In this document: piece after piece, positions 1 through 64,000 of the stretch | How positions within the stretch are numbered: position 1 is the first letter of the stretch | Layout: every line of letters begins with the position of its first letter | Source of the DNA: Thermoanaerobaculia bacterium | Lineage (GTDB): Bacteria; Acidobacteriota; Thermoanaerobaculia; Multivoradales; Multivoraceae | Assembly (NCBI GenBank): GCA_963664405.1 | Contig: OY761158.1 | Coordinates: 6,400,001-6,464,000 of the forward strand | Length of the DNA stretch: 64,000 bases | Direction of reading: 5' to 3' | Translations under genes and position numbers: made by a program | The notes under the pieces: model-generated | The model's database searches: none | What the model saw: only the letters and a program-made list of their open reading frames with translations | Told to the model about the DNA's origin: nothing

Positions 1-156
1 GATCGTCATCTGGCTCGCTGGGCGAGGGCGAAATACAAACGTCTGCGGAGACATCGAAGGAGATCGGATCAGTGGGTGCGGAAAGTCCGTGACCGGGATC
101 CACATCTCTTTGCGCATTGGCGCTTCATGTCGTCTCAGGCGAAGGCTGGATGGTAA
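1..156 (+). CDS. C-terminus (maturase/X domain) of the intron-encoded protein of group II intron 1; 5' part lies outside the window
   Basis: Frame 1 reads DRHLARWARAKYKRLRRH...DPHLFAHWRF...GW* and stops (TAA 154-156) directly before a domain V; the WARxKYK...LFAHW pattern is typical of IEP C-termini. Confidence 0.85.
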   Translation, partial: DRHLARWARAKYKRLRRHRRRSDQWVRKVRDRDPHLFAHWRFMSSQAKAGW

Positions 157-230
157 GAGCCGGATGAGTGGAGACATTCACGTCCGGTTCTGTGAGGGGG
201 TGGGGGTGAGATTCCCCCGCCCTACTCGAC
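1..230 (+). mobile_element. Group II intron 1 (innermost), 3' end
   Basis: Domain V GAGCCGGATGAGTGGAGACATTCACGTCCGGTTC at 157-190, then domain VI ending CCTACTCGAC at 230. Confidence 0.93.
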
Positions 231-784
231 GGGTCCTCACTTCTTCGACCGTGGCTGAGGCTCGTAGAGCCTTGGCTGTGGCGACGAGGATCTTGGAGCG
301 GCTCGGTGTCTCCATCAATCCGCAGAAGACGCGGATCGTGCACGTGAAGCATGGTTTCGAGTTTCTCGGGTACAAGATCAAGCTCGGAAAGCAGCTTCGG
401 CTGCCGCGGGCGAAGATCCGCAGCGGTGCCCTTTCGGGCGCCCTGTATGCCTACCCGACTCAGAAGTCGATCCAGCACTTCAAGCAGCAGATTCGCGGTC
501 GGACGCGGCGGAAGGCACCGGTTACCACCGAGCAGCTGATCGAACAGCTGAATCCGGTCCTGCGTGGATGGGGGCACTACTACAAACGTGCCCACGTCCG
601 ACGGCTCTTTCACCAGCTCGACCCATGGGTGGTGCGGCGCCTCTGGTCGCACCGTCACAAGCGCTGGCGCTGTAAAGGGTGGGACAGCCTGCCCAAGGCC
701 ACGCTGTACGGCGAGATGGGCTTGGTGAACCTTGTCGGTCTGATTCCTTCCATCGATTCTTCCCCCAAGGGGGCGTCTTCGTGA
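231..784 (+). CDS. ltrA: 3' half of the group II intron 2 reverse transcriptase/maturase, interrupted by intron 1
   Basis: VLTSSTVAEARRAL...NPQKTRIVHVKHGFEFLGYKI (RT6-7) and LNPVLRGWGHYY (domain X); no endonuclease domain; resumes mid-codon (xGG GTC CTC) right after intron 1. Confidence 0.9.
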
Positions 785-873
785 AAGCCGGATGCGGGAA
801 ATCTGCACGTCCGGTTTGAGCGGCGGACGGAGGCCAGCCTGCGGGTAACCGCGGGCGCCTCCTCCGACCCGAC
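231..873 (+). mobile_element. Group II intron 2 (middle), 3' part
   Basis: IEP followed by domain V AAGCCGGATGCGGGAAATCTGCACGTCCGGTTT (785-817) and domain VI ending CCGACCCGAC at 873. Confidence 0.93.
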
Positions 874-1261
874 ACTGACGAAGCCGGGTAACTCCGGTGG
901 AGGGAAGGAGCCCTAGTTCTGGTGCGCTTTGGAAGGAGAAGGAGACCGGGATTGACGCAAGTCTAGGAACCCGAATGAGTCAAACGACTCCGGAAGAAGC
1001 TCTGTGACAAGACCAAGCGAGAGGACGGTACAAGCTCCGATCGCAAGGAGCCGCCCGGCTAGATCGGGTCGAGGGGATCGACTCGCGAATGCCTTGTCGT
1101 GAAGCCAGTCCGGGAGCCGTGTGCGGGAAAACCGCAAGCACGGTTCGATGAGAGGCGGCGGGAAACGGAGCCAAGGACAGGATAGTGAGGCACTCGCAAC
1201 CGAAAGGGCGAGAAAACAGATGGGCCTGACCTACAGCCACCGCGCCCGCCGTCGACTCCAC
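874..1261 (+). mobile_element. Group II intron 3 (outermost visible), DIII-DVI, IEP internally deleted
   Basis: 874-915 ACTGACGAAGCCGGGTAACTCCGGTGGAGGGAAGGAGCCCT is a domain III 3' portion; DV GAGCCGTGTGCGGGAAAACCGCAAGCACGGTTC 1114-1146; long DVI ending GACTCCAC at 1261; DIV only about 200 nt. Confidence 0.88.
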
Positions 1262-1375
1262 CCTCATTTCAAGGCGTCCTCCCAGGGGATCTTCGTCAAA
1301 GGCAAGAACATTCGGGTGCCTGCCGGTACGGAGTACATGCTGTTCACCAGGGACGACTCGGGGGTTCGCATGTAA
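1262..1375 (+). CDS. Possible 3' exon of the host gene (hypothetical protein C-terminus)
   Basis: Open frame PHFKASSQGIFVKGKNIRVPAGTEYMLFTRDDSGVRM* directly after the intron 3 end; looks protein-like but is short. Confidence 0.4.
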   Translation, partial: PHFKASSQGIFVKGKNIRVPAGTEYMLFTRDDSGVRM

Positions 1376-1430
1376 CCCAGCGAGCGTCGGCGGGCTGTGA
1401 GCTCGGGAGGCAGCCGCCAATGAATCCACC

Positions 1431-1904
1431 TCAGAGGGCCATGGCGAAGAGCCCCGCCGCGGCCAGTGACGCGGCGGTCCTGACGGTATTCCAGAGAGTC
1501 CAACGCGAGAGGTAGTGGTCCCACAACGCCTCTGCACCCGAGCTGTCTGGCTCGGCAGATGCCAGCCGATTGTTCAGAGGCACGTTGAACGCTACCGTCA
1601 CCAGAAGGCACCCGAGCAAATAGAGGGCACACCCAGCGAGCAAGTACGCCCGGTGCGTCCCGGTAGTGCTCCCCAAAGCGAGAAAGGCGACTGGGAGGCA
1701 CGCCGCCCCCGTCCCAAAAAAGGCGAGGACGAACCACGGGTTGAGTACCGTGACGTTGATGGCCTTCATGGCGGCGATTCCCTCACTCTTCGGCAACTGG
1801 CCGAGGGCTCGCATGATGAATGTCGAGAAGGCGAAGAAGATTCCGGCCACTAGGCCGGAGCCCAGCACCGCGGCGAAGATCAGCAGGTCTAAGAGATGAT
1901 TCAT
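1431..1904 (-). CDS. DUF1772 / anthrone oxygenase family membrane protein
   Basis: GLVAGIFFAFSTFIMRAL...AMKAINVTV...NVPLNNRL...WTLWNTVRT; ATG overlaps the upstream stop (ATGA). Confidence 0.85.
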   Translation of the reverse strand: MNHLLDLLIFAAVLGSGLVAGIFFAFSTFIMRALGQLPKSEGIAAMKAINVTVLNPWFVLAFFGTGAACLPVAFLALGSTTGTHRAYLLAGCALYLLGCLLVTVAFNVPLNNRLASAEPDSSGAEALWDHYLSRWTLWNTVRTAASLAAAGLFAMAL

Positions 1905-2923
1905 CCTTGGCGCTCCCAGATGCCGGTCGCGGCGGTCTGAAGAGCGTAGTCGGTGAAGTCGCGAGGCTCTCTTCCCAGTGCTCGACGCACGCCGTCTCCC
2001 AAGTGAGCGTTTCGACCGTCGAGGACGGTGGCGAAGAGGTAATTCAACAGCCACGCGATGTCCTCCGGTAGGCCCCCCTCAGCCACCCCGGCCGCGAAGG
2101 CTTCGGGCGGGATCTGCTCGTAGCGGATCTCACGTCCGGTCGCCCGGGCGATCTCGCCCACTGCTTCAGCGAAGGTGAGGAGTCGGGGCCCGGTGAGCTC
2201 GTAGATCTGGCCGCCGTGGCCGTCTTCGGTCAGCGCGGCAACTGCGACATCGGCGATGTCGTCCACGTCGACGAACGGCTCCCCGACTTCGCCCGCTGGA
2301 AGCGCGATCTCTCCGCCCAGCACCATGTCGAGAAATTCCCCTTCTGAGAAGTTCTGGGAGAACCAGCTGCAGCGAACGACGGTCCATTCGATGTCCGCAC
2401 GTTGGATGATGAGCTCGCACTCCTGCGCCTCCTCCTCTCCGCGACCGGACAGGAGAACCAAGCGCCGCACTCCCTGCCTCACGGCTCGCTCGACGAAGGC
2501 GCGGATGGCGTCCGTCGCCCCCGGGATGGCGAGGTCGGGGGCATAGCTGATGTACGCCGCGGTAACGCTATCGAGCACGGCGCCCCAATTGCTCTGATCG
2601 CCCCAGTCGAAGGGCGGATCGGACTGCCGCGACCCCTTCCGCACTGGGTGGCCTTTCTCTGCGAGACCTTCGACGATCCGTCGACCGGTTTTGCCGGTGA
2701 CCACCATCGTGTCACCGGAAATGGCGAGGATTCCAAACTTGTCCCCAGCCTCGGTATTGGAGGCCTTGAGATAGATGGCTTGCTCAAAGCTGGAATCAAT
2801 GGTGAGCGGATAATTGGATAAGTCATTAGGCACCTCGCCGGCTTCGACGCCGCCGGGAGCCACTACTCCTACACTAGGGAGGCACAAGAGGGCGAGAGCC
2901 CACAACGGTGTCCTGAAGGGCAA
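1901..2923 (-). CDS. NmrA-like NAD(P)H-binding protein fused to the N-terminus of a secreted FG-GAP-repeat protein (chimera)
   Basis: TGKTGRRIV...FDW...LSGRGE...WFSQNF...FVDVDDIADV (NmrA) is preceded by a signal peptide and QAIYLKASNTEAGDKFGILAISGDTMVV; RBS AAAGGAGA before the TTG start. Confidence 0.75.
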   Translation of the reverse strand: MPFRTPLWALALLCLPSVGVVAPGGVEAGEVPNDLSNYPLTIDSSFEQAIYLKASNTEAGDKFGILAISGDTMVVTGKTGRRIVEGLAEKGHPVRKGSRQSDPPFDWGDQSNWGAVLDSVTAAYISYAPDLAIPGATDAIRAFVERAVRQGVRRLVLLSGRGEEEAQECELIIQRADIEWTVVRCSWFSQNFSEGEFLDMVLGGEIALPAGEVGEPFVDVDDIADVAVAALTEDGHGGQIYELTGPRLLTFAEAVGEIARATGREIRYEQIPPEAFAAGVAEGGLPEDIAWLLNYLFATVLDGRNAHLGDGVRRALGREPRDFTDYALQTAATGIWERQG

Positions 2924-3084
2924 GTCTCCTTTCTCAGGTCGCGAGCGACAGGATGTTCAAAGCGGCGGTATCGTGATTCTGACAGAGTTTCCTTTTCTGC
3001 GCGAAGCCGGGCCGCTCAGAGCGGTCACCACTGCCGCAGTCCGTCAGCTTCTGCTCACGTGGCCCGGGCACCGCGAGCCTTGCT

Positions 3085-3300
3085 CTAGTCGAGGAGCCGC
3101 GATAGCCAATGCAGAGTGTTCATGAACAGCTGCGGGTTGTGGAGCTCCGGATGGCGCTCAGCCCACTCCCGTGGATCTGCGACTATTCCGTGCTCGCTAA
3201 AGATGGCGAGCCGTCCTCTTTCGACTCGTAGCACCCCCCGGTTCTTGGGACTGGACCGATCCCGCGATGAGGACGATAGCCGAGAGCAGAAGAGACCACC
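3085..3300 (-). pseudogene. Remnant of a secreted protein gene: signal peptide joined out of frame to a C-terminal fragment
   Basis: WSLLLSAIVLIAGSVQSQEP in one frame, then GVLRVERGRLAIFSEHG...HNPQLFMNTLHWLSRLLD* in another; junction near 3234-3241. Confidence 0.55.
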
Positions 3301-3339
3301 CTTCGCGGGCTCCCGAGAGGATTTCGACCGTGCCTGAGG

Positions 3340-3882
3340 TCAGGCCCACGGCAGACGTCCCTTGCCAGCCAGGTGAGCCAGCACGCCTTCCAGCAACGCT
3401 CGGCCGTCCTTTGCCGGCTCTACACCGACCTCTCGAGCCCACTCTGGCCACGCCCTCAGCTGGGTCGCGTGGTGTCCGGTCTCGGTGTGGACTTGTCGCC
3501 CGAGGACGAGCAGGCGCTGTTGGAGCGCCCTGCCGGCTTTGCCGCTCGCCCGTACCGTTCCCTCGCGCTCGACCCGGCCCAGTAGCGCCTGTTCTTCTTC
3601 CGATAGCCCGTCGCGGCTCGCCTCGAGGGCGGCGGCAAGCAGCGCCGGCCACAACCGCCGGTGAACGAAGGTCGTCTTCCCGGAGACCAGCTTGCAAACC
3701 AGCACATCGGGATGGTCCTCGAGCTCACCAGTGAGCGCGAAGATGCGATGGCTCTCTGGGTGGCCCCACCAAGAGCCCTTTACCGACCCCACAAGCAGCC
3801 CGACGACGCTCGGCAGGGCCTTGTCTTGCTGCAACAGCAGCCCGTACTCTTCGAGGGCCTCCAGCAGGTCGCTAAACTCCAT
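3340..3882 (-). CDS. Conserved hypothetical protein (possibly winged-helix/AlkZ-related)
   Basis: 180-aa ORF with GSWWGHP and KLVSGKTTFVHRRLWP motifs; starts 5 nt after the hydrolase stop. Confidence 0.65.
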   Translation of the reverse strand: MEFSDLLEALEEYGLLLQQDKALPSVVGLLVGSVKGSWWGHPESHRIFALTGELEDHPDVLVCKLVSGKTTFVHRRLWPALLAAALEASRDGLSEEEQALLGRVEREGTVRASGKAGRALQQRLLVLGRQVHTETGHHATQLRAWPEWAREVGVEPAKDGRALLEGVLAHLAGKGRLPWA

Positions 3883-3887
3883 CGCGG

Positions 3888-4769
3888 CTACTTCGTCGAC
3901 ACTGAGGCCAAGAAGCGGCTGAGCTCGGCCTCAAACTCTGCCGGCCGCTCGATCATCAGAAAGTGGCTGACATCGCGCCACATCACCCAGTCGAGCTGCG
4001 GCGCCAGTTTCTCGATTGCGGCTCTGTACTCGTCGTTCCAGGTCGGCTGTTCGACCAGGAGTGCCAGCAACGGTACGCGGATCACTTCGTCACTCCACAT
4101 CGCCGGATCGGCCGTCGCGAGCACCGCATCGACCATCGTCCGTTGCGGTGTGGCAAGAGCCATCTCGGTGATGCCCCGGACGCTCTCTTCCGCAAGGCCG
4201 CCGCCCGCCATCCCCGTGATCATCTGGGTCACGGTGTCCCGGTAGCCCTCTGCGCGCAGCGGCGCGACCATACCTTCGACCGCTTCGACCGTGAACATGT
4301 GCCGCAGTGCGCCATCGACCGCCACCAGCGCCGCCGTTCGCTCAGGATAGGAGCGGTAAAAGCGCACCGCCACCGGCGTGCCGTTGGAGTGACCGACAAT
4401 CACCGCCCGCTCGACCCCGGCGTCGTCCATCACAGTGGCTACGGCGTCGGCGAAGAGGCCCAGGGTGTATTCCTCATCGTCACCGATCTCGTCGCTCTTG
4501 CCGTGACCCGGTAGATCGACGACCAGCACCCTGCCAAGCTCGCTGAGCGCCGGCAGCTGCCGATGCCAGGCCCAGGTCGAGCTCGCCCAGCCGTGAACGA
4601 GAACAAGAGTCGGTTTGTCGCTCTGCGACCTGCCGTAGCTCTCGTAGTAGAGCTTGTGGCCGTCGAGCGTCGTCGTGTGCTCAGAAGCGTGCGTCTCGGC
4701 GGAGATCGGCGATCCGGCCAGGCCGAGCAGGAGCAGCAATGAGGGAATCGTGGGAAGAGGGTCGGTCAC
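3888..4769 (-). CDS. Secreted alpha/beta hydrolase
   Basis: VLVHGW, DLPGHGKS, GHSNG nucleophile elbow, SHFLMIE; N-terminal signal peptide. Confidence 0.9.
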   Translation of the reverse strand: MTDPLPTIPSLLLLLGLAGSPISAETHASEHTTTLDGHKLYYESYGRSQSDKPTLVLVHGWASSTWAWHRQLPALSELGRVLVVDLPGHGKSDEIGDDEEYTLGLFADAVATVMDDAGVERAVIVGHSNGTPVAVRFYRSYPERTAALVAVDGALRHMFTVEAVEGMVAPLRAEGYRDTVTQMITGMAGGGLAEESVRGITEMALATPQRTMVDAVLATADPAMWSDEVIRVPLLALLVEQPTWNDEYRAAIEKLAPQLDWVMWRDVSHFLMIERPAEFEAELSRFLASVSTK

Positions 4770-4799
4770 GCGACGTGCTCACGAGGGGATTATCGAACC

Positions 4800-4963
4800 T
4801 AGACCAGCGTTTCCAAAGTTCGCGCACATATCTCGGCCCCTTCTGCCCGCTGCCGGCGTTACGCCTCCTCGACATATTGCCCAATATGCCTGCGTCGGCG
4901 CGCCTGGCCAGCGAACAGAATGAGCTCGAGCTATGCAGCACGAACTTTGGAAACGCTGGTCTA
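4800..4963 (-). repeat. TA-flanked palindromic element, family A, short form (adds 162 nt), intergenic
   Basis: Terminal inverted repeat TAGACCAGCGTTTCCAAAGTTCG...CGAACTTTGGAAACGCTGGTCTA; near-identical to 22740-22903 in opposite orientation. Confidence 0.92.
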
Positions 4964-5016
4964 GTTTGCGCCATGAGCTGAATAGGCGCAACTTCTTGCG
5001 GTCTCCTCCGTTACTT

Positions 5017-5068
5017 CTCTTGACGGTCTACAGGAACGCGTGGTATCACTACTGTAGACCATCAAGAG
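5017..5068 (+). promoter_or_regulatory. Inverted-repeat operator overlapping the padR promoter
   Basis: CTCTTGACGGTCTACAG-N18-CTGTAGACCATCAAGAG (16/17 match), containing TTGACG (5020-25) and TATCAC (5044-49), just upstream of the RBS. Confidence 0.7.
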
Positions 5069-5075
5069 GAAGGCC

Positions 5076-5420
5076 ATGGCACACGACCAATCCGAACTTC
5101 TCCAGGGCACGTTGGAGCTCTTGATCCTGAAGACGCTCTCGCTCGAGCCGCTGCACGGCTGGGGGATCAGCTTGCGGATCCGGCAGATGTCGAGAGACGT
5201 GTTCCAGGTGAACCAGGGAAGCCTCTATCCCGCACTCCAGCGGATGACGTCCAAAGGCTGGATCCGCTCCGAGTGGCGGACGACAGAAAACAATAGGCGC
5301 GCGAGGTACTACATGCCGACCCCGGCAGGGGAGCGGGAGCTAGCCCGGGAGCGCTCGCAGTGGGAGCGCTCATCAGCCGCCGTCAACTGGGTCCTCAACT
5401 CGACCGGAAACACCGCATGA
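5076..5420 (+). CDS. PadR-family transcriptional regulator (acidobacterial type)
   Basis: LLQGTLELLILKTL...HGWGI...GSLYPALQR...ENNRRARYY. Confidence 0.95.
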   Translation: MAHDQSELLQGTLELLILKTLSLEPLHGWGISLRIRQMSRDVFQVNQGSLYPALQRMTSKGWIRSEWRTTENNRRARYYMPTPAGERELARERSQWERSSAAVNWVLNSTGNTA

Positions 5421-8135
5421 GGTGGGTCGCGGCGTGGCGCGAGCGGTTGCGGGCACTGATCTTCCGGGCGCGCCAGGAGACCGAGCTGGACGAGGAGCTT
5501 CGCTTCCATCTAGACCAGGAGACGGAGCTCCTCCTCGAGGCGGGGCTCGACCCGCAGGAAGCGAGGCGCCAGGCCCGACTTCGCTTTGGCGGCGTCGAGC
5601 GATTCAAGGAAGAGGTGCGGGAGGCGCGTGGCACAGGTGTAATCGACTGCCTGATGCTCGACACACGCTATGCCGCCCGGCGGCTCACGCGCGACTGGCG
5701 TTTCACGCTGCCCGCGGTGCTGATCCTCGCACTCGGGATCGGCGCGAACACCGCAATGTTCAGCGTTGTGAATAGGGCGTTGTTCCAGCCGCTGCCCTTC
5801 GCCGATGCCGATCGACTAGTCAACATCTACCAGAACGTAGGCGAATCGAGTCAGCCCTGGGCCAGCTCCTATCCGGCCTACCAGGACATGGCCGGCTACA
5901 CCGATCTGTTCTCCGGGGTGGCGGCTTCCATGATGCCAACACAGGTTCGCTATTTGGCGGGCCCGCTCGTCAGGACAGGGTCGGCCGAGTACGCCACGTC
6001 CAACTACCTGGAGGTCCAGGGGGTGGACCTGCCCATGGGACGATGGTTCACCGCCGAAGAGGACCGGCCCGGCGCAGCGGCGGTGGCCGTCCTCGGTCAC
6101 CAAGCCTGGACCTCCAAGTTTGGCGCGGCGCCGTCGGTGCTCGGACAGACGATGCGCATCAACGGCGTCCCGGTCACGATCATCGGTGTCGGTCCCGAGG
6201 CGTACAACAGCAATTTCCACTCTGGGTGGGTGACGGACTTCTGGCTCCCGATCTCCTCCGTGACGACGGTCGGGGGGCGCGCGGATGTGCTGCAGCGAAG
6301 GGACGAGGATGCATTTCTGGTCAGAGCCCGTCTGCGGGGCGGTGTGAGCCTGCCCCAGGCACAGGCGGCGATGACGGCTCTCGGAGCGCATCTGGCGAAG
6401 GAGTATCCGGACGACGATCCGGGGCGCGGTATTTCGGTATTGCGATCGGACGAGGTCCTCGTTCACCCCCAGTTCGACACGATACTGGGTGCGGGAGCTT
6501 CGATCCTGATGATCGTGGTGGCGCTGATCCTGGCCATCGCCTGCACCAACTTGGCGACATGGCTTCTCGTGCGCGGACTGTCGCGCGCCAAAGAGATGTC
6601 GGTCCGCCTGGCTTTGGGTGCCACCCGCGCGCAGCTGGCACGCCATCTGCTGGTCGAGAGCACAGTGTTGGCGGGGTGGGTGGTGCGGTGGGTTACCTCT
6701 TGGCGGAATGGGCGATTCGACTGGTGGCGCTCATGGACCTGCCGGTGGACGCAAGCGGTGGCCTCGACTACCGGGTGCTCGGCTTCACGCTGGCACTGTC
6801 GCTACTGACCGGCGTGGCCTTAGGGCTCGCGCCGGCGCTCAACGCCACAGGGGTCACTCTGACACCGAGTCTACGAGCCGATGAGGCCACTCTCGACCCG
6901 AACCGCCGAGGGTTCAACCTCAGAAACGTACTCGTCGTCTCTCAGGTGGTGCTCTCGTGCGTGCTGTTGGTCTTCGAGGGAATCCATCTGCGCGCTCTCG
7001 CCACCACACAGGCGGTGGACCTCGGTTTCAGTGTCGAAGGGCTGGCGTTTATCGAAACGGACGCCTCCTTCGCAGGGTATGCGCCGGACGAGGCGGTGGC
7101 GCTGTACGAGGCCTTGCGCGAACGGCTCTCGGTGCTCCCCGGTGTCGAGTCGGCTAGTCTCGCGGCAGGCCCGCCCCCAGCGTGGCAGCACAGCAGTGAG
7201 CTCGCTATCGATGGGTATGAGCCCGCCGCCGGCGAGCGCCCCTGGGTGCGATGGGTGTGGGCAGGACCTGATTACTTCGACGTGCTTCGCGTCCCGCTTC
7301 TGTATGGCCGCACTTTCACCGACTTTGACCGGCCCGAGACACCGGGCGTCACGGTGATCAACGAGAGCCTGGCGCGCCTTTACTTCGGAACGCCGAATGC
7401 AGTTGGTCGGCGCCTCCGCCTGGTGGATGGTTCCCGTTCGAAGGCAGATGGGGCTCCAGGAGCCGAGCTCGAGGTCATCGGCGTGGTGCCCGACGACTGA
7501 CGTCCCTTACCGACGTCTGGCGTCCGTTGCTCTACCGGTCCTACCACCAGGGGATGGCGATCACGTCGACGGTGCTGGTGCGAACAACGGCGGATCCGGC
7601 CAGCCTGCTGCGACCCATGCTACAAGCGGTTCGCGATCTCGACGACGCGCTGCCCGTCATCACCGCCAAGACGATGACCCAGCATGTCTCTGACTCCCTT
7701 GGCCCTCTGCGGCGCGGTATCGGGTCGCTCCTGGGTCCACTCAGTGCGCTGGGACTCGGATTGGCCAGCCTGGGCCTGTATGTCGTCGTCAGCTTTGCCG
7801 TGTTGCGGCGGTCGCGGGAGATCGGCATCCGCATGACGCTGGGCGCACGGCCGCCACGGGTGATCTGGGTCCTATCGAAGAGCGTGGCGAAGCTGCTCGG
7901 GGTCGGTGTGACGCTGGGTCTGGCGCTGTCATGGCTCGTCGTTCTGGGACTGGGCGCGCTGCATTCCAGCCTCGACCAACAAGAGTCTGTTGGGTTGGCG
8001 TCCGCACCGGCCGCCGACCCGATGACCTTCGCGCTCGTGATGCTGGTCATGGCCGCCGTCGGCCTCGCGGCCACCTTCTTCCCCGCATGGCGCGCTACCA
8101 GGGCCAACCCACTCGTGGCGCTGCGCGATCTGTAA
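5417..8135 (+). pseudogene. Duplicated MacB/FtsX-type ABC permease (ADOP family), frameshifted twice
   Basis: ELDEELRFHL, LALGIGANTAMFS, IACTNLA, EMSVRLALGA, EIGIRMTLGA, PAWRATRANPLVALR spread over three frames; breaks near 6672-6676 and 7495-7510. Confidence 0.85.
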
Positions 8136-8142
8136 GACGCGG

Positions 8143-8280
8143 TCACCCGACGTGCTCACGAACACGCTTCTCGATTTCAGCTCCCACCGCGCGCCGCGCC
8201 ATTCGTAGCTCGAAGTCAGCCTGGAGGCCCGTCCAAGTCTCAGCTGAGACGCCGAAGCACCTGCTGGATCTAGCGACAAC
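8143..8280 (-). pseudogene. C-terminal remnant of a HigA-type antitoxin
   Basis: ARSSRCFGVSAETWTGLQADFELRMARRAVGAEIEKRV resembles the HigA C-terminus (LARxFGxSAExWxxLQxxYDL); N-terminal HTH and toxin gene absent. Confidence 0.65.
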
Positions 8281-8281
8281 T

Positions 8282-8917
8282 TTATTCGGGTGGCACTTCT
8301 TCCCTCCCCCCGAGGGGGGGCCCAAAGCGCGGAAGAAGGCGCCCGGTGTCTCTACGATATTCCTCGTAGCAACGGCCGAACTTCTTGACCAGCTCGGCCT
8401 CCTCGCGCGGGATGATGACGAGGGAGAAGAAGACCAAGGCAGCCAAGGTGAGCGCCGCCATCAGCCAGTTCGCCACCACCAGGCTCAGCGCTCCGAGCAT
8501 GAGCAAGCCGAAGGAGTAGAGAGGGTGGCGCAGCCACCGGTAAGGGCCCGTTCTCACCAGCTCGTGGCTCTGCTTGGTCAGCACCGTCTCCGAGATGTTC
8601 TTGCCTAGGCTACGAAGCATCCAGACGTTCAGGGGCGCTACCGCCAGACCCACGAGAACCCCGATCCAGCGAACCCAGGCGGGGACGGCAAGCGACGACC
8701 AGGCGATCCAAGAGGGATGGATCAGGAAGGCGAGGATGAGCAGCAGCCCCGGAAGGCTGATCAGAACCCGTGCTAGTCGCAGTCGGCTCGATTCGGCCGA
8801 GCGCGAAATCGTCTCCTCGGAGCGCGCTCGGCGCCGGTAGTAACCGGAGATCGTCCCATTGAGGAGTAGCACCAGCAAGAGCAGCCAACGGAAGATCTGT
8901 GGGTCTGGATCTGACAT
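8282..8917 (-). CDS. Isoprenylcysteine carboxyl methyltransferase / PEMT family membrane protein
   Basis: LGKNIS...HELVRTGPYRWLRHPLYS...REEAELVKKFG..YEEYRRDTGRLLPR. Confidence 0.88.
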   Translation of the reverse strand: MSDPDPQIFRWLLLLVLLLNGTISGYYRRRARSEETISRSAESSRLRLARVLISLPGLLLILAFLIHPSWIAWSSLAVPAWVRWIGVLVGLAVAPLNVWMLRSLGKNISETVLTKQSHELVRTGPYRWLRHPLYSFGLLMLGALSLVVANWLMAALTLAALVFFSLVIIPREEAELVKKFGRCYEEYRRDTGRLLPRFGPPLGGREEVPPE

Positions 8918-8964
8918 GGATGATCGAGGGCGCCACCATCGCGAGATGGCGCGCTCGCAGCTCT

Positions 8965-10611
<1,647 letters not shown>

Positions 10612-10659
10612 AGGACTCCGAGGCGGAGCTCGTCTCCGCCGTTTCTGCCCGCACGAGCT

Positions 10660-11901
10660 CTACGAGCTCGACGGGATGTCGCTGAACGGAACGTCGCGGT
10701 CGACGCGGATGTCACCCGGCAGGCCGAGCACGCGCTCGGCGATGACGTTCTTGAGGATCTCGTCGGTGCCTCCCTCGATGCGGATGCCGAGCGAGCGAAG
10801 AACCATGGCCTGGAACTTGGCGTCGTAGTCCGCCTGCGCCGGGTCGACGAGCACTCCGCCCATCTCCTGCAGCTCGAGGGCGAGACTGGCCGCCTCCTGC
10901 ATTGTGTTGCCGACGACGACCTTGCCGATCGAGTTCTCCGGTCCCGGATCCTTACCGGCGGAAATGGCGGAAACCGATCGCCAGCCAACGTATTCGAGCC
11001 CGCTGGTGCGGACATACCAGTCAGCCAGCTTGTCTCGCACCGCCGGATCGTCGATCGCAGGACCGTGGTCGGTGTCAACGCGCTTCGCGTAGTCGAAAAT
11101 CTCGGCGAAACCGGTGTTGATACTGCCGCCCAAGGTGGCGCGCTCATTCATGAGGGTGGTCAAACACACCTGCCAGCCGGCGCCGACCTCACCCAGGCGC
11201 TGGGCGTCGGGCACCCTTAGATTGGTGAAGAAAACCTCATTGAACTGGGACTCTCCCGACACCTGCTTGATCGGCCGGATCTCGACCGCGGGGTCGGTCA
11301 TGTCGATGAAGAAGTAGGTGAGCCCCTTGTGCTTGGCCAGCGAGGGGTCGCTGCGGGTAACGATGATGGCGTGCTCGCTGTGCTGTGCGCCCGAGGTCCA
11401 GATCTTCTGGCCGTTGATCACCCACTCGTCGCCGTCGCGCTTGGCGCGGGTGCGAATGCCGGCGAGATCCGAGCCCGCCCCCGGCTCGCTGAAGAGCTGG
11501 CACCAGATCTCGTCGCCGCGGGCCATCGGCGGCAGCAAGCGCTCCTTCTGCTCGTCGCTGGCGTAGGCCATGAGGGTCGGGGCTGCCATGCCGTGACCGA
11601 TGACGAAGATCCCGGTAAGGGCCGCGTAGGCGCCTTCTTCCTGATTCCAGATGATGCGTTCGATCGGGGTCGCGTCGCGGCCGCCGAACTGCTTGGGCCA
11701 GTGCAGGCAGGCCCATCCGCCCTCGTACTTCTTCGCCTGCCAGTCACGGCTGTGCTTGAGGTACTCTTCGGCCTCGAAGGGAGGTTTGCCGAAGGCCGCC
11801 TTCTGCAGCGCCGGCAGAAGATGCTTGGGCTCGTTGGTGTCGAGCCAGGCCCTCACCTCGGCGCGAAACTCGGCCTGTTCCGTGGTGTCGCTGAGATCCA
11901 T
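10660..11901 (-). CDS. Acyl-CoA dehydrogenase
   Basis: WCQLFSEPGAGSDLAG, INGQKIWTS, FNEVFF, IEGGTDEI. Confidence 0.93.
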   Translation of the reverse strand: MDLSDTTEQAEFRAEVRAWLDTNEPKHLLPALQKAAFGKPPFEAEEYLKHSRDWQAKKYEGGWACLHWPKQFGGRDATPIERIIWNQEEGAYAALTGIFVIGHGMAAPTLMAYASDEQKERLLPPMARGDEIWCQLFSEPGAGSDLAGIRTRAKRDGDEWVINGQKIWTSGAQHSEHAIIVTRSDPSLAKHKGLTYFFIDMTDPAVEIRPIKQVSGESQFNEVFFTNLRVPDAQRLGEVGAGWQVCLTTLMNERATLGGSINTGFAEIFDYAKRVDTDHGPAIDDPAVRDKLADWYVRTSGLEYVGWRSVSAISAGKDPGPENSIGKVVVGNTMQEAASLALELQEMGGVLVDPAQADYDAKFQAMVLRSLGIRIEGGTDEILKNVIAERVLGLPGDIRVDRDVPFSDIPSSS

Positions 11902-12076
11902 GTCAGGCGCCGTCGTTTCTAATCGTCGTCGCAGTCGGGAGTGATCGGGCTGACGGGGCAATCGTCATCGTCGCTATCGCGACAACCCAACGCAGCCGAG
12001 TCTTTTTTTACCATTTATCCTGAGCCGACCCCGCCCAGAAACGTACCATCATGAACCTGGTTTCGCAAAGAGAGCC

Positions 12077-12262
12077 GTGAGGCGGGCGCTTCCCACTCTG
12101 ACCGCGTCGCTGCTGGCCACGGCGCACATCTGGGCCCTGTGGCACTACGGTGCGGCGCAGCCCTCCGTGCGCTACGTTCTCTTCCTGCTCGTGCTGCCGT
12201 TGGTGGCGGTCACGATCGTGGCCCTCCCGGCGGAGTACCTTCTCCGTCCTCGAAAGCACTAG
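12077..12262 (+). CDS. Small two-TM membrane protein
   Basis: 61-aa ORF with two hydrophobic stretches, upstream of the sugar dehydrogenase. Confidence 0.5.
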   Translation: MRRALPTLTASLLATAHIWALWHYGAAQPSVRYVLFLLVLPLVAVTIVALPAEYLLRPRKH

Positions 12263-12310
12263 CCCCGAAAGCTTCGTTGTACAGTGCCTCGAGATGGAGG
12301 AGTATGGACT

Positions 12311-13639
12311 ATGGCCGGAGCTCTGATTGCCGATCGGCTTGCCAGAGAAATCGACGATCGGAGCGCGCTTGTGGGAGTCGTCGGGTTGGGCTACGTCGGT
12401 CTCCCGTTGGCACTTACCTTTGCCGAGGCCGGTTTTCGTGTGCTCGGGTTCGACACTGACAAGGCGAAGATCGAGGCCTTGGAAGAAGGTCGCTCCTATA
12501 TCGGTCACCTCGGCCCAGAACGGCTCGCCGCGTGTCGGGACGGCGGGCGCTTTGAGGTCACCTCTTCGTTGGCTCGTCTCGGCGAGCCCGACGCAATCTT
12601 GATCTGCGTTCCGACGCCGATCACCGACGACCGTGAGCCCGATCTCTCTTTCGTCGAGGCGACGGTCGAGGCGATCGCCGAGACTCTTCGAGCGGGCCAG
12701 CTGGTGGTCCTCGAGTCGACCACCTATCCGGGGACGACGGAGGAACTGCTTTTGGGGAAGCTGTCGGAGAATGGTCTCGAGTGCGGTCGTGACTACTTTC
12801 TGGCCTTCTCACCCGAGCGGGAAAACCCCGGTGACAGCGAGCACAGCACCGACAAGATGCCCAAGGTGGTGGGAGGCGTCGACGACGAGAGCGGCGACCT
12901 GGCCGAAGCCCTATACGGCGCGGTGGTCCCGCGCACGGTGCGGGTGTCTTCGGCGGCGGTGGCCGAAGCGGCGAAGCTCACCGAGAACATCTTCCGTGCG
13001 GTCAATATCGCCCTCGTCAACGAGCTCAAGATGATTTACGAGCCGATGGGGATCGATGTCTGGGAGGTGCTCGACGCCGCTGCGACGAAACCCTTCGGAT
13101 TTATGAAGTTCACTCCCGGCCCCGGTCTTGGAGGGCACTGCATTCCAGTCGATCCGTTCTATCTGGCGTGGAAGGCCCGCCAGTACGGAGAGGAGGCTCG
13201 CTTCATCGAGCTCGCCGGCGAGGTGAATGCGGCCATGCCGGCGTACGTAGTCGGGAAGCTGCGAGAGGCCCTGCAGGAGCGAGGGATGGAGTTGTCGGGG
13301 AGTCGAGTGCTCCTCCTCGGACTGGCCTACAAGGCCGACGTCGACGACCCCAGAGAGAGTCCGGCTTTCGAGATTCTCGACCAACTCCTAAGCGAGGGGG
13401 CGGTAGTCGCGTACCACGACCCGCACATCCCCTCGGCGCCCCGAATGCGCTCCTGGCCCGATCTTCCCGAGCTCGCTTCGGTCGAGCTCACGCCGAGCAC
13501 GCTCGCGGGACACCATGCGGTGGTCGTGGTTACGCCGCATCAGGCGATCGATTGGCACCTCGTGGCGGAGGAGGCGCAACTGATCGTCGACACCCGGGGG
13601 GTATATCGCAAGCCTCGTTCCAACTTGGTCAAGGCCTAG
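12311..13639 (+). CDS. UDP-N-acetylhexosamine/nucleotide-sugar dehydrogenase
   Basis: GLGYVG, ICVPTP, ESTTYPGTT, FSPER, GPGLGGHCIP, DPRESP. Confidence 0.93.
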   Translation: MAGALIADRLAREIDDRSALVGVVGLGYVGLPLALTFAEAGFRVLGFDTDKAKIEALEEGRSYIGHLGPERLAACRDGGRFEVTSSLARLGEPDAILICVPTPITDDREPDLSFVEATVEAIAETLRAGQLVVLESTTYPGTTEELLLGKLSENGLECGRDYFLAFSPERENPGDSEHSTDKMPKVVGGVDDESGDLAEALYGAVVPRTVRVSSAAVAEAAKLTENIFRAVNIALVNELKMIYEPMGIDVWEVLDAAATKPFGFMKFTPGPGLGGHCIPVDPFYLAWKARQYGEEARFIELAGEVNAAMPAYVVGKLREALQERGMELSGSRVLLLGLAYKADVDDPRESPAFEILDQLLSEGAVVAYHDPHIPSAPRMRSWPDLPELASVELTPSTLAGHHAVVVVTPHQAIDWHLVAEEAQLIVDTRGVYRKPRSNLVKA

Positions 13640-13817
13640 CCTGGATTATTCATGAAGCTCCTACTGCGGTGCCGCAGCTGCCCGAATCTACTGCGTTGCG
13701 CTCGGTCGGGCCCCTCGACGTATTGCCAAATACGCCTGCGGTGCCCTCGGTTGCGACGCCTTGTATCTCCGGGCATCTGCGGCACCTCGCTACGGACCTC
13801 ATGAATAGTCCAGGCTA
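13637..13817 (-). repeat. TA-flanked palindromic element, family B (adds 179 nt), on a stop codon
   Basis: TIR TAGCCTGGATTATTCATGA...TCATGAATAGTCCAGGCTA; core CCTCGACGTATTGCCAAATACGCCTGCG related to family A. Confidence 0.85.
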
Positions 13818-13883
13818 GACCCGATTCGAAGACCCCACTCCCACGATTCTGCGTGTTGGCGCGTCGCCGCGAGCCTCGTCAGC

Positions 13884-15617
13884 TCAGTCGACCACGAGTC
13901 TCTCCGCTTCCAGCAGCGGAATCAGCTTCTCCGGGGGTAACGCCTTGTGAAAAAGGTGCCCCTGGAACTCATCGCAGTCGCTCTCTCGCAGGAACTCGAA
14001 CTGACGTCGGGTCTCCACGCCTTCGGCGACCACCTTCAATTTGAGACGGTGGGCCATGGAGATGATCGCCGCGGTTAGGATCGCCGTGTCGGAGCCGGTC
14101 CCCGCATCCTGGACGTAGCTCCGGTCGATCTTGATCGTGTCGACGGGAATTCGGCGCAGCAGTTGGAGAGAGGAGTACCCGGTGCCGAAGTCGTCGAGGT
14201 AGAGCCCGAGACCCATGGACTTCAGAATCCCCAGGGCGGAGATGGTCGCCTCGTCGTCTTCGAGGATGGTGCGCTCGGTGATCTCGAGCCGGAGTTGGGA
14301 GGTCGGCAGTGCCAACCCCCTGATCAGGGTGGCGATCCTTCCCACCTGCTCGGGACTCCTGATTTGCACGCCCGAGATATTTACCGATAGAGGAACCGAG
14401 ACGAGGCCGGCCTCGCGCCACTCCTGCCACTGCTTGCAGGCAGTCTCCAGCACCCATTCGCCGATAGGGATGATCAGGCCGCTCCTTTCTGCAATGGGAA
14501 TGAACTTCTCCGGTGGAATGAAGCCTTCTCTGGGATCCGCCCACCTTATGAGGGCCTCCGCCCCGGCCAGCTTGTCGCTCAGGGCATTTCGGATCGGCTG
14601 ATAGTGGATGGAGAACGCTTTGCTCGCCAGAGCCTCCCGCAGCCTGCTCTCGAGGTCGAGACTCCGAGCGTCGCTTCGCTTCTCGGGCTTGGAGAGGTGG
14701 CGAGCCTGGCTGCGTGGACTGAGGCACGTCGTTTCTTTAGCCTTGTCGATCAGAGTGTCTGGGTCTCGACCATCGCCCGGGAAGATGGCCATCCCGACTC
14801 GCGCGGCGAGTCTGATCTCCCTCGCCCCTGGGCTGAGGGGTTGGGCCAGAGTTTCGTGAAGCTCTTGGATGACCCTGGCGGCGCCGTCATCCTTGCTGGG
14901 ATCCTGGAGCATGACGATGAACTCGCTATCTCCCACGCAAGCGACCTTGTCGCTCTCGCGTATGACCTTCGAGATGCGTTCGGCTACCAGTCTCAGCAAC
15001 TTGTCCCGGTCGGGCCGTCCGAGCGGTTGGTTACCGCCCCTGAAGCTGTCTAGATCGATGAAAACTACCGCCACGTGCTGGTGGCTGCGCTTTGCGCTAA
15101 CTATGGCGAAGTGCAAATCCTCTCGGAAGGACGCTCGATTCTGAAGACCGGTCACACCATCGTGGCGGGCCAGGAAGATCTCTTGTGTCCGAGCCGCGTG
15201 AAGTTCCATGAGAAGACGATGTCGAGAGAGCGCACCGAGGACGGTGTGCTCGAGAAGGCGCTGATTCCACCCTCTCGTCACCAGAAAGTCCTGCACGCCA
15301 TCGCACCGGGTCGTCAGCTTCCGCCCACGCTCGTCGTCTTCGACCAGCGCGACAATGGGAGTTCGCCTGCTCTGCCACAGCCGCTCGAGATCTGCCGACC
15401 GGACCTCCTCGTGCCCCCTGGTCTCCACGACCAGGAGGTCATAGTTGGCCCCTGCCAACGCGGCCTCTGCATCGTCGAGGTCGTCGGTGTGTGACACCTC
15501 TATGTTGGCCGTCGTGATCCGCTCGAGTGCGTGCCTAATACGCCACGCTTCCCAACGGTGGCTGTTTACGAGGAGAAGTCTCACGGCCTCGACCTTCCCC
15601 CAAAACCCGCAAAACAC
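13884..15617 (-). CDS. REC-like/GGDEF(degenerate)/EAL c-di-GMP phosphodiesterase
   Basis: EAL, LEITE, DDFGTGYSSL, VVAEGVE intact; the GGDEF site reads VGDSEF. Confidence 0.9.
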   Translation of the reverse strand: MFCGFWGKVEAVRLLLVNSHRWEAWRIRHALERITTANIEVSHTDDLDDAEAALAGANYDLLVVETRGHEEVRSADLERLWQSRRTPIVALVEDDERGRKLTTRCDGVQDFLVTRGWNQRLLEHTVLGALSRHRLLMELHAARTQEIFLARHDGVTGLQNRASFREDLHFAIVSAKRSHQHVAVVFIDLDSFRGGNQPLGRPDRDKLLRLVAERISKVIRESDKVACVGDSEFIVMLQDPSKDDGAARVIQELHETLAQPLSPGAREIRLAARVGMAIFPGDGRDPDTLIDKAKETTCLSPRSQARHLSKPEKRSDARSLDLESRLREALASKAFSIHYQPIRNALSDKLAGAEALIRWADPREGFIPPEKFIPIAERSGLIIPIGEWVLETACKQWQEWREAGLVSVPLSVNISGVQIRSPEQVGRIATLIRGLALPTSQLRLEITERTILEDDEATISALGILKSMGLGLYLDDFGTGYSSLQLLRRIPVDTIKIDRSYVQDAGTGSDTAILTAAIISMAHRLKLKVVAEGVETRRQFEFLRESDCDEFQGHLFHKALPPEKLIPLLEAERLVVD

Positions 15618-15810
15618 GGGGTGACGCCTCGACGCCTAGAGAGCCCAAGCCGGCGGCCAACGTTGGGCGCCCTCAGATGAATCGCTGTTGGGCCGAGAAG
15701 TCTAAAATACGAGGGCCCGATGGGTCAAAGAGCTGGATCGTCATACAAGTATGCGCTCCCTCTCGAGCTTGTTGCAGGCGGCCAGCACGATGCGGCCGCC
15801 GAGCGCCGTC

Positions 15811-16701
15811 TTACCTGCGGGAGCGAGGTTTCATGTGCCTCGCTGCAAACGACGACGGCCCATCCCAGACGGGACTATCGGCCCGCCAAGGTTGCGGGAC
15901 TTTGATGTAGACCGAGATCCACTGCTTGCTGCGCCGGGCAATAGCGTGGCAGGTGAGAGAGAGGCCGCTCGCGCTCACGCAGTCGAAGACGCCCGTGTAA
16001 CGCTCCGTGGTATAGGGAGTGAGAAAGCCGACCCGTTGGTCTCGAATCCAGACGGAAACGCAGGCCACGGGCGGCCCGTCTCCGGTGTCGTCTTGGTCGG
16101 GCCGCTGGAGCCGCGCCGTAACGCTGCGGTGCTTCTCAGAACCGAGAACGCCTTCGAGGAAGGGCTGGCAGTCCTGCACTCCGGTCACGGCGACTTCATC
16201 GCCGGGGGGGAGGAAGGGCGTTTCGGGCGAGGATGGCCGCGGCGGATTGCCGGCAAGTAGACAGATGCCGAGAAGGTCGTCGCTGACCTGACGCCGGTTC
16301 CATCCTGCCTTGAGGCGAGCGTGGCAAGACGCTGGTTTCCCTCGAGACCAGAGGTCCTTGATGAGCTGGTTGTACTCGGGAACGTCCGCGGGTGCGATGA
16401 AGCCGACTGTCATTCCGCCCACGTCGACCCTGATGTTCTTGGTGTCGACGCGCTTCCCGGGCTCGGGCACCAGCTCAGCAAGTACCAACAGGCTCCTGCT
16501 CCCAGGCGTCCGAGGATCTCCCCCATAGGCTGCCTGGAGAGCCTTCCGGCGACTTTCCTGGACAACTACTTCGCACTCGAGCTCGGAAGCGATGGTGGGT
16601 ACTTGAAGCCACGAGGGAGAAACTATCGCCTCGGGCCGCGGTGGAAGGGTGTCTCTGGGGGCGGATTTGAAGATCTCGCCGAACAACTCGAGCAACTGCA
16701 A
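15811..16701 (-). CDS. Hypothetical protein with two HIRAN-like repeats
   Basis: LVPEPGKRVDTKNIRVDVGGMTVGFI and VSVWIRDQRVGFL resemble degenerate HIRAN motifs. Confidence 0.5.
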   Translation of the reverse strand: MQLLELFGEIFKSAPRDTLPPRPEAIVSPSWLQVPTIASELECEVVVQESRRKALQAAYGGDPRTPGSRSLLVLAELVPEPGKRVDTKNIRVDVGGMTVGFIAPADVPEYNQLIKDLWSRGKPASCHARLKAGWNRRQVSDDLLGICLLAGNPPRPSSPETPFLPPGDEVAVTGVQDCQPFLEGVLGSEKHRSVTARLQRPDQDDTGDGPPVACVSVWIRDQRVGFLTPYTTERYTGVFDCVSASGLSLTCHAIARRSKQWISVYIKVPQPWRADSPVWDGPSSFAARHMKPRSRR

Positions 16702-16766
16702 TGCTGACTCTCCTCCACGGAGGGGCCGTAGTGTATCACCTCGGGGAGCCCCCTCAGGGACCTCGT

Positions 16767-18070
<1,304 letters not shown>

Positions 18071-18086
<16 letters not shown>

Positions 18087-19588
18087 TTCCTCTTCACGGC
18101 TTCCCGATCCACGGAACCGTCCTCGCTCTTGGGTAGCTCTCTTGTGACCTCAAGATATCCCGGGCGCTTGAAATGGGCAATACGCTCGCCGACGAAGCTA
18201 CGCACCTCTTCGAGGCTGAGCAAGGAGCGCTTGGTCTCGATGACCGCCTTTATGCCCTCACCCCACTTCGGGTCCGGCACTCCGAAAACGCAGACTCCGC
18301 GAACGCTCTCCATCTGGAGGACGACACTCTCCACTTCGGCGGGATAGACGTTCTCGCCCCCGGGCTTGATCAGCTCCTTTTCGGGCTTGCGTTTGACATA
18401 GAAAAGATTGCCTTCTTCGTCGAAACGACCCACATCGCCGGTGTGATGCCAACCGCCGCGAAAGGTGTGCTCGGTGACTTCGGGCTGCTGGTCGTAGCCC
18501 AAGAAGATGAGCGGGCCGCGCGCCACGATCTCGCCCGGCTCTCCCGCCGGCACTTCGTTGTCGTCGTCGTCGACGAGCTTGACCTGAGCGAGGCTGCTGG
18601 TCTTGCCCGCGGCGCCCGGGAGATCGGTATAGCGCTGGATGGTGACGAAGCCGGAGGTCTCGGTCTGGCCGAACCCGGTCCAGAACTCGGCTCTCTCGGT
18701 TTCTTCGTGAAGACGTTCCATGGTTGCCGGCGCGTCGAGCCCCGAGACGACACGAAGGCTCGGAAGACGGGTGCCGGCGAGCGCGGCGGCGTCGAGGACA
18801 TTGGCGAGCAGCGGTGGGAAGTCGCTGAGGAAGGTGACCTGGTGCTGGTCGATCAACCGCACCGCGTCCTCAGCGTCGAACTTGGGCATGACGACATTGG
18901 CTCCGCCGGCCTGAAAGACGGCAAGGGCGTTGCCCAGCCCGGCGATGTGGAAGAGGGGAAGGGCGAGGAGGTTGCGATCGGTGGACGACATGGCCATCGC
19001 ACCGATCTGTTGAGCGCTGGAGGCGAGAATGTTGACGTGGGAGAGCATCGCACCACGAGGAATGATGTCGACAGCCGCGGTGGCGATGACCGCAAAAGGG
19101 TCGGAAGATTCGACGATTGCCTGGGGCGTGGTGGTGTCGCTGTACAGGAGCTCGAAGGCGGTCCAGCCTGGCTCAGGGTCTCCGTCGAAGACTGCGCGCA
19201 GAGAGAGGGTTTCGTCGTTCGTGACCTCTTCGGGAACTTTCTCCATCGAGAACTGGTCGGCGACGAAGGCGCTGGGTTTCGCGCGTTCCAGCATGCGCTC
19301 GATCTCTTGGCCGGACCAGCGCCAGTTCAGGGGATACGCGACGAAGCCTTGGCGGGCACAGGCAAGATAGAGCTCGAAAAAGGCGGCGAAATTCTGCGCC
19401 AAGATGCAGATCCGATCTCCTTGGGAGAGCCCGGTCGCGGTCAGTCCGGAGCCCAGGGCATCGACTCGCGTCAGTAACTGAGAGTAGTTGAGGGTGTCGC
19501 CGGTTTCGGTGACCAGGGCAAGGTCAGCCGACTGAGCTTGGGCGTTGCGAGCGAGCAAGTGGTAGAGGGTGAAGCTGCGAGGATTCAT
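18071..19588 (-). CDS. Acyl-CoA synthetase (AMP-binding)
   Basis: LPLFHIAG, GFGQTETS, HHTGDVG, IKPGGENVYPAEVE. Confidence 0.92.
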
Positions 19589-19662
19589 CTGCGACGAGTA
19601 TATGACGGGGTTGCGGTCTCGCCTGGGCACTTCGAAGGTCCGAAGACGGTTACAATCCGCGC

Positions 19663-20403
19663 ATGCAGCTACAGACTTCTACCTGGCTAGAGGTCGAGAC
19701 CTATCTCGCGTCCTCGACCGGCCTCCTGATCCCGATCGGCGCCACCGAGCAGCATGGTCCCAACGGCCTTATCGGCACCGACGCCATCTGCCCAGAGACG
19801 GTTGCCAGGAGGGTCGGCGATTCGCTCGGCGCGCTGGTGGGACCGACCCTGAATGTAGGGATGTCTCAACATCACATGGCCTTTGCGGGCTCGATGACTC
19901 TGCGCCCTTCGACTCTCATTTCGGTGGTGCGTGACGTTGTCGAGTCGGTGGCTCGCCATGGCTTTGACTCCGTCTATTTCCTCAACGGGCACGGCGGCAA
20001 TATCGCCACCGTGAATACTGCGTTCGGGGAGATATACGGGAGCGGTTTGCGAACGGGTAGCGGCGCGCCGGTTCGACTTCGACTCCGCAACTGGTGGAGT
20101 GGAAAGCGGGTGAACAAGTTGGGGCCCGAGCTCTTCGCCAACTCCGACGGCGCCCACGCCACCGCTTCCGAGGTGTCGCTGAGCTGGTATGCGCATCCCG
20201 ACGCGGTGAAAAGGGTGGAGATGAGTCCGAAGGTCGCACCCTACGGTCCGATTCGCGACGCCGAGGACTACCGCAAGCGCTTTCCGGATGGGCGCATCGG
20301 ATCGGACCCGAGCTTGGCCACGGTCGAGGCGGGGGAGAAACTCTGTGCTGCCGCGGTGGCCGACGTTGAAGACGACTATCGGCAGTTTCTGAAGGGGGGC
20401 TGA
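19663..20403 (+). CDS. Creatininase family protein
   Basis: PIGATEQHGP...GTD, NGHGGN, HATASEVS. Confidence 0.92.
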   Translation: MQLQTSTWLEVETYLASSTGLLIPIGATEQHGPNGLIGTDAICPETVARRVGDSLGALVGPTLNVGMSQHHMAFAGSMTLRPSTLISVVRDVVESVARHGFDSVYFLNGHGGNIATVNTAFGEIYGSGLRTGSGAPVRLRLRNWWSGKRVNKLGPELFANSDGAHATASEVSLSWYAHPDAVKRVEMSPKVAPYGPIRDAEDYRKRFPDGRIGSDPSLATVEAGEKLCAAAVADVEDDYRQFLKGG

Positions 20404-20405
20404 GC

Positions 20406-20993
20406 TTGGAAGGTGAGGGCGTAGCCTCGCCCGAGGCGAGCGAGCGAGTATTCAAGTGCAGTCCGGGTGGGGCAGTGGCTTTGGGAAAACGCCGGATCAG
20501 GCGACTGCTCTTGGGCTTGGCGCTCCTCATGGCGGGCCTGGGGGTTTGGATGTTCGTGGTCGGTCGTTGGGGCCCCGGCCTGATCTGCTGCGGAGCCGTG
20601 GCGCTGATCTTGTTGTCTCTGAGTATGAGTGGCGACCTCGACCCGCTGTGGCTGACTGTCAGCCGCGGTCGACTATCGGTGCAGATGCGTCGTAAGAGTC
20701 AGGCTCTCGAGCTTGTTTCGGTGACGTCGCGGCGCCTGGCCGCCGAGGAGCTCCGCCATCTCAGCTCGCTGAGCGCGGCTTCTGGAGTTATCTTCGCGAC
20801 CGCGAGCTTCGAATCCCACCTTCTTGGCGCCTTCGACCTCTTCGCTACCGATCTCGACAACGCGGTGGCAGTGGAGGTGGACGCGCCCCCGGAGCAGGAA
20901 GAGGATCGGATCTGCTGGGTGGTGACGCCGGACGACCCGGCCGGTTTTCTCGAGGCTGTTGAGATTGCCGGCGGCGCGGAAGCGCTCGAATAG
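20406..20993 (+). CDS. Hypothetical membrane protein
   Basis: Two TM segments then ...WVVTPDDPAGFLEAV (PH-like tail); operonic spacing. Confidence 0.6.
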   Translation: MEGEGVASPEASERVFKCSPGGAVALGKRRIRRLLLGLALLMAGLGVWMFVVGRWGPGLICCGAVALILLSLSMSGDLDPLWLTVSRGRLSVQMRRKSQALELVSVTSRRLAAEELRHLSSLSAASGVIFATASFESHLLGAFDLFATDLDNAVAVEVDAPPEQEEDRICWVVTPDDPAGFLEAVEIAGGAEALE

Positions 20994-21045
20994 CCTTTTC
21001 TGAAGTATTCTTCTTTCTTCTCAATGAGAACCAATGGAGGTAAGT

Positions 21046-21636
21046 ATGCGTAGAGCGTTGATTCTGTTTCTTGCAGTGATGCTTCTTGCAGGGTCCGGTG
21101 CAGTCATGGGGCAGGGCGGAAAGCCTAAGAGCCCGGCCGGAAAGGCGGCTACACAGGTGGGTGAGTCATGGATCGAGATCAGCTACGGCCGCCCCATTCT
21201 TCGCGGTCGCCAGGCTATTTTCGGCGAGGGAGAAAGCTACGGTCAGGCTCTCTTGAAGGGGGCCCCGATATGGCGCGCGGGTGCGAACGTGTCGACACGC
21301 CTCAAGACCGACCTCGATCTCAAGTTCGGTGACACCGTCGTGGCCGCCGGAGAGTACAGCGTGTTCATGGACCTCAAGGCTGGGGGCTGGACCTTCATCG
21401 TCTCCAACCACAACGCCCAGCTCGAGTTCGATAGGGACAACAAGAGCGCGATCTGGGGAGCCTACGGTTACACGCCGGAGAAGGATGTGGTGCGGGTGCC
21501 GATGACCCTGGAGACCACCGAGTTTTCGATCGACCAGCTCACCATCGGCTTTGCTGGCATGACCGATGAAGGCGGAGGTATCTACCTGATCTGGGACAAC
21601 CAGTTGGCGTCAGTGCCCTTCACTATCGAGAACTAG
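21046..21636 (+). CDS. DUF2911 domain secreted protein
   Basis: Signal peptide; YGRPILRGRQAIFG, IWRAGAN, AGEYS; GGAGG RBS. Confidence 0.85.
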   Translation: MRRALILFLAVMLLAGSGAVMGQGGKPKSPAGKAATQVGESWIEISYGRPILRGRQAIFGEGESYGQALLKGAPIWRAGANVSTRLKTDLDLKFGDTVVAAGEYSVFMDLKAGGWTFIVSNHNAQLEFDRDNKSAIWGAYGYTPEKDVVRVPMTLETTEFSIDQLTIGFAGMTDEGGGIYLIWDNQLASVPFTIEN

Positions 21637-21638
21637 AA

Positions 21639-22250
21639 CTAGAACCCCGATTTCAGGGCCGTATCGTCGACCACGTCTCCGTCGAGGTGGTGGGTGCAGT
21701 TGAGCAGACGGATTTTCCAGGGGGCGTCTTCTTCGATGATGGTGAGGGAGGTGTTGCCCCAACGCTCGGTCGACTCTGTGCCTGGGCTTCGGGTGAGGTG
21801 ATGAAGCTCGAAAGAGTGGCAGACGAGCCCGTGAGTCACGATTGCCAGATCTCCCTCGATTGCGGCGGCCTCCGCCACTCGCTGCCAGGCACGGGCGGCG
21901 CGCTCGTGGAAGACGTCCCAGCTCTCGCCTCCGGGAGGGGCATAGCCTTCGGCCATGGGGTCGAAGCCCAGCGAGGCGTAAGGCTGACCACGAAGGTCGC
22001 CGAAATTGCGCTCTTGGAGAAGAGGCTCGGGCTCGATCTCGACGCCAAGGCTCTCCTCTAGAGGCTCGGCGGTCATGTGTGCCCGGGTCAGATCGCTCGA
22101 CAGGATGCGCCGGATATTGGAACCACGAAGGCGAAGGGCGAGTCTCGCGGCTTGCGCCATGCCGCTCTCGTTGAGTGGGGTCTCCGGCACCTGGACCACA
22201 CGATCCTTGTTGCCGTCGGTTTCGCCATGCCGAATCAGGTAGATGGCCAT
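21639..22250 (-). CDS. Histidine phosphatase (phosphoglycerate mutase family)
   Basis: LIRHGET, SSDLTRA, ERNFG, VTHG. Confidence 0.92.
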   Translation of the reverse strand: MAIYLIRHGETDGNKDRVVQVPETPLNESGMAQAARLALRLRGSNIRRILSSDLTRAHMTAEPLEESLGVEIEPEPLLQERNFGDLRGQPYASLGFDPMAEGYAPPGGESWDVFHERAARAWQRVAEAAAIEGDLAIVTHGLVCHSFELHHLTRSPGTESTERWGNTSLTIIEEDAPWKIRLLNCTHHLDGDVVDDTALKSGF

Positions 22251-22283
22251 GGCGGCATACTATTCCAAGATCGAGTGAACGAT

Positions 22284-22742
22284 ATGGGTGATGCCGGACA
22301 GCAGAGCCCCTGGTATGCCGAGGGTCTCGAGTTCAGCTGCTCTGGCTGTGGTGACTGCTGCAGGGGCGAGGGATATGTATGGGTAAGTCCTGAGGAGATT
22401 GAGGCACTAGCGGACTTTCTCGGTATCGAGATCGCCGAGATGTCAAAGCGGTATCTGCGCAGCTTCGGTCCGGAGACCAGCTTGACCGAAAAGGCCAACT
22501 ACGACTGCATCTTCTGGGAGGGGCATTGCACGGTCTACGCCGCTCGGCCCGGTCAGTGCCGGACCTTCCCGTTCTGGCCCGACAACATCGCCAGTAAAGG
22601 GGCGTGGAATGAGCTCGAGCGGCAGTGTAGGGGAGCTGGGCAGGGCGAGCACTACGACCTGATCCAGATCCGGAACCTGTCACAGGGCCGCGGCAAGACC
22701 GAGAATGGCCCGCCGGAAGGGGGCTGTTGCGGTTCGGGTTAG
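22284..22742 (+). CDS. YkgJ-family cysteine-cluster protein
   Basis: CSGCGDCC...CIF...CTVYAARPGQCRTFPFW. Confidence 0.88.
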   Translation: MGDAGQQSPWYAEGLEFSCSGCGDCCRGEGYVWVSPEEIEALADFLGIEIAEMSKRYLRSFGPETSLTEKANYDCIFWEGHCTVYAARPGQCRTFPFWPDNIASKGAWNELERQCRGAGQGEHYDLIQIRNLSQGRGKTENGPPEGGCCGSG

Positions 22743-22903
22743 ACCAGCGTTTCCAAAGTTCGTGTTGCATAGCTCGAGGTCATTCTGTTCGCTGGCCAGG
22801 CGCGCCGACGCAGGCATATTGGGCAATATGTCGAGGAGGTGCAACGTCGCCAGCGGGCAGAAGGGGCCGAGATATGTGCGCGAACTTTGGAAACGCTGGT
22901 CTA
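22740..22903 (+). repeat. TA-flanked palindromic element, family A short form (adds 162 nt), between convergent stop codons
   Basis: Same TIRs; its two ends supply the TAG stops of both flanking genes. Confidence 0.93.
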
Positions 22904-23809
22904 AATTGTCTCTGGGGCGCCCTCTTCTTTGGCACGCGCATCATGCCCGGCCTTGGCCTCCATCAGTCGCGGCATGATCTTGTCGATGTCTTCGACATCC
23001 CACAGCCCGTCCTTGGTGAAGGAGCGGATGACCGCCGGCTGCTGCATGATGCCGACCCAGCCTCGCATGATGTCGATGATCTGGCCGCTGACGCCCTGAC
23101 CGTTCTCGGAGGCGAGCCAGGCGACGACGGGAGCGATCTGGGCGGGACTCTGGTCGGGCGCGTCGATGTCGACCGAGGCTCCTCGAGCTCGCCGTAACTC
23201 GATGGTCATCCGAGTCGAAGCCCCGGGAGAGATTGCGTTGACGGTACATCCGTACTTGGCCAGCTCGAGGGCGAGGACTCTGGTGAAGCCCGCGATCCCC
23301 GCTTTGGCGGCCCCATAGTTGGATTGGCCGAAGTTGCCGTAAAGGCCGGAGACCGACGAGAAATTGAGGATGCGGCAGTTCGGTCGGCTGGTTTCGCGAA
23401 TGTAGCGGGCAAAAGGTCTGCTACAGCAATAGTGCCCCTTGAGGTGGACGCCGATTACGGCATCCCAATCATCTTCTTCGAGGTTGAAGATGGTGCGGTC
23501 GCGCAGAATGCCGGCGTTGTTTACCAGAATGTCGAGCTTGCCGAAGCTGTCCAAAGCGGTCTGGAAGATGCGCTTGCCGCCGTCGACCGTTGCGACCGAG
23601 TCGTAGCTCGGCGCTGCCTCTCCGCCGGCAGCGGCGATCTCCGCGACGACTTTGTCTGCGATGGGCGACGCTCCGGTGCCGTCGGTGGCGCCTCCTAGGT
23701 CGTTGACGACAACTTTGGCTCCCTGCCGGGCGAGCTCGAGAGCGATCTCACGCCCGATACCTTGGCCGGAGCCGGTGACGATGCCTACTTTTCCTTCTAG
23801 TACGCCCAT
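22901..23809 (-). CDS. SDR oxidoreductase (hydroxyacyl-CoA dehydrogenase-like)
   Basis: TGSGQGIG, VVVNDLG, NNAGILRD, YGAAK. Confidence 0.92.
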   Translation of the reverse strand: MGVLEGKVGIVTGSGQGIGREIALELARQGAKVVVNDLGGATDGTGASPIADKVVAEIAAAGGEAAPSYDSVATVDGGKRIFQTALDSFGKLDILVNNAGILRDRTIFNLEEDDWDAVIGVHLKGHYCCSRPFARYIRETSRPNCRILNFSSVSGLYGNFGQSNYGAAKAGIAGFTRVLALELAKYGCTVNAISPGASTRMTIELRRARGASVDIDAPDQSPAQIAPVVAWLASENGQGVSGQIIDIMRGWVGIMQQPAVIRSFTKDGLWDVEDIDKIMPRLMEAKAGHDARAKEEGAPETI

Positions 23810-23888
23810 GACTATCTCTCCTAGGAAGTGGAACTACGACTCGGGTCACCCCCGAAGTGGACGTTGGATGTTACCCCGACGGGGGCTC

Positions 23889-24130
23889 TAGACCAGCGTT
23901 TCCAAAGTTTGCGCACATATCTCGGCCCCTTCTGTCCGCTGGCGGCGTTTCGCCTCCTCGACATATTGCCCAATATGCCTGCGTCGGCGCGCCTCGCCCC
24001 GTAGAACGGACCTGCGGCCCGTTCTCCGGCCCATCCCCACCTGAGAACTACTCGCCTGCTTCGCAGGCTCCTAGCCAGCGAACAGAATGACCTCGAGCTA
24101 TTGCACACGAACTTTGGAAACGCTGGTCTA
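23889..24130 (-). repeat. TA-flanked palindromic element, family A long form (adds 240 nt), on the M28 gene stop
   Basis: Same TIRs plus a 78-nt internal module. Confidence 0.93.
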
Positions 24131-25834
24131 GTGGCCGACCGCTGCCCGTGACGCGAGTCGGGCGGCCTCGAACTCGCTGCCCGGCTTCCAGGCGGGAAAC
24201 TCCTCACTCTCGGCGATCAGCAGGCCGCAGAGGATGGCAAGTCTCACATCCTCCGCCATACCATCATAGGTCCAGGAAGGGTCGAGCTCGTCGCTGACCT
24301 GGTGGTAGTCGTGTCCAGTGTAGTGCTCGACTTGGCGGATGCCCCAGCCCTCCGGGCGGCCGATGAACTCGGTCCCGGGTTTGAGATAGAGCGCCGGCAC
24401 TCCGATCTTGGCGAAGTTGAACTGATCCGAGCGGTAGAAAGAGCCGCGGTCCGGGAAGATGTCGCCGGTGACTCGCCTGCCCTGTTGACGGGCTACCGCC
24501 TCGATGACGGCGTCGAGCGACGACTTGCCGTAGCCGATGGAGCTGATGTCGGCGGTTCGCCCCAGCACATTGCCGCCGTCGATGTTGATGTTGGCAGCGA
24601 TCCTGCCCGGCGCGAAAGTGGGGTTGAGAGTGTAGTAGCGCGAGCCGAGAAGGCCCTGCTCTTCAGCGCCGAAAAGGGCAAAGACGGTAGAGCGCCTTGG
24701 TTTCTCTGGCAGGGCCGCCACGGCTCTCGCGATCTCCAAGATCATGCTCACACCGCTGGCGTTGTCGAGCGCACCGTTGTAGATAGTGTCGCCCGCGGCG
24801 CTGCCGTCGCGCATGCCGAGATGGTCGTAATGAGCGCTGAAGACGACAGCCTCGTTGGCGAGATCCGGGTCGCGCCCGGTAACGACGCCGATGACGTTTG
24901 CGGTCTGGACCTGCCGAAGGCGGTTGCGGAATGCGATCGAAGTTTCGACGCCGAGAGGGATGGGGCGGAAATCGCGGGTACGAGCCCCCCGGCGAAGCCG
25001 AGCCAAGTCGAAGCCACCGAGTGCCACGATCCTGGAAGCAGCCTCTTCCCCAATCCAGCCTTGCACTAGCAGGTGAGGCTCTCCCGCACTCGGCAAGGAG
25101 AAACGCTCGCCGCCCCAGGAATTCTGAACCACGGGCCAGGGATAGCCGGCGGAGGAGGTAGTGTGGATGATGAGTGCACCGAGGGCACCGTGAGCGATCG
25201 CGCTCTCGTATTTATAGGTCCAGCGGCCGTAGTAGAGACGGGCGTTGCCGGCGAAGAGAGCCGGATCCCAGTCAGGATCGTTGTTCATGATCAGCAGAAA
25301 CTTGCCGCGAAGATCTACGCCCTTGAAGTCGTTCCATCCGTACTCGGGGGCATCGATGCCGTAGCCGACGAAGACGATCTCGGCGGCGTCTGCCGAGACT
25401 CGTTCGCTCTGGACCCCGCTTGCCGCCACGATCTCGACACCGGGTCGCAGGTCGATCGCGGCTCTGGGAGTCCTGAAAGACCAGGTCGGGGGTAGCTCGG
25501 GGGTGAGGCCGATGAGCTCGAAGCTCTGGTCCCAGCTGGCGCCGGATGCGCCTGGCTCCACTCCCAGAGCGGAGAGTTGGCCGGCGATGTAGGAGCGTGC
25601 GCGGAGACTGCCCGCGCTGCCGGGGCCGCGCCCCTCCATGCTGTCGTCGGCGAGATTGCGCAGATGGGCCTCGAGGGCCGCCGGGTCGATCGTCGCGGCT
25701 ACCTCTTCGGCGCCCGAGGGCAGAGGCGAAAGAGGCTCGGCGGTGTCGAGCCGCTCGCTGCTACAGCCTGCGAGGAGGACGAGCACGAAGAAGGCTGCGA
25801 GGGGCGTGCGACGGAAGCGGAGGCAGAGGTTCAT
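24128..25834 (-). CDS. M28 family peptidase lipoprotein with PA domain
   Basis: Lipobox LLAGC; SAHYDHLG, NGALDNASG, AEEQGLLGS, RSDQFNF. Confidence 0.92.
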   Translation of the reverse strand: MNLCLRFRRTPLAAFFVLVLLAGCSSERLDTAEPLSPLPSGAEEVAATIDPAALEAHLRNLADDSMEGRGPGSAGSLRARSYIAGQLSALGVEPGASGASWDQSFELIGLTPELPPTWSFRTPRAAIDLRPGVEIVAASGVQSERVSADAAEIVFVGYGIDAPEYGWNDFKGVDLRGKFLLIMNNDPDWDPALFAGNARLYYGRWTYKYESAIAHGALGALIIHTTSSAGYPWPVVQNSWGGERFSLPSAGEPHLLVQGWIGEEAASRIVALGGFDLARLRRGARTRDFRPIPLGVETSIAFRNRLRQVQTANVIGVVTGRDPDLANEAVVFSAHYDHLGMRDGSAAGDTIYNGALDNASGVSMILEIARAVAALPEKPRRSTVFALFGAEEQGLLGSRYYTLNPTFAPGRIAANINIDGGNVLGRTADISSIGYGKSSLDAVIEAVARQQGRRVTGDIFPDRGSFYRSDQFNFAKIGVPALYLKPGTEFIGRPEGWGIRQVEHYTGHDYHQVSDELDPSWTYDGMAEDVRLAILCGLLIAESEEFPAWKPGSEFEAARLASRAAVGH

Positions 25835-27252
25835 TGCGGGGAGTCGGCAGGGAGGTGCGGTGGCGCGGTCCCGGCGTCCAGCACATCCTTGAGCGTGACT
25901 CCCTCGGTCGCCTCGTTCTGGTCGGCGGCGAGATTTGCGAGATGAGCCGCCGCCGGGCCCTTGGCTGGTGAGGTTGCTGCCAAAGCGAGGATCTCGTCCA
26001 CGGAGATCGAGGCGGCGGGTCTGGCCAGGGTCAAGGCGCTCTGCCCTCCACGGCCTCGATTTCGGTGGATGAACCCCTCCTTCTCCAGACGAAGAAGCTG
26101 GGGTCGCAGAAGACGGGGCGGAGCATCGAGATCACGGGCGAGATCGATCGTGGTCAGCGTCTCGCCTCGCGAGAAGGCAGCTGCGATACAGGCGAGCACT
26201 TGCAGGTGCCACCGGGGGTCGATGGGGAGGGTCGCGTTGTCGTCGAAGATCGCGCCGGCGGTGGCCATGTACTGGAGGCTGAAAGCGATCTCCAGACCGA
26301 AGAGAAGGAGAAGCCAACTGCCGTACAGCCACAGCAGGAAGAAGGGCACCAGGGCGAGAGCGCCGTAGAGGCTGGTGAGAGCGGTGCTGCTGAGGTAGAG
26401 GCCGAAGAGCTCTTGGAACAGCAGCCATGTGAACGCGGTGATGAGTGCACCGATCGCGGCGGATCGCCAGTGCACGTGAGTGTTCGGGACGAGGCGAAAG
26501 ACCACCGCGAGGACAAACCAGGTGACGGCGAGGGGGGCCAGGAACGCGAGGGGGGCCGAAAGCCAGGTTCCGAAGATGCCGCTGCCGATGCCGATGATCT
26601 TGTTCTGGATCACTTGAGCGCCGACAATGGCGAGGGGGCCCAGAGTGATGACGGTGAAGTAGAGGGGGAGACGCGTGCTCAGCGAACGCGTCTCTTCGGC
26701 GTGATAGACCGTGTTGAAACTCGACTCGATCGTGTCCATGAGGGCGGTGGCGCCGTAGACGAAGATCAGGAACCCGACCAGGCCGATGCCGGCGAAGTTG
26801 ACCGAGGAGAGGCGCTCGAAGACCTCATCCAGGCGCTCTCTCAACACTTCCCGCGCTCCGTCGAACTCGGCTGCGCTTCGAGGACTGTCTATTTCGAGGA
26901 CGTCCGCCTCGACGCGGTCGGCCTCGACGCGGTCGGCCTCGACATTCAACAGACTATCGGGCAGGAGCAGGTTCACGACGGTAGTGCGGAGCGCCTGCAT
27001 CTCGTCAGGGCCCTGCATCGACTGGAAGAGCATGAGGCCGAGGACGGCCATGGGAATCAAGCTGAGCAGGGTCTGATAGACCAGAGCCGCCGCCATCTGC
27101 GGTGCGTGGTCGCGACGGAGCTTGCGGAAGCAGGAGATGGAGAGTCGAACCCAGAAGGCCGCGGTCTGGGGCAGCTGAGCGAGCTCCTCGAGCGGATGGG
27201 TCAGAATGGCGGTGAGGTACCCCAGCCCTTTTCTCGGGGCGTTAGATGACAC
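25831..27252 (-). CDS. YihY/BrkB-family membrane protein with C-terminal Rrf2-like HTH
   Basis: AAALVYQTLLSLIP, IESSFNTV, LYGALALVPFFLLWLY, LARPAASISVDEIL. Confidence 0.85.
   Translation of the reverse strand: MSSNAPRKGLGYLTAILTHPLEELAQLPQTAAFWVRLSISCFRKLRRDHAPQMAAALVYQTLLSLIPMAVLGLMLFQSMQGPDEMQALRTTVVNLLLPDSLLNVEADRVEADRVEADVLEIDSPRSAAEFDGAREVLRERLDEVFERLSSVNFAGIGLVGFLIFVYGATALMDTIESSFNTVYHAEETRSLSTRLPLYFTVITLGPLAIVGAQVIQNKIIGIGSGIFGTWLSAPLAFLAPLAVTWFVLAVVFRLVPNTHVHWRSAAIGALITAFTWLLFQELFGLYLSSTALTSLYGALALVPFFLLWLYGSWLLLLFGLEIAFSLQYMATAGAIFDDNATLPIDPRWHLQVLACIAAAFSRGETLTTIDLARDLDAPPRLLRPQLLRLEKEGFIHRNRGRGGQSALTLARPAASISVDEILALAATSPAKGPAAAHLANLAADQNEATEGVTLKDVLDAGTAPPHLPADSPQ
26905..26943. 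repeat. 15-bp tandem repeat (VEADR) in the YihY loop
   Basis: GCCTCGACGCGGTCG repeated about 2.5 times. Confidence 0.75.
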
Positions 27253-28423
27253 CTTCGTCCTCCAGCTCTGCGACCCTCTCTTCGTCGTAGCCCAGGGAGT
27301 CGAGCACTTCCTTGGTGTGGGCGCCGCGCTCGGCGGTGGCGAAGCGCATGCGCTGGGGGGTTCTCTCGAGGTGGACAGGCTGGCCGACGACGCGGATCGG
27401 ACCGAGCTGCGGATGGTCCAGCGGAGTGGCAATGCCCAGGTGCTCGACCTGGGGATCGGCCATGGTCTGGTCGATGCTGTTGATCGGGCCACAGGGAATT
27501 CCGCGCTGATTGAGCTCCTCGATCCATTCCTGGCTGGTCCGCCGGCGCGTGCCTTCACCGACCTCCTCGATCAGAGCCTCGCGATTCTTGGAGCGGAGCT
27601 TGGGATCTGCATAGGCCGGATTGTCGACGAGGTCGGCCCGGCCGATCGCCTCGGCGAGCTGTCGAAACTGCTTGGCGCTGGAAGCGGCGATGTTGATATG
27701 CCCGTCGGCGGTGGGGAAGACGCCCATCGGGGCCAGGGTGGGGTGGTGGTTGCCGGCTTGCCCTGCCACTTCGCCTTCGATCAGCCATCTGGCGACCTGG
27801 AAATCGAGCATGCCGATCTGGGCTTCGAGGAGAGAGGTGTTGACCCATTGACCTCGCCCCGATCGCGAGCGCTCGTGCAGTGCCACCATGATGCCGAAGG
27901 CCAGGTATAGGCCCGCGGCGAGGTCGGAGATCGCCGTCCCCACCCGCACCGGGCCCTGGCCGGGGAGGCCGGTCACCGACATCAGGCCGCCCATGCCCTG
28001 TGCGATCTGGTCGACTCCTGGGCGGTCGCCGTAGGGCCCGCTCTGACCGAATCCCGAGATGCTGCCGTAGACGATGCGCGGATTGAGCTTCGCCAGGGTC
28101 TCGTAGTCGACTCCGAGGCGATGCTTGACCTCGGCGCGGTAGTTCTCGACCACGACGTCGGCCTGCTCGGCGAGCTTGTAGAAGATCTCCTGCCCCCGCG
28201 GGTCCTTCAGATTGAGGGTGATGCAGCGTTTGTTGCGGTGCAGGTTCTGGAAATCCGAGCCGAGCCGGTTGCCGGCGCTGAAGCCCTCCTTGCCTAAGGG
28301 GGGCTCGACACGGACCACCTCCGCGCCCCAATCGGCGAGCTGGCGAACCGCGGTCGGCCCGGCACGCGCGATGGTGAGGTCGAGCACCTCGATGTCGCGG
28401 AGGGGAAGATCTGGGTCGCTCAT
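27242..28423 (-). CDS. CaiB/BaiF family III CoA transferase
   Basis: RAGPTA...LADWGAEVVRVE, RNKR, DVVVENYR, SISGFGQSGP. Confidence 0.93.
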   Translation of the reverse strand: MSDPDLPLRDIEVLDLTIARAGPTAVRQLADWGAEVVRVEPPLGKEGFSAGNRLGSDFQNLHRNKRCITLNLKDPRGQEIFYKLAEQADVVVENYRAEVKHRLGVDYETLAKLNPRIVYGSISGFGQSGPYGDRPGVDQIAQGMGGLMSVTGLPGQGPVRVGTAISDLAAGLYLAFGIMVALHERSRSGRGQWVNTSLLEAQIGMLDFQVARWLIEGEVAGQAGNHHPTLAPMGVFPTADGHINIAASSAKQFRQLAEAIGRADLVDNPAYADPKLRSKNREALIEEVGEGTRRRTSQEWIEELNQRGIPCGPINSIDQTMADPQVEHLGIATPLDHPQLGPIRVVGQPVHLERTPQRMRFATAERGAHTKEVLDSLGYDEERVAELEDEGVI

Positions 28424-28434
28424 CGCCGCTTTGA

Positions 28435-28665
28435 TCAGGATTGGGTGGCGTCGTTGCCGAGAGACAAGAGCTCCCCGGCCTGCGAGTGCTCTCGCTCCGC
28501 CCGTTTCGGGCAGGTGGCGCAGAGCAGCGACTCGCCGTTGGGGCCGACGATGTCGGGGCCGCCACACGATCCGCGAAGGCAGCGTCCGCTGAAGATGACG
28601 CCTACCGACATCATCAGCATGATGATGCCCATGAGAGACACTGTGAGTAGGATCATCGTGGCCAT
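28435..28665 (-). CDS. nqrM: NqrM-like Na+-NQR maturation protein
   Basis: TM helix then MSVGVIF..LRGSCGG...CATC, downstream of apbE. Confidence 0.75.
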   Translation of the reverse strand: MATMILLTVSLMGIIMLMMSVGVIFSGRCLRGSCGGPDIVGPNGESLLCATCPKRAEREHSQAGELLSLGNDATQS

Positions 28666-28680
28666 CTGGGAACGACTAGT

Positions 28681-29242
28681 CTAACGTTCTTGGCCGGCGA
28701 AGCGACCGAAGGCGGAGCTCTCGAGCTCGCTCACGCCGTCTGCGTCGTAAACCAGGAGCAACACGGCCAGACCTTCTTGCTCCGCGAGCCGGAGTCCCTC
28801 CTCGGGCCCCAGCACCATCATCGCGGTGGCCCAGGCATCGGCGACCGCGCAGCGGGGGTGAATGACGGTGGCCGACGCCAGCGAGTGTGAGACCGGACGC
28901 CCGGTGCGCGGGTCGATGGTGTGGGAGTAGCGTCTACCGTGTCGCTCATAGAAGTTGCGATAGTCGCCCGAGGTGGCCATCGCCTCGCCCGACAGCTCGA
29001 CAATGCGCTGTACCTTCCGGGAGCCCGGCTGCGGACTCTCGATGGCCAGCCGCCAGGCCCCGCCTTCGGCGCGCTCCCCTGCGCTTCGTACCTCACCTCC
29101 CACCTCGACCAGGAAGCGGTCGTAGCCTTGCTCCCGGAGGCGAAGAGCGATGAGGTCGACCGCCCACCCCTTGGCGATGCCGGAGAGATCGGCGTAGATC
29201 TCGGGGTTGTCTTTGGTCGCCGTCCGCTCGCCCGGATCCAGG
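28681..29242 (-). pseudogene. apbE: ApbE flavin transferase, 3' half only
   Basis: DLSGIAKGWAVD, VEVGGE, ATSGDYRN, YSHTIDPRTG, ADAWATA; N-terminal half missing. Confidence 0.88.
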
Positions 29243-29894
29243 CTTGGTCCCCGGAGATCTCCGTCGGATAGGCGAAGAAGAGAAAGACTCGCGAGGCGAG
29301 TGCGGGGTTGAGAATGTTCATCCCGGTGCCGCCGAAGACTTCTTTGGCTAGAACGACGCCGAAGCTGATTCCGAGCGCCACCTGCCATAGCGGGATGGTG
29401 GGGGGCAGGATCAAGGGGAAGAGCATGCCGGTAACCAGGAAACCCTCGTTGATCTCGTGGCGCCGGATCATGGCGAAGGCCCCTTCCCAGAGTCCGCCGA
29501 CCATGAAGGTGACCAAGAGCACCGGCAGGTAGTAGAGGCTGCCGTGCGCTACGCAGGCCAGTAGGTCAGTAGAGGAAAAGGGGAGTCCGAGCACGGTCAT
29601 CACATCGCTCTGCCAGGTCGCGAGCGGCGCGGCTCCGCCCTCGATGGCGCGGTGGGCTTGCAGGCCCGTGTTGTACATGGCCATGCAGGCACAGGGGATC
29701 AGGGCCACGACCACGGTCATCATCATCCGCTTGAGATCGAGCGCGTCACGAACATGGGAAGCGGCGCGCGTGGTCTTGCCCGGCGTATACAGAATGGTGT
29801 CGATCGCCTCGTAGAAAGGGAAGAGGCGCGGAAAGCGACCGCCCTCCTCGAAGAGGGGAGCCACCCGGTCGAGCAGATTACGTAGAGGCTTCAT
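29235..29894 (-). pseudogene. nqrB: NqrB, 5' half only
   Basis: HVRDALDLKRMM, HEINEGFLVTG, KEVFGGTGMNILNPAL, FFAYPTEISGDQAWI then breaks. Confidence 0.9.
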
Positions 29895-29895
29895 C

Positions 29896-30625
29896 TCAGC
29901 CCTCCGCCTCGAGCTCGTCGAGCACGGCGCGCAGATGGGGCCCGTAGTCGACCTTGGACGGGCAGACAAAGGTGCAGAGCGCCAGGTCCTCTTCTTCGAG
30001 CTCGAGGGCACCGAGCTCGGCGGCGCGATCGATGTCGCCCATGACCACGGCTTTGAGGAGGAAGGAAGGTTCGATGTCGAGCGGCATCACTCGCTCATAA
30101 AGACCGATGGGAATGATCGCCCGATCCGAGCCGTGTGTCGTAGTGGTCATGGCGAACTTCTTCTCGGGGAGCAACTTCGACAGAAACGTTCTGGAGGTGG
30201 AGAAGAGCTCGCGTCCGGGACTGAGCCAGCCGAGGAGCTCTCTTTGATCGCCCTCGCCGAGGACCGAAATCTGCTGATGGTAGCGCCCCAGAAAGCCCTC
30301 GGTCGCGCCCTCGGCACGTCGGCCCGAGAGGACGGAGCCGGAGACCACTCGGTGCTGCCCCTCGACCAACTCGCCGCGGACCAGGTCTGCTGTTGCAGCC
30401 CCCAGGCGGGTCCGCAGGAGTCGCGGATCGCGCACCGACGGACCGCAGAGAGCGACGATCCTCTCACTGCTCAGCTCACCGGTGGCGAAGAGACGGCCGA
30501 TCGCGGTCACGTCCTGGAGACCGACATACCAGACGAGTTTGTCCTGGTGGACCGGGTCGAGAAGATGAATATGAACGCCCACGGTGCCGGAAGGGTGCGG
30601 GCCGCTGAATTGGTGGTCCTGAAAG
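29896..30625 (-). pseudogene. nqrA: NqrA, 3' part only
   Basis: FSGPHPSGTVGVHIH, SGSVLSG, LGRYHQQ, ELEEEDLALCTFVCPSK; the upstream frame loses similarity near 30625. Confidence 0.88.
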
Positions 30626-30734
30626 GGCTCTGTCGGTGCTTGTTCTGACGTGCGCGGACGGGTATCGTTCGCCAGCCGGGAAGGTGGATGACGGACGTCC
30701 GCGGGGGCGGAAGATAGACCTCTGGGTGGTATGA

Positions 30735-33377
30735 ATGAAAGAGATACCGAAGAAGTACGACCACCGCTCTGTCGAAGAGCAGTGGCGACGGCAATGGGAG
30801 GAGTCCGGGCTCTATCGCTGGGACCCTGAGCGCCCTCGAGACGAGAGCTTCGTGGTGGACTCTCCGCCTCTCACCGTTTCGGGCTCTTTGCACGTGGGGC
30901 ACGCTTTCAGCTACACCCACCAGGATCTTCTGGTGCGATACCGCCGTATGCAGGGGCTCAACATCGCATACCCGATGGGGTGGGATGACAATGGACTCCC
31001 GACCGAACGGCGGGTCCAGAACGTTTTCGGTGTCCGTCCAAACCCCAAGCTGCCCTATGACCCGGCCTGGCGTCCTCGGCGCGATAAGAAGAAAGACGAG
31101 GGGGTGGAAGAGATCTCGCGTCTGAATTTCGTCGAGGCCTGCAGTGTGCTCACGGAAGGCGACGAGGAGGCATTTGCCGAGAGCTGGCGCCAGCTGGGTC
31201 TCTCGGTCGATTGGGCGCTGAGCTACGCCACGATCGACCCGCACTGCCGCCGGATCTCTCAGCTTTCTTTCCTCGACCTGTTCCGCAAGGGAAAGGTCTA
31301 CCAGAGCTTCGCGCCGACGATGTGGGATGTGGACTTGCGCACCGCTGTGGCCCAGGCTGAGGTCGAGGACCGGGATCGTAAGGGAGCGTTTCATGACCTT
31401 CGCTTCGCGGTCGATGGCGGTGGCGAGGTCGTGATCTCGACCACTCGTCCGGAGCTTCTCGGGGCTTGTATCGCGGTGGTAGCCCACCCCGACGACGGGC
31501 GCTACAGCGATTTCTTTGGCAAGACGGCAGTGACCCCGCTGTTCCACTCTCCGGTGCCGATTCTCCCGGCTGAGCACGCGGACCCGGAAAAGGGCACCGG
31601 CATTCTGATGGTGTGTACTTTCGGCGATGTGATGGACGTGGAGTACTGGAAGCGTTCGGGGATGGCTCATAAGCAGCTCGTCGGCGCCGATGGCAGGATG
31701 ATGGAGGTCGACTACGGCAGCTCTCCTTTCGGGAGTCGTGAGCCCGAGCTGGCCCGTCGCTCCTGGGCCGATCTTGCCGGGCTGACCGTGGTTCAAGCCC
31801 GGCGCAAGATCGTGGAGATGCTCGCGGCACCGGACTCCGCGGTCGGTGGCGGAGGGCCGGCGATGGTCGGAGAGCCGAAACCCACCGAGCACGCGGTCAA
31901 GTTTTACGAAAAGGGTGATCGTCCTCTCGAGTTCTTGCCCACTCGTCAGTGGTTCATCCGCATCTTGGACGCAAAGCAAGAGCTGATCGCGCAGGGGCGA
32001 AAGATTGCGTGGCATCCGCCTCATATGCGTACCCGCTATGAGCACTGGGTAGAGGGTTTGAACCAGGATTGGTGTGTCAGCCGCCAGCGCTACTCAGGGG
32101 TTCCATTTCCCATTTGGTATCCGCTCGACGACCAGGGCGCTCCGGATTACGAACACCCGCTGGTGGCGGCCGGGGAAAGTCTGCCTCTCGATCCTCTCTC
32201 CGAGCCGCCGCCCGGTTATAGCGAGGCCCAGCGAGATCAGCCCGGAGGATTCAGTGGCGACCCGGACGTCATGGACACGTGGGCAACCTCTTCACTCACG
32301 CCGCAGATCATCAGCGGATGGCCGGACGATCCCGAGCGTCACGCTAAGCTCTTTCCGATGGACCTTCGCCCTCAGTCTCACGAGATCATCCGTACCTGGG
32401 CTTTCTACACCATCGTCAAGGCGTGGATGCACGAGGGTCAGATCCCTTGGCGCCATGTCACCATCAGTGGCTGGGTAGTGGACCCCGATCGGAAGAAGAT
32501 GTCGAAGTCCAAGGGGAATGTGCTCACCCCGGGGAAGATCTTCGAAGAGTACTCGGCGGACGCCTACCGTTATTGGGCGGCGCGCAACCGCTTCGGCACC
32601 GACACCGTCTTCGATACCCAGGTAGTAAAGGTCGGCAAGCGACTCTCGGTGAAGCTCTTCAATGCCAGTCGCTTTGTGCTGATGCAGCTCGATCGCGTCG
32701 GTGCCGACTACGCCAGAGTGCCGGTAGAGGACATCGCGTCACCCCTGGACCTCTCTTTCGTCAGCGAGCTGCGCACACTGGTGGCGCGTGCGAGCGAGGC
32801 CTTCGAGAGCTTCGACTACGCCATGCCGCTACAGAGCTCCGAAGAGCTGTTTTGGCAGTTTTGTGACGATTTCCTCGAGTTGGTGAAAGTGCGCTCCTAC
32901 AGCGAGGAGGACACTCCCGAGCGGCGGTCGGCCACAGCGACGCTCCACCTGGGTCTGGAGACCTTTATTCGGCTCTTCGCTCCCTTTCTTCCGTATGTGA
33001 CGGAAGAGATCTGGTCTTGGCGCTTCGCGCGCGGCGAGGGGCCTTCGGCCTCTGTGCACAGAGCCTCCTGGCCTTCGGTGGAGGAGACCGTGAGCGTGGT
33101 CGAGCCGGAGCAGCGAGAGAGCTTCGCCGTTGCCAGCGATCTGCTACGCCAGATCCGTGGAGCGAAAACTCGCGAGAAACGCAGCCTTCGCTGGCCGGTT
33201 GCTGCACTGCAGGTCAGCGGGCCCGAGGAGGCCCGAGCCGCGCTCGATCCGGTGCTCGACGACGTCTTGCGAGCCGGTGTTGCGGAGGAAGCTACGATCG
33301 AGATCGTCGATGGACCCGCCCCGGTCGAGGGCCGCTTTGCGGTAGAGGCCTCGCTGGCGGAGGAGCCGTCGTCATGA
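30735..33377 (+). CDS. valS: Valine--tRNA ligase
   Basis: PPLTVSGSLHVGH, DWCVSRQR, DVMDTWATS, KMSKSKGN. Confidence 0.96.
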   Translation: MKEIPKKYDHRSVEEQWRRQWEESGLYRWDPERPRDESFVVDSPPLTVSGSLHVGHAFSYTHQDLLVRYRRMQGLNIAYPMGWDDNGLPTERRVQNVFGVRPNPKLPYDPAWRPRRDKKKDEGVEEISRLNFVEACSVLTEGDEEAFAESWRQLGLSVDWALSYATIDPHCRRISQLSFLDLFRKGKVYQSFAPTMWDVDLRTAVAQAEVEDRDRKGAFHDLRFAVDGGGEVVISTTRPELLGACIAVVAHPDDGRYSDFFGKTAVTPLFHSPVPILPAEHADPEKGTGILMVCTFGDVMDVEYWKRSGMAHKQLVGADGRMMEVDYGSSPFGSREPELARRSWADLAGLTVVQARRKIVEMLAAPDSAVGGGGPAMVGEPKPTEHAVKFYEKGDRPLEFLPTRQWFIRILDAKQELIAQGRKIAWHPPHMRTRYEHWVEGLNQDWCVSRQRYSGVPFPIWYPLDDQGAPDYEHPLVAAGESLPLDPLSEPPPGYSEAQRDQPGGFSGDPDVMDTWATSSLTPQIISGWPDDPERHAKLFPMDLRPQSHEIIRTWAFYTIVKAWMHEGQIPWRHVTISGWVVDPDRKKMSKSKGNVLTPGKIFEEYSADAYRYWAARNRFGTDTVFDTQVVKVGKRLSVKLFNASRFVLMQLDRVGADYARVPVEDIASPLDLSFVSELRTLVARASEAFESFDYAMPLQSSEELFWQFCDDFLELVKVRSYSEEDTPERRSATATLHLGLETFIRLFAPFLPYVTEEIWSWRFARGEGPSASVHRASWPSVEETVSVVEPEQRESFAVASDLLRQIRGAKTREKRSLRWPVAALQVSGPEEARAALDPVLDDVLRAGVAEEATIEIVDGPAPVEGRFAVEASLAEEPSS

Positions 33378-34159
33378 CTGAGGGCACCATCCTCTTCGAC
33401 CTCGAAGACCGCGACGCTGGCTCGGTGGCGACCGTGACGATCGCCAACCCGGAGCGCCTCAATATTCTCAGCTCTCCTATCCTGGCGGAGCTCGAGAGTT
33501 GTTTGAAGAGGGTCGCTGAGGTCGAGGATCTGCGCGCAGTGGTGCTCCAGGGCGGGGGAGAGCGAGCGTTCATCGGCGGTGCGGATATTCGTGAGTTGGC
33601 GGTTCTCGAGCCTGATTCGGCACGGACATTCATCACTGCGGTCCATCGCGTGTGCACGGGCCTGCGCGAGCTTCCGGTGCCAGTGATCGCCAAGATTTCA
33701 GGTTATTGCCTCGGTGCCGGGCTCGAGGTGGCCGCTTCGTGTGATCTTCGGGTTGCAGCCGAGCACTCTCAGTTCGGGATGCCGGAGGTGCAGCTCGGAG
33801 TCCCTTCGGTGGTAGAAGCGGCTCTCTTGCCGCGTCTCATCGGCTGGGGTCGTACACGCGAGCTCGTCTTTGCCGGCCGGTCGTTCATGGCCACGGAAGT
33901 GGCCGGTTGGGGGCTCATCGAGAGGGTTGTCCCACGACGCGAGCTCGATGCCGCTGTCGAAGAGTGGGTAGGCTCGATTCTGCGCGCGGGTCCGAGAGCG
34001 ATCCGACTGCAGAAGGAGCTGATTCGAAAGTGGGAAGAGCTACCTCTCGACAAAGCTATCGAGGCCGGTATAGAGGTCTTCGGGCGCGCTTACGAAAGCG
34101 ACGAGCCGAGAGAGAGGGCGCAGCAGTTTCTCGACCAGCGGAAACGGCTCGAGGACTAG
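33374..34159 (+). CDS. Enoyl-CoA hydratase/isomerase
   Basis: AFIGGADI, GYCLGAGLE, FGMPEV. Confidence 0.92.
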   Translation: MTEGTILFDLEDRDAGSVATVTIANPERLNILSSPILAELESCLKRVAEVEDLRAVVLQGGGERAFIGGADIRELAVLEPDSARTFITAVHRVCTGLRELPVPVIAKISGYCLGAGLEVAASCDLRVAAEHSQFGMPEVQLGVPSVVEAALLPRLIGWGRTRELVFAGRSFMATEVAGWGLIERVVPRRELDAAVEEWVGSILRAGPRAIRLQKELIRKWEELPLDKAIEAGIEVFGRAYESDEPRERAQQFLDQRKRLED

Positions 34160-34195
34160 ACCAGCCGGTTCTGGCAGTCCGCCGAGATCTGGCTC

Positions 34196-35350
34196 TCAAG
34201 CTGGTGCGAGCTCTGTTTCCGCCAAGCGAGCCCAGTAGCGGGCCCCCAGGGTGAGGATGCCGTCGTTGAAGTCGTAGCGGGGGTGATGGACCATCGGGCC
34301 GGGGCCGGCGCCGAGCAGGACGTAGGCACCGGGGCACTCCTGAAGCATGAAGGCGAAGTCTTCAGACCCCATCGTGGGCTTGACGTCGAGATCGACCCTC
34401 TCTTCTCCGACCAGGCCCGAAGCCACCGCGCCGGCAATCTCGATTCCGTCCGCTGTATTGACGGTGGGTGGATAGCCGCGTGTGTATTCGAGCTCCGCCC
34501 TGGCGCCGTAGGCCTCGGCGGTTCCCTCGACCATCGTCTTCATCGTCGATTCGAGCAGGGTCTGCACTTTGGGTGTGAAGGAGCGGGTGCAACCGCGAAT
34601 CGTGACGACCTCGGGGATCACGTTCCATGTGTTCCCGGCGTTGATCTGAGTGACGGAAAGGACAGCTCTCGAGATCGGATCGACGCGCCGAGACACGACG
34701 CTTTGTAGGCCGGTCACGATTTGCGCCGCGACAACGATCGGGTCGATGCCGGCATGGGGGAAAGCGGCGTGAGTACCCCGTCCTTCTACTGTGATCTCGA
34801 ACTTGTCGAAGGCGGCCATGATCGCCCCCTCGCGCATGCTGAAGCTGCCCTCGCTGAAGCCGGGGAAGTTGTGTAGGCCGTAGACGCGGTCTACCGGAAA
34901 ACGCTCGAAGAGGCCATCTTCGATCATCACTTTGCCGCCGCCCTCGTTCTCCTCGGCGGGCTGGAAAATGAGGTGGACTGTGCCGTCGAATCGGCGGGTC
35001 TCCGCGAGGAAACGCGCAGCGCCGAGCAGCATGACAGTGTGTCCGTCATGGCCACAGGCGTGCATCTTTCCGTCGCTTTGGGAGCGGTATGGAAGGTCGT
35101 TCAGCTCATGAATCGGTAGAGCGTCCATATCCGCTCGCAGGCCGACGGCTCGCGCGGAGGTGCCGTGCCGAAGAGTGCCGACTACGCCGGTGCCGGCGAG
35201 CCCGCGAGTGACTTCGACGCCGAAGGATTCGAGGCGTTCGGCCACCAGGTTGCTGGTGCGTTCTTCTTCGAAGGCGAGCTCTGGATGGCGATGAAAGTCG
35301 TGTCGCCAGGCAACGAGCTCTTCGTAGATGTCGTCGAAAAAGTCGGTCAT
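34196..35350 (-). CDS. M20D amidohydrolase (hippurate hydrolase-like)
   Basis: HPELAFEE, LRADMDAL, MHACGHDGH, FQPAEE, SEDF. Confidence 0.93.
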   Translation of the reverse strand: MTDFFDDIYEELVAWRHDFHRHPELAFEEERTSNLVAERLESFGVEVTRGLAGTGVVGTLRHGTSARAVGLRADMDALPIHELNDLPYRSQSDGKMHACGHDGHTVMLLGAARFLAETRRFDGTVHLIFQPAEENEGGGKVMIEDGLFERFPVDRVYGLHNFPGFSEGSFSMREGAIMAAFDKFEITVEGRGTHAAFPHAGIDPIVVAAQIVTGLQSVVSRRVDPISRAVLSVTQINAGNTWNVIPEVVTIRGCTRSFTPKVQTLLESTMKTMVEGTAEAYGARAELEYTRGYPPTVNTADGIEIAGAVASGLVGEERVDLDVKPTMGSEDFAFMLQECPGAYVLLGAGPGPMVHHPRYDFNDGILTLGARYWARLAETELAPA

Positions 35351-36162
35351 CGGTCTCGCCCCTCTAGGGAATTGAGTGACCAGTCGTAGTCGAAGTAACG
35401 CAGTCGAAGCCCCTCCGTTTCGACCAACGCGGCAGCGATCTCCTCTTCGGCGTAGAGGGCTATGAAGGCCGGAATGGTCTCTGCCCGGGGGCTCCAGCCG
35501 GCCATCGTGAAGTCCTCTGCGTACCAGTCGAAGTAGGCTGAGAGATTGAGGACGTCTTTCTCCATCCGCACGTTCTGGGGGTCGCGCAGAAAGACTCGGG
35601 TCCGCGCTTCTATCTGCTCTTCGAGCTTCTCTCCGTCGAAGGCCCAAGGTGGCAGAGCGGCGCAGGAAGTCGAAGCGCAGTTGACTACGAAGTGAACTCT
35701 CGGGTCTTTGAAGAAGGGTCGGAGCAGGTTGTGCTCGATACCGTCGAGAGTGAGGTCGTAGCCTCCGACTCTATGTGTAGCCTTATCCCAGACGCCGCTG
35801 ATCTGTCGGATCGAGGTGACTTCAGGGTGGTCGAGGATCGAGGCCACGGTCAGGGCATTGTAGGCGTTGAGGAGAAGGGCCTCGAGATGGGACGGTGCCA
35901 ACTGCTCGAGGTCGGCGTTTGCGATTGCGGCCAGATAGAGATCGAGAGTGGTGCGATGCTCTCCCAGGTAGGAGTAGTCGATCCTGCCGTCACGCACGGC
36001 TGCTCTCAACAAGTCATCCCAGAGATGGTTGTCGAAACCCTGAGTGCCGTCGCTGAGAGACGCGAGGACCCGCTCGGCGATGTCGCCCGCCGCGGGACGG
36101 CTCTCCGGAGCTCCGCAGCCCAGGAGAGCGGCGAGGGTCGCGGCAGCGAGGATTTGTCGCAT
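35347..36162 (-). CDS. DUF547 lipoprotein
   Basis: Lipobox LLGC; NAYNA, IEHNLLR, DPRVHFVVNCASTSC, YDWSLN. Confidence 0.88.
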   Translation of the reverse strand: MRQILAAATLAALLGCGAPESRPAAGDIAERVLASLSDGTQGFDNHLWDDLLRAAVRDGRIDYSYLGEHRTTLDLYLAAIANADLEQLAPSHLEALLLNAYNALTVASILDHPEVTSIRQISGVWDKATHRVGGYDLTLDGIEHNLLRPFFKDPRVHFVVNCASTSCAALPPWAFDGEKLEEQIEARTRVFLRDPQNVRMEKDVLNLSAYFDWYAEDFTMAGWSPRAETIPAFIALYAEEEIAAALVETEGLRLRYFDYDWSLNSLEGRDR

Positions 36163-36186
36163 AGCGCTCGGCTGGCCTGGATAGGC

Positions 36187-36633
36187 CTAGCGATTTTCGC
36201 TCGAAGCCGTCTCCACTACCGGGCCTGCGTCGTCTTCGTGCTCTGTTTCGAGTTGCAGGGCTACCGAGTTCATGCAGTATCGTAGCCCGGTTGGCGCCGG
36301 ACCGTCGGGGAATACATGTCCGAGATGGGCGTCGCAAGCAGCGCAGAGAACTTCAGTGCGCGCCATGCCGAACTTGCGGTCCTCGTGGGTCACGACCGCG
36401 TCTTCGTCAACCGGCTTGAAGAAGCTGGGCCAGCCGCTTCCGGAGTCGAACTTGGTCTCGGACTCGAAGAGTCTCTCCCCGCAACAAGCGCACGCGTAAG
36501 TGCCTGGCTCCTTGCTGTCGTGGTAGCGCCCGCTGAAGGCCCGCTCGGTCCCTCCGAGAAAACAGACTTCGAACTGATCGTCGGGAAGAAGGTTCTTCCA
36601 TTCTTCGGCGCTTCGTTTTTTGTCTTTGGCCAT
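36187..36633 (-). CDS. msrB: Methionine-R-sulfoxide reductase
   Basis: [36 protein letters not shown]. Confidence 0.96.
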
Positions 36634-36655
36634 ACCTGTCTCTGTCCCTTCTTAG

Positions 36656-37087
36656 TCAGTGGTCATCGTCTGTGACCTTGCCGCGGAGTTGCTTGGTCTG
36701 GCTGCGTCGTTCCTTGCCCTCGAGTCTCTTTCTCTTTTGTGAGCGAGGAACGCGCGTGGGGCGTCGAGGCTTGGGTATTTCGGCGGCTCGTTCGAGGAGA
36801 GCCTGTAGGCGTTGACGGGCGTCTTGGCGATTGCGCTCGCGGGTGCGGTGCCGGCGGGCCTCGATGCGTAGGATGCCGTCTGCGCCAAAGCGCCGGCCGG
36901 CTATTTGCTGGAGTCGCGCCGCGACCTCAGCCGGCAATTCCGCTGCTTCGACATCGAAGCGGAGCTGCACGGCGGTCGCGACTTTGTTGACATTCTGGCC
37001 GCCGGGACCCGAGGCCCGAACGAAGTCCTCCTGGATGTAGCGCTCGAGAGCTCCGAGATCGGGGGCCGCTGGATCCGTGTCAGGCAA
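36656..37087 (-). CDS. arfB: Alternative ribosome rescue factor B
   Basis: RASGPGGQNVNKVATAV and a basic C-terminal tail. Confidence 0.94.
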   Translation of the reverse strand: MPDTDPAAPDLGALERYIQEDFVRASGPGGQNVNKVATAVQLRFDVEAAELPAEVAARLQQIAGRRFGADGILRIEARRHRTRERNRQDARQRLQALLERAAEIPKPRRPTRVPRSQKRKRLEGKERRSQTKQLRGKVTDDDH

Positions 37088-37110
37088 TGGTGACTTCCCG
37101 ACCCCCGGGC

Positions 37111-39636
37111 TCAGTGGTACTCGCCGGAGAGCGGCACGATGTCGTCAGGGTTGTCGCCATGAAAAAGAAGACGACCCTTGTTCAGGCTGGCATCGCGCAG
37201 AGTAAATGCGAGGACCTGTCCGAGGTCATCGACCGGCTCGATTTGAATCGAATCGAGGACCTCTGGAGGCAGATCCTCGAGATCGGCTTCGTTGGCGCGC
37301 GGGAGAAGGATATTTGTAATCCCGGCACGAACCGCACCGAGGATCTTCTCTTTGACCCCGCCGATCGGAAGTACCCGCCCACTCAGGGTTATCTCGCCGG
37401 TCATCGCGACGTCATGACGGGCCGGGCGCCCCGAGACAGCAGAGACCAGCGCCGTTGCGATCGTGACACCCGCTGAGGGTCCGTCCTTGGGGATAGCTCC
37501 AGCCGGCACGTGCACATGAAGATCCTGTTGGAAGCCGGACGGCTCGATGTGAAGCGCCTCGGCATGAGCGCGCGCGTAGCTCCACGCAGCTCGGGCCGAC
37601 TCTTTCATGATGTCACCGAGCTGTCCGGTGAGTATGAGCTCGCCCTTGCCTGGCATGGTGGAGACTTCGACAAACATGATGTCGCCACCAACCGGAGTGT
37701 AGAACATGCCGGTCGCGACACCGACCTGGTCTCGCGCGGCGGCGGTCTCGGGGTGAACACGGGGTCGGCCAAGGATCTCGGCTAGATCTTTCGATCCGAT
37801 GGCTACGAATCGCTCCTCTCCGGTTGCAATCTTGAGAGCGGCCTTCCTTGCTAGCCGCCCGATCTCACGCTCCAGCTGGCGGACGCCGGCTTCTCGGGTG
37901 TACCGAGAGATGAGCTCGCTGAGTGCAGAGTCATGGATCTCGATCTGGTCCGCCGTTAGCCCGTTCTCTTCCAGCTGGCGCGGGGCCAGATACTGACGGG
38001 CAATGGCCAGCTTCTCCTGCTCGGTGTAGCCAGAGAACTCGACCGTCTCCATGCGATCCAGTAGAGCAGCCGGAATGTCCTGGACGAAGTTGGCCGTGGC
38101 GATGAAGAGAACCTCACTCAGATCGAAAGGGACGCCCAGGTAGTGGTCGGTGAAGCTGTGGTTCTGAGCCGGATCGAGTACTTCGAGCAGAGCACTCGCG
38201 GGATTGCCCTGGTACGAGACGGCAAGTTTGTCGACTTCGTCGAGGAGGAAGACGGGGTTCTTGGTTCCGGCTTGCTTGAGGCCCTGGATGATGCGTCCGG
38301 GCATCGCCGCCACGTAGGTCCGCCGATGACCGCGAATGTCAGCCTCGTCACGGGCGCCGCCGAGCGAGATACGGTGATATTCACGTCCGGTTGCTCGCGC
38401 GATCGACTCTGCAATCGAAGTCTTGCCGACGCCTGGGGGGCCCACGAAAAGGAGGATAGGGCTCTTGCGCCGCGACTTCTCGGCGATGAGCCCGCTTTCT
38501 TCTTCGCTCTTGTCCGGCGCGGCTTCGTCGGTGTCCGCCGGCGCGACTTCGTCGGTCTCACCCGCCGCGACTTCGTCGATTTCCTCGGTAGCCTCTTTGG
38601 CTCGCTGGAGTTGACGGACCGCGAGGAACTCGAGGATCCTGTCTTTGGTGTCGGCAAGTCCGTAGTGATCCCGCTCGAGAACCGCAGCTGCGTGCTCGAG
38701 GTCGATCTGCTCTTCGGTGCGGGTGTTCCAAGGCAGCTCCGCGATGGTTTCGAGATAGGTCCGGATGACCTGCGACTCCATCGCCTCACGACCCATGCGA
38801 CTCAGGCGAGTGAGCTCGCGGTCGACTTCCTTTCTCACCGCGTGCGGAAGATCCAGGGCGTTCAGTTTGTCTTGGAGCTCCTGAGTGTCTTCAGTACCTT
38901 CAGCCTCACCGAGCTCTTGCTGCACCGCTTTGAGCTGCTCACGGAGAAAGATCTCTCGCTGTCGATCCCCGATCTCTTCCTGAACCCTCGACTTGATCTG
39001 ATCCTGGGCTTCGAGCACGATGATCTGTCGCTGCACGTGTGTGAGGACCAATCTGAGACGCTTCTCGATGTCCATCGTTTCGAGGATCTCTTGACGCTGC
39101 GAGGCGTCGAGCTCCAGGTAGCCGGCGACCAGATCGCTGAAGCGAGCCGGCTGCGAGACGCTCTTCAGAACCTGCTCGACCGCTTCCTTTGGAAGGCCCG
39201 AGCGTTCACCGAGCTCGGCGGCTCGCTGCCGAAGCTCTCGGTCGAGAGCGACGAAGGCGGGGTCGTCGACCGCGCTGGGTAAGAGCTCGTCTGCCTCGAC
39301 GACGGTCGCGACGATCATGCCGTCGCGCTCCTCGTAGCGAACTCCATTGGCGCGGCGCACGCCGGTAATGAGGAGCTGGGTACCGGCGAGGCCACGCTGG
39401 TGCTGGTCGATTCGAGAGATCGTTCCCGTCGTGTACAGATCGTCCGCACCTACGTCGTCGCGGTTCTCCTTTTGCGTGACAGTGAAGATCAGCTGCTCGG
39501 AGTCGTTGTGGGCCTGTTCGATGGCTCGAAGGCTCTTCGGGCGGCCGGCAAGGATGGGCAGGGTGACGCCTGGGAAGACGACGAGCTCGCGCAGCGGTAG
39601 GACCGGCAGATGCCGTGGCTCTTTCTTTTCACTCAT
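37111..39636 (-). CDS. lon: Lon protease
   Basis: [38 protein letters not shown]. Confidence 0.96.
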
Positions 39637-39990
39637 GTCGAGGGCTCACTTCCTGGTGTGGGTCGTGACTTCATAGCGCCGAGCGCGGGAGGTCCGCCGG
39701 GGCGCTGTGCTTGTAGTCCTGAGAACCGTGAAGGGAGTCGAACTATTCCCGGGAGATTCAAGACCTTAGGACTTCTTACTAAGGTATTATATGGCAATAG
39801 TCCGCTCAAGCCTAGGGCTGGAGAAGCTCGTCGTCGGGAAGTTCCTGGCGTCTCGGCTCAGGGCTTCGTCGGCTCCTGTTTCGACCTGTGCGCGCGCTGT
39901 GTTCTCGGCGGCTGTCGTTTTCTGTGGCCTTGCTTTGGGCTCCTTGCGTGATGCTTTCATGTGTGTCATCTTGCCTCCAAGGAGCCTCAC

Positions 39991-41679
39991 ATTCCCCACC
40001 TCGAAGGCAATCTTCTCGGGCTCAAAGCCGCGCAGCGAAAGACTCTCGAGCGGACCTTCAGGCGCCGTGTGCCGGCCGACGAGGTCGTCACTCAGGAGCT
40101 GGCGCGCCACCTCTGCGAGATCTCCCGAGAGCTCGGGCGGCAGGTCGGCGTTTTGCTTTCTAGAGATGGGAGCGTTCGGCAAGTGGTGGTCGGTGACGCC
40201 GGCCAGCTCATGCTTCCGGATGTCGGCCGTCTGCGCGGTGGAGTCGGTCGCTTCCGCGGTCTGCGCCTCGTTCACACCCATCTTCGTGGCGAGCCGATCA
40301 CCGATGACGATCTCAATGACCTCGCCTTGCTGCGGCTCGATCTCGTAGCTGTCTTGCAGGCTGGCGCCGAGGGCCGGGTCGAAGGAGTCGAGGTCGCCCA
40401 TCTCGATCCGGGGGCGGTGGCCGCTGAACGCTCCCAGGACGGCGAGCTCTTCGTGCGAGTGGCCTCGAGTCAGGTGCCGGATCTCGACTTCGATTTCCAA
40501 GAGACGATGCGCGCGCTCGAGGCCGAGCTCGGAAGGGTCGCGTCCCAGGGCGTGGGCTCGGGCGGTGCCGAGCGAGCCCTGGTGCTAGGAGTGGCGCGCG
40601 AGGAAGAGACCTTTCTCGAGGCCCTTGACCTCGTCGCATCGACCGATGTCGAGGTTGCGGGTACGCTGCGGCACCGCCGCTCCCGCCTTCACCCTCGAAC
40701 CGTCGTGGGTCGCGGGAAGCTGGTCGAGATCGTTCTGGAAAGCATGCGCTGTGGCGCCTCGGTTGCGATTTTCGACATCGACCTGCGCCCGGCTCAGGCT
40801 AGAGGGTTCGAGGACGCCACCGGGCTCAAGGCGATCGATCGCACTCAGCTCATTCTCGATGTCTTTGCTCAGCGGGCCCGCAGTCGCGATGGCAAGCTGC
40901 AGGTCGAGCTCGCGCAGCTCAAATATGCGCTGCCGCGGTTGACGGAAAAGGATTCCGGTCTCTCTCGTCTCACCGGCGGCATCGGTGGCCGGGGGCCCGG
41001 TGAGACTGTCCTGGAAATCAGTCGCCGTCGCCTTCGCGACCGGGTTCGCAAGCTGGAGCGGCAGATCGATGGACTCTCGAAGCAGCGCGATGTGCGACGT
41101 CGCCGGCGGCGCAAGAGCGGTGTTCCCGTGCTCTCGCTGATCGGCTATACCAACGCCGGAAAGTCGAGTCTGCTCAATGCACTGACCGAGAGCAAGGTGG
41201 CGGCGGCCGACAAGCTCTTTGTGACTTTGGATCCAACCAGTCGGCGCCTCCGCTTCCCGCGTGAAGGCGAGGTGGTGATTACCGACACGGTCGGATTCAT
41301 CGCAGATCTACCTCCCGATCTGCTTAGCGCCTTTCGGGCGACTCTCGAAGAGCTCGCCGACGCGGACCTGCTGTTGCACGTGGCGGATGCCGCAGATCCT
41401 GGTTTGCCGCGCAAGATCGAAACGGTCGAGGCCCTGCTCGAGGAGTTGGATCTCGGTGAAATCCCGCGCCTCTTGGTGCTCAATAAGGCCGATCTCGTAG
41501 CCGAAGAGGAGATGGCCATGCTCGAGCGAGGGCTCGGCGGCGTGCCGACGAGCGCTCAGACTCGGCTGGGTATGGGTGAGCTCATTCGTAGCGCTGAGCA
41601 GCGGCTCGGAGGGCGTCGGCCCTTCGTTCGTACCCACGGCGAAGGCCTGGCTCTGGAAGTCGGCGCGCGCCACGAATAG
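39991..41679 (+). CDS. hflX: GTPase HflX, long N-terminal form (probable ATT start; alternative GTG at 39961)
   Basis: [43 protein letters not shown]. Confidence 0.93.
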
Positions 41680-41689
41680 AATGGAAGCG

Positions 41690-42166
41690 ATGACGCGCTC
41701 GCTGCAGGCCGGTATCTTCTGTTTGTTGGTCGCAGTTGTCGGCTCGAGTGCGGCCGAGGATTCGAGCGCTGGTTTCGCCCCGGAGACCTGGGAACAGGGT
41801 GCGGAGGGACTCTTCGGCGCGATCCGTACTCTCGAAGAGGGGGATCACACGGTTCCGATGGTGGTGTATTTCTACACCGATTGGTGTGGCTACTGCCGGC
41901 AATTCGAGCGCGAGCTCCTCGGCAAAGAGAAGGTGAGGGGTTACTTCGAGGATCTTCTCGCGGTGCGGATCAACCCGGAGAAGGGTGACCAGGAGCGCCA
42001 GGTCGCCGAGTATTACGGCGTCAACGGCTATCCGGCATTTTTCGTTCACAGCAGTCGTTCCCGAACTCTCTCCAGGGTAGAACGAATGGTGGTCGAGAAT
42101 GGGCAGCCACGCCTGAAGTCCGAAGACGAGTTCCTGCGCGCTGTGGCCGAGGCGGCCGCTCGCTAG
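41690..42166 (+). CDS. Secreted thioredoxin-like protein
   Basis: Signal peptide; FYTDWCGYC; GYP cis-Pro motif. Confidence 0.85.
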   Translation: MTRSLQAGIFCLLVAVVGSSAAEDSSAGFAPETWEQGAEGLFGAIRTLEEGDHTVPMVVYFYTDWCGYCRQFERELLGKEKVRGYFEDLLAVRINPEKGDQERQVAEYYGVNGYPAFFVHSSRSRTLSRVERMVVENGQPRLKSEDEFLRAVAEAAAR

Positions 42167-42327
42167 TGTCCTGTACCAGTAGTTCGTCACATAACTCGCT
42201 GGCCCTTTTGCGTCCTGCCGTCGTTGCACCTCCTCGAAATATACCCAATATGACTTCGTCGGCGCGCCTTGGCAGCCCACAAAATGACTGCGCGATTTAT
42301 GCAACGAACCACTGATACAGGACACTA
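42164..42327 (-). repeat. TA-flanked palindromic element, family C (adds 162 nt), on a stop codon
   Basis: TIR TAGTGTCCTGTACCAGTAGTTCGTCACATAA...TTATGCAACGAACCACTGATACAGGACACTA; interior alignable with family A. Confidence 0.88.
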
Positions 42328-42351
42328 ACGTCGCGATGCATTAGCGGGGCG

Positions 42352-43200
42352 ATGACCGGACCGTTGATCTCTGCCGCGGAGCTGTCGGCCTATGAAGGTG
42401 ATCTACGCCTGATCGATGTGCGTGGGCAGGGCAGAGATGCCTACGGGGAAGGACACCTGGTGGGGGCGATCTTCGCCAGTCCCGATGAAGATCTCGCGGC
42501 TCCAGTCGAAGATGCTGCCGCCGGCGGTCGACATCCTCTGCCGTCGCTCGAGGCATGGGCCGCGACCCTGGGCCGATGGCGGGTATCTCCCTCGACCTTC
42601 GTCGTCGCCTATGACGATGCCGGCGGCGCTCATGCCGCCTGTCGCGCCTGGTGGATGATTCGCGCGATCGGGCATCGCGAGGTCGCGGTGCTCGATGGCG
42701 GGCTCGAGGCGGCTCGCCATGCCGGTCTCGAGGTCTCGACCGATGACGTGTCTGTGTCTCCGCTTGGCCCGCACCCGCTCCCGGAGAGCGGGAACTGGGC
42801 TCTTCCCACTTTGGGTATCGAAGAGGTGGAAGAGCATCGCCTCGATGTGGACAAGTGTCTGATCGACGTGCGAGCCGCGCCGCGATTCCGTGGCGAGGAG
42901 GACACCTTCGAGCCCATCGCCGGCCACATTCCAGGCGCCAGAAACCTTCCCTATCCTCAGAATCTGGGCGCGGACGGGTGCTTCCTGCCCCGAGAGGAGC
43001 TGCGCAGTCTCTATGAGGGGCTGCTCGATGGTTGTGCCGCCGACGTCGCGGCGGTCTACTGTGGCTCGGGTGTCACCGCCTGCCACACCCTTCTCGCGCT
43101 GGAGCAGGCAGGGCTCGAGGGGGCGAGTCTCTACGTCGGCTCGTGGAGTGAGTGGTCGAGAAGCGGCCGGCCGAAAGGCCGAGTGCTGCGCAGTTCATGA
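42352..43200 (+). CDS. sseA: Thiosulfate/3-mercaptopyruvate sulfurtransferase
   Basis: GRHPLP, GHIPGA, YCGSGVTAC, YVGSWSEW. Confidence 0.92.
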   Translation: MTGPLISAAELSAYEGDLRLIDVRGQGRDAYGEGHLVGAIFASPDEDLAAPVEDAAAGGRHPLPSLEAWAATLGRWRVSPSTFVVAYDDAGGAHAACRAWWMIRAIGHREVAVLDGGLEAARHAGLEVSTDDVSVSPLGPHPLPESGNWALPTLGIEEVEEHRLDVDKCLIDVRAAPRFRGEEDTFEPIAGHIPGARNLPYPQNLGADGCFLPREELRSLYEGLLDGCAADVAAVYCGSGVTACHTLLALEQAGLEGASLYVGSWSEWSRSGRPKGRVLRSS

Positions 43201-43201
43201 G

Positions 43202-43235
43202 AAAAAAAACGGCCGACCCCGAAGGGCCGGCCGTT
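43202..43235 (-). terminator. Intrinsic terminator of groES-groL
   Basis: Minus strand: CGGCCGGCCC-TTCG-GGGTCGGCCG followed by T8. Confidence 0.85.
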
Positions 43236-43275
43236 AAACCGATGAGATCAAATCTCAGAGAGCTGGAAGGCTGGA

Positions 43276-44979
<1,704 letters not shown>

Positions 44980-45267
44980 CTACCCGACGATGGCGAGGAC
45001 TTCGTCCTCACGCAGAACGACGTAGTCTTCGCCTTCGACCTTGATGTCGCTTCCGGAATACTTGCCGACGAGCACTTTGTCGCCGACGCTGACATCCATT
45101 GCCTGGCGGGTGCCGTCTTCGTTGAGCTTGCCGGGGCCGACCGCGACAACCTCAGCTTCTTGCGGCTTCTCTTTGGCGGTATCGGGAATGATGATGCCGC
45201 CGCTTAGCTGCTCCTCTTCGTCGAGGCGCTTGATCAGAATGCGGTCTTGAAGTGGACGAATGTTCAC
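44980..45267 (-). CDS. groES: Co-chaperonin GroES
   Basis: IRPLQDRIL, GGIIIPDTAKEKPQ; GTG start with AAGGAG RBS. Confidence 0.97.
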   Translation of the reverse strand: MNIRPLQDRILIKRLDEEEQLSGGIIIPDTAKEKPQEAEVVAVGPGKLNEDGTRQAMDVSVGDKVLVGKYSGSDIKVEGEDYVVLREDEVLAIVG

Positions 45268-45325
45268 TACTTCACTCCTTGTTGTTGTTGATTCCAACGG
45301 ACTGAGGTCAGGGGGCAGGAGGTGC

Positions 45326-45360
45326 CTTACCAGCACTCCTCTCCGATGAGTGCTGGTAAG
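45326..45360. promoter_or_regulatory. CIRCE-like (HrcA) operator
   Basis: CTTACCAGCACTC-N9-GAGTGCTGGTAAG versus consensus TTAGCACTC-N9-GAGTGCTAA. Confidence 0.85.
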
Positions 45361-45386
45361 TGTAGCTTCTGGGCGCCGCATGTCAA
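45359..45386 (-). promoter_or_regulatory. Sigma70-type promoter of groES
   Basis: Minus strand TTGACA-16-TACACT abutting the CIRCE-like repeat. Confidence 0.8.
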
Positions 45387-45439
45387 GGCCGAAAGTGGGT
45401 GTCGCCTGCGAGTAGGATAGTGGGGCCGCGGCAATCGCG

Positions 45440-46501
45440 GTGATGGCGCGGAGGTTGTGCGTGTTACCGGTACCTCTATTCTTCAGTCCGGCCAACGCGG
45501 AGAGTTGGAGCTACAGTCCGAATGCTGGCGACCTGTTCGTTGCCGCGCGAAGTTGGGCGTCTCGCCATCGGATCTCGCCGTCGGCTGCGGACTCGGTGCA
45601 CACCCTACTTCTTCTTGTCGATCTGCAGAAGGACTTCTGTCTCCCGCAAGGCTCTCTCTATGTCGGCGGCAGGAGCGGCAGAGGGGCAGTGGAGGACAAT
45701 CAGCGCTTGTGCTCGTTTGTCTACCGCAATCTCGCCGATATCAGCGAGACCCTCAGCACGCTCGATAGTCATCTGCCTCATCAGATCTTTTTCCCGTCGT
45801 TCTGGCTCGACGAGGCGGGCGAGCCGGTGCCGGCTCATACGATCGTGAGCGTCCGGGATGTGCGCGAGGGAAAGTTCAGGCCTCGCGAAGAGCTCGCCGC
45901 GTGGCTCGCCGGCGGCGACGAGGGATGGCTGCGGCGCCAGGCGCAGGCCTACTGCGATGAGCTCGAGGCCAGGGGGCGCTACTCGCTCTATCTGTGGCCT
46001 CCTCATTGTCTCGTAGGCAGCGCCGGGCACGGCTTTGCCGGTGTCGTCGAGGAGGCGCGTCTGTTTCATGCCTATGCGCGAGGGGCGGAGGCCGGGCTCG
46101 TGTTCAAAGGGTTGAGTCCGCTGACCGAGCATTATTCCGTGCTGGGGCCGGAGATTCTGCTCGCCCACGACGGGAGTGCTCTCGCCGAGGCGGAGGGAGG
46201 TGTGCTCGACCGTCTTCTTGCTGCCGACCGCTTGGTGGTGGCGGGCCAGGCATCGAGTCACTGTGTCAAGAGCACTCTCGAAGACCTTTTGGCCGCGATA
46301 GAGGAGAGGGGCTCAGCCCTGGCGAGGCGCGTCTACCTTCTGGAGGACTGTATGTCGGCGGTCGTGGTGCCGTCACCGACGGCGGGGGCGGAGCCCCTCG
46401 CCGACTTCAGTGAGCAGGCCGAGGGAGTGCTCGACAGGTGTCGGCAGGCCGGGATGCACGTGGTAGCTTCCACCGATCCTATGGACGCCTGGCCGCAATG
46501 A
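45440..46501 (+). CDS. Nicotinamidase/isochorismatase-like cysteine hydrolase (start uncertain)
   Basis: LLLVDLQKDFC, LDSH, WPPHC, GQASSHCV. Confidence 0.85.
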   Translation: MMARRLCVLPVPLFFSPANAESWSYSPNAGDLFVAARSWASRHRISPSAADSVHTLLLLVDLQKDFCLPQGSLYVGGRSGRGAVEDNQRLCSFVYRNLADISETLSTLDSHLPHQIFFPSFWLDEAGEPVPAHTIVSVRDVREGKFRPREELAAWLAGGDEGWLRRQAQAYCDELEARGRYSLYLWPPHCLVGSAGHGFAGVVEEARLFHAYARGAEAGLVFKGLSPLTEHYSVLGPEILLAHDGSALAEAEGGVLDRLLAADRLVVAGQASSHCVKSTLEDLLAAIEERGSALARRVYLLEDCMSAVVVPSPTAGAEPLADFSEQAEGVLDRCRQAGMHVVASTDPMDAWPQ

Positions 46502-47472
46502 AGCTCAGCGAGATCCTGGCTGAATTGCCCGTCACCGAGGCGCCTCGGGTGGCCTCTGCTCTTGCGCTGATGCGTCGGCAGGCCTTGGCCTCAGCGAGAC
46601 TCCAAGGCCGCGTCGAGGCTCTTCTCAAGGAAGACAGCTCGCCGGTGACGGTGGTCGATCTATTGCATCAGACTCAGGTGCAACAGCTACTTCGACGGGA
46701 GTTCCCCGTCGATGCTCTTCTCTGTGAGGAGCCGCGCTCGCTCCAGGAGCGCGTCTTGGGCGAGGCCGTGGCACTGTCGAGGGAAGAGTACGGGATCGAG
46801 CTCGAAGCCGAGATTGCCGAGCTGCCATCGGCGGGGGAGAGGGTGTGGATCCTCGACCCGATCGACGGTACCAAAGGGTTTGTCGCTGGACGCTACTTCG
46901 CGATCGCGCTGGGCTACTTCCTCGGCTCAGCGCCCTATTTTGGTGCTATGGCAGTTCCCGCGAGTGGGAGCACGGACGCGTTGGCCATCGATCGCAGTCT
47001 GGCCTTCTCGGTATCCGGCGTCGGCGCCTATGTGTGCGGCCTCGATGATCCCGATGAGGGTGGGTGGGAGGTGCTGCGTTTGAAGGAGTCTTCTCAGGCC
47101 GGCCCGATTCGCGTCGCGGTTTCGCTGGCGCATGGCGGTCCGTTGAGCGACCGCGTTCGGGGGAGCTCCGAGCTGGAGGTCGTGGCTCTCGACAGCCAGG
47201 CGAAGTATCTGGCGGTAGCGACAGGCGAGATCGACGCCTACGTTCGGGCAGCGAGGGATGACGGTCAGTCGGATGTGATCTGGGATCATATGCCGGGCGC
47301 GCTGGTGGCAGCCGGCGCAGGCTGCACGGTCCACCACTTCGATGGTGACGACGTCACGTTCGTCGCAGCCGAGACAGTGGCCTTCCGCGGGGGCGTGGTG
47401 TGCTCTCGTGATCGGGTCGACGGCAGTGTCTCGCGTGCGCTCAGGGGCCTGGTCGCTCCCTCGGGAGCCTGA
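46498..47472 (+). CDS. Inositol monophosphatase / 3'(2'),5'-bisphosphate nucleotidase family
   Basis: KEDSSPVT, WILDPIDGTKGF, DSQAKY, IWDH. Confidence 0.88.
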   Translation: MKLSEILAELPVTEAPRVASALALMRRQALASARLQGRVEALLKEDSSPVTVVDLLHQTQVQQLLRREFPVDALLCEEPRSLQERVLGEAVALSREEYGIELEAEIAELPSAGERVWILDPIDGTKGFVAGRYFAIALGYFLGSAPYFGAMAVPASGSTDALAIDRSLAFSVSGVGAYVCGLDDPDEGGWEVLRLKESSQAGPIRVAVSLAHGGPLSDRVRGSSELEVVALDSQAKYLAVATGEIDAYVRAARDDGQSDVIWDHMPGALVAAGAGCTVHHFDGDDVTFVAAETVAFRGGVVCSRDRVDGSVSRALRGLVAPSGA

Positions 47473-47702
47473 GGATCGATCGAGGGTGGCTGCCTCCCTG
47501 GCTGGCGTAGGCATTGTGTTCGCAGTATACGGGCGCGAGACTAATATTGTGGACCCTATTATATGTTGATCAAAGTATCAGATTTATCTGATGCCCGGGA
47601 ATTAATGTCCTACTCCCCCTGTTGCTGAGTCTGATTGGGGCCGAGAGAGATGAATGGCCCAACCAGCGAAGAATCAGCACAACTGCAACAGGAGGAATGG
47701 AA

Positions 47703-48152
47703 ATGACAGGAACACATCTCGTACGCAGGCAGCCTCGGGATCTCGAGCACTTCGGCAGCCTCTTTGACCGCGTCTTCAGGGAATCCGCTCTCTCCGGCTG
47801 GGGAGACACTGCCTCTGAGGGTCTCGCGTCCTGGTCGCCGGCTGTGGACGTTTTCGAGGACGACGGGGCATACACCTTTCGCGCCGATCTTCCCGGCCTC
47901 GACAAGAAGGACGTCAATGTGAGCTTCGAGGACAATGTCCTCACCCTCGCTGGAGAGCGGCACTTCGAGGAGAAGGAGGACCAGGGTCAGTATCGTCGCT
48001 TGGAGCGACGCTACGGCAAGTTCACACGCTCTTTCTCACTTCCCGGGCAGATTGAATCATCGAAGGTCGATGCTTCCTTCACGGATGGCGTTCTCGCGGT
48101 GCGAGTACCGAAGACGGAGGCCGCCAAGGCACGCAAGATCAAGATCCAGTAA
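47703..48152 (+). CDS. Hsp20 small heat shock protein
   Basis: PAVDV, DLPG, ERRYGKFTRSF, DGVL; GGAGG RBS. Confidence 0.93.
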   Translation: MTGTHLVRRQPRDLEHFGSLFDRVFRESALSGWGDTASEGLASWSPAVDVFEDDGAYTFRADLPGLDKKDVNVSFEDNVLTLAGERHFEEKEDQGQYRRLERRYGKFTRSFSLPGQIESSKVDASFTDGVLAVRVPKTEAAKARKIKIQ

Positions 48153-48178
48153 TTGGCGGCAAACGCCGTTCCAATCGA

Positions 48179-48212
48179 GGCCCTGCCTTTCTCGAGGCAG
48201 GGCCCTTTTTTT
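48179..48212 (+). terminator. Intrinsic terminator after hsp20
   Basis: GGCCCTGCCT-loop-AGGCAGGGCC followed by a T-run. Confidence 0.85.
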
Positions 48213-48280
48213 GGGTTTGTCGAGCTTGGGCAATTGATGAAGCTCCGAATACGGCGCCGCAAAGCTAGAATAGGTCCGCC

Positions 48281-50338
<2,058 letters not shown>

Positions 50339-50344
50339 TCGGCC

Positions 50345-50586
50345 TAGACCAGCGTTTCCGAAGTTCGAGTCGCATAGCTCGAGGTCATTCTGTTCGCTGG
50401 CTAGGAGCCTGCGAAGCAGGCGAGTAGTTCTCAGGCGGGGATGGGCCGGAGAACGGGCCGCAGGTCCGTTTTCCGGGGCGAGGCGCGCCGACGCAGGCAT
50501 ATTGGGAATCTGTCGAGGAGGTGCAACGCTGCCAGCGGGCAGAAGGGGCCGAGATAAGTGGCGCGAACTTTGGAAACGCTGGTCTA
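50345..50586 (+). repeat. TA-flanked palindromic element, family A long form (adds 240 nt), on the sulfatase stop
   Basis: Same TIRs; carries a -1 and a +1 indel relative to the other copies. Confidence 0.93.
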
Positions 50587-51903
50587 GTTGCCGCCGATGT
50601 AGCCGAGGCTGCGGAGCTGGTCGGTGTCCTCGGGGCTGAGCTCGCCGTGACGTTGCTCGAACTTCGGAAGCTCCTTGTACCAGTCGGAGAGGATACGGCC
50701 GAGCGAAGGGCGCTGCTCCACCGGGGGTTTCTCGAGAGGACTGAGCTCCGCGGCGTCGTTGGTCAGATCGTAGTAGCGAAGCTTGCGACTGCTGAAGTCG
50801 TAGATGGCCTTGAGCTCCTGGGTCTGGGCGCTGATCGCGAGAGGGTGGTTGTAGGTCGAGCGCCCCTTCTTGGTCAGCGCCGTCGCGCGCTCTCCGACCG
50901 AATATCGCAACGGGGCTCGATCCTCGCCCGGTGTCGACCAAGAGCTCGAAAGACTGTGCCCCGAGGCCTCTTCCAGGGGCGGCAGGCCCAACACGTCGAG
51001 GATGGTCGGAGCTACGTCGACGATCGAGGCTGGAGTTGTGATGCGACGACCCTGCGGAATGCCGGGGCCCTTGATGATCAGAGGGATCCTGAGGTTTGGC
51101 CAGTGGGTGTTCTTGCCGTGCCCCCAGTAACCGTGCTCGCCGAAACTCTCGCCATGGTCGCTGAGGAATACGACCACGGTGTTGTCCATATCGAGGTGCT
51201 TGGCTACTCCCTCCAGTAGACGGCCGATCCAGTCATCGGTGAAAGCGACCTCGCTGGCATACCTCCATCGTTTCTCCCAACCGCGCTGTCGCTCTTCTTT
51301 GGGCGGCCGTTCTTTGGCGTGGGGCTTCTTGAGATCAAAGGGGCTGTGCGGCTCGCTGTAGTGAACCCACAGCAGCACGGGCTTGGAGGCGTCCTGCTTC
51401 GCGAGCCAGCGGAGTGCCACTCCGGTTACCGTCTTGGCGTCACGCTCGACCGCTCCGAAGGCGTTGCGCTCGAGGTTGAACTCTTCGTCGAATATCTCGA
51501 AGCCACGCCCCACACCGGAAAGTCGATCTCTCAGAGTCCAGTTGGTGACGAAGGCGCCTGTCGCGTAGCCTCGCTCCGCCAACACTACCGGCAGCACCTC
51601 GACGTCCTGGCGCATCCGCACGCCGTTGCGACGAGCTCCATGACTCGGCGGGTGTAGCGAAGAGAAGAGGGACGCGAAGGAGGGGCCAGTCTTCCCGATC
51701 ACACTGAGAGTGTCGGCGAAGAGAACGCCCTCGTCGCCGATGGCGTCAATATTCGGGCTGATGTCTTCGCTGTATCCGTAGCAGCCGAGAAAGTCAGCTC
51801 GTAGCGTGTCGACTGTCACCAGTAGGAGGTGAGGCTCCTCGGCGGCGACTCCGTCGGCGAAGAACACGGAGATGGCAAGCGAGACAAGAAATAGGCTCCG
51901 CAT
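50584..51903 (-). CDS. Secreted sulfatase-like hydrolase/transferase
   Basis: VTVDTLRAD, SDHGESFGEH, QLRSLGYI; the active-site region reads KTGPSFAS, not C/SxPxR. Confidence 0.88.
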   Translation of the reverse strand: MRSLFLVSLAISVFFADGVAAEEPHLLLVTVDTLRADFLGCYGYSEDISPNIDAIGDEGVLFADTLSVIGKTGPSFASLFSSLHPPSHGARRNGVRMRQDVEVLPVVLAERGYATGAFVTNWTLRDRLSGVGRGFEIFDEEFNLERNAFGAVERDAKTVTGVALRWLAKQDASKPVLLWVHYSEPHSPFDLKKPHAKERPPKEERQRGWEKRWRYASEVAFTDDWIGRLLEGVAKHLDMDNTVVVFLSDHGESFGEHGYWGHGKNTHWPNLRIPLIIKGPGIPQGRRITTPASIVDVAPTILDVLGLPPLEEASGHSLSSSWSTPGEDRAPLRYSVGERATALTKKGRSTYNHPLAISAQTQELKAIYDFSSRKLRYYDLTNDAAELSPLEKPPVEQRPSLGRILSDWYKELPKFEQRHGELSPEDTDQLRSLGYIGGN

Positions 51904-51908
51904 GGCGC

Positions 51909-52862
51909 TCACGCTTTCGACAGAGTCGCACCGAGAGCTTGCGCCTCTTCGACCGTATCGATGTCCCTGGCGATGGAGAGGGCATTCTTCAGAGGCAGGT
52001 AGGTTCGGCGCTGTGGATGACGCTTGCGGTGCCGGCGCCTGACGAACATCTGTCGTAACGCGTCTTCCAGCTCTTCCCGCGTGATGACACCTCGTCGCAG
52101 CCGGTCCGCGGCCCTGACGCCACTTCGCACGACGTCCCAGGTGAGAGTGGGTAGACGCCCCGAGGTGATGTGGAGAAAGTCCTGTCGCACCAGGCTCCAA
52201 AGGACGTGGCGCAGGATGTAGGAGCGTCGATATCGGATCGGCCGGTTCCGCGTGCTATAGGCGAGGTCGAAAAGGCGATAGAGGAAGGCGAGTCGCAGGC
52301 TCGTAGGGTCGACGATGGCGAGGTGCCCGGGAAGGATGCTGCAAGCGGTCTTTCCGGGCTCCGGAACGACGCGGTAGCGCGGCTTCCAGTCGGAGGCGCC
52401 CAGGTTTCCGGTGCCCTCAGTCAAGATCAAGGGGAACCAGAGGTCCAAAGGCACCGCGCTCCAGTAGTCGTCGAGAAGCTCACTGAGCTCGCCCAAGTCG
52501 GGAAGGACGTCGCAGGTGATGAAGGCCACGTGCTGCCCGGGGCATTCGTTTATCACCGTTTCGAGTGCGATCTGGATGTTTTCGCCGAAGCTACGGTCGG
52601 TGTCGATGAGGCGCAGAGGGTTCTCGGCGCGACTGTAGACGGGCGCCGGCCCCGCGACATAAATCGGGCCGAAGGCGCCGCAGCTCTCGAGCCGCTCGAC
52701 CAGGTTGTCGATGAGGTAACGGCCCGCAAGCATTATATCGATCCCCTTGCACCCCGACAGCGGGTGTTTGTCGCGCCCCTGTGGGGGCAGCGACGCTGGT
52801 GTTTTGTCGCTTCCGCCGAGGATAATCAGCGGGATTGCTTGGCGAGAAGGAGAGCCCGACAC
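51909..52862 (-). CDS. Hypothetical protein, nucleotidyltransferase (MobA-like) fold
   Basis: IILGG near the N-terminus, FITCDVLP, ARDIDTVEE. Confidence 0.6.
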   Translation of the reverse strand: MSGSPSRQAIPLIILGGSDKTPASLPPQGRDKHPLSGCKGIDIMLAGRYLIDNLVERLESCGAFGPIYVAGPAPVYSRAENPLRLIDTDRSFGENIQIALETVINECPGQHVAFITCDVLPDLGELSELLDDYWSAVPLDLWFPLILTEGTGNLGASDWKPRYRVVPEPGKTACSILPGHLAIVDPTSLRLAFLYRLFDLAYSTRNRPIRYRRSYILRHVLWSLVRQDFLHITSGRLPTLTWDVVRSGVRAADRLRRGVITREELEDALRQMFVRRRHRKRHPQRRTYLPLKNALSIARDIDTVEEAQALGATLSKA

Positions 52863-52994
52863 GGGTATAGTGCTCCGCGCGTGAACATAGCGTCATGTTC
52901 CGCCCGGTGCAACAACTTCTCTGTGCCGGGTCGCGGATTTCTCGGTGGAGCTCGGCTGCTAAGCTCGGCTCGAGCTGTGGAATCCCGAGAGTAG

Positions 52995-54128
52995 GTGCGG
53001 TCGCTGTCTATTCGTTCGATAACGAGCACCGCCGAGCTGAAGCTGGCGTCTGCCGATTGGTCGGAGGAGCCCTGCCTCGGCCTGGATACCGAGTTTGTTC
53101 GTACGCGCACCTTCTACGCGCGCCTCGGCCTGGTGCAGATCGCATCGAGCAGCGGCGTGTATCTACTCGATACTGTCGCAGTAGAGGACATCTCGTCGCT
53201 CGATGGGGTGCTTCAAGTACCGACAACCGAGAGGATTCTCCACTCTTGCGGCGAGGATCTGGGGATCTTCATACAGTGTTTCGGTCACTTGCCGAAATCG
53301 GTCTTCGACACCCAGATCGCGGCAGCATTGGTTGGCCTGGGCTTCTCTCTGAGCTACCAGAATCTCGTCGAGCGCGAGCTGGGAGTGCGATTGGAGAAGG
53401 AAGAGACTCGCTCGAACTGGACTCGTCGTCCCCTATCGTCGGCCCAGCTCGAATACGCGGCGAAGGACGTCGAGCATCTACTTGCACTTCACGATCTCCT
53501 GAGTGAGCGCTTGAGTGAGCTTGGTCGCGACGCTTGGGCCGCTGAGGAGTTCGGGCGCCTCTTGGAGCCCGAGCGCTATTCAGTCGAGCCGGCTGATGCG
53601 TGGCGCCGAGTCAAGGGGGCGGGCACTCTCGACTCTAAAGGCTTGGCGACTCTTCAATTGCTGGCCGAGTGGCGTGAAGAGGAGGCCAAACGTCGCGATC
53701 TGGCTCGCCCCTTTGTCGTTCGAGACCGAGCGCTTATGGCTCTGGCTCAGCGCCGCCCGCAGCGCATGGACCAGCTGCGACAGGTTTCCGAGTTGGAGGC
53801 GCCGGATCGCCGGCGGCATGCCCGGGCGCTCTTGGACCGCATTGAGGCTGCGAGCCGGATCGCGGTCGGTGATCTTCCTCGGCGTGAGCGTCGGCCGCCG
53901 CGGGTTCCCGGTATGACCGACCTGGTCAAGGGACTGCAGGAGCTCGTGGCCGGTATTGGTAAGGACATGGCCGTTGCCCCAGAGCTGCTCGCCCAACGGC
54001 GGGTACTCGTTCGTCTGGTGCAGGATTATCTCGGTCTCCGCTCGCGGGAGCTCCCGAAGGAGCTTCTCGGATGGAGACGCGAGGTTGTAGGGCTGCCTTG
54101 CCTTTCCTATCTCGACTCTCACTCCTAA
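52995..54128 (+). CDS. rnd: Ribonuclease D
   Basis: DTEFVRTRTFY, FDTQIAA, SNWTRRPL...YAAKDV, HRDC domain. Confidence 0.94.
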   Translation: MRSLSIRSITSTAELKLASADWSEEPCLGLDTEFVRTRTFYARLGLVQIASSSGVYLLDTVAVEDISSLDGVLQVPTTERILHSCGEDLGIFIQCFGHLPKSVFDTQIAAALVGLGFSLSYQNLVERELGVRLEKEETRSNWTRRPLSSAQLEYAAKDVEHLLALHDLLSERLSELGRDAWAAEEFGRLLEPERYSVEPADAWRRVKGAGTLDSKGLATLQLLAEWREEEAKRRDLARPFVVRDRALMALAQRRPQRMDQLRQVSELEAPDRRRHARALLDRIEAASRIAVGDLPRRERRPPRVPGMTDLVKGLQELVAGIGKDMAVAPELLAQRRVLVRLVQDYLGLRSRELPKELLGWRREVVGLPCLSYLDSHS

Positions 54129-54213
54129 GAGGTCGTCGCGAGTCGCTGAGCGGACCGGGCTGGCCCGATGCTTGCAAAAAGGCCAGAAGGACAGAGTGTT
54201 GGGGCGACCGTAA

Positions 54214-55623
54214 ATGGCCTGTTACGAACGAGCTATGCCAAATTGGCGCACGTGGGGCGTGGTTTCCGTCGCCTGCATGGCCGTCCTAGTCTGTTCGTCC
54301 CTCCATGCTTCGGACGCTGAGATCGCTCGATTGCTTCAGGAAGCGGGTCTGCGACCCGTCGAGCCACCCAGTGCCGCCGAGGATGTCGCGCTGCCGGATT
54401 TGAGTGGCGCAGTCGTCTCACTCTCCGAGTTTTCAGGCTCTTGGCTCCTTTTGACCTTCTGGGCGACGTGGTGCGGTCCCTGCGTCCACGAGATGCCGAG
54501 TCTCGAGGCGCTGCACCGGGAGTTGAGCGGGGAGGGCTTTCTTGTCGTCGGTGTTTCTGTTGACTCGCCAGGTGCTCCTGTTGGGGAGTTTGCCGAGCGG
54601 CATCAGCTCAGCTTTCCGCTGCTTTTGGATCAGGGCAAGACCGCAGCGCAGCTCTACCATGCCAGCAGCATTCCGTTGAGCTACCTGATCGATCCCGCGG
54701 GGCGAATCGTCGGTGTGTCCTTGGGCGCTCGCGACTGGCGTCGCGATCAAGGGCTCCTCGAGGCGGTGATGGAGGCGGGAGCGAGCCGCTCCGTTGAGTT
54801 GGCCTGGTCGCGACGGGCGGTCCCGGTAGCGTTGCCTGTTTCCCTGGTTCCGCCGACGGCGGAGGTTGCCCTAGGCAAAGCGTCGCCGCAAGTGGGCGAG
54901 ACTTTCCCTCTCGATATTCGAGTTCGCTGGGATGGCGATCTGGAGGACTACATTCTCAAGCCGCCGAAGGTTTTGCTGCCGGACGGCGTCGAGCAGGTCT
55001 CGCTCTCCGGCTCCTCGTCGAGCGAGACGGGTGCGCAGATCGTTACTTACCGAGCCGTGCTTCGAGGACTCGAAGCGGGCGATTACGCTCTGGGTCCAGT
55101 CGAGCTGCGCTACACGCCTCGTTTCGAGCAGAGTCCGGTGAGCGCTCGCGTAGAGGGCCCGCGAGTGCAGGTCCTTGCTCCAGCCTCGCCTTTTTCCGGA
55201 GTTGGACTTGTGATGACGGGCGCGCTTGGAGCCGTGGTGCTGGTGGCGCTGGTCCTCATCAGACGGCGCCGGCGCGGCGGTGATAACGAGAGTCCAGTCG
55301 ATGAGCTCACCCAACTGCAGGGCGTTCTCGATGGAGCAAAGCGCTCGCGCATGGACGGCGACGCCGCCTCCTGCGTCGAGTCCCTGCTCGAGGTGTGCTC
55401 GACCCTGGGTGAGGAAGACGAGACCTCGGAGGCACTGAGCGCTCAGCTTAGGGAACTGTTGGAGCGGGTTCGTTTCGGAGGCGCTCGCCCCGCAGTCTCC
55501 GAGCTCGACAGATTGGAGCGCCAGGTGGAGCTACGGGTGCGATCGTTGAGCCCCCATCCCGAGGACAAGAGGCTGGAGCGAGTTCGCTATGTCGCCGATG
55601 AGGCTGAGCTTTCGGGTCGTTAA
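54214..55623 (+). CDS. TlpA-like thiol-disulfide oxidoreductase fused to a BatD-like domain and a TM helix
   Basis: FWATWCGPCVHEMPSL followed by a beta-rich domain and a TM helix before RRRRR. Confidence 0.8.
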   Translation: MACYERAMPNWRTWGVVSVACMAVLVCSSLHASDAEIARLLQEAGLRPVEPPSAAEDVALPDLSGAVVSLSEFSGSWLLLTFWATWCGPCVHEMPSLEALHRELSGEGFLVVGVSVDSPGAPVGEFAERHQLSFPLLLDQGKTAAQLYHASSIPLSYLIDPAGRIVGVSLGARDWRRDQGLLEAVMEAGASRSVELAWSRRAVPVALPVSLVPPTAEVALGKASPQVGETFPLDIRVRWDGDLEDYILKPPKVLLPDGVEQVSLSGSSSSETGAQIVTYRAVLRGLEAGDYALGPVELRYTPRFEQSPVSARVEGPRVQVLAPASPFSGVGLVMTGALGAVVLVALVLIRRRRRGGDNESPVDELTQLQGVLDGAKRSRMDGDAASCVESLLEVCSTLGEEDETSEALSAQLRELLERVRFGGARPAVSELDRLERQVELRVRSLSPHPEDKRLERVRYVADEAELSGR

Positions 55624-55652
55624 TTTCGCAGAGTGAACAGAGGGAGAGTGTA

Positions 55653-56642
55653 ATGAGTATGGTGGCCGAAGACCTCCAGGTCGAGATTGAAGAACAGAGC
55701 AAAGTGCTCGGTCGCGTCCGCGACGAAGTTGGCAAAGTAGTGGTGGGCCAGACCGAGATGATAGATCGGCTGCTCCTCGGCCTCATCGCTGACGGTCATA
55801 TGCTGATCGAGGGCGTCCCTGGCCTCGCCAAGACCACGGCGATCAAGGCCCTGGCCGATAGCGTCAATGCCGACTTCGCCAGAATTCAGTTTACCCCTGA
55901 CCTGTTGCCGGCCGATCTAATCGGCACCCAGATCTACCGTCCGGGGGAACGCCGCTTCGAGGTCAAGCAGGGCCCGGTGTTCACTAATCTTCTGCTCGCC
56001 GACGAGATCAATCGAGCCCCCGCAAAGGTCCAGAGTGCACTGCTGGAGGCGATGCAGGAGCGGCAGGTCACGATCGGCGACCAGACCTTGGAGCTCCCCG
56101 ATCCATTCCTGGTTCTCGCCACCCAGAATCCGATCGAGCACGAAGGCACCTATCCGCTACCGGAGGCCCAGGTTGACCGCTTCATGCTCAAGGTAAGGGT
56201 CGGCTACCCCAACAAAGTCGAGGAAAAGGAGATCATGCGGCGGATGGCGGCACGCCACGTCCCCGAGATCTCGAAGGTGGTGACGCCTGAGCAGATCCGG
56301 AGGATTCGCGACGTGGCCGACCAGGTGTACCTGGACGCCAAGGTCGAGGACTACATCGTCGATGTCGTCTTCGCTACCCGTGAGCCTGCTGCGTATCGGC
56401 TCGATCGTCTCGAGAAGCTGATCGAGTACGGCGCTTCTCCACGAGCAACGATCTTCTTGGCGCAGGCCGCCAAGGTCTACGCCTTCATGTCCGGGCGCCC
56501 TTACGTGACGCCGCAGGACGTGAAGACGATTGGCGCGGACGTTCTTCGGCACCGGCTGCTGATCTCTTACGAGGCCGAGGCCCAGGACTTGAGCTCCGAC
56601 GACCTCGTGCAAGAGATCTTCAACACCATCGACGTGCCGTGA
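55653..56642 (+). CDS. moxR: MoxR-family AAA+ ATPase
   Basis: GVPGLAKT, RIQFTPDLLPAD, DEINRAPAKVQSALLEAM, GASPRA. Confidence 0.96.
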   Translation: MSMVAEDLQVEIEEQSKVLGRVRDEVGKVVVGQTEMIDRLLLGLIADGHMLIEGVPGLAKTTAIKALADSVNADFARIQFTPDLLPADLIGTQIYRPGERRFEVKQGPVFTNLLLADEINRAPAKVQSALLEAMQERQVTIGDQTLELPDPFLVLATQNPIEHEGTYPLPEAQVDRFMLKVRVGYPNKVEEKEIMRRMAARHVPEISKVVTPEQIRRIRDVADQVYLDAKVEDYIVDVVFATREPAAYRLDRLEKLIEYGASPRATIFLAQAAKVYAFMSGRPYVTPQDVKTIGADVLRHRLLISYEAEAQDLSSDDLVQEIFNTIDVP

Positions 56643-57577
56643 CGGCAATGTGGACGCGTGCCCCAGAACCGGAGCCGAGCGTCTCGACGACGCTTCCGCC
56701 GGAGCTCTTCGCCAAGATCAAGGCGATCCAGATTCGCACTCAGCGACTGGTGACCGACGTCCTGGCAGGGGAGTACGAGAGTGCCTTCAAGGGGCGAGGG
56801 ATGGAGTTCGAAGAAGTGAGGGAGTATCAGCCGGGAGACGACGTCCGTCACATCGATTGGAACGTCACCGCGCGCATGGACCGTCCTTTCGTGAAGGAGC
56901 ATCGTGAGGAGCGAGAGCTGACCGTGATGCTGCTCGTCGACGTCAGCTCGTCCGGCCACTTCGGGACCGCGGAGAAGCTCAAGAGCGAGGTGACGGCGGA
57001 AGTGGCTGCGATCCTCGCCTACACCGCGATCAAGAGCAACGACCGAGTGGGCCTGATTGTATTTTCGGACCACATCGAGCTGTTCATACCTCCTAAGAAG
57101 GGCCGCGGTCACGTTTGGCGCGTGATTCGGGAGATCCTGAATTTTCGTCCCAGCCGTCGTCGCACCGATCTCGAGGGAGCGCTCGAGTACCTCGGCAAAG
57201 TCGCTCCGCGGCGTGTCGTGGCCTTCCTGCTCTCGGACTTTCTCGACGAAGGTTTCTCCGACCAGCTGCGGGTCGCCGCCAAGCGCCACGACCTGACAGC
57301 TGTCTCTGTCGCCGACAGGCGAGAGTCGGAGCTGACGCGAGTCGGTCTTATCGAACTGCAAGACGCCGAGACCGGAGAGATCCTGTTGGTGGACACCTAC
57401 GATCGTCGCCTGACCGGAGACTTCAGCGCGTTGGCCAAGGCCGACCGCCAGCGCCGCAGCGAGTTGTTTCGCTCCTGTGGCATGGGGGAGATCGACGTTT
57501 GGACGGACGAGCCCTACATCGACGCGATCGTGCGCTACTTCCGCGCCAGGGAGAGCCGGAGGTCGAGATGGAACTGA
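56639..57577 (+). CDS. DUF58 domain protein
   Basis: GRGMEFEEVREYQPGDDVRHIDWNVTAR. Confidence 0.93.
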   Translation: MTAMWTRAPEPEPSVSTTLPPELFAKIKAIQIRTQRLVTDVLAGEYESAFKGRGMEFEEVREYQPGDDVRHIDWNVTARMDRPFVKEHREERELTVMLLVDVSSSGHFGTAEKLKSEVTAEVAAILAYTAIKSNDRVGLIVFSDHIELFIPPKKGRGHVWRVIREILNFRPSRRRTDLEGALEYLGKVAPRRVVAFLLSDFLDEGFSDQLRVAAKRHDLTAVSVADRRESELTRVGLIELQDAETGEILLVDTYDRRLTGDFSALAKADRQRRSELFRSCGMGEIDVWTDEPYIDAIVRYFRARESRRSRWN

Positions 57578-58542
57578 GGGAGCCACCCAGAGTCGAGACG
57601 CCGGTGCGTCGAGGCCTTCTTCCTCTCGCTTTATTGGCAAATGTTGCTCTGGGGGTCGCATTGGCCTTTGCGCTTTGGTCCGGTGCTCCCGGGTCCGGCG
57701 GGCAAGACGCCGAGCGTCTCCGCGAGGTGGCTGGAAAGCTCAAAGCCGCGGGCGTGCTCGACGAGTCGGCGAGCCTCTACGCCGAATACCTCGCCGTGGC
57801 CGATGTCAGTGACGAGAGCAAGGGAAAGATCGCCTTCAGTCTCGGTGTGGGTTTTTTCGATCGTGGGCTCTGGGGCGAGGCTCTGCGCTGGTTTTACGAG
57901 GCGGAGGAGTGGGGCGCTGGCAGTCTCGAAGGCGAGCTGGGGCGCAAGATCGTTGCCTCTCTCGAGCGGCTTGGACAGTCCAGGGCGGCGAGTGCCGCTT
58001 TGGATGCGCGCACTCGCCTTGGCGACTCCTTGGAAGTCGCCCGATCGGCGGAGGATCCGGTGGTCGCGACGATCGGCGACGAGCCGATATACCGCTCGCA
58101 AGTGGAAAGCGCGATGGCGGCGCTGCCGCCGCAAGCTGCGCAACAGATGCTCGGTCTCGAGGCCAGGCAGCAGTTTCTTCAGAGCTACGTTGCCGAAGAG
58201 CTGATCTGGCGCAAGGCCAAGAAGCTCGGTTACGACTCGGACCCAGAGGTGCGAAGTCTGCTGACCTCGTCGGTGAAGCAGCTGGTCGTCGGCAAGTTCC
58301 TGGAGCGAGAAGTGCTGGAGGAGCTGTCTGTCGACGAGGTCGACCTCAGGGCTTACTTTGCCGCCAACGCGGAGCGCTATTCAAGCGGCGAAGACGAAGA
58401 GGATCCCGGCTTCGAAGAGGCTCGGCCGGTGGTGGAGCGAGATTATCGCTTGGAAAAATTTCAGGCCGCCTACGAGGAGCTCGTAAAGGCGGAGTTGAGC
58501 GCCGCGAGGGTCGAGCTTCATGTCGAGAGGATGGGAGGCTAG
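57568..58542 (+). CDS. Membrane-anchored TPR / PPIase-N-terminal-like protein
   Basis: TM helix; DPVVATIGDEPI...EELIWRKAKKLGYDSDP (SurA/PrsA-like N-domain). Confidence 0.7.
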   Translation: MELREPPRVETPVRRGLLPLALLANVALGVALAFALWSGAPGSGGQDAERLREVAGKLKAAGVLDESASLYAEYLAVADVSDESKGKIAFSLGVGFFDRGLWGEALRWFYEAEEWGAGSLEGELGRKIVASLERLGQSRAASAALDARTRLGDSLEVARSAEDPVVATIGDEPIYRSQVESAMAALPPQAAQQMLGLEARQQFLQSYVAEELIWRKAKKLGYDSDPEVRSLLTSSVKQLVVGKFLEREVLEELSVDEVDLRAYFAANAERYSSGEDEEDPGFEEARPVVERDYRLEKFQAAYEELVKAELSAARVELHVERMGG

Positions 58543-58546
58543 ACCG

Positions 58547-59569
58547 GTGTCCGGGCTTCGAATCGGGTCTGCCAGGGCCGCCCTCGCGCCGATCGCGCTG
58601 GGTGTCCTGCTCGGAGCCTGTCGCGAGGCGCCGGTTGCGTTGATCGAAGAGAAGAGGCCCCCAGTAGAGGCGACTGCCGCTGTGGACCGAGCCGTAGCTA
58701 CCACCGGCGACCTTCTTCTCTTCACCGTGATCGTCGACTACGACTCGGGGTACGAGGTCGAAGTTCCGGAGGCCGCCGCAGAGATCGAGGGCTTCCGGGT
58801 CGTCGACCTGAGCCGCGAGGCGCCGCTCGAGGACGGAGGGCGGACGCTCGAGACACGCTCCTATCAACTGCGCGCCGATCTGGTTGGGTCCTACATTTTG
58901 CCCTCGATCGAAGTGCGCTATCGGCGCCGAAGCGAGGACGGAGATGAGGGGCCCCAAGAAGCGTGGCAATCGGTCGAGACCTCGCGCATCTTTGTCGAGG
59001 TCGAGTCGGTGTTGCCGTTGGACGGCGAGAGCACCGACATCAGGGATATCAAGCCTCTCCGCGAGGTAGCAGGCCCGCGGCGTTGGCCTTGGGTCGTCGG
59101 CTTAGCGGCGGCTGTTCTCATCCTTGGTGCGCTGGGGGCCTGGTGGCTTCGTCGACGCCGGCGAGGCTTCAGCGAGCCGCTAGTGCCACCGCATGACGTC
59201 GCCTTCGAGGCACTTCGCGCTTTGCGCGCGACCGACTTCGAGGACGAGACGGCGGTCCGTGAGTTCTACTTCCGCATCTCGGAGGTGTTGCGCGCCTATG
59301 TCGAGGGTCGCTTTCGACTCAACGCGACCGACCTCACGACGGAGGAGATCCTGGCCGCAACCGAGGGGCTCAGTTTGGCTGTCGAGGACGAAGAGCAGCT
59401 GCATGCTTTTCTCCAGGCCTCCGATCAGGTGAAGTTCGCTGCCCATCGCCCGAGCGAAGGTGAGATCGAGACCGCGTTCGAGCGGGCGCTGAGCTTTGTC
59501 GAGCGAACCGTGCCGCGCGAAGAAGAAGCCGAGGACACCGACGCTGGGAGCGAGGAGCTGGCGGCATGA
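58547..59569 (+). CDS. Bat-operon lipoprotein (BatD-like domain plus TM)
   Basis: Lipobox LLGAC; DIRDIKP, TM helix, LTTEEIL, DQVKFA. Confidence 0.75.
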   Translation: MSGLRIGSARAALAPIALGVLLGACREAPVALIEEKRPPVEATAAVDRAVATTGDLLLFTVIVDYDSGYEVEVPEAAAEIEGFRVVDLSREAPLEDGGRTLETRSYQLRADLVGSYILPSIEVRYRRRSEDGDEGPQEAWQSVETSRIFVEVESVLPLDGESTDIRDIKPLREVAGPRRWPWVVGLAAAVLILGALGAWWLRRRRRGFSEPLVPPHDVAFEALRALRATDFEDETAVREFYFRISEVLRAYVEGRFRLNATDLTTEEILAATEGLSLAVEDEEQLHAFLQASDQVKFAAHRPSEGEIETAFERALSFVERTVPREEEAEDTDAGSEELAA

Positions 59570-60591
59570 GCTTCGCTGACGCTTGGCTATTCTGGATTCT
59601 CGTCCCGGTGGCCGTGCTCTGGGGCGTCGTGTGGCTACTGCTACCGTCCTGGCGCCGGCGTCGCGGAAGCGAGGCGGCAGTCCGTTTCTCTACTCTGTCG
59701 CAGCTGCGTCGGCTTCGCCCGTCCTTCAGCCTCGTTCTGCGTCGGGTGATCCAAGGTCTGCGCATAATCACTGTAGCTTTGTTGGTGATGGCGATGGCTC
59801 GGCCTCAGACCGGAAGAAAGCTGACTCAGATCTCGAGTGAGGGAATCGACATCGTCTTGGTTCTGGATACCTCCGGAAGCATGCAGGCGCTCGATTTGGA
59901 CAGCGACCGCCCCATCCAGCGGCGGCGCAATCGGCTGGAGGTGGCGAAGGCGGTCGTACGCACCTTCGTCGAGAAGCGAGAGAGCGATCAGATCGGACTG
60001 GTCGTATTCGGCGAGGAAGCCTTCACTCAATGCCCTTTGACTCTCGATCACGGCATCCTGGTGAGTTTTCTCGAGCAGATCGAGCTCGGTATCGCCGGCG
60101 ATCGGACGGCGATCGGCTCTGCGATCGGAACCGCGGTCAAGCGACTCCGAGATTCCGGTGGGAAGTCGAAGGTCATTATTCTCTTGACCGACGGGCGGAA
60201 TAACGCCGGCACTTTGAATCCGAGCACTGCAGCCGAGATAGCGCGAACCCTCGGAGTGAAGATCTATGCGGTTGCGGCGGGCACTCGTGGCAAGGCTCCT
60301 TTCCTTGTCGACTCTCTCTTCGGCCAGCGTGTCGTTCATCAGGATGTGGAGATCGACGAGGAACAGTTGCGGGAGCTGGCCGAGACCACCGGAGGGGCCT
60401 ACTATCGCGCGGAGGATCTCGACGCCCTTGTTCGCATCTACGAGGAGATCGACCAGCTGGAGCGCCGAGAGATCGAGACCAGTTCCTATATGGAGTATGA
60501 CGAACACTTTCCTTGGTTTGTCTTTCCAGCGCTCTCTCTTCTCTTTCTCGAAGTCGTGTTGCTCGGTACCCGCTTCCGGAAGCTGCCATGA
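59566..60591 (+). CDS. batA: vWA domain protein BatA
   Basis: MARPQ, DTSGSM (MIDAS), PLTLDH, LLTDG.NN. Confidence 0.88.
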   Translation: MSFADAWLFWILVPVAVLWGVVWLLLPSWRRRRGSEAAVRFSTLSQLRRLRPSFSLVLRRVIQGLRIITVALLVMAMARPQTGRKLTQISSEGIDIVLVLDTSGSMQALDLDSDRPIQRRRNRLEVAKAVVRTFVEKRESDQIGLVVFGEEAFTQCPLTLDHGILVSFLEQIELGIAGDRTAIGSAIGTAVKRLRDSGGKSKVIILLTDGRNNAGTLNPSTAAEIARTLGVKIYAVAAGTRGKAPFLVDSLFGQRVVHQDVEIDEEQLRELAETTGGAYYRAEDLDALVRIYEEIDQLERREIETSSYMEYDEHFPWFVFPALSLLFLEVVLLGTRFRKLP

Positions 60592-61670
60592 AGCGGAAAT
60601 TCATCTATCGGAGCTCGATGCTCGCTCTCTCTTCGTTCTTGACCGGCTGCGACGCCAAGGTGGGCAACACCCAGGCGCTATGGTTGCTTTGGCTGGTGCC
60701 GCTGCTCTTCGCTGTCTATGTCTTCGATCATCGAACGCGGGCTCGACTGCTGCGCCGCTTCGCTTCGATCAAGCTGCTGCCGCGACTAACCCAGGGGGTG
60801 AGCCGTGGACGCCAGTACCTCAAGGCCGGTCTTGTCTTAGTCGCGCTCCTTGCGATGGTGGTTGCGCTGGCGGAGATCAAGTACGGCTTCACTTGGGAGG
60901 AGTTGCAGAGACGTGGAGTCGACATCGTGGTCGCTATCGACGTCTCCGACAGCATGCTGGTGGAGGACGCTGGTGGTGCCGGCTCGCTCAGTCGGTTGGA
61001 GCGCGCGAAGCGAGAGATCACCGATCTTCTCCGGCTCATGGAAGGAGATCGGGTCGGGTTGGTGGCCTTCGCCGGTACCGCGTTCTTGCAGTGTCCGTTG
61101 ACCCTGGACTACGGAGCGGCGGAGATTTTTCTCAGCGCTATCGATACGGACCTGATTCCGGTCAAGGGGACCAACCTCGCTCAGGCTCTCGATGCATCGC
61201 TTGCCGCCTTCAAGGGGTCGGCGCAAGATGCCAAGGCGGTGATCCTGATTACCGATGGAGAGGACCATTCGGGGCGTGCGCTCGAGGTCGCGGCGAAGGC
61301 GCAGGAGCAAGGTGTGCGTGTGTTCACGATTGGCATCGGGCGCGATGAAGGTGCGCCCATCCCCGCTGCCGGCGGTGGCTTCCGGCGCGATCGTGGTGGC
61401 GAGATCGTTCTCAGCCGTCTGGATGAGCCGACTTTGCAGAAGATCGCGCTCGACACCGGCGGCCGCTACGTCCGGTCTGTGACCGGGGACGTCGACTTGG
61501 AGCAGATCTATTTCCATGGCATCAAAGCGACTCTCGAGGATCAGGAGCTACAGTCTGAGCGGCGGCAGCGCTGGGAAGACCGTTTTCAATGGTTTCTGGC
61601 GGCTGCGCTGCTCGCGTTGATGGTCGAGCCGTTGATCGCGGAGAGAGTGAGGGTTGCCGCAGATGGCTAG
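60588..61670 (+). CDS. batB: vWA domain protein BatB
   Basis: DVSDSM, SRLERAK, PLTLDY, ITDGEDH, SRLDE. Confidence 0.85.
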   Translation: MKRKFIYRSSMLALSSFLTGCDAKVGNTQALWLLWLVPLLFAVYVFDHRTRARLLRRFASIKLLPRLTQGVSRGRQYLKAGLVLVALLAMVVALAEIKYGFTWEELQRRGVDIVVAIDVSDSMLVEDAGGAGSLSRLERAKREITDLLRLMEGDRVGLVAFAGTAFLQCPLTLDYGAAEIFLSAIDTDLIPVKGTNLAQALDASLAAFKGSAQDAKAVILITDGEDHSGRALEVAAKAQEQGVRVFTIGIGRDEGAPIPAAGGGFRRDRGGEIVLSRLDEPTLQKIALDTGGRYVRSVTGDVDLEQIYFHGIKATLEDQELQSERRQRWEDRFQWFLAAALLALMVEPLIAERVRVAADG

Positions 61671-62916
61671 ACCAGCGTTTCCAAAGTTCGGGCTGCATAG
61701 CTCGAGCTCATTCTGTTCGCTGGCTAGGAGCCTGCAAGGCAGGCGAGTAGTTCTCAGGCGGGGATGGGCCGGAGAACGGGCCGCAGGTCCGTTTTCCGGG
61801 GCGAGGCGCGCCGACGCAGGCATATTGGGCAATATTCGAGGAGCGCGGGGGCGCCCAGCCAACGCCGCCAGCGGGCAGAAGGGGCCGAGATATGTGCGCA
61901 AACTTTGGAAACGCTGGTCTAGAACGGTCCTTTTCATCGTGTTCATGTTGACGGTCGTTTCGGTCGCTGGAGTCGCGGCGCAGACTGAGGGCGAAGACGT
62001 AGAACGTTTGTTGGAGGAGACTCTCGACCGGCCCGAGGGGAAAGCTCCCGAGCGCTATCGCAGCCCCAAAGACGCCTGGGACGAGGGCGCCTGGGATCAA
62101 GCGCTACAGGGCTTCCTCGACATGGAGGTCGTCAAGCCGGAGAGCTCAGCGCTGCAGATGAACATTGGAGCCACCCACTACCGCCTCGGAGACTTCGATG
62201 CCGCGACGCTCAGCTTCGCCGCGGCGGCGGCAAACGGGGACGAGGGAGCGAAGGCCGAGGCCTACTACAACCTCGGGAACGTAGCCTTTCGGCAGGGGCA
62301 GCTGGAGGAGGCGATCGCCCATTTTCAACGCAGTCTCGAGCTCGACCCGGACGACGAAGATGCCAAGTTCAATCTGGAGTTCGTCCGCAATGAGATCCGT
62401 CGTCGTCACGAAGAGGCCTCCAAGCGAGAGCAAGAGCAACAAGAGCGACAGCAGCAGGGAGAGGAAGAGCAGCAGCAGGACAGCTCTTCCGAGCAGGAGG
62501 ACTCGGGTGAGTCCGAGGGGAGTCAGGAGCAGCAAGAAGGAGGCGGCGGTGAAGGCCAGGACCGCGACCAGGACGGCTTGCCCGACGAAGTAGAAGAACA
62601 GGGGCAGAACCCGACCGATCCGGACCAGCCAGACACTGATCAAGATGGTCTCACCGACGGCGAGGAGGATCTCAATCGCAACGGAGCCGTCGATCCTGGA
62701 GAGACGGACCCGAACTTGGCAGACTCCGATGGAGACGGGATCTCTGACGCCGAAGAGAGGATGGCCGAGGGCGCCGCCGCCGGAGCTGAAGAGGAGGTTG
62801 AGGGTCGGGAGATGACGCCGGCGGAGGCCGAGCGCTATCTCCAGGCGCTCGAGGAGGGCCGGCCCCAGCGTCAGGTACCTGCAGGTCGTCGAGGCCGAGT
62901 GGAGAAGGATTGGTGA
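61663..62916 (+). CDS. batC: BatC-like TPR protein with DxDxDG repeats, carrying an 84-codon in-frame repeat insertion after codon 2
   Basis: AYYNLGN TPR, AKFNLE, Q/E-rich linker, C-terminal EKDW; removing the element gives the signal peptide MARTVLFIVFMLTVVSVAGVAA. Confidence 0.8.
   Translation: MARPAFPKFGLHSSSSFCSLARSLQGRRVVLRRGWAGERAAGPFSGARRADAGILGNIRGARGRPANAASGQKGPRYVRKLWKRWSRTVLFIVFMLTVVSVAGVAAQTEGEDVERLLEETLDRPEGKAPERYRSPKDAWDEGAWDQALQGFLDMEVVKPESSALQMNIGATHYRLGDFDAATLSFAAAAANGDEGAKAEAYYNLGNVAFRQGQLEEAIAHFQRSLELDPDDEDAKFNLEFVRNEIRRRHEEASKREQEQQERQQQGEEEQQQDSSSEQEDSGESEGSQEQQEGGGGEGQDRDQDGLPDEVEEQGQNPTDPDQPDTDQDGLTDGEEDLNRNGAVDPGETDPNLADSDGDGISDAEERMAEGAAAGAEEEVEGREMTPAEAERYLQALEEGRPQRQVPAGRRGRVEKDW
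61668..61921 (+). repeat. TA-flanked palindromic element, family A long variant (adds 252 nt), in frame within the batC-like gene
   Basis: Same TIRs; no stop codon in the host frame. Confidence 0.93.
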
Positions 62917-62920
62917 GCCG

Positions 62921-64000
62921 GTGACGTGGTTGCGACCACCTCGGGCAGCGTCACTGTTGTGTGCTCTTGGGTTGAGCTCATTCGGCGCTGAGGCCGGATT
63001 CTCTCAGGGCCTGACGGTCACTCTCGAACCTCCGGAAATTACGATCGAAGATCACGCCGTGTTGTCGGTAACTGTGCAGGGCGCCGGTGCCGAGGAGCCC
63101 ACGATGCCTCCACTGCCGGATTTTGAATCGCGCTACATCGGGCAGTCCTCCAGGCTCGAGTGGATCAACGGTCGAGGTAGCCGCCAGGTGACCTATCGCT
63201 GGCGGATCATCCCGCGCGCGGTGGGTGAGTTCACCATCGGCTCAGCGCGTGTGAGCATCCGTGGCGAGGTTCACGAGAGCCTTCCTTTGCCGGTGCGCGT
63301 GCTTCCGGCCGCGAGCCGGCCGAGCGACCCCCGCGGGGTCTTCGTTACCGCATCGGTCTCCAATTCGAGGCCTTACGTTGGCGAGCAGATCCTCTATACC
63401 TGGCGCTTCTACTATGCCGTGAACGTACACCAACCGCGACTCGAGCCGCTGGTGTTCGAGCCTTTCCTGGTCGAGGATCTGGGAGAGGTACGCCAGTACT
63501 CGACCACCTACGGAGGTACGCAGTACAAGGTCTCGGAACTGCGCAAGGCGCTCTTCGCCCAGCAGGTCGGGGTCCACACCCTGCCTTCTTCCCGCCTCGA
63601 TGTGGCGGTCGTCGTGCCCGCGGGGCGGCGTCGCAACAGGAGCCCCTTCGACGACTTCTTTACCCGCGTGCAGACCGAGACCAAGGCGCTGAGAACCGAC
63701 CCGATCGAGATCGATGTGCAGCCACTGCCCGCTGCGCCGCCGGATTTCTCGGGGCTGGTCGGGAGCTTCGAGGTTGCTATGGCGTTGTCGAAGACCGAGC
63801 TCGAGGTCGGGGACTCTCTAACTCAGAAGGTGACAGTCCAAGGTAGTGGGAACGTTCAAATGTTCGGTGAGTCGCCGCTCGCTGACCCCATAGGATTCAA
63901 GGTCTATGAGGATCAGCCGGTGGGGTCGATCGTTCGTACCGGGAACGAGCTGCGAGGATCGAAGACCTGGAGTCGTGCCCTTGTTCCTCTCGCGGCTGGG
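62921..64000 (+). CDS. batD: BatD-family protein (runs off the window end)
   Basis: Open frame from GTG 62921: signal peptide, WINGR, PYVGEQILYT, PFDDFF, FSGLVGSF, GSGN. Confidence 0.85.
   Translation, partial: MTWLRPPRAASLLCALGLSSFGAEAGFSQGLTVTLEPPEITIEDHAVLSVTVQGAGAEEPTMPPLPDFESRYIGQSSRLEWINGRGSRQVTYRWRIIPRAVGEFTIGSARVSIRGEVHESLPLPVRVLPAASRPSDPRGVFVTASVSNSRPYVGEQILYTWRFYYAVNVHQPRLEPLVFEPFLVEDLGEVRQYSTTYGGTQYKVSELRKALFAQQVGVHTLPSSRLDVAVVVPAGRRRNRSPFDDFFTRVQTETKALRTDPIEIDVQPLPAAPPDFSGLVGSFEVAMALSKTELEVGDSLTQKVTVQGSGNVQMFGESPLADPIGFKVYEDQPVGSIVRTGNELRGSKTWSRALVPLAAG

Follow-up and report, generated by a model that had tools for sequence, protein, structure and literature searches.

Three group II introns nested within one another on a Thermoanaerobaculia chromosome

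Three group II introns lie one inside another at the start of a 64,000-nt stretch of a Thermoanaerobaculia genome (GCA_963664405.1, contig OY761158.1, positions 6,400,001–6,464,000; hereafter the window), and continue upstream of it. Very probably this is a genuine case of mobile introns nested three deep in a bacterial chromosome, which arose as one intron after another retrohomed to a specific site and which serves no host gene. We base this reading on the anatomy of the nest, its boundaries, further copies of its introns, empty sites and target conservation. Window positions equal genome positions (C1) minus 6,400,000, or positions on the locus L001 minus 15,000.

Anatomy and surroundings of the nest

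The nest spans 5,248 nt on the + strand (genome 6,396,014–6,401,261; L001 11014–16261), and its components have own lengths of 851 nt (outer intron), 2,033 nt (middle intron), 1,882 nt (inner intron) and 477 bp (a MITE). Searching the 64-kb window with cmscan at the gathering threshold (a score of 40 for RF00029), we obtained exactly three matches to RF00029 (Intron_gpII, DV/DVI), all on the + strand: at 155–230 for the inner intron (64.7 bits, E = 2e-10), at 783–873 for the middle intron (42.2 bits, E = 6.5e-5) and at 1112–1261 for the outer intron (40.4 bits, E = 1.7e-4). The three DV/DVI ends that the initial annotation had placed at 230, 873 and 1261 were thereby all recovered. In the whole-genome search the outer match aligned over 1112–1199 and scored 39.4 bits, slightly below the cut-off; we set the outer 3′ end at 1261 because four genomic copies agree through ...CGACTCCAC and diverge at once thereafter.

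The introns had also been described as dissimilar, and as nested rather than tandem. Inspection of the upstream sequence for matching 5′ halves bore this out: three GUGCG 5′ ends lie there in strict nested order, at L001 11014 (outer), 11959 (middle) and 13349 (inner), along with three D1–D4 matches (outer, RF02003, L001 11085–11224, 97.9 bits; middle, RF02001, L001 12164–12353, 30.9 bits, under the gathering score of 32; inner, RF01999, L001 13421–13539, 108.3 bits). The intron-encoded proteins (IEPs) are 31–47% identical pairwise. Each intron thus pairs a GUGYG 5′ end with an RF00029 DV/DVI match of at least 40 bits in the window. Reverse transcriptase (RT) and maturase domains are encoded by the inner and middle introns themselves, and for the outer intron only by a full-length copy elsewhere. 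The middle and inner introns are wholly enclosed, with junctions that empty sites show to be exact. For the outer intron the empty sites are paralogous only, and no orthologous one was found among 31 relative genomes.

The nest is intergenic and antisense to both neighbours, two minus-strand genes. Upstream lies an IS200-like (RAYT-like) Y1 transposase gene (L001 10048–10956; Y1_Tnp, E = 2.5e-9), and downstream an anthrone-oxygenase-family gene (window 1434–1904; Pfam Anthrone_oxy, E = 3.7e-18), whose stop codon is reached by the non-coding 3′ flank of the nest (window 1262–1433). This flank starts with CC, like the paralogous unoccupied targets. A promoter and terminator scan upstream of the nest found none. 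The initial annotation had envisaged an inside-out splicing cascade that expresses a host exon, with the gene interrupted by the outer intron restored once all three introns are removed. The nesting itself is real, removal of the inner intron does restore an open reading frame (ORF), and the flanks ligated in silico are open over ∼116–122 codons in three frames. However, the ORF so restored is that of the middle intron and not of a host, both neighbouring genes are on the opposite strand, and the 84-aa ORF across the outer 3′ junction has no Pfam match. Open frames of ∼116–122 codons are common at such G+C content. Moreover, the three other complete outer copies lie in unrelated flanks with only the 10-nt target in common, and the MITE could not be spliced out. 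Such a functional cascade is therefore extremely unlikely: there is no host exon for the nest to express, and the nest has no bearing on host gene expression.

A nest could also appear in an assembly if identical repeats had been joined to the wrong flanks, with no three-level order at this locus. The three inner copies are indeed 100% identical, the 5′ half of the composite is 100% identical to a locus at 3.047 Mb over 3,294 nt, and no Logan contig from four public runs bridges the internal junctions. The short-read contigs end at repeat borders, and the two that touch unique flanks overlap the intron by 25–27 nt (criterion 31 nt). Against an artefact, the genome is assembled in one contig of 6.78 Mb, and the assembled halves are coherent, outer 5′ with outer 3′ and middle 5′ with middle 3′; the 14 differences between the middle intron and its other full copy fall on both sides of the inner intron. 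The same junction types recur in a copy at 2.891 Mb (95–97%), in the genome G414 and in metagenome contigs, and mis-joins would not hit the exact GUGCG and ...AC intron ends. We consider a mis-assembly very unlikely.

Insertion sites and relatives of the three introns

Excluding its guests, the outer intron retains a DV and DVI (window 1112–1261, with the 3′ splice site after 1261), preceded by a domain IV remnant whose IEP gene is deleted by comparison with a copy at 6.214 Mb (after the stem-loop, within 874–1111). As the initial annotation had it, sequence beyond the second intron end resumes inside another intron's domain III: what follows is the 3′ half of the outer intron's conserved stem-loop (window ∼874–925), recognised from folds, alignment and a covarying basal stem, which by position and architecture is domain III-like. 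DVI is unusually long (∼110 nt), and an A located 7 nt before the 3′ end is the candidate bulged nucleotide; DV plus the long DVI are 86–88% identical to introns in three other genera. The window copy is ORF-less, in contrast to the full-length copy at 6.214 Mb, which encodes a 454-aa IEP with RVT_1 and GIIM domains; an endonuclease domain is absent from the IEPs of all three introns. Outer copies are 97–99.5% identical, and comparison of four of them set the 5′ limit.

Immediately upstream of that limit lies the target TCGGGTGGCA (L001 11004–11013), which recurs at paralogous sites and is all that the three other complete copies share in their flanks. We considered whether these 10 nt could be intron sequence and rejected this, reading them as IBS2/IBS1 because GUGCG comes next and candidate EBS loops pair with them (UGCCA with UGGCA, CCGAA with UUCGG). 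The 10-mer TCGGSTGGCA occurs at 133 sites, which is not a significant enrichment (88 of 2,000 same-composition permutations equalled the count); CC directly follows 63 of the 133, and it is this CC-extended context alone that suggests a repeat family. Class C (IIC) introns insert just downstream of a terminator-like stem-loop, but a scan of 600 nt on the 5′ side of the outer intron showed no such site; its copies instead have in common the 10-nt 5′ exon, which pairs with candidate EBS1/EBS2. The MITE, which lies inside the outer intron (L001 11423–11899), has 25-bp inverted ends and a 5-bp duplication, ACCGG, and derives from an IS256-family parent. Since it cannot be spliced out, the outer copy in the nest is probably crippled.

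The middle intron is split into a 5′ part upstream of the window (L001 11959–13348; genome 6,396,959–6,398,348; + strand) and a 643-nt 3′ part at window 231–873 (+ strand), which ends in the RF00029 match. Its IEP gene is divided in the same way, into L001 12595–13348 and window 231–784 (+ strand; stop at 782–784); the latter carries the post-YADD RT and X/maturase regions, in agreement with the initial annotation that the sequence after the first intron end resumes within another RT, here in frame past YADD. Left unspliced, the ORF stops after 275 aa. Removing the inner intron in silico yields an intact 435-aa RT, with 7 amino-acid differences from the uninterrupted copy at 2,679,570–2,681,602 on the minus strand (RVT_1, E = 6.2e-42; GIIM, E = 2.8e-19).

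The domain III-like stem-loop of the outer intron contains an internal loop, and the middle intron is inserted in the 5′ strand of that loop. Comparison of empty and occupied copies showed that its junctions are precise and without target duplication: two outer copies, at 2.592 and 6.214 Mb, have an empty site, and the site is filled in the window copy, in the outer copy at 2.891 Mb and in a fourth intron type at 2.68 Mb. Two sequences compete as the candidate EBS1. The hairpin loop GCAGUAUGG forms mostly G-U pairs with the window target and matches the intron-4 target at 5 of 7 positions; in the diverged 2.891-Mb copy, the loop (A to U) and target position −4 (U to A) have both changed. Its rival, ACUUCGG, fits the 2.59/2.89-Mb target perfectly. 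From its position in the Rfam alignment and the one compensatory change we tentatively prefer the hairpin loop as the putative EBS1.

Relatives of the middle intron in metagenomes often appear to occupy similar sites. The 3′-strand motif of domain III, relaxed by broadening after inspection, lies 20–120 nt downstream in 31 of 57 relatives, compared with 9 of 1,487 control windows; in its strict form it is present in 20 of the 57 testable relatives. A 5′-flank motif, itself composed after inspection of the data, was found in 42 of 57. Among the 20 longest of 80 loci, 14 had a second D1–D4 upstream or a second DV/DVI downstream. Middle-intron relatives are thus often nested in domain III of other introns, a modestly new lead; our searches of the openly accessible literature for a bacterial intron lineage homing to domain III found nothing. 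It is possible, and we put it forward tentatively, that the middle intron represents a widespread, undescribed lineage of ‘introns of introns’ that home to the domain III internal loop. With an inner intron that targets RYADD codons and an outer intron that targets a repeat, the genome would then contain a three-tier hyperparasitic intron network. If so, the hosts of this lineage would be unrelated group II introns of at least three D1–D4 types, and each host would depend strictly on its parasite's splicing because its catalytic RNA is interrupted and not an ORF. Genome-wide, three nests account for 8 of the 12 DV/DVI ends, and a decayed composite contains a ninth.

The inner intron (1,882 nt; genome 6,398,349–6,400,230; L001 13349–15230; + strand; RF01999 and RF00029 matches) is present in three genomic copies that are 100% identical. 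Its 5′ start lies 1,651 nt upstream of the window, which holds its 3′ end (1–230, + strand). It encodes a 473-aa IEP on the + strand (L001 13735–15156; Pfam RVT_1, E = 1.9e-39; GIIM, E = 1.4e-16), of which the final 51 codons and the stop fall at window 1–156 in the ORF listing; Pfam gives RVT_1 and GIIM only, with no endonuclease domain. The intron sits right after ...TATGCCGACGACT (RYADD plus 1 nt) in the middle intron's RT gene. In the genome it is found after the YADD or FADD codons of two different RT genes, those of the middle intron and of intron 4, where the 5′ exons are ...CGGTATGCCGACGACT and ...CGCTTTGCTGACGACT, that is, the RT active-site codons plus 1 nt; two additional copies of the middle intron, and the RT of a fifth intron, have the corresponding site unoccupied. 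A candidate EBS1 loop, AGUCGUU, is complementary to the target GACGACU. A separate observation concerns the 3.047-Mb locus, which resembles a deletion between two inner-intron copies.

Relatives of the inner IEP occur in many phyla, and in 22 of 63 loci (counting only those having a candidate 5′ end) [YF][AVG]DD codons end 1 nt before GUGYG. Relatives with 57–73% IEP identity share the target, among them a Photorhabdus locus (L070) with 62% identity. With its 5′ exon codons, its size of ∼1.8 kb and its lack of an endonuclease domain, the inner intron agrees in these respects with the RYADD-targeting lineage described in PMC2504315, whose named members we compared by description.

Order of insertion and of splicing

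We infer the following course of events. The outer intron would have entered first, between the TCGGSTGGCA and CC of a short repeat, which is found beside paralogous IS200-like transposase genes as well; the intron may have been ORF-less on arrival or have lost its RT gene later, and would have to rely on the RT encoded by the full-length 6.214-Mb copy. The middle intron would then have reverse-spliced into the domain III-like internal loop of the outer intron, followed by reverse splicing of the inner intron just past the YADD codons of the middle RT gene and, as a fourth step, by insertion of the IS256-derived MITE into the outer intron. Given that none of the three IEPs has an endonuclease domain, insertion probably proceeded via EBS/IBS base pairing and replication-fork priming, as published for such introns. 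Identity of 100% between the inner copies, compared with 97–99.5% between the outer ones, counts in favour of what may be recent activity.

The second and third steps could also have been one, if a middle intron already bearing the inner intron had moved jointly into the outer intron. In favour of joint movement, the 3.047-Mb locus matches the inner intron together with the 5′ half of the middle intron at 100% identity along 3,294 nt, and the inner intron, lying in the domain IV ORF loop, should leave the middle ribozyme undisturbed; retromobility of composites is also discussed in the relevant part of a report on Thermosynechococcus twintrons (PMC2882425). However, the same part of that report takes identical inner copies in diverged hosts as the mark of insertions that were recent and independent; the present genome has a middle copy without interruption and two RT sites left empty; and full reverse transcription of a 3.9-kb intron RNA would be required. 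We regard joint movement as rather unlikely and favour successive insertion.

In the transcript, loss of the inner intron would give back the 435-aa middle RT, and the outer ribozyme could fold only once the middle intron had been excised. The inner intron lies in the middle intron's ORF loop; taking it out is required to make the middle RT protein but not for the middle ribozyme to fold, so that the dependence is only partly inside-out. That splicing may run inner-first is suggested by the middle intron's place in a ribozyme stem-loop. In Logan contigs of the four public runs we saw no RNA-only splice junctions: every joint observed, such as those of the un-nested outer copy and the uninterrupted middle copy, is matched by a DNA copy at another genomic locus.

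Relation to known intron nests

Parasitic introns that home into one another, like the three described here, have precedents in one archaeon and in a small number of bacteria, to which the present nest is a bacterial addition. It offers a clean bacterial counterpart of the Methanosarcina nests in which every boundary is calibrated by empty sites of the same genome. As such, it could become a natural testing ground for introns as safe, self-renewing homing sites for other introns, for the reliance of ORF-less copies on IEPs supplied in trans, for the reshuffling of nested copies through recombination, and for whether insertion into a ribozyme domain enforces ordered splicing. It also bears on annotation, as pipelines routinely throw nested introns out; a published one excluded 21 of 513 sequences as nested (PMC4028801).

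The initial annotation rightly called three levels of dissimilar introns uncommon, but they are not novel: nests of up to five introns are recorded in Methanosarcina acetivorans (Dai & Zimmerly 2003, as cited in the pertinent passage of Zimmerly & Semper 2015, PMC4424553). As that passage describes for Methanosarcina, dissimilar introns became nested through repeated site-specific homing into introns, ORF-less and RT-encoding members occur together, and copies are lost or reshuffled via homologous recombination, of which the deletion-like 3.047-Mb locus may be an example here. Unlike there, the host is a bacterium, the levels number three as against up to five, one of the homing sites is a domain III-like ribozyme stem-loop and not an ORF, and a MITE is included.

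The inner intron finds its closest description among the B-like introns that target RYADD codons, namely B.th.I3, P.l.I2, M.a.I5 and UA.I3 (Tourasse & Kolsto 2008, PMC2504315), a lineage marked by 58–67% nucleotide identity to these named members and by a B-like RNA structure. Like them, at 1.88 kb and with no endonuclease domain, it follows the RYADD codons of another RT gene (target ...GGTATGCCGACGACT, compared with the published B-like target AGGTATGCTGATGACT; PMC2504315). In contrast to them, it is found in two different host RT genes of one genome.

The twintrons of Thermosynechococcus elongatus, in the sections of Mohr et al. (2010, PMC2882425) devoted to them, likewise combine identical inner introns with diverged outer introns and ORF-less introns that rely on IEPs supplied in trans; conserved sites in other mobile elements are used there too, and an IS element disrupts one intron. 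According to those sections, the nesting has two levels only, with the inner intron between two start codons in domain IV, whereas the present nest has three levels and its sites are RT active-site codons and a domain III-like stem-loop. Finally, the Trichodesmium twintron is, in the account of Pfreundt & Hess (2015, PMC4649490) as far as it concerns the twintron, another case of an intron inside an intron in a bacterium, where experiments showed the splicing to be sequential. It lies in a protein-coding gene, unlike the nest reported here, which lies outside any such gene and is known from its sequence.

Three group II introns nested across the window's 5′ edge

The window (contig C1, 6,400,001–6,464,000) derives from a single-contig 6.78-Mb genome, identified as bacterial by a full-length bacterial SSU rRNA (1,596 bits) and the bacterial LSU next to it, and the initial annotation had placed three nested group II intron ends at its start. 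Using cmscan with gathering thresholds, we found exactly three RF00029 (DV/DVI) matches in the 64-kb window, all on the plus strand, at 155–230 (inner intron), 783–873 (middle intron) and 1112–1261 (outer intron); no other family matched. The three 5′ halves were located upstream of the window in nested order. In L001, the sequence beginning 15 kb upstream (window position plus 15,000), GUGCG 5′ ends lie at 11014 (outer), 11959 (middle) and 13349 (inner), accompanied by D1–D4 matches at 11085–11224 (RF02003, 97.9 bits), 12164–12353 (RF02001, 30.9 bits, slightly below the gathering score of 32) and 13421–13539 (RF01999, 108.3 bits), respectively.

Junctions were calibrated by comparing five segments with the genome by blastn. 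The inner intron (1,882 nt) is present in three copies that are 100% identical, and 14 differences separate the window's middle intron from an uninterrupted one of 2,033 nt (2,679,570–2,681,602, minus strand). Two copies of the outer intron stand alone, an ORF-less one of 851 nt at 2.592 Mb and a full-length one at 6.214 Mb that encodes a 454-aa RVT_1 + GIIM protein; a further copy, at 2.891 Mb, has an internally deleted middle intron in the identical site. Similarity among four outer copies runs from 10 nt before GUGCG through ...CGACUCCAC, with no relation beyond. Subtracting empty from occupied sites leaves exactly the intron, without target duplication, and the nest measures 409 + 477 + 59 + 1,390 + 1,882 + 643 + 388 = 5,248 nt. 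In contigs assembled from public runs, every joint matches another DNA copy. Pieces from the RNA-library runs X17 and X18 correspond to L001 11022–11415, 11898–11952 and 15874–16230; their 659-nt and 806-nt contigs represent an un-nested ORF-less outer variant of the 2.592-Mb type, with 12 differences from the window copy, and both runs also contain short exact inner- and middle-intron pieces, DNA carry-over being possible for all of these.

Genome-wide, RF00029 matched 12 times at E ≤ 0.001: inner intron three times, middle three, outer four, intron 4 (a fourth group II intron type) once, and one other. Three nests account for eight of these matches, with three in the window, three at 2.68 Mb and two at 2.891 Mb. 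The second nest, L002 (genome 2,675,001–2,684,000, minus strand), is built on intron 4 (RF02005, 143 bits), whose domain III-like loop harbours the middle intron and whose RT is occupied by the inner intron; the middle copy here starts with GCGCG in place of GUGCG, so that a conserved position of the 5′ splice site is altered. A ninth match belongs to a decayed composite at 3.047 Mb (L006, genome 3,045,001–3,053,000), ordered as intron-4 5′ part, middle 5′ half, inner intron and intron-4 RT 3′ half. The composite, in which no intron-4 DV was found, fits a deletion caused by recombination between two copies of the inner intron.

Insertion sites of the middle and inner introns

The sequence after the second end had been read as a third intron's domain III. 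Indeed, the middle intron occupies an outer-intron stem-loop immediately before the ORF-bearing domain, which makes it domain III by position. This stem-loop comprises a 7-bp basal stem, an internal loop (5′ strand ...AUAGU/ACNNNGAAG; 3′ strand GUGGAG(G/C)GAAGG) and a distal hairpin that varies. Intron 4 has this architecture in common with the outer intron, yet their basal-stem sequences are entirely different, and the basal stem covaries in an alignment of 20 host sequences. Since the insertion point is in the internal loop's 5′ strand, the outer ribozyme should need the middle intron's removal.

Close relatives of IEP2, the middle intron's encoded protein, are scarce: among 401 genomes of the phylum, two contain them, this one and another; the other genome has two copies, one of which is nested at the same motif of another intron. 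Metagenomes yielded 80 loci (69–100% IEP identity), with a testable 3′ flank in 57. GAG[GC][GA]AAGG occurred 20–120 nt downstream in 31 of these 57, compared with 9 of 1,487 control windows, and the strict motif from this genome in 20. An Rfam scan of the longest 20 among the 80 loci detected a second intron's D1–D4 (three model types) 700–1,000 nt upstream of the IEP in 11, a second DV/DVI downstream in 5, and either sign of a second intron in 14. A search of openly accessible literature found no description of a domain III-homing intron lineage, and homing of one lineage into domain III of other introns is possibly a new detail.

Several metagenome relatives have outer-type DV-DVI sequence directly at their 3′ flank. 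In L101, a 4,717-nt metagenome contig, the middle intron (IEP 100% identical to the uninterrupted 2.68-Mb copy) is preceded by domain I of the intron-4 type (RF02005, 139.9 bits) and followed by outer-intron-type sequence with an IEP gene, which looks like another recombinant host.

As had been proposed for the sequence after the first end, the inner intron lies inside the middle intron's RT gene, after ...CGG TAT GCC GAC GAC T (RYADD plus one base). Its removal in silico leaves an intact 435-aa ORF, whereas the unspliced frame stops after 275 aa. At 2.68 Mb it follows ...TTT GCT GAC GAC T (FADD) of the intron-4 RT. A domain I hairpin loop, AGUCGUU, is complementary to the target GACGACU; the YADD codons of the inner intron itself and of the outer-type IEP both depart from the target at its last two positions. 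The RT of a fifth, solo group II intron (genome 884,908–~887,000, minus strand; IEP 47% identical to the outer-type IEP) has this target unoccupied (TATGCCGACGACT).

The inner intron's protein, IEP1 (473 aa), contained only RVT_1 and GIIM among the domains found, and the intron matches the published lineage of B.th.I3, P.l.I2, M.a.I5 and UA.I3, which are ~1.8-kb endonuclease-less B-like introns (Tourasse & Kolsto, PMC2504315). Among 80 genome loci with IEP1 relatives (57–73% identity, many phyla), 63 had GUGYG 250–650 nt upstream; [YF][AVG]DD codons ended one base before it in 22, this crude test leaving the other 41 undecided. For many relatives, for example in Bryobacterales MAGs (L020, L021, L022, L026, L027, L029, L031, L032, L034, L035 and others), the protein match spans 1,660–2,100 nt compared with about 1,400, so their RT genes seem to be interrupted by ~250–700-nt inserts.

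The outer intron, its target and its surroundings

The 10 nt directly before the outer intron (L001 11004–11013), TCGG(C/G)TGGCA, pair with candidate EBS2 (CCGAA) and candidate EBS1 (UGCCA). This sequence has 133 sites in the genome, 63 of them followed by CC; many come after AT.T, and some continue into a GCAGCC...GGCTGC hairpin. The target thus looks like part of a REP-like repeat family tied to transposase genes of the IS200-like (RAYT-like) type. Outer-intron copies or fragments are present at six of the sites. Enrichment of the bare 10-mer was not significant, its count being reached in 88 of 2,000 permutations. The outer DVI (window 1150–1261; copies at 2.592, 2.892 and 6.216 Mb) measures about 110 nt, including a distal ~75-nt insertion, and the DV-DVI block is 86–88% identical to introns in three other genera (G004, G007, G025).

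The outer intron also contains a 477-bp IS256-derived MITE between its positions 409 and 410; the element has perfect inverted ends of 25 bp, and 5 bp of intron sequence are duplicated around it. Seven further near-full-length copies occur in the genome, as do about six parents of ~1.85 kb that carry an IS256-family transposase gene. Two small hairpins flank the element, both left intact by the duplication, and it cannot be removed by splicing.

The insertion site lies upstream of an IS200-like Y1 transposase gene on the minus strand, 58 nt from its start codon, and the downstream neighbour is the 3′ end of an anthrone-oxygenase-family gene, also on the minus strand; the nest is antisense to both. 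No family match was found for the ORF across the nest's 3′ junction, and the target is unoccupied at the flanks of paralogous transposase genes. The nest therefore has no host exon that would need splicing in order to be expressed. The initial annotation was therefore right about the ends and their nesting, and wrong in its functional inference of an inside-out splicing cascade for host-exon expression.

Nested group II introns are a known phenomenon, of which this nest is a well-calibrated bacterial example. The review by Zimmerly & Semper (PMC4424553) describes up to five nested introns in Methanosarcina, without coding exons, where the nests are perpetual homing sites and recombination causes deletions; the dynamics in this genome are the same.

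Follow-up and report, generated by a model that had tools for sequence, protein, structure and literature searches.

The 64-kb stretch of DNA analysed here (the window) carries seven long hairpin elements with a core in common and different ends, and thereby raises the question of what moves such elements and which of their parts defines them as a group. All seven elements described in a first-pass annotation of this DNA were present, each with the TAG start and CTA end attributed to it, and an nhmmer profile of the proposed shared core matched every copy (28.8-69.4 bits; Table 1). The 162 nt that families A and C were each said to add was likewise confirmed, as a net figure. Over 164 nt, A1 is 96% complementary to A2, so the two represent the same element in opposite orientations, and the greater length of A3-A5 is due to a nested, unrelated repeat of ~79 nt (H), with A5 additionally possessing a longer core variant. 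The elements of the window, 164-254 nt in size, contain no transposase gene. As the annotation had stated, no transposase for the superfamily lies elsewhere in the window either; DDE_3 matches were found at two places only, both outside it. Seven copies represent a mild enrichment over the 2.43 expected for a window of this size (Poisson P = 0.012).

Table 1. Elements of the 64-kb window, with their parts and their relation to predicted genes. Exact element ends are those of the TIR-pair search.
Feature	Length (nt)	Positions	Strand	Basis and details	Gene context
A1, family A	164	4800..4963	-	core orientation minus; core match 4844-4907, 69.4 bits	between divergent predicted genes
B, family B	181	13637..13817	-	TIR-pair search	first TAG (13637-13639) is the stop codon of predicted gene 12311-13639 (+)
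A2, family A	164	22740..22903	+	TIR-pair search	terminal CTA (22901-22903) is the stop codon of predicted minus-strand gene 22901-23809
A2 left end module, TA + family-specific inverted repeat	~31	22740..22770	+	mirror at 22873-22903	
A2 shared central core, conserved in all families		22796..22859	+	nhmmer profile, 68.0 bits	
A3, family A + nested H repeat	242	23889..24130	-	TIR-pair search	terminal CTA (24128-24130) is the stop codon of predicted minus-strand gene 24128-25834
Nested H repeat in A3, at CTAG of A arm	~79	23995..24073	.	coordinates by eye	
C, family C	164	42164..42327	-	TIR-pair search	first TAG (42164-42166) closes a 196-aa ORF, 41576-42166 (+)
A4, family A + nested H repeat	242	50345..50586	+	TIR-pair search; H repeat at ~50402-50481	terminal CTA is the stop codon of predicted minus-strand gene 50584-51912
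A5, family A + nested H repeat	254	61668..61921	+	TIR-pair search; H repeat at ~61725-61804; 13-nt longer core variant at ~61844-61859	first TAG is the stop codon of predicted gene 60588-61670 (+)

A conserved core lies between family-specific ends

Genome-wide, the core profile identified 257 core-bearing loci, and the TIR-pair search delimited 245 complete elements belonging to at least eight end-families, nearly all of them 164-166 nt long. Boundaries and families were taken from this search because local self-alignment overran into the flanks and single-linkage clustering of the arms merged families. Totals and the counts given below for flanks and gene context refer to the 245 of 253 pairs that measure 150-300 nt, the other eight being three long composites and five short pairs. 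Family consensus sequences were built from copies of modal length for A (102 of 142), B (5 of 13), C (18 of 21) and F (28 of 30) and from every copy for D, E, G and I.

The proposal of one mobile superfamily, in which a common core is joined to family-specific, self-complementary ends, is supported by these data. What had been described as the reverse of a typical MITE is measurable: mean identity between families is 77% in the central core, which is ~54 nt long, asymmetric and common to all families, versus 44% in the ends. The further claim that the outer ends differ completely holds insofar as they are family-specific and self-complementary, but they are not wholly unrelated; several families agree in the initial 5-8 bases and in a short motif at about positions 17-23, and the pairwise identity of end modules between families ranges from 21% to 71%. 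Moreover, families A and D are 39% identical in their ends and 92% in their arms, whereas C and G are 62% identical in their ends and 21% in their arms, a contrast indicating that similarity is layered and incongruent between ends and arms.

Copies of family A have a median identity of 96.3% to their consensus, and the corresponding values in D, E, F, G and I are 98.8-100%, which suggests recent activity. Cargo is evidently tolerated, given that the same H repeat is nested in 11 A copies and that two A copies of 2704 bp, found at different sites, carry an IS91-like gene pair. We examined 56 unpaired ends in the genome for left/right hybrid elements and found none with a core among them, so end exchange was not caught in progress.

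The elements are mobile and duplicate TA

Filled and empty paralogues and the patterns of the flanks both bear out TA as the duplicated target. The arrangement C-TAG...CTA-G flanks 191 of the 245 complete elements, and 18 copies differ at an outer base but retain TA and the inner G...C, which fits a 2-bp rather than a 4-bp duplication. Four filled/empty paralogue pairs (three of family A, one of family I) have a single TA at the empty site, and the members of six neighbouring element pairs have a terminal TA in common. A search for empty sites in relatives, the check proposed in the first-pass annotation, was run and returned one such site, for B in a related strain, on a single weak contig: this contig of run X8 (depth 3.9, 88% likeness) joins 13639 to 13826 with 6 letters between them and without the B element. 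Contigs of related populations also break off inside A1, A2 and A3 and are thus uninformative on the occupancy of those sites. With respect to genes, 106 of the 245 copies lie right on a stop codon, and elements are over-represented in convergent intergenic regions (74 of 232 copies versus 17% genome-wide).

The ends of three families match those of IS630-family elements

The annotation had favoured an unidentified mobiliser that recognises structure and had named an IS630-like enzyme as an alternative, and it is this alternative that fits best. Families C, D and I have ~30-nt ends that correspond to those of IS630-family (DDE_3) ISs, with 2-5 mismatches of 24 or at 22 of 34 positions, which argues for sequence-specific TIR recognition and against recognition of structure alone. 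Genome G039, which harbors at least 47 equally scoring MITE copies, also possesses a 1196-bp IS with an intact 365-aa transposase containing DDE_3 and HTH domains; the end of this IS matches the end of the G039 MITE at 22 of 23 positions and its two ends differ from the family C ends of our source genome by 2 and 4 mismatches of 24. Recent copies and a cognate transposase occur together in G039. Family D ends differ from those of ISs in three genomes (G018, G021 and G048) by 2-3 mismatches of 24, and the family I end matches an IS630-like element resident in the source genome at 22 of 34 positions (z ~6 against shuffles), the right end of which is weakly resembled by families A and G as well (z 2.7-3.8). 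In each case the similarity between IS and MITE ends after ~30 nt, and the core was absent inside the IS630 loci examined.

Among 21 IS630 loci, ends of the A, B, E and F types were found on no IS at up to 5 mismatches of 24, and one G-type end was found at 5 of 24; family A, which has no matching IS among these loci, accounts for five of the seven window copies. A-type ends in G018 and G014 were considered as ISs and rejected, these being half-elements only, and IS630 loci L084 and L085 did not contain the commonest end of the genus g11. The source genome itself has one full and one truncated IS630-like copy, with a reading frame split by an in-frame TGA, and family I alone has a resident IS630 partner there; families D, E, F and G look recent despite this single full copy. 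Across 61 genomes of the order, elements are equally common where an IS630 homologue is absent (27 of 41) and where one is present (13 of 20), and the homologue is absent from five of the nine genomes with at least 20 element matches. On the strength of the matching ends, the elements are most likely moved by IS630-type transposases.

A model for transposition and end exchange

We consider it highly probable that the elements are non-autonomous MITEs of the IS630/Tc1-mariner type, with a common core, ends exchanged between IS630 lineages and a transposase supplied in trans. Each would form an imperfect hairpin of ~165 nt in three layers: an outer inverted repeat of ~30 nt, the putative binding site of one IS630-family transposase lineage; an intermediate arm between ends and core; and the asymmetric central core of ~54 nt that is the same in all families. 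A transposase made elsewhere and, as we infer, acting in trans would excise the element and paste it into a TA, preferably within CTAG, duplicating the TA. CTAG is scarce in this G+C-rich genome and frequently a stop codon, so that elements accumulate precisely on TAG stops, where insertion restores the stop codon. A new family would originate whenever ends from a different IS630 lineage became joined to the common interior, and the core would be kept since lineages losing it would stop spreading.

MITEs are usually accounted for as internally deleted copies of one transposon that have conserved ends and junk inside. In the present superfamily the inside is the conserved part and the ends probably belong to different IS630 lineages; IS630-type MITEs whose core is conserved while their ends are exchanged are in this respect a variant on a known MITE type. 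If our model is correct, these elements provide a natural system for learning what, apart from transposase-binding ends, a MITE requires, how non-autonomous elements pass from one helper transposase to another, and why one DNA strand or its transcript must fold. Their presence on so many stop codons, together with contigs that end inside copies, also matters for annotation and assembly.

One strand of the hairpin folds better than the other

The hairpin is real. In an alignment of 22 sequences from eight families, 94.5% of cells pair in the hairpin, compared with 68.2% in shuffles (0 of 500 shuffles reach the observed value) and 30-44% when partners are slid, and 40 of the 50 hairpin pairs change on both sides. 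Two family B rows, which had aligned badly in an earlier multiple alignment, were excluded, leaving 22 of 24 rows in the alignment and in model R1. The core includes conserved unpaired bases, and the hairpin pairs covary. Mismatches in the arms are nearly all G:T wobbles on one strand (G:T 23 versus A:C 3), and the strand bearing these wobbles folds ~25 kcal/mol better in all 22 sequences. A bias of this kind is unexpected for a double-strand cut-and-paste enzyme and therefore speaks against the IS630 reading. A strand-specific folding signal thus exists that IS630 chemistry leaves unexplained, and structure may still matter for something.

One tentative explanation, which we regard as possible, is that the core is a functional single-stranded module, either RNA or folded DNA, that has serially adopted the ends of active IS630 lineages across the phylum. 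If so, it would parasitise several transposon lineages, its length fixed and its 'adapters' interchangeable, and would not be a deletion derivative of any one IS; the core could aid transposition or survival.

The strand-specific hairpin, the conserved unpaired bases and covarying pairs, the conservation of the core across the phylum, and the accumulation of copies on stop codons and in convergent regions would also suit a structured element useful to the host (an RNA 3' hairpin, a small RNA or a protein-binding site) that is under host selection, with mobility secondary. We find this improbable, as orientation shows no preference: relative to the gene that reads into them, 42 copies are sense and 55 antisense, and the counts for tandem gene contexts are 63 versus 58 (P = 0.72). 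Rfam scans, moreover, returned no matching family and no relevant match. Within families the core varies no less than the ends (0.065 versus 0.030 per site in C, and alike in D, E and I), so that individual copies seem unconstrained in place.

Recognition of a folded stem would account for self-complementary ends of any sequence, and the first-pass annotation had listed HUH/RAYT enzymes as an option. Under this explanation the elements would be REPIN-like and moved as single-stranded hairpins by HUH tyrosine transposases (RAYT/IS200-type), in agreement with the better folding and wobble bias of one strand; the genome encodes 13 Y1_Tnp genes of ~300 aa, about as many as there are end-families, and an apparent TA duplication could result if the element's own end mimics its target. 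However, none of the 13 genes is flanked by superfamily elements, BLAST of their flanks returning only the nearby copy, and only two have an element within 2.5 kb. Palindromic elements derived from IS200/IS605 lack terminal inverted repeats, form separate subterminal hairpins and are strongly biased in orientation relative to replication, whereas the present inverted repeats reach the very termini, match IS630 IS ends and belong to one long hairpin, and the replication orientation of 155:102 is far below the strong bias of IS608-type elements. REP and REPIN sequences are described as lacking target duplication and as bearing a GTAG or CGTC tag that ends a 20-40 bp palindrome (PMC3733652, excerpts); here TA is duplicated and the hairpins are ~165 nt. 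We therefore hold a REPIN-like origin to be very improbable.

Least credible, and in our estimation highly improbable, are MITEs of IS5/IS1182-type DDE transposases, for although two resident IS types (DUF772 + DDE_Tnp_1; 8 and 4 copies) are likewise CTAG-flanked with TAG-starting ends and family E ends weakly resemble one of them (17-18 of 34 positions, z 2.0-2.8), this resemblance stems partly from one aberrant copy end and weakened with all four IS copies aligned, families other than E have no match, and three families match IS630 ends far better.

Relation to known elements and distribution

Several known repeats have features in common with the IS630-type MITEs proposed here. Stowaway MITEs of plants duplicate TA, are mobilised in trans by Tc1/mariner-superfamily transposases and can form hairpins; their families are defined by common ends with unrelated insides, the opposite of the present pattern. 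Correia/NEMIS elements duplicate TA, and ERIC is transcribed into orientation-dependent RNA hairpins. The Correia/NEMIS elements of Neisseria are, like ours, TA-flanked, hairpin-forming MITEs, and their central site is functional, with an IHF site and RNA hairpins that affect mRNA (PMC2229807, excerpts); unlike ours, they have one conserved pair of ends and variable insides, and no IHF-like site was identified in the present elements. The enterobacterial ERIC (MITEEc1), compared here by description only, is likewise an imperfect palindrome, is close to our elements in size and is assigned to the IS630 family, under which 'MITEEc1_IS630' is named (PMC11602168, excerpts), but it comprises one family with one end type, and no Rfam model matched. 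REPINs are long repeats that fold into hairpins, in which compensatory change preserves the pairing of the stems, as is seen here, and each repeat population has its own enzyme lineage (PMC3116915 and PMC3733652, excerpts); the RAYT gene is repeat-flanked and there is no target duplication, neither of which is true of the present elements.

RUP, the non-coding repeat unit of pneumococcus, is present in ~100 copies per genome, is mobilised by IS630-Spn1, has inverted-repeat ends similar to those of an IS630-family IS and inserts into TA (PMC2229807, excerpts). Like the present elements, it also enters other mobile elements. By contrast with the 107-bp RUP and its one IS, at least eight end-families whose ends probably belong to different IS630 lineages coexist here in one genome, and these families have a single core and a single length (164-166 nt) and are found repeatedly across a phylum. 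A description of the superfamily was not found in the literature searched; in PMC8841776, MITEs appear in the reference list only.

The superfamily is spread across the phylum. Covariance-model (CM) matches in relatives numbered 34, from which 5 opposite-strand duplicates were subtracted. Of 61 genomes from the order, 40 have full-length matches; in the phylum, such matches were found in 35 of 151 genomes and in 27 of the 106 genera sampled.

A population of hairpin elements with a shared core and several kinds of ends

The seven elements described in the first-pass annotation, each beginning with TAG and ending with CTA, were all recovered on re-reading the window, which occupies 6400001-6464000 of a single 6.78-Mb contig of 62.6% G+C. 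Five carry family A ends (A1 to A5), one family B ends and one family C ends. A1 and A2 are 96% complementary and thus represent one 164-nt element in opposite orientations, and the extra length of A3, A4 and A5 is due to an unrelated repeat of ~79 nt, H, nested at CTAG in one arm; A5 also has, beside its nested H, a core variant that is 13 nt longer. Because H sits at one and the same site in all 11 family-A copies that contain it, A::H spread as a subfamily. H itself is an asymmetric, CTAG-bounded repeat of roughly 70-100 nt with about 90 end matches genome-wide.

Using an iterated nhmmer profile, we found 257 loci of the shared core in the genome (131 on the plus strand, 126 on the minus strand). 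A search for inverted pairs of family ends, allowing at most 4 mismatches, returned 253 pairs (A, 142; B, 13; C, 21; D, 16; E, 11; F, 30; G, 8; I, 12), among which 245 are 150-300 nt long and sum to 41,756 bp, or 0.62% of the genome. For seven families the modal length is 164-166 nt, and for B it is 181 nt; the core variant with 13 additional nucleotides is present in A, B, C and F. Copies lie close to their family consensus, with median identities of 96.3% (A), 97.3% (C), 98.8% (D, E and F), 100% (G) and 99.4% (I), indicating recent spread of several families. Of 61 genomes of the order searched with a covariance model of the element, 40 (in 24 of 34 genera) gave full-length matches of 162-166 nt. 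In a sample of 151 genomes from across the phylum, such matches at E <=1e-6 were obtained for 35 (in 27 of 106 genera); among these 35, G108 is flagged as unpublished.

Coordinates of repeats, composites and other features in the window and genome
Feature	Window position	Genome position
H within A3	23995-24073	
H within A4	about 50402-50481	
H within A5	about 61725-61804	
Group II intron (domain V-VI), Rfam match 1	155-230	
Group II intron (domain V-VI), Rfam match 2	783-873	
Group II intron (domain V-VI), Rfam match 3	1112-1261	
Family-A composite, locus L001		6272418-6275121
Family-A composite, second copy		6758845-6761548
Element inside a family-A element, locus L003		6281698-6285334
Short hairpin repeat, example 1		2214777-2214889
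Short hairpin repeat, example 2		1965325-1965441
Short hairpin repeat, example 3		6044233-6044341
Y1_Tnp gene just upstream of window		6395045-6395956
IS630-like element, locus L019		about 5164180-5165422

Insertion duplicates a TA dinucleotide

Flanks of the form C-TAG...CTA-G surround 191 of the 245 elements, and a further 18 have a changed outer base while retaining both TAs and the inner G...C, as expected if only the 2-bp TA is duplicated and the element itself is bounded by G...C. The pattern expected from 4-bp duplication of a non-CTAG site occurs in none of the 245. When the flanks of each element were joined by script and queried against the genome, 10 of 245 queries gave junction-spanning matches. 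Four are clean filled/empty paralogue pairs (three of family A, one of family I) whose empty site holds exactly one TA, bearing out the TA duplication that the first-pass annotation had proposed to check; others reflect one element having landed in the terminal TA of a second, and six adjacent pairs share such a junction. The best 29 copies from relatives are flanked in the same manner and add further end types.

We also compared the window with contigs assembled from related-strain data. One contig from run X8 (depth 3.9, 88% likeness) joins window position 13639 to 13826 via six letters identical to the right flank in the window, weakly indicating a related strain in which element B is missing. 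In a contig from run X9, window 13027-13637 and 16802-21629 are separated by only about 45 letters of other sequence, so that strain lacks or replaces about 3.2 kb (13637-16802), beginning at the precise point where B is inserted.

Several other insertions were observed outside the window. Two family-A composites of 2704 bp, with differing flanks directly outside CTAG, carry an IS91-type Y2 transposase gene and a tyrosine recombinase gene exactly at the hairpin apex; either the composite was mobilised through its A ends, or the apex is a target site of the insert. Another family-A element contains an insert with ORFs of 523 and 269 aa, which, going by ORF sizes, we take to be IS21-type with IstA/IstB-like products. 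Finally, the central CTAG of a different short hairpin repeat family of about 110 nt has been hit independently by A and I insertions.

A conserved hairpin with incongruent layers

For 22 sequences of eight families, the RNAalifold prediction is a single long hairpin with 50 base pairs. Pairing is possible in 94.5% of cells, versus 68.2% in shuffled controls (0 of 500 reach the observed value) and 30-44% with slid partners, and 40 pairs show changes in both partners, among them 11 of the 12 pairs that form an internal helix. Between families, mean pairwise identity is 77% in the central 54 nt and 44% in the end modules, confirming the earlier reading of a conserved inside with varying ends. 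The intermediate arms average 46% with a bimodal distribution (69-92% within {A,C,D,E}, 60-85% within {G,I,K}). These layers are incongruent, in that A and D share 92% identity in the arms and 39% in the ends, whereas C and G share 62% in the ends and 21% in the arms, and this comparison of sequences points to modules having been exchanged rather than to mere divergence. Among 56 unpaired ends we found no hybrid with a core, which counts against ongoing exchange.

Some end modules resemble those of IS630 elements

Three candidate mobiliser types reside in the genome: IS630-like, IS5/IS1182-type and Y1 HUH. G039, a relative's genome with at least 47 equally scoring MITE copies, contains an IS630 element of 1196 bp whose 365-aa transposase is intact, and the IS and MITE ends agree at 22 of 23 positions before the likeness stops after about 30 nt. 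When the 24-nt ends of all families were compared with 21 IS630 loci, the G039 ends proved C-type (2 and 4 mismatches of 24), ISs of G018, G021 and G048 bore D-type ends (2-3 mismatches of 24; both ends in two ISs), which for G018 was also seen by reading the sequence directly, and four further loci had single ends closest to C-type, G-type or a relative's MITE end (2-5 mismatches). Another eight loci gave no match. Apparent matches at loci L076 and L077 were rejected because they belong to MITEs beside the IS. The resident IS630-like elements, one full and one truncated, comprise an HTH ORF and a DDE_3 ORF, and their ends agree with family I at 22 of 34 positions (z about 6). The proposed search for IS630-like genes between the same ends gave matches for C-, D- and I-type ends, but among the 21 loci none had A-, B-, E- or F-type ends. 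The matching ends in relatives point to IS630 as the probable mobiliser type. No core was detected within IS630 elements by covariance model, and the ~30-nt end modules are putative IS630 transposase sites of different lineages, around an inside that would not be IS-derived.

The elements occur with and without IS630 homologues alike: of the 61 genomes of the order, 20 encode a homologue of the G039 transposase, and elements are present in 13 of these 20 versus 27 of the 41 others. The two IS5/IS1182-like ISs have TAG ends and are sited in CTAG, and their ends weakly resemble those of family E alone (z 2.0-2.8). The suggestion of HUH (TnpA/RAYT) genes between the same ends found no support, as none of 13 Y1_Tnp paralogues (about 293-352 aa) is flanked by the studied elements.

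As separate observations, several Y1_Tnp genes are preceded, at a distance of roughly 100 nt, by similar short G+C-rich motifs, and a resident IS630-like subfamily (L019) has an in-frame TGA between its HTH and DDE parts. The same TGA is found in copies from five genomes, the relatives being G018, G020, G021 and G048, which suggests recoding rather than decay.

The nearest described systems are RUP (IS630-Spn1, TA; PMC2229807), ERIC/MITEEc1 (filed under IS630; PMC11602168) and Correia elements. Each of them has one pair of ends. In the literature searched, we came across no account of elements that combine a common core with ends of several IS630 lineages, fixed length, phylum-wide spread and one-strand wobble pairing.

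One strand folds better than its complement

With orientation set from the asymmetric core alone, the forward strand has a mean fold of -107 versus -82 kcal/mol for the complement and is the better folder in 22 of 22 sequences; among 29 single copies taken from relatives, the same strand is better in 28. Mismatches in the end modules of eight family consensus sequences are G:T in 23 cases, A:C in 3 and other in 5 (21 G:T versus 0 A:C without family B). These data support a strand-specific folding signal, and such a bias is not predicted by a double-strand cut-and-paste enzyme. Host transcription fails to explain it, since the elements show no orientation preference relative to genes reading into them (42 sense, 55 antisense) or in tandem contexts (63 versus 58). 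Replication accounts only weakly for the bias, with a count of 155 to 102 in favour of the better-folding strand being on the inferred leading-strand template. Inside a family, variability is no lower in the core than in the ends, such that copies look unconstrained in place.

Elements frequently occupy stop codons

CTAG is three-fold under-represented genome-wide (7502 observed versus 23,230 expected from base composition). By a crude gene prediction of our own, which gave 5758 genes (2062 ending in TAG) and 88% coding sequence, the terminal TAG is a predicted stop codon for 106 of 245 elements, compared with only 11% of other CTAGs; 13 of 245 lie within genes. Convergent regions hold 74 of 232 intergenic elements versus 17% of all intergenic regions. 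In the window, B, A2, A3, A4 and A5 are on predicted stop codons, and C probably is as well.

Lastly, the three group II intron matches near the start of the window, all above the gathering score, lie in a stretch that is part of a multi-copy repeat of about 4.3 kb.
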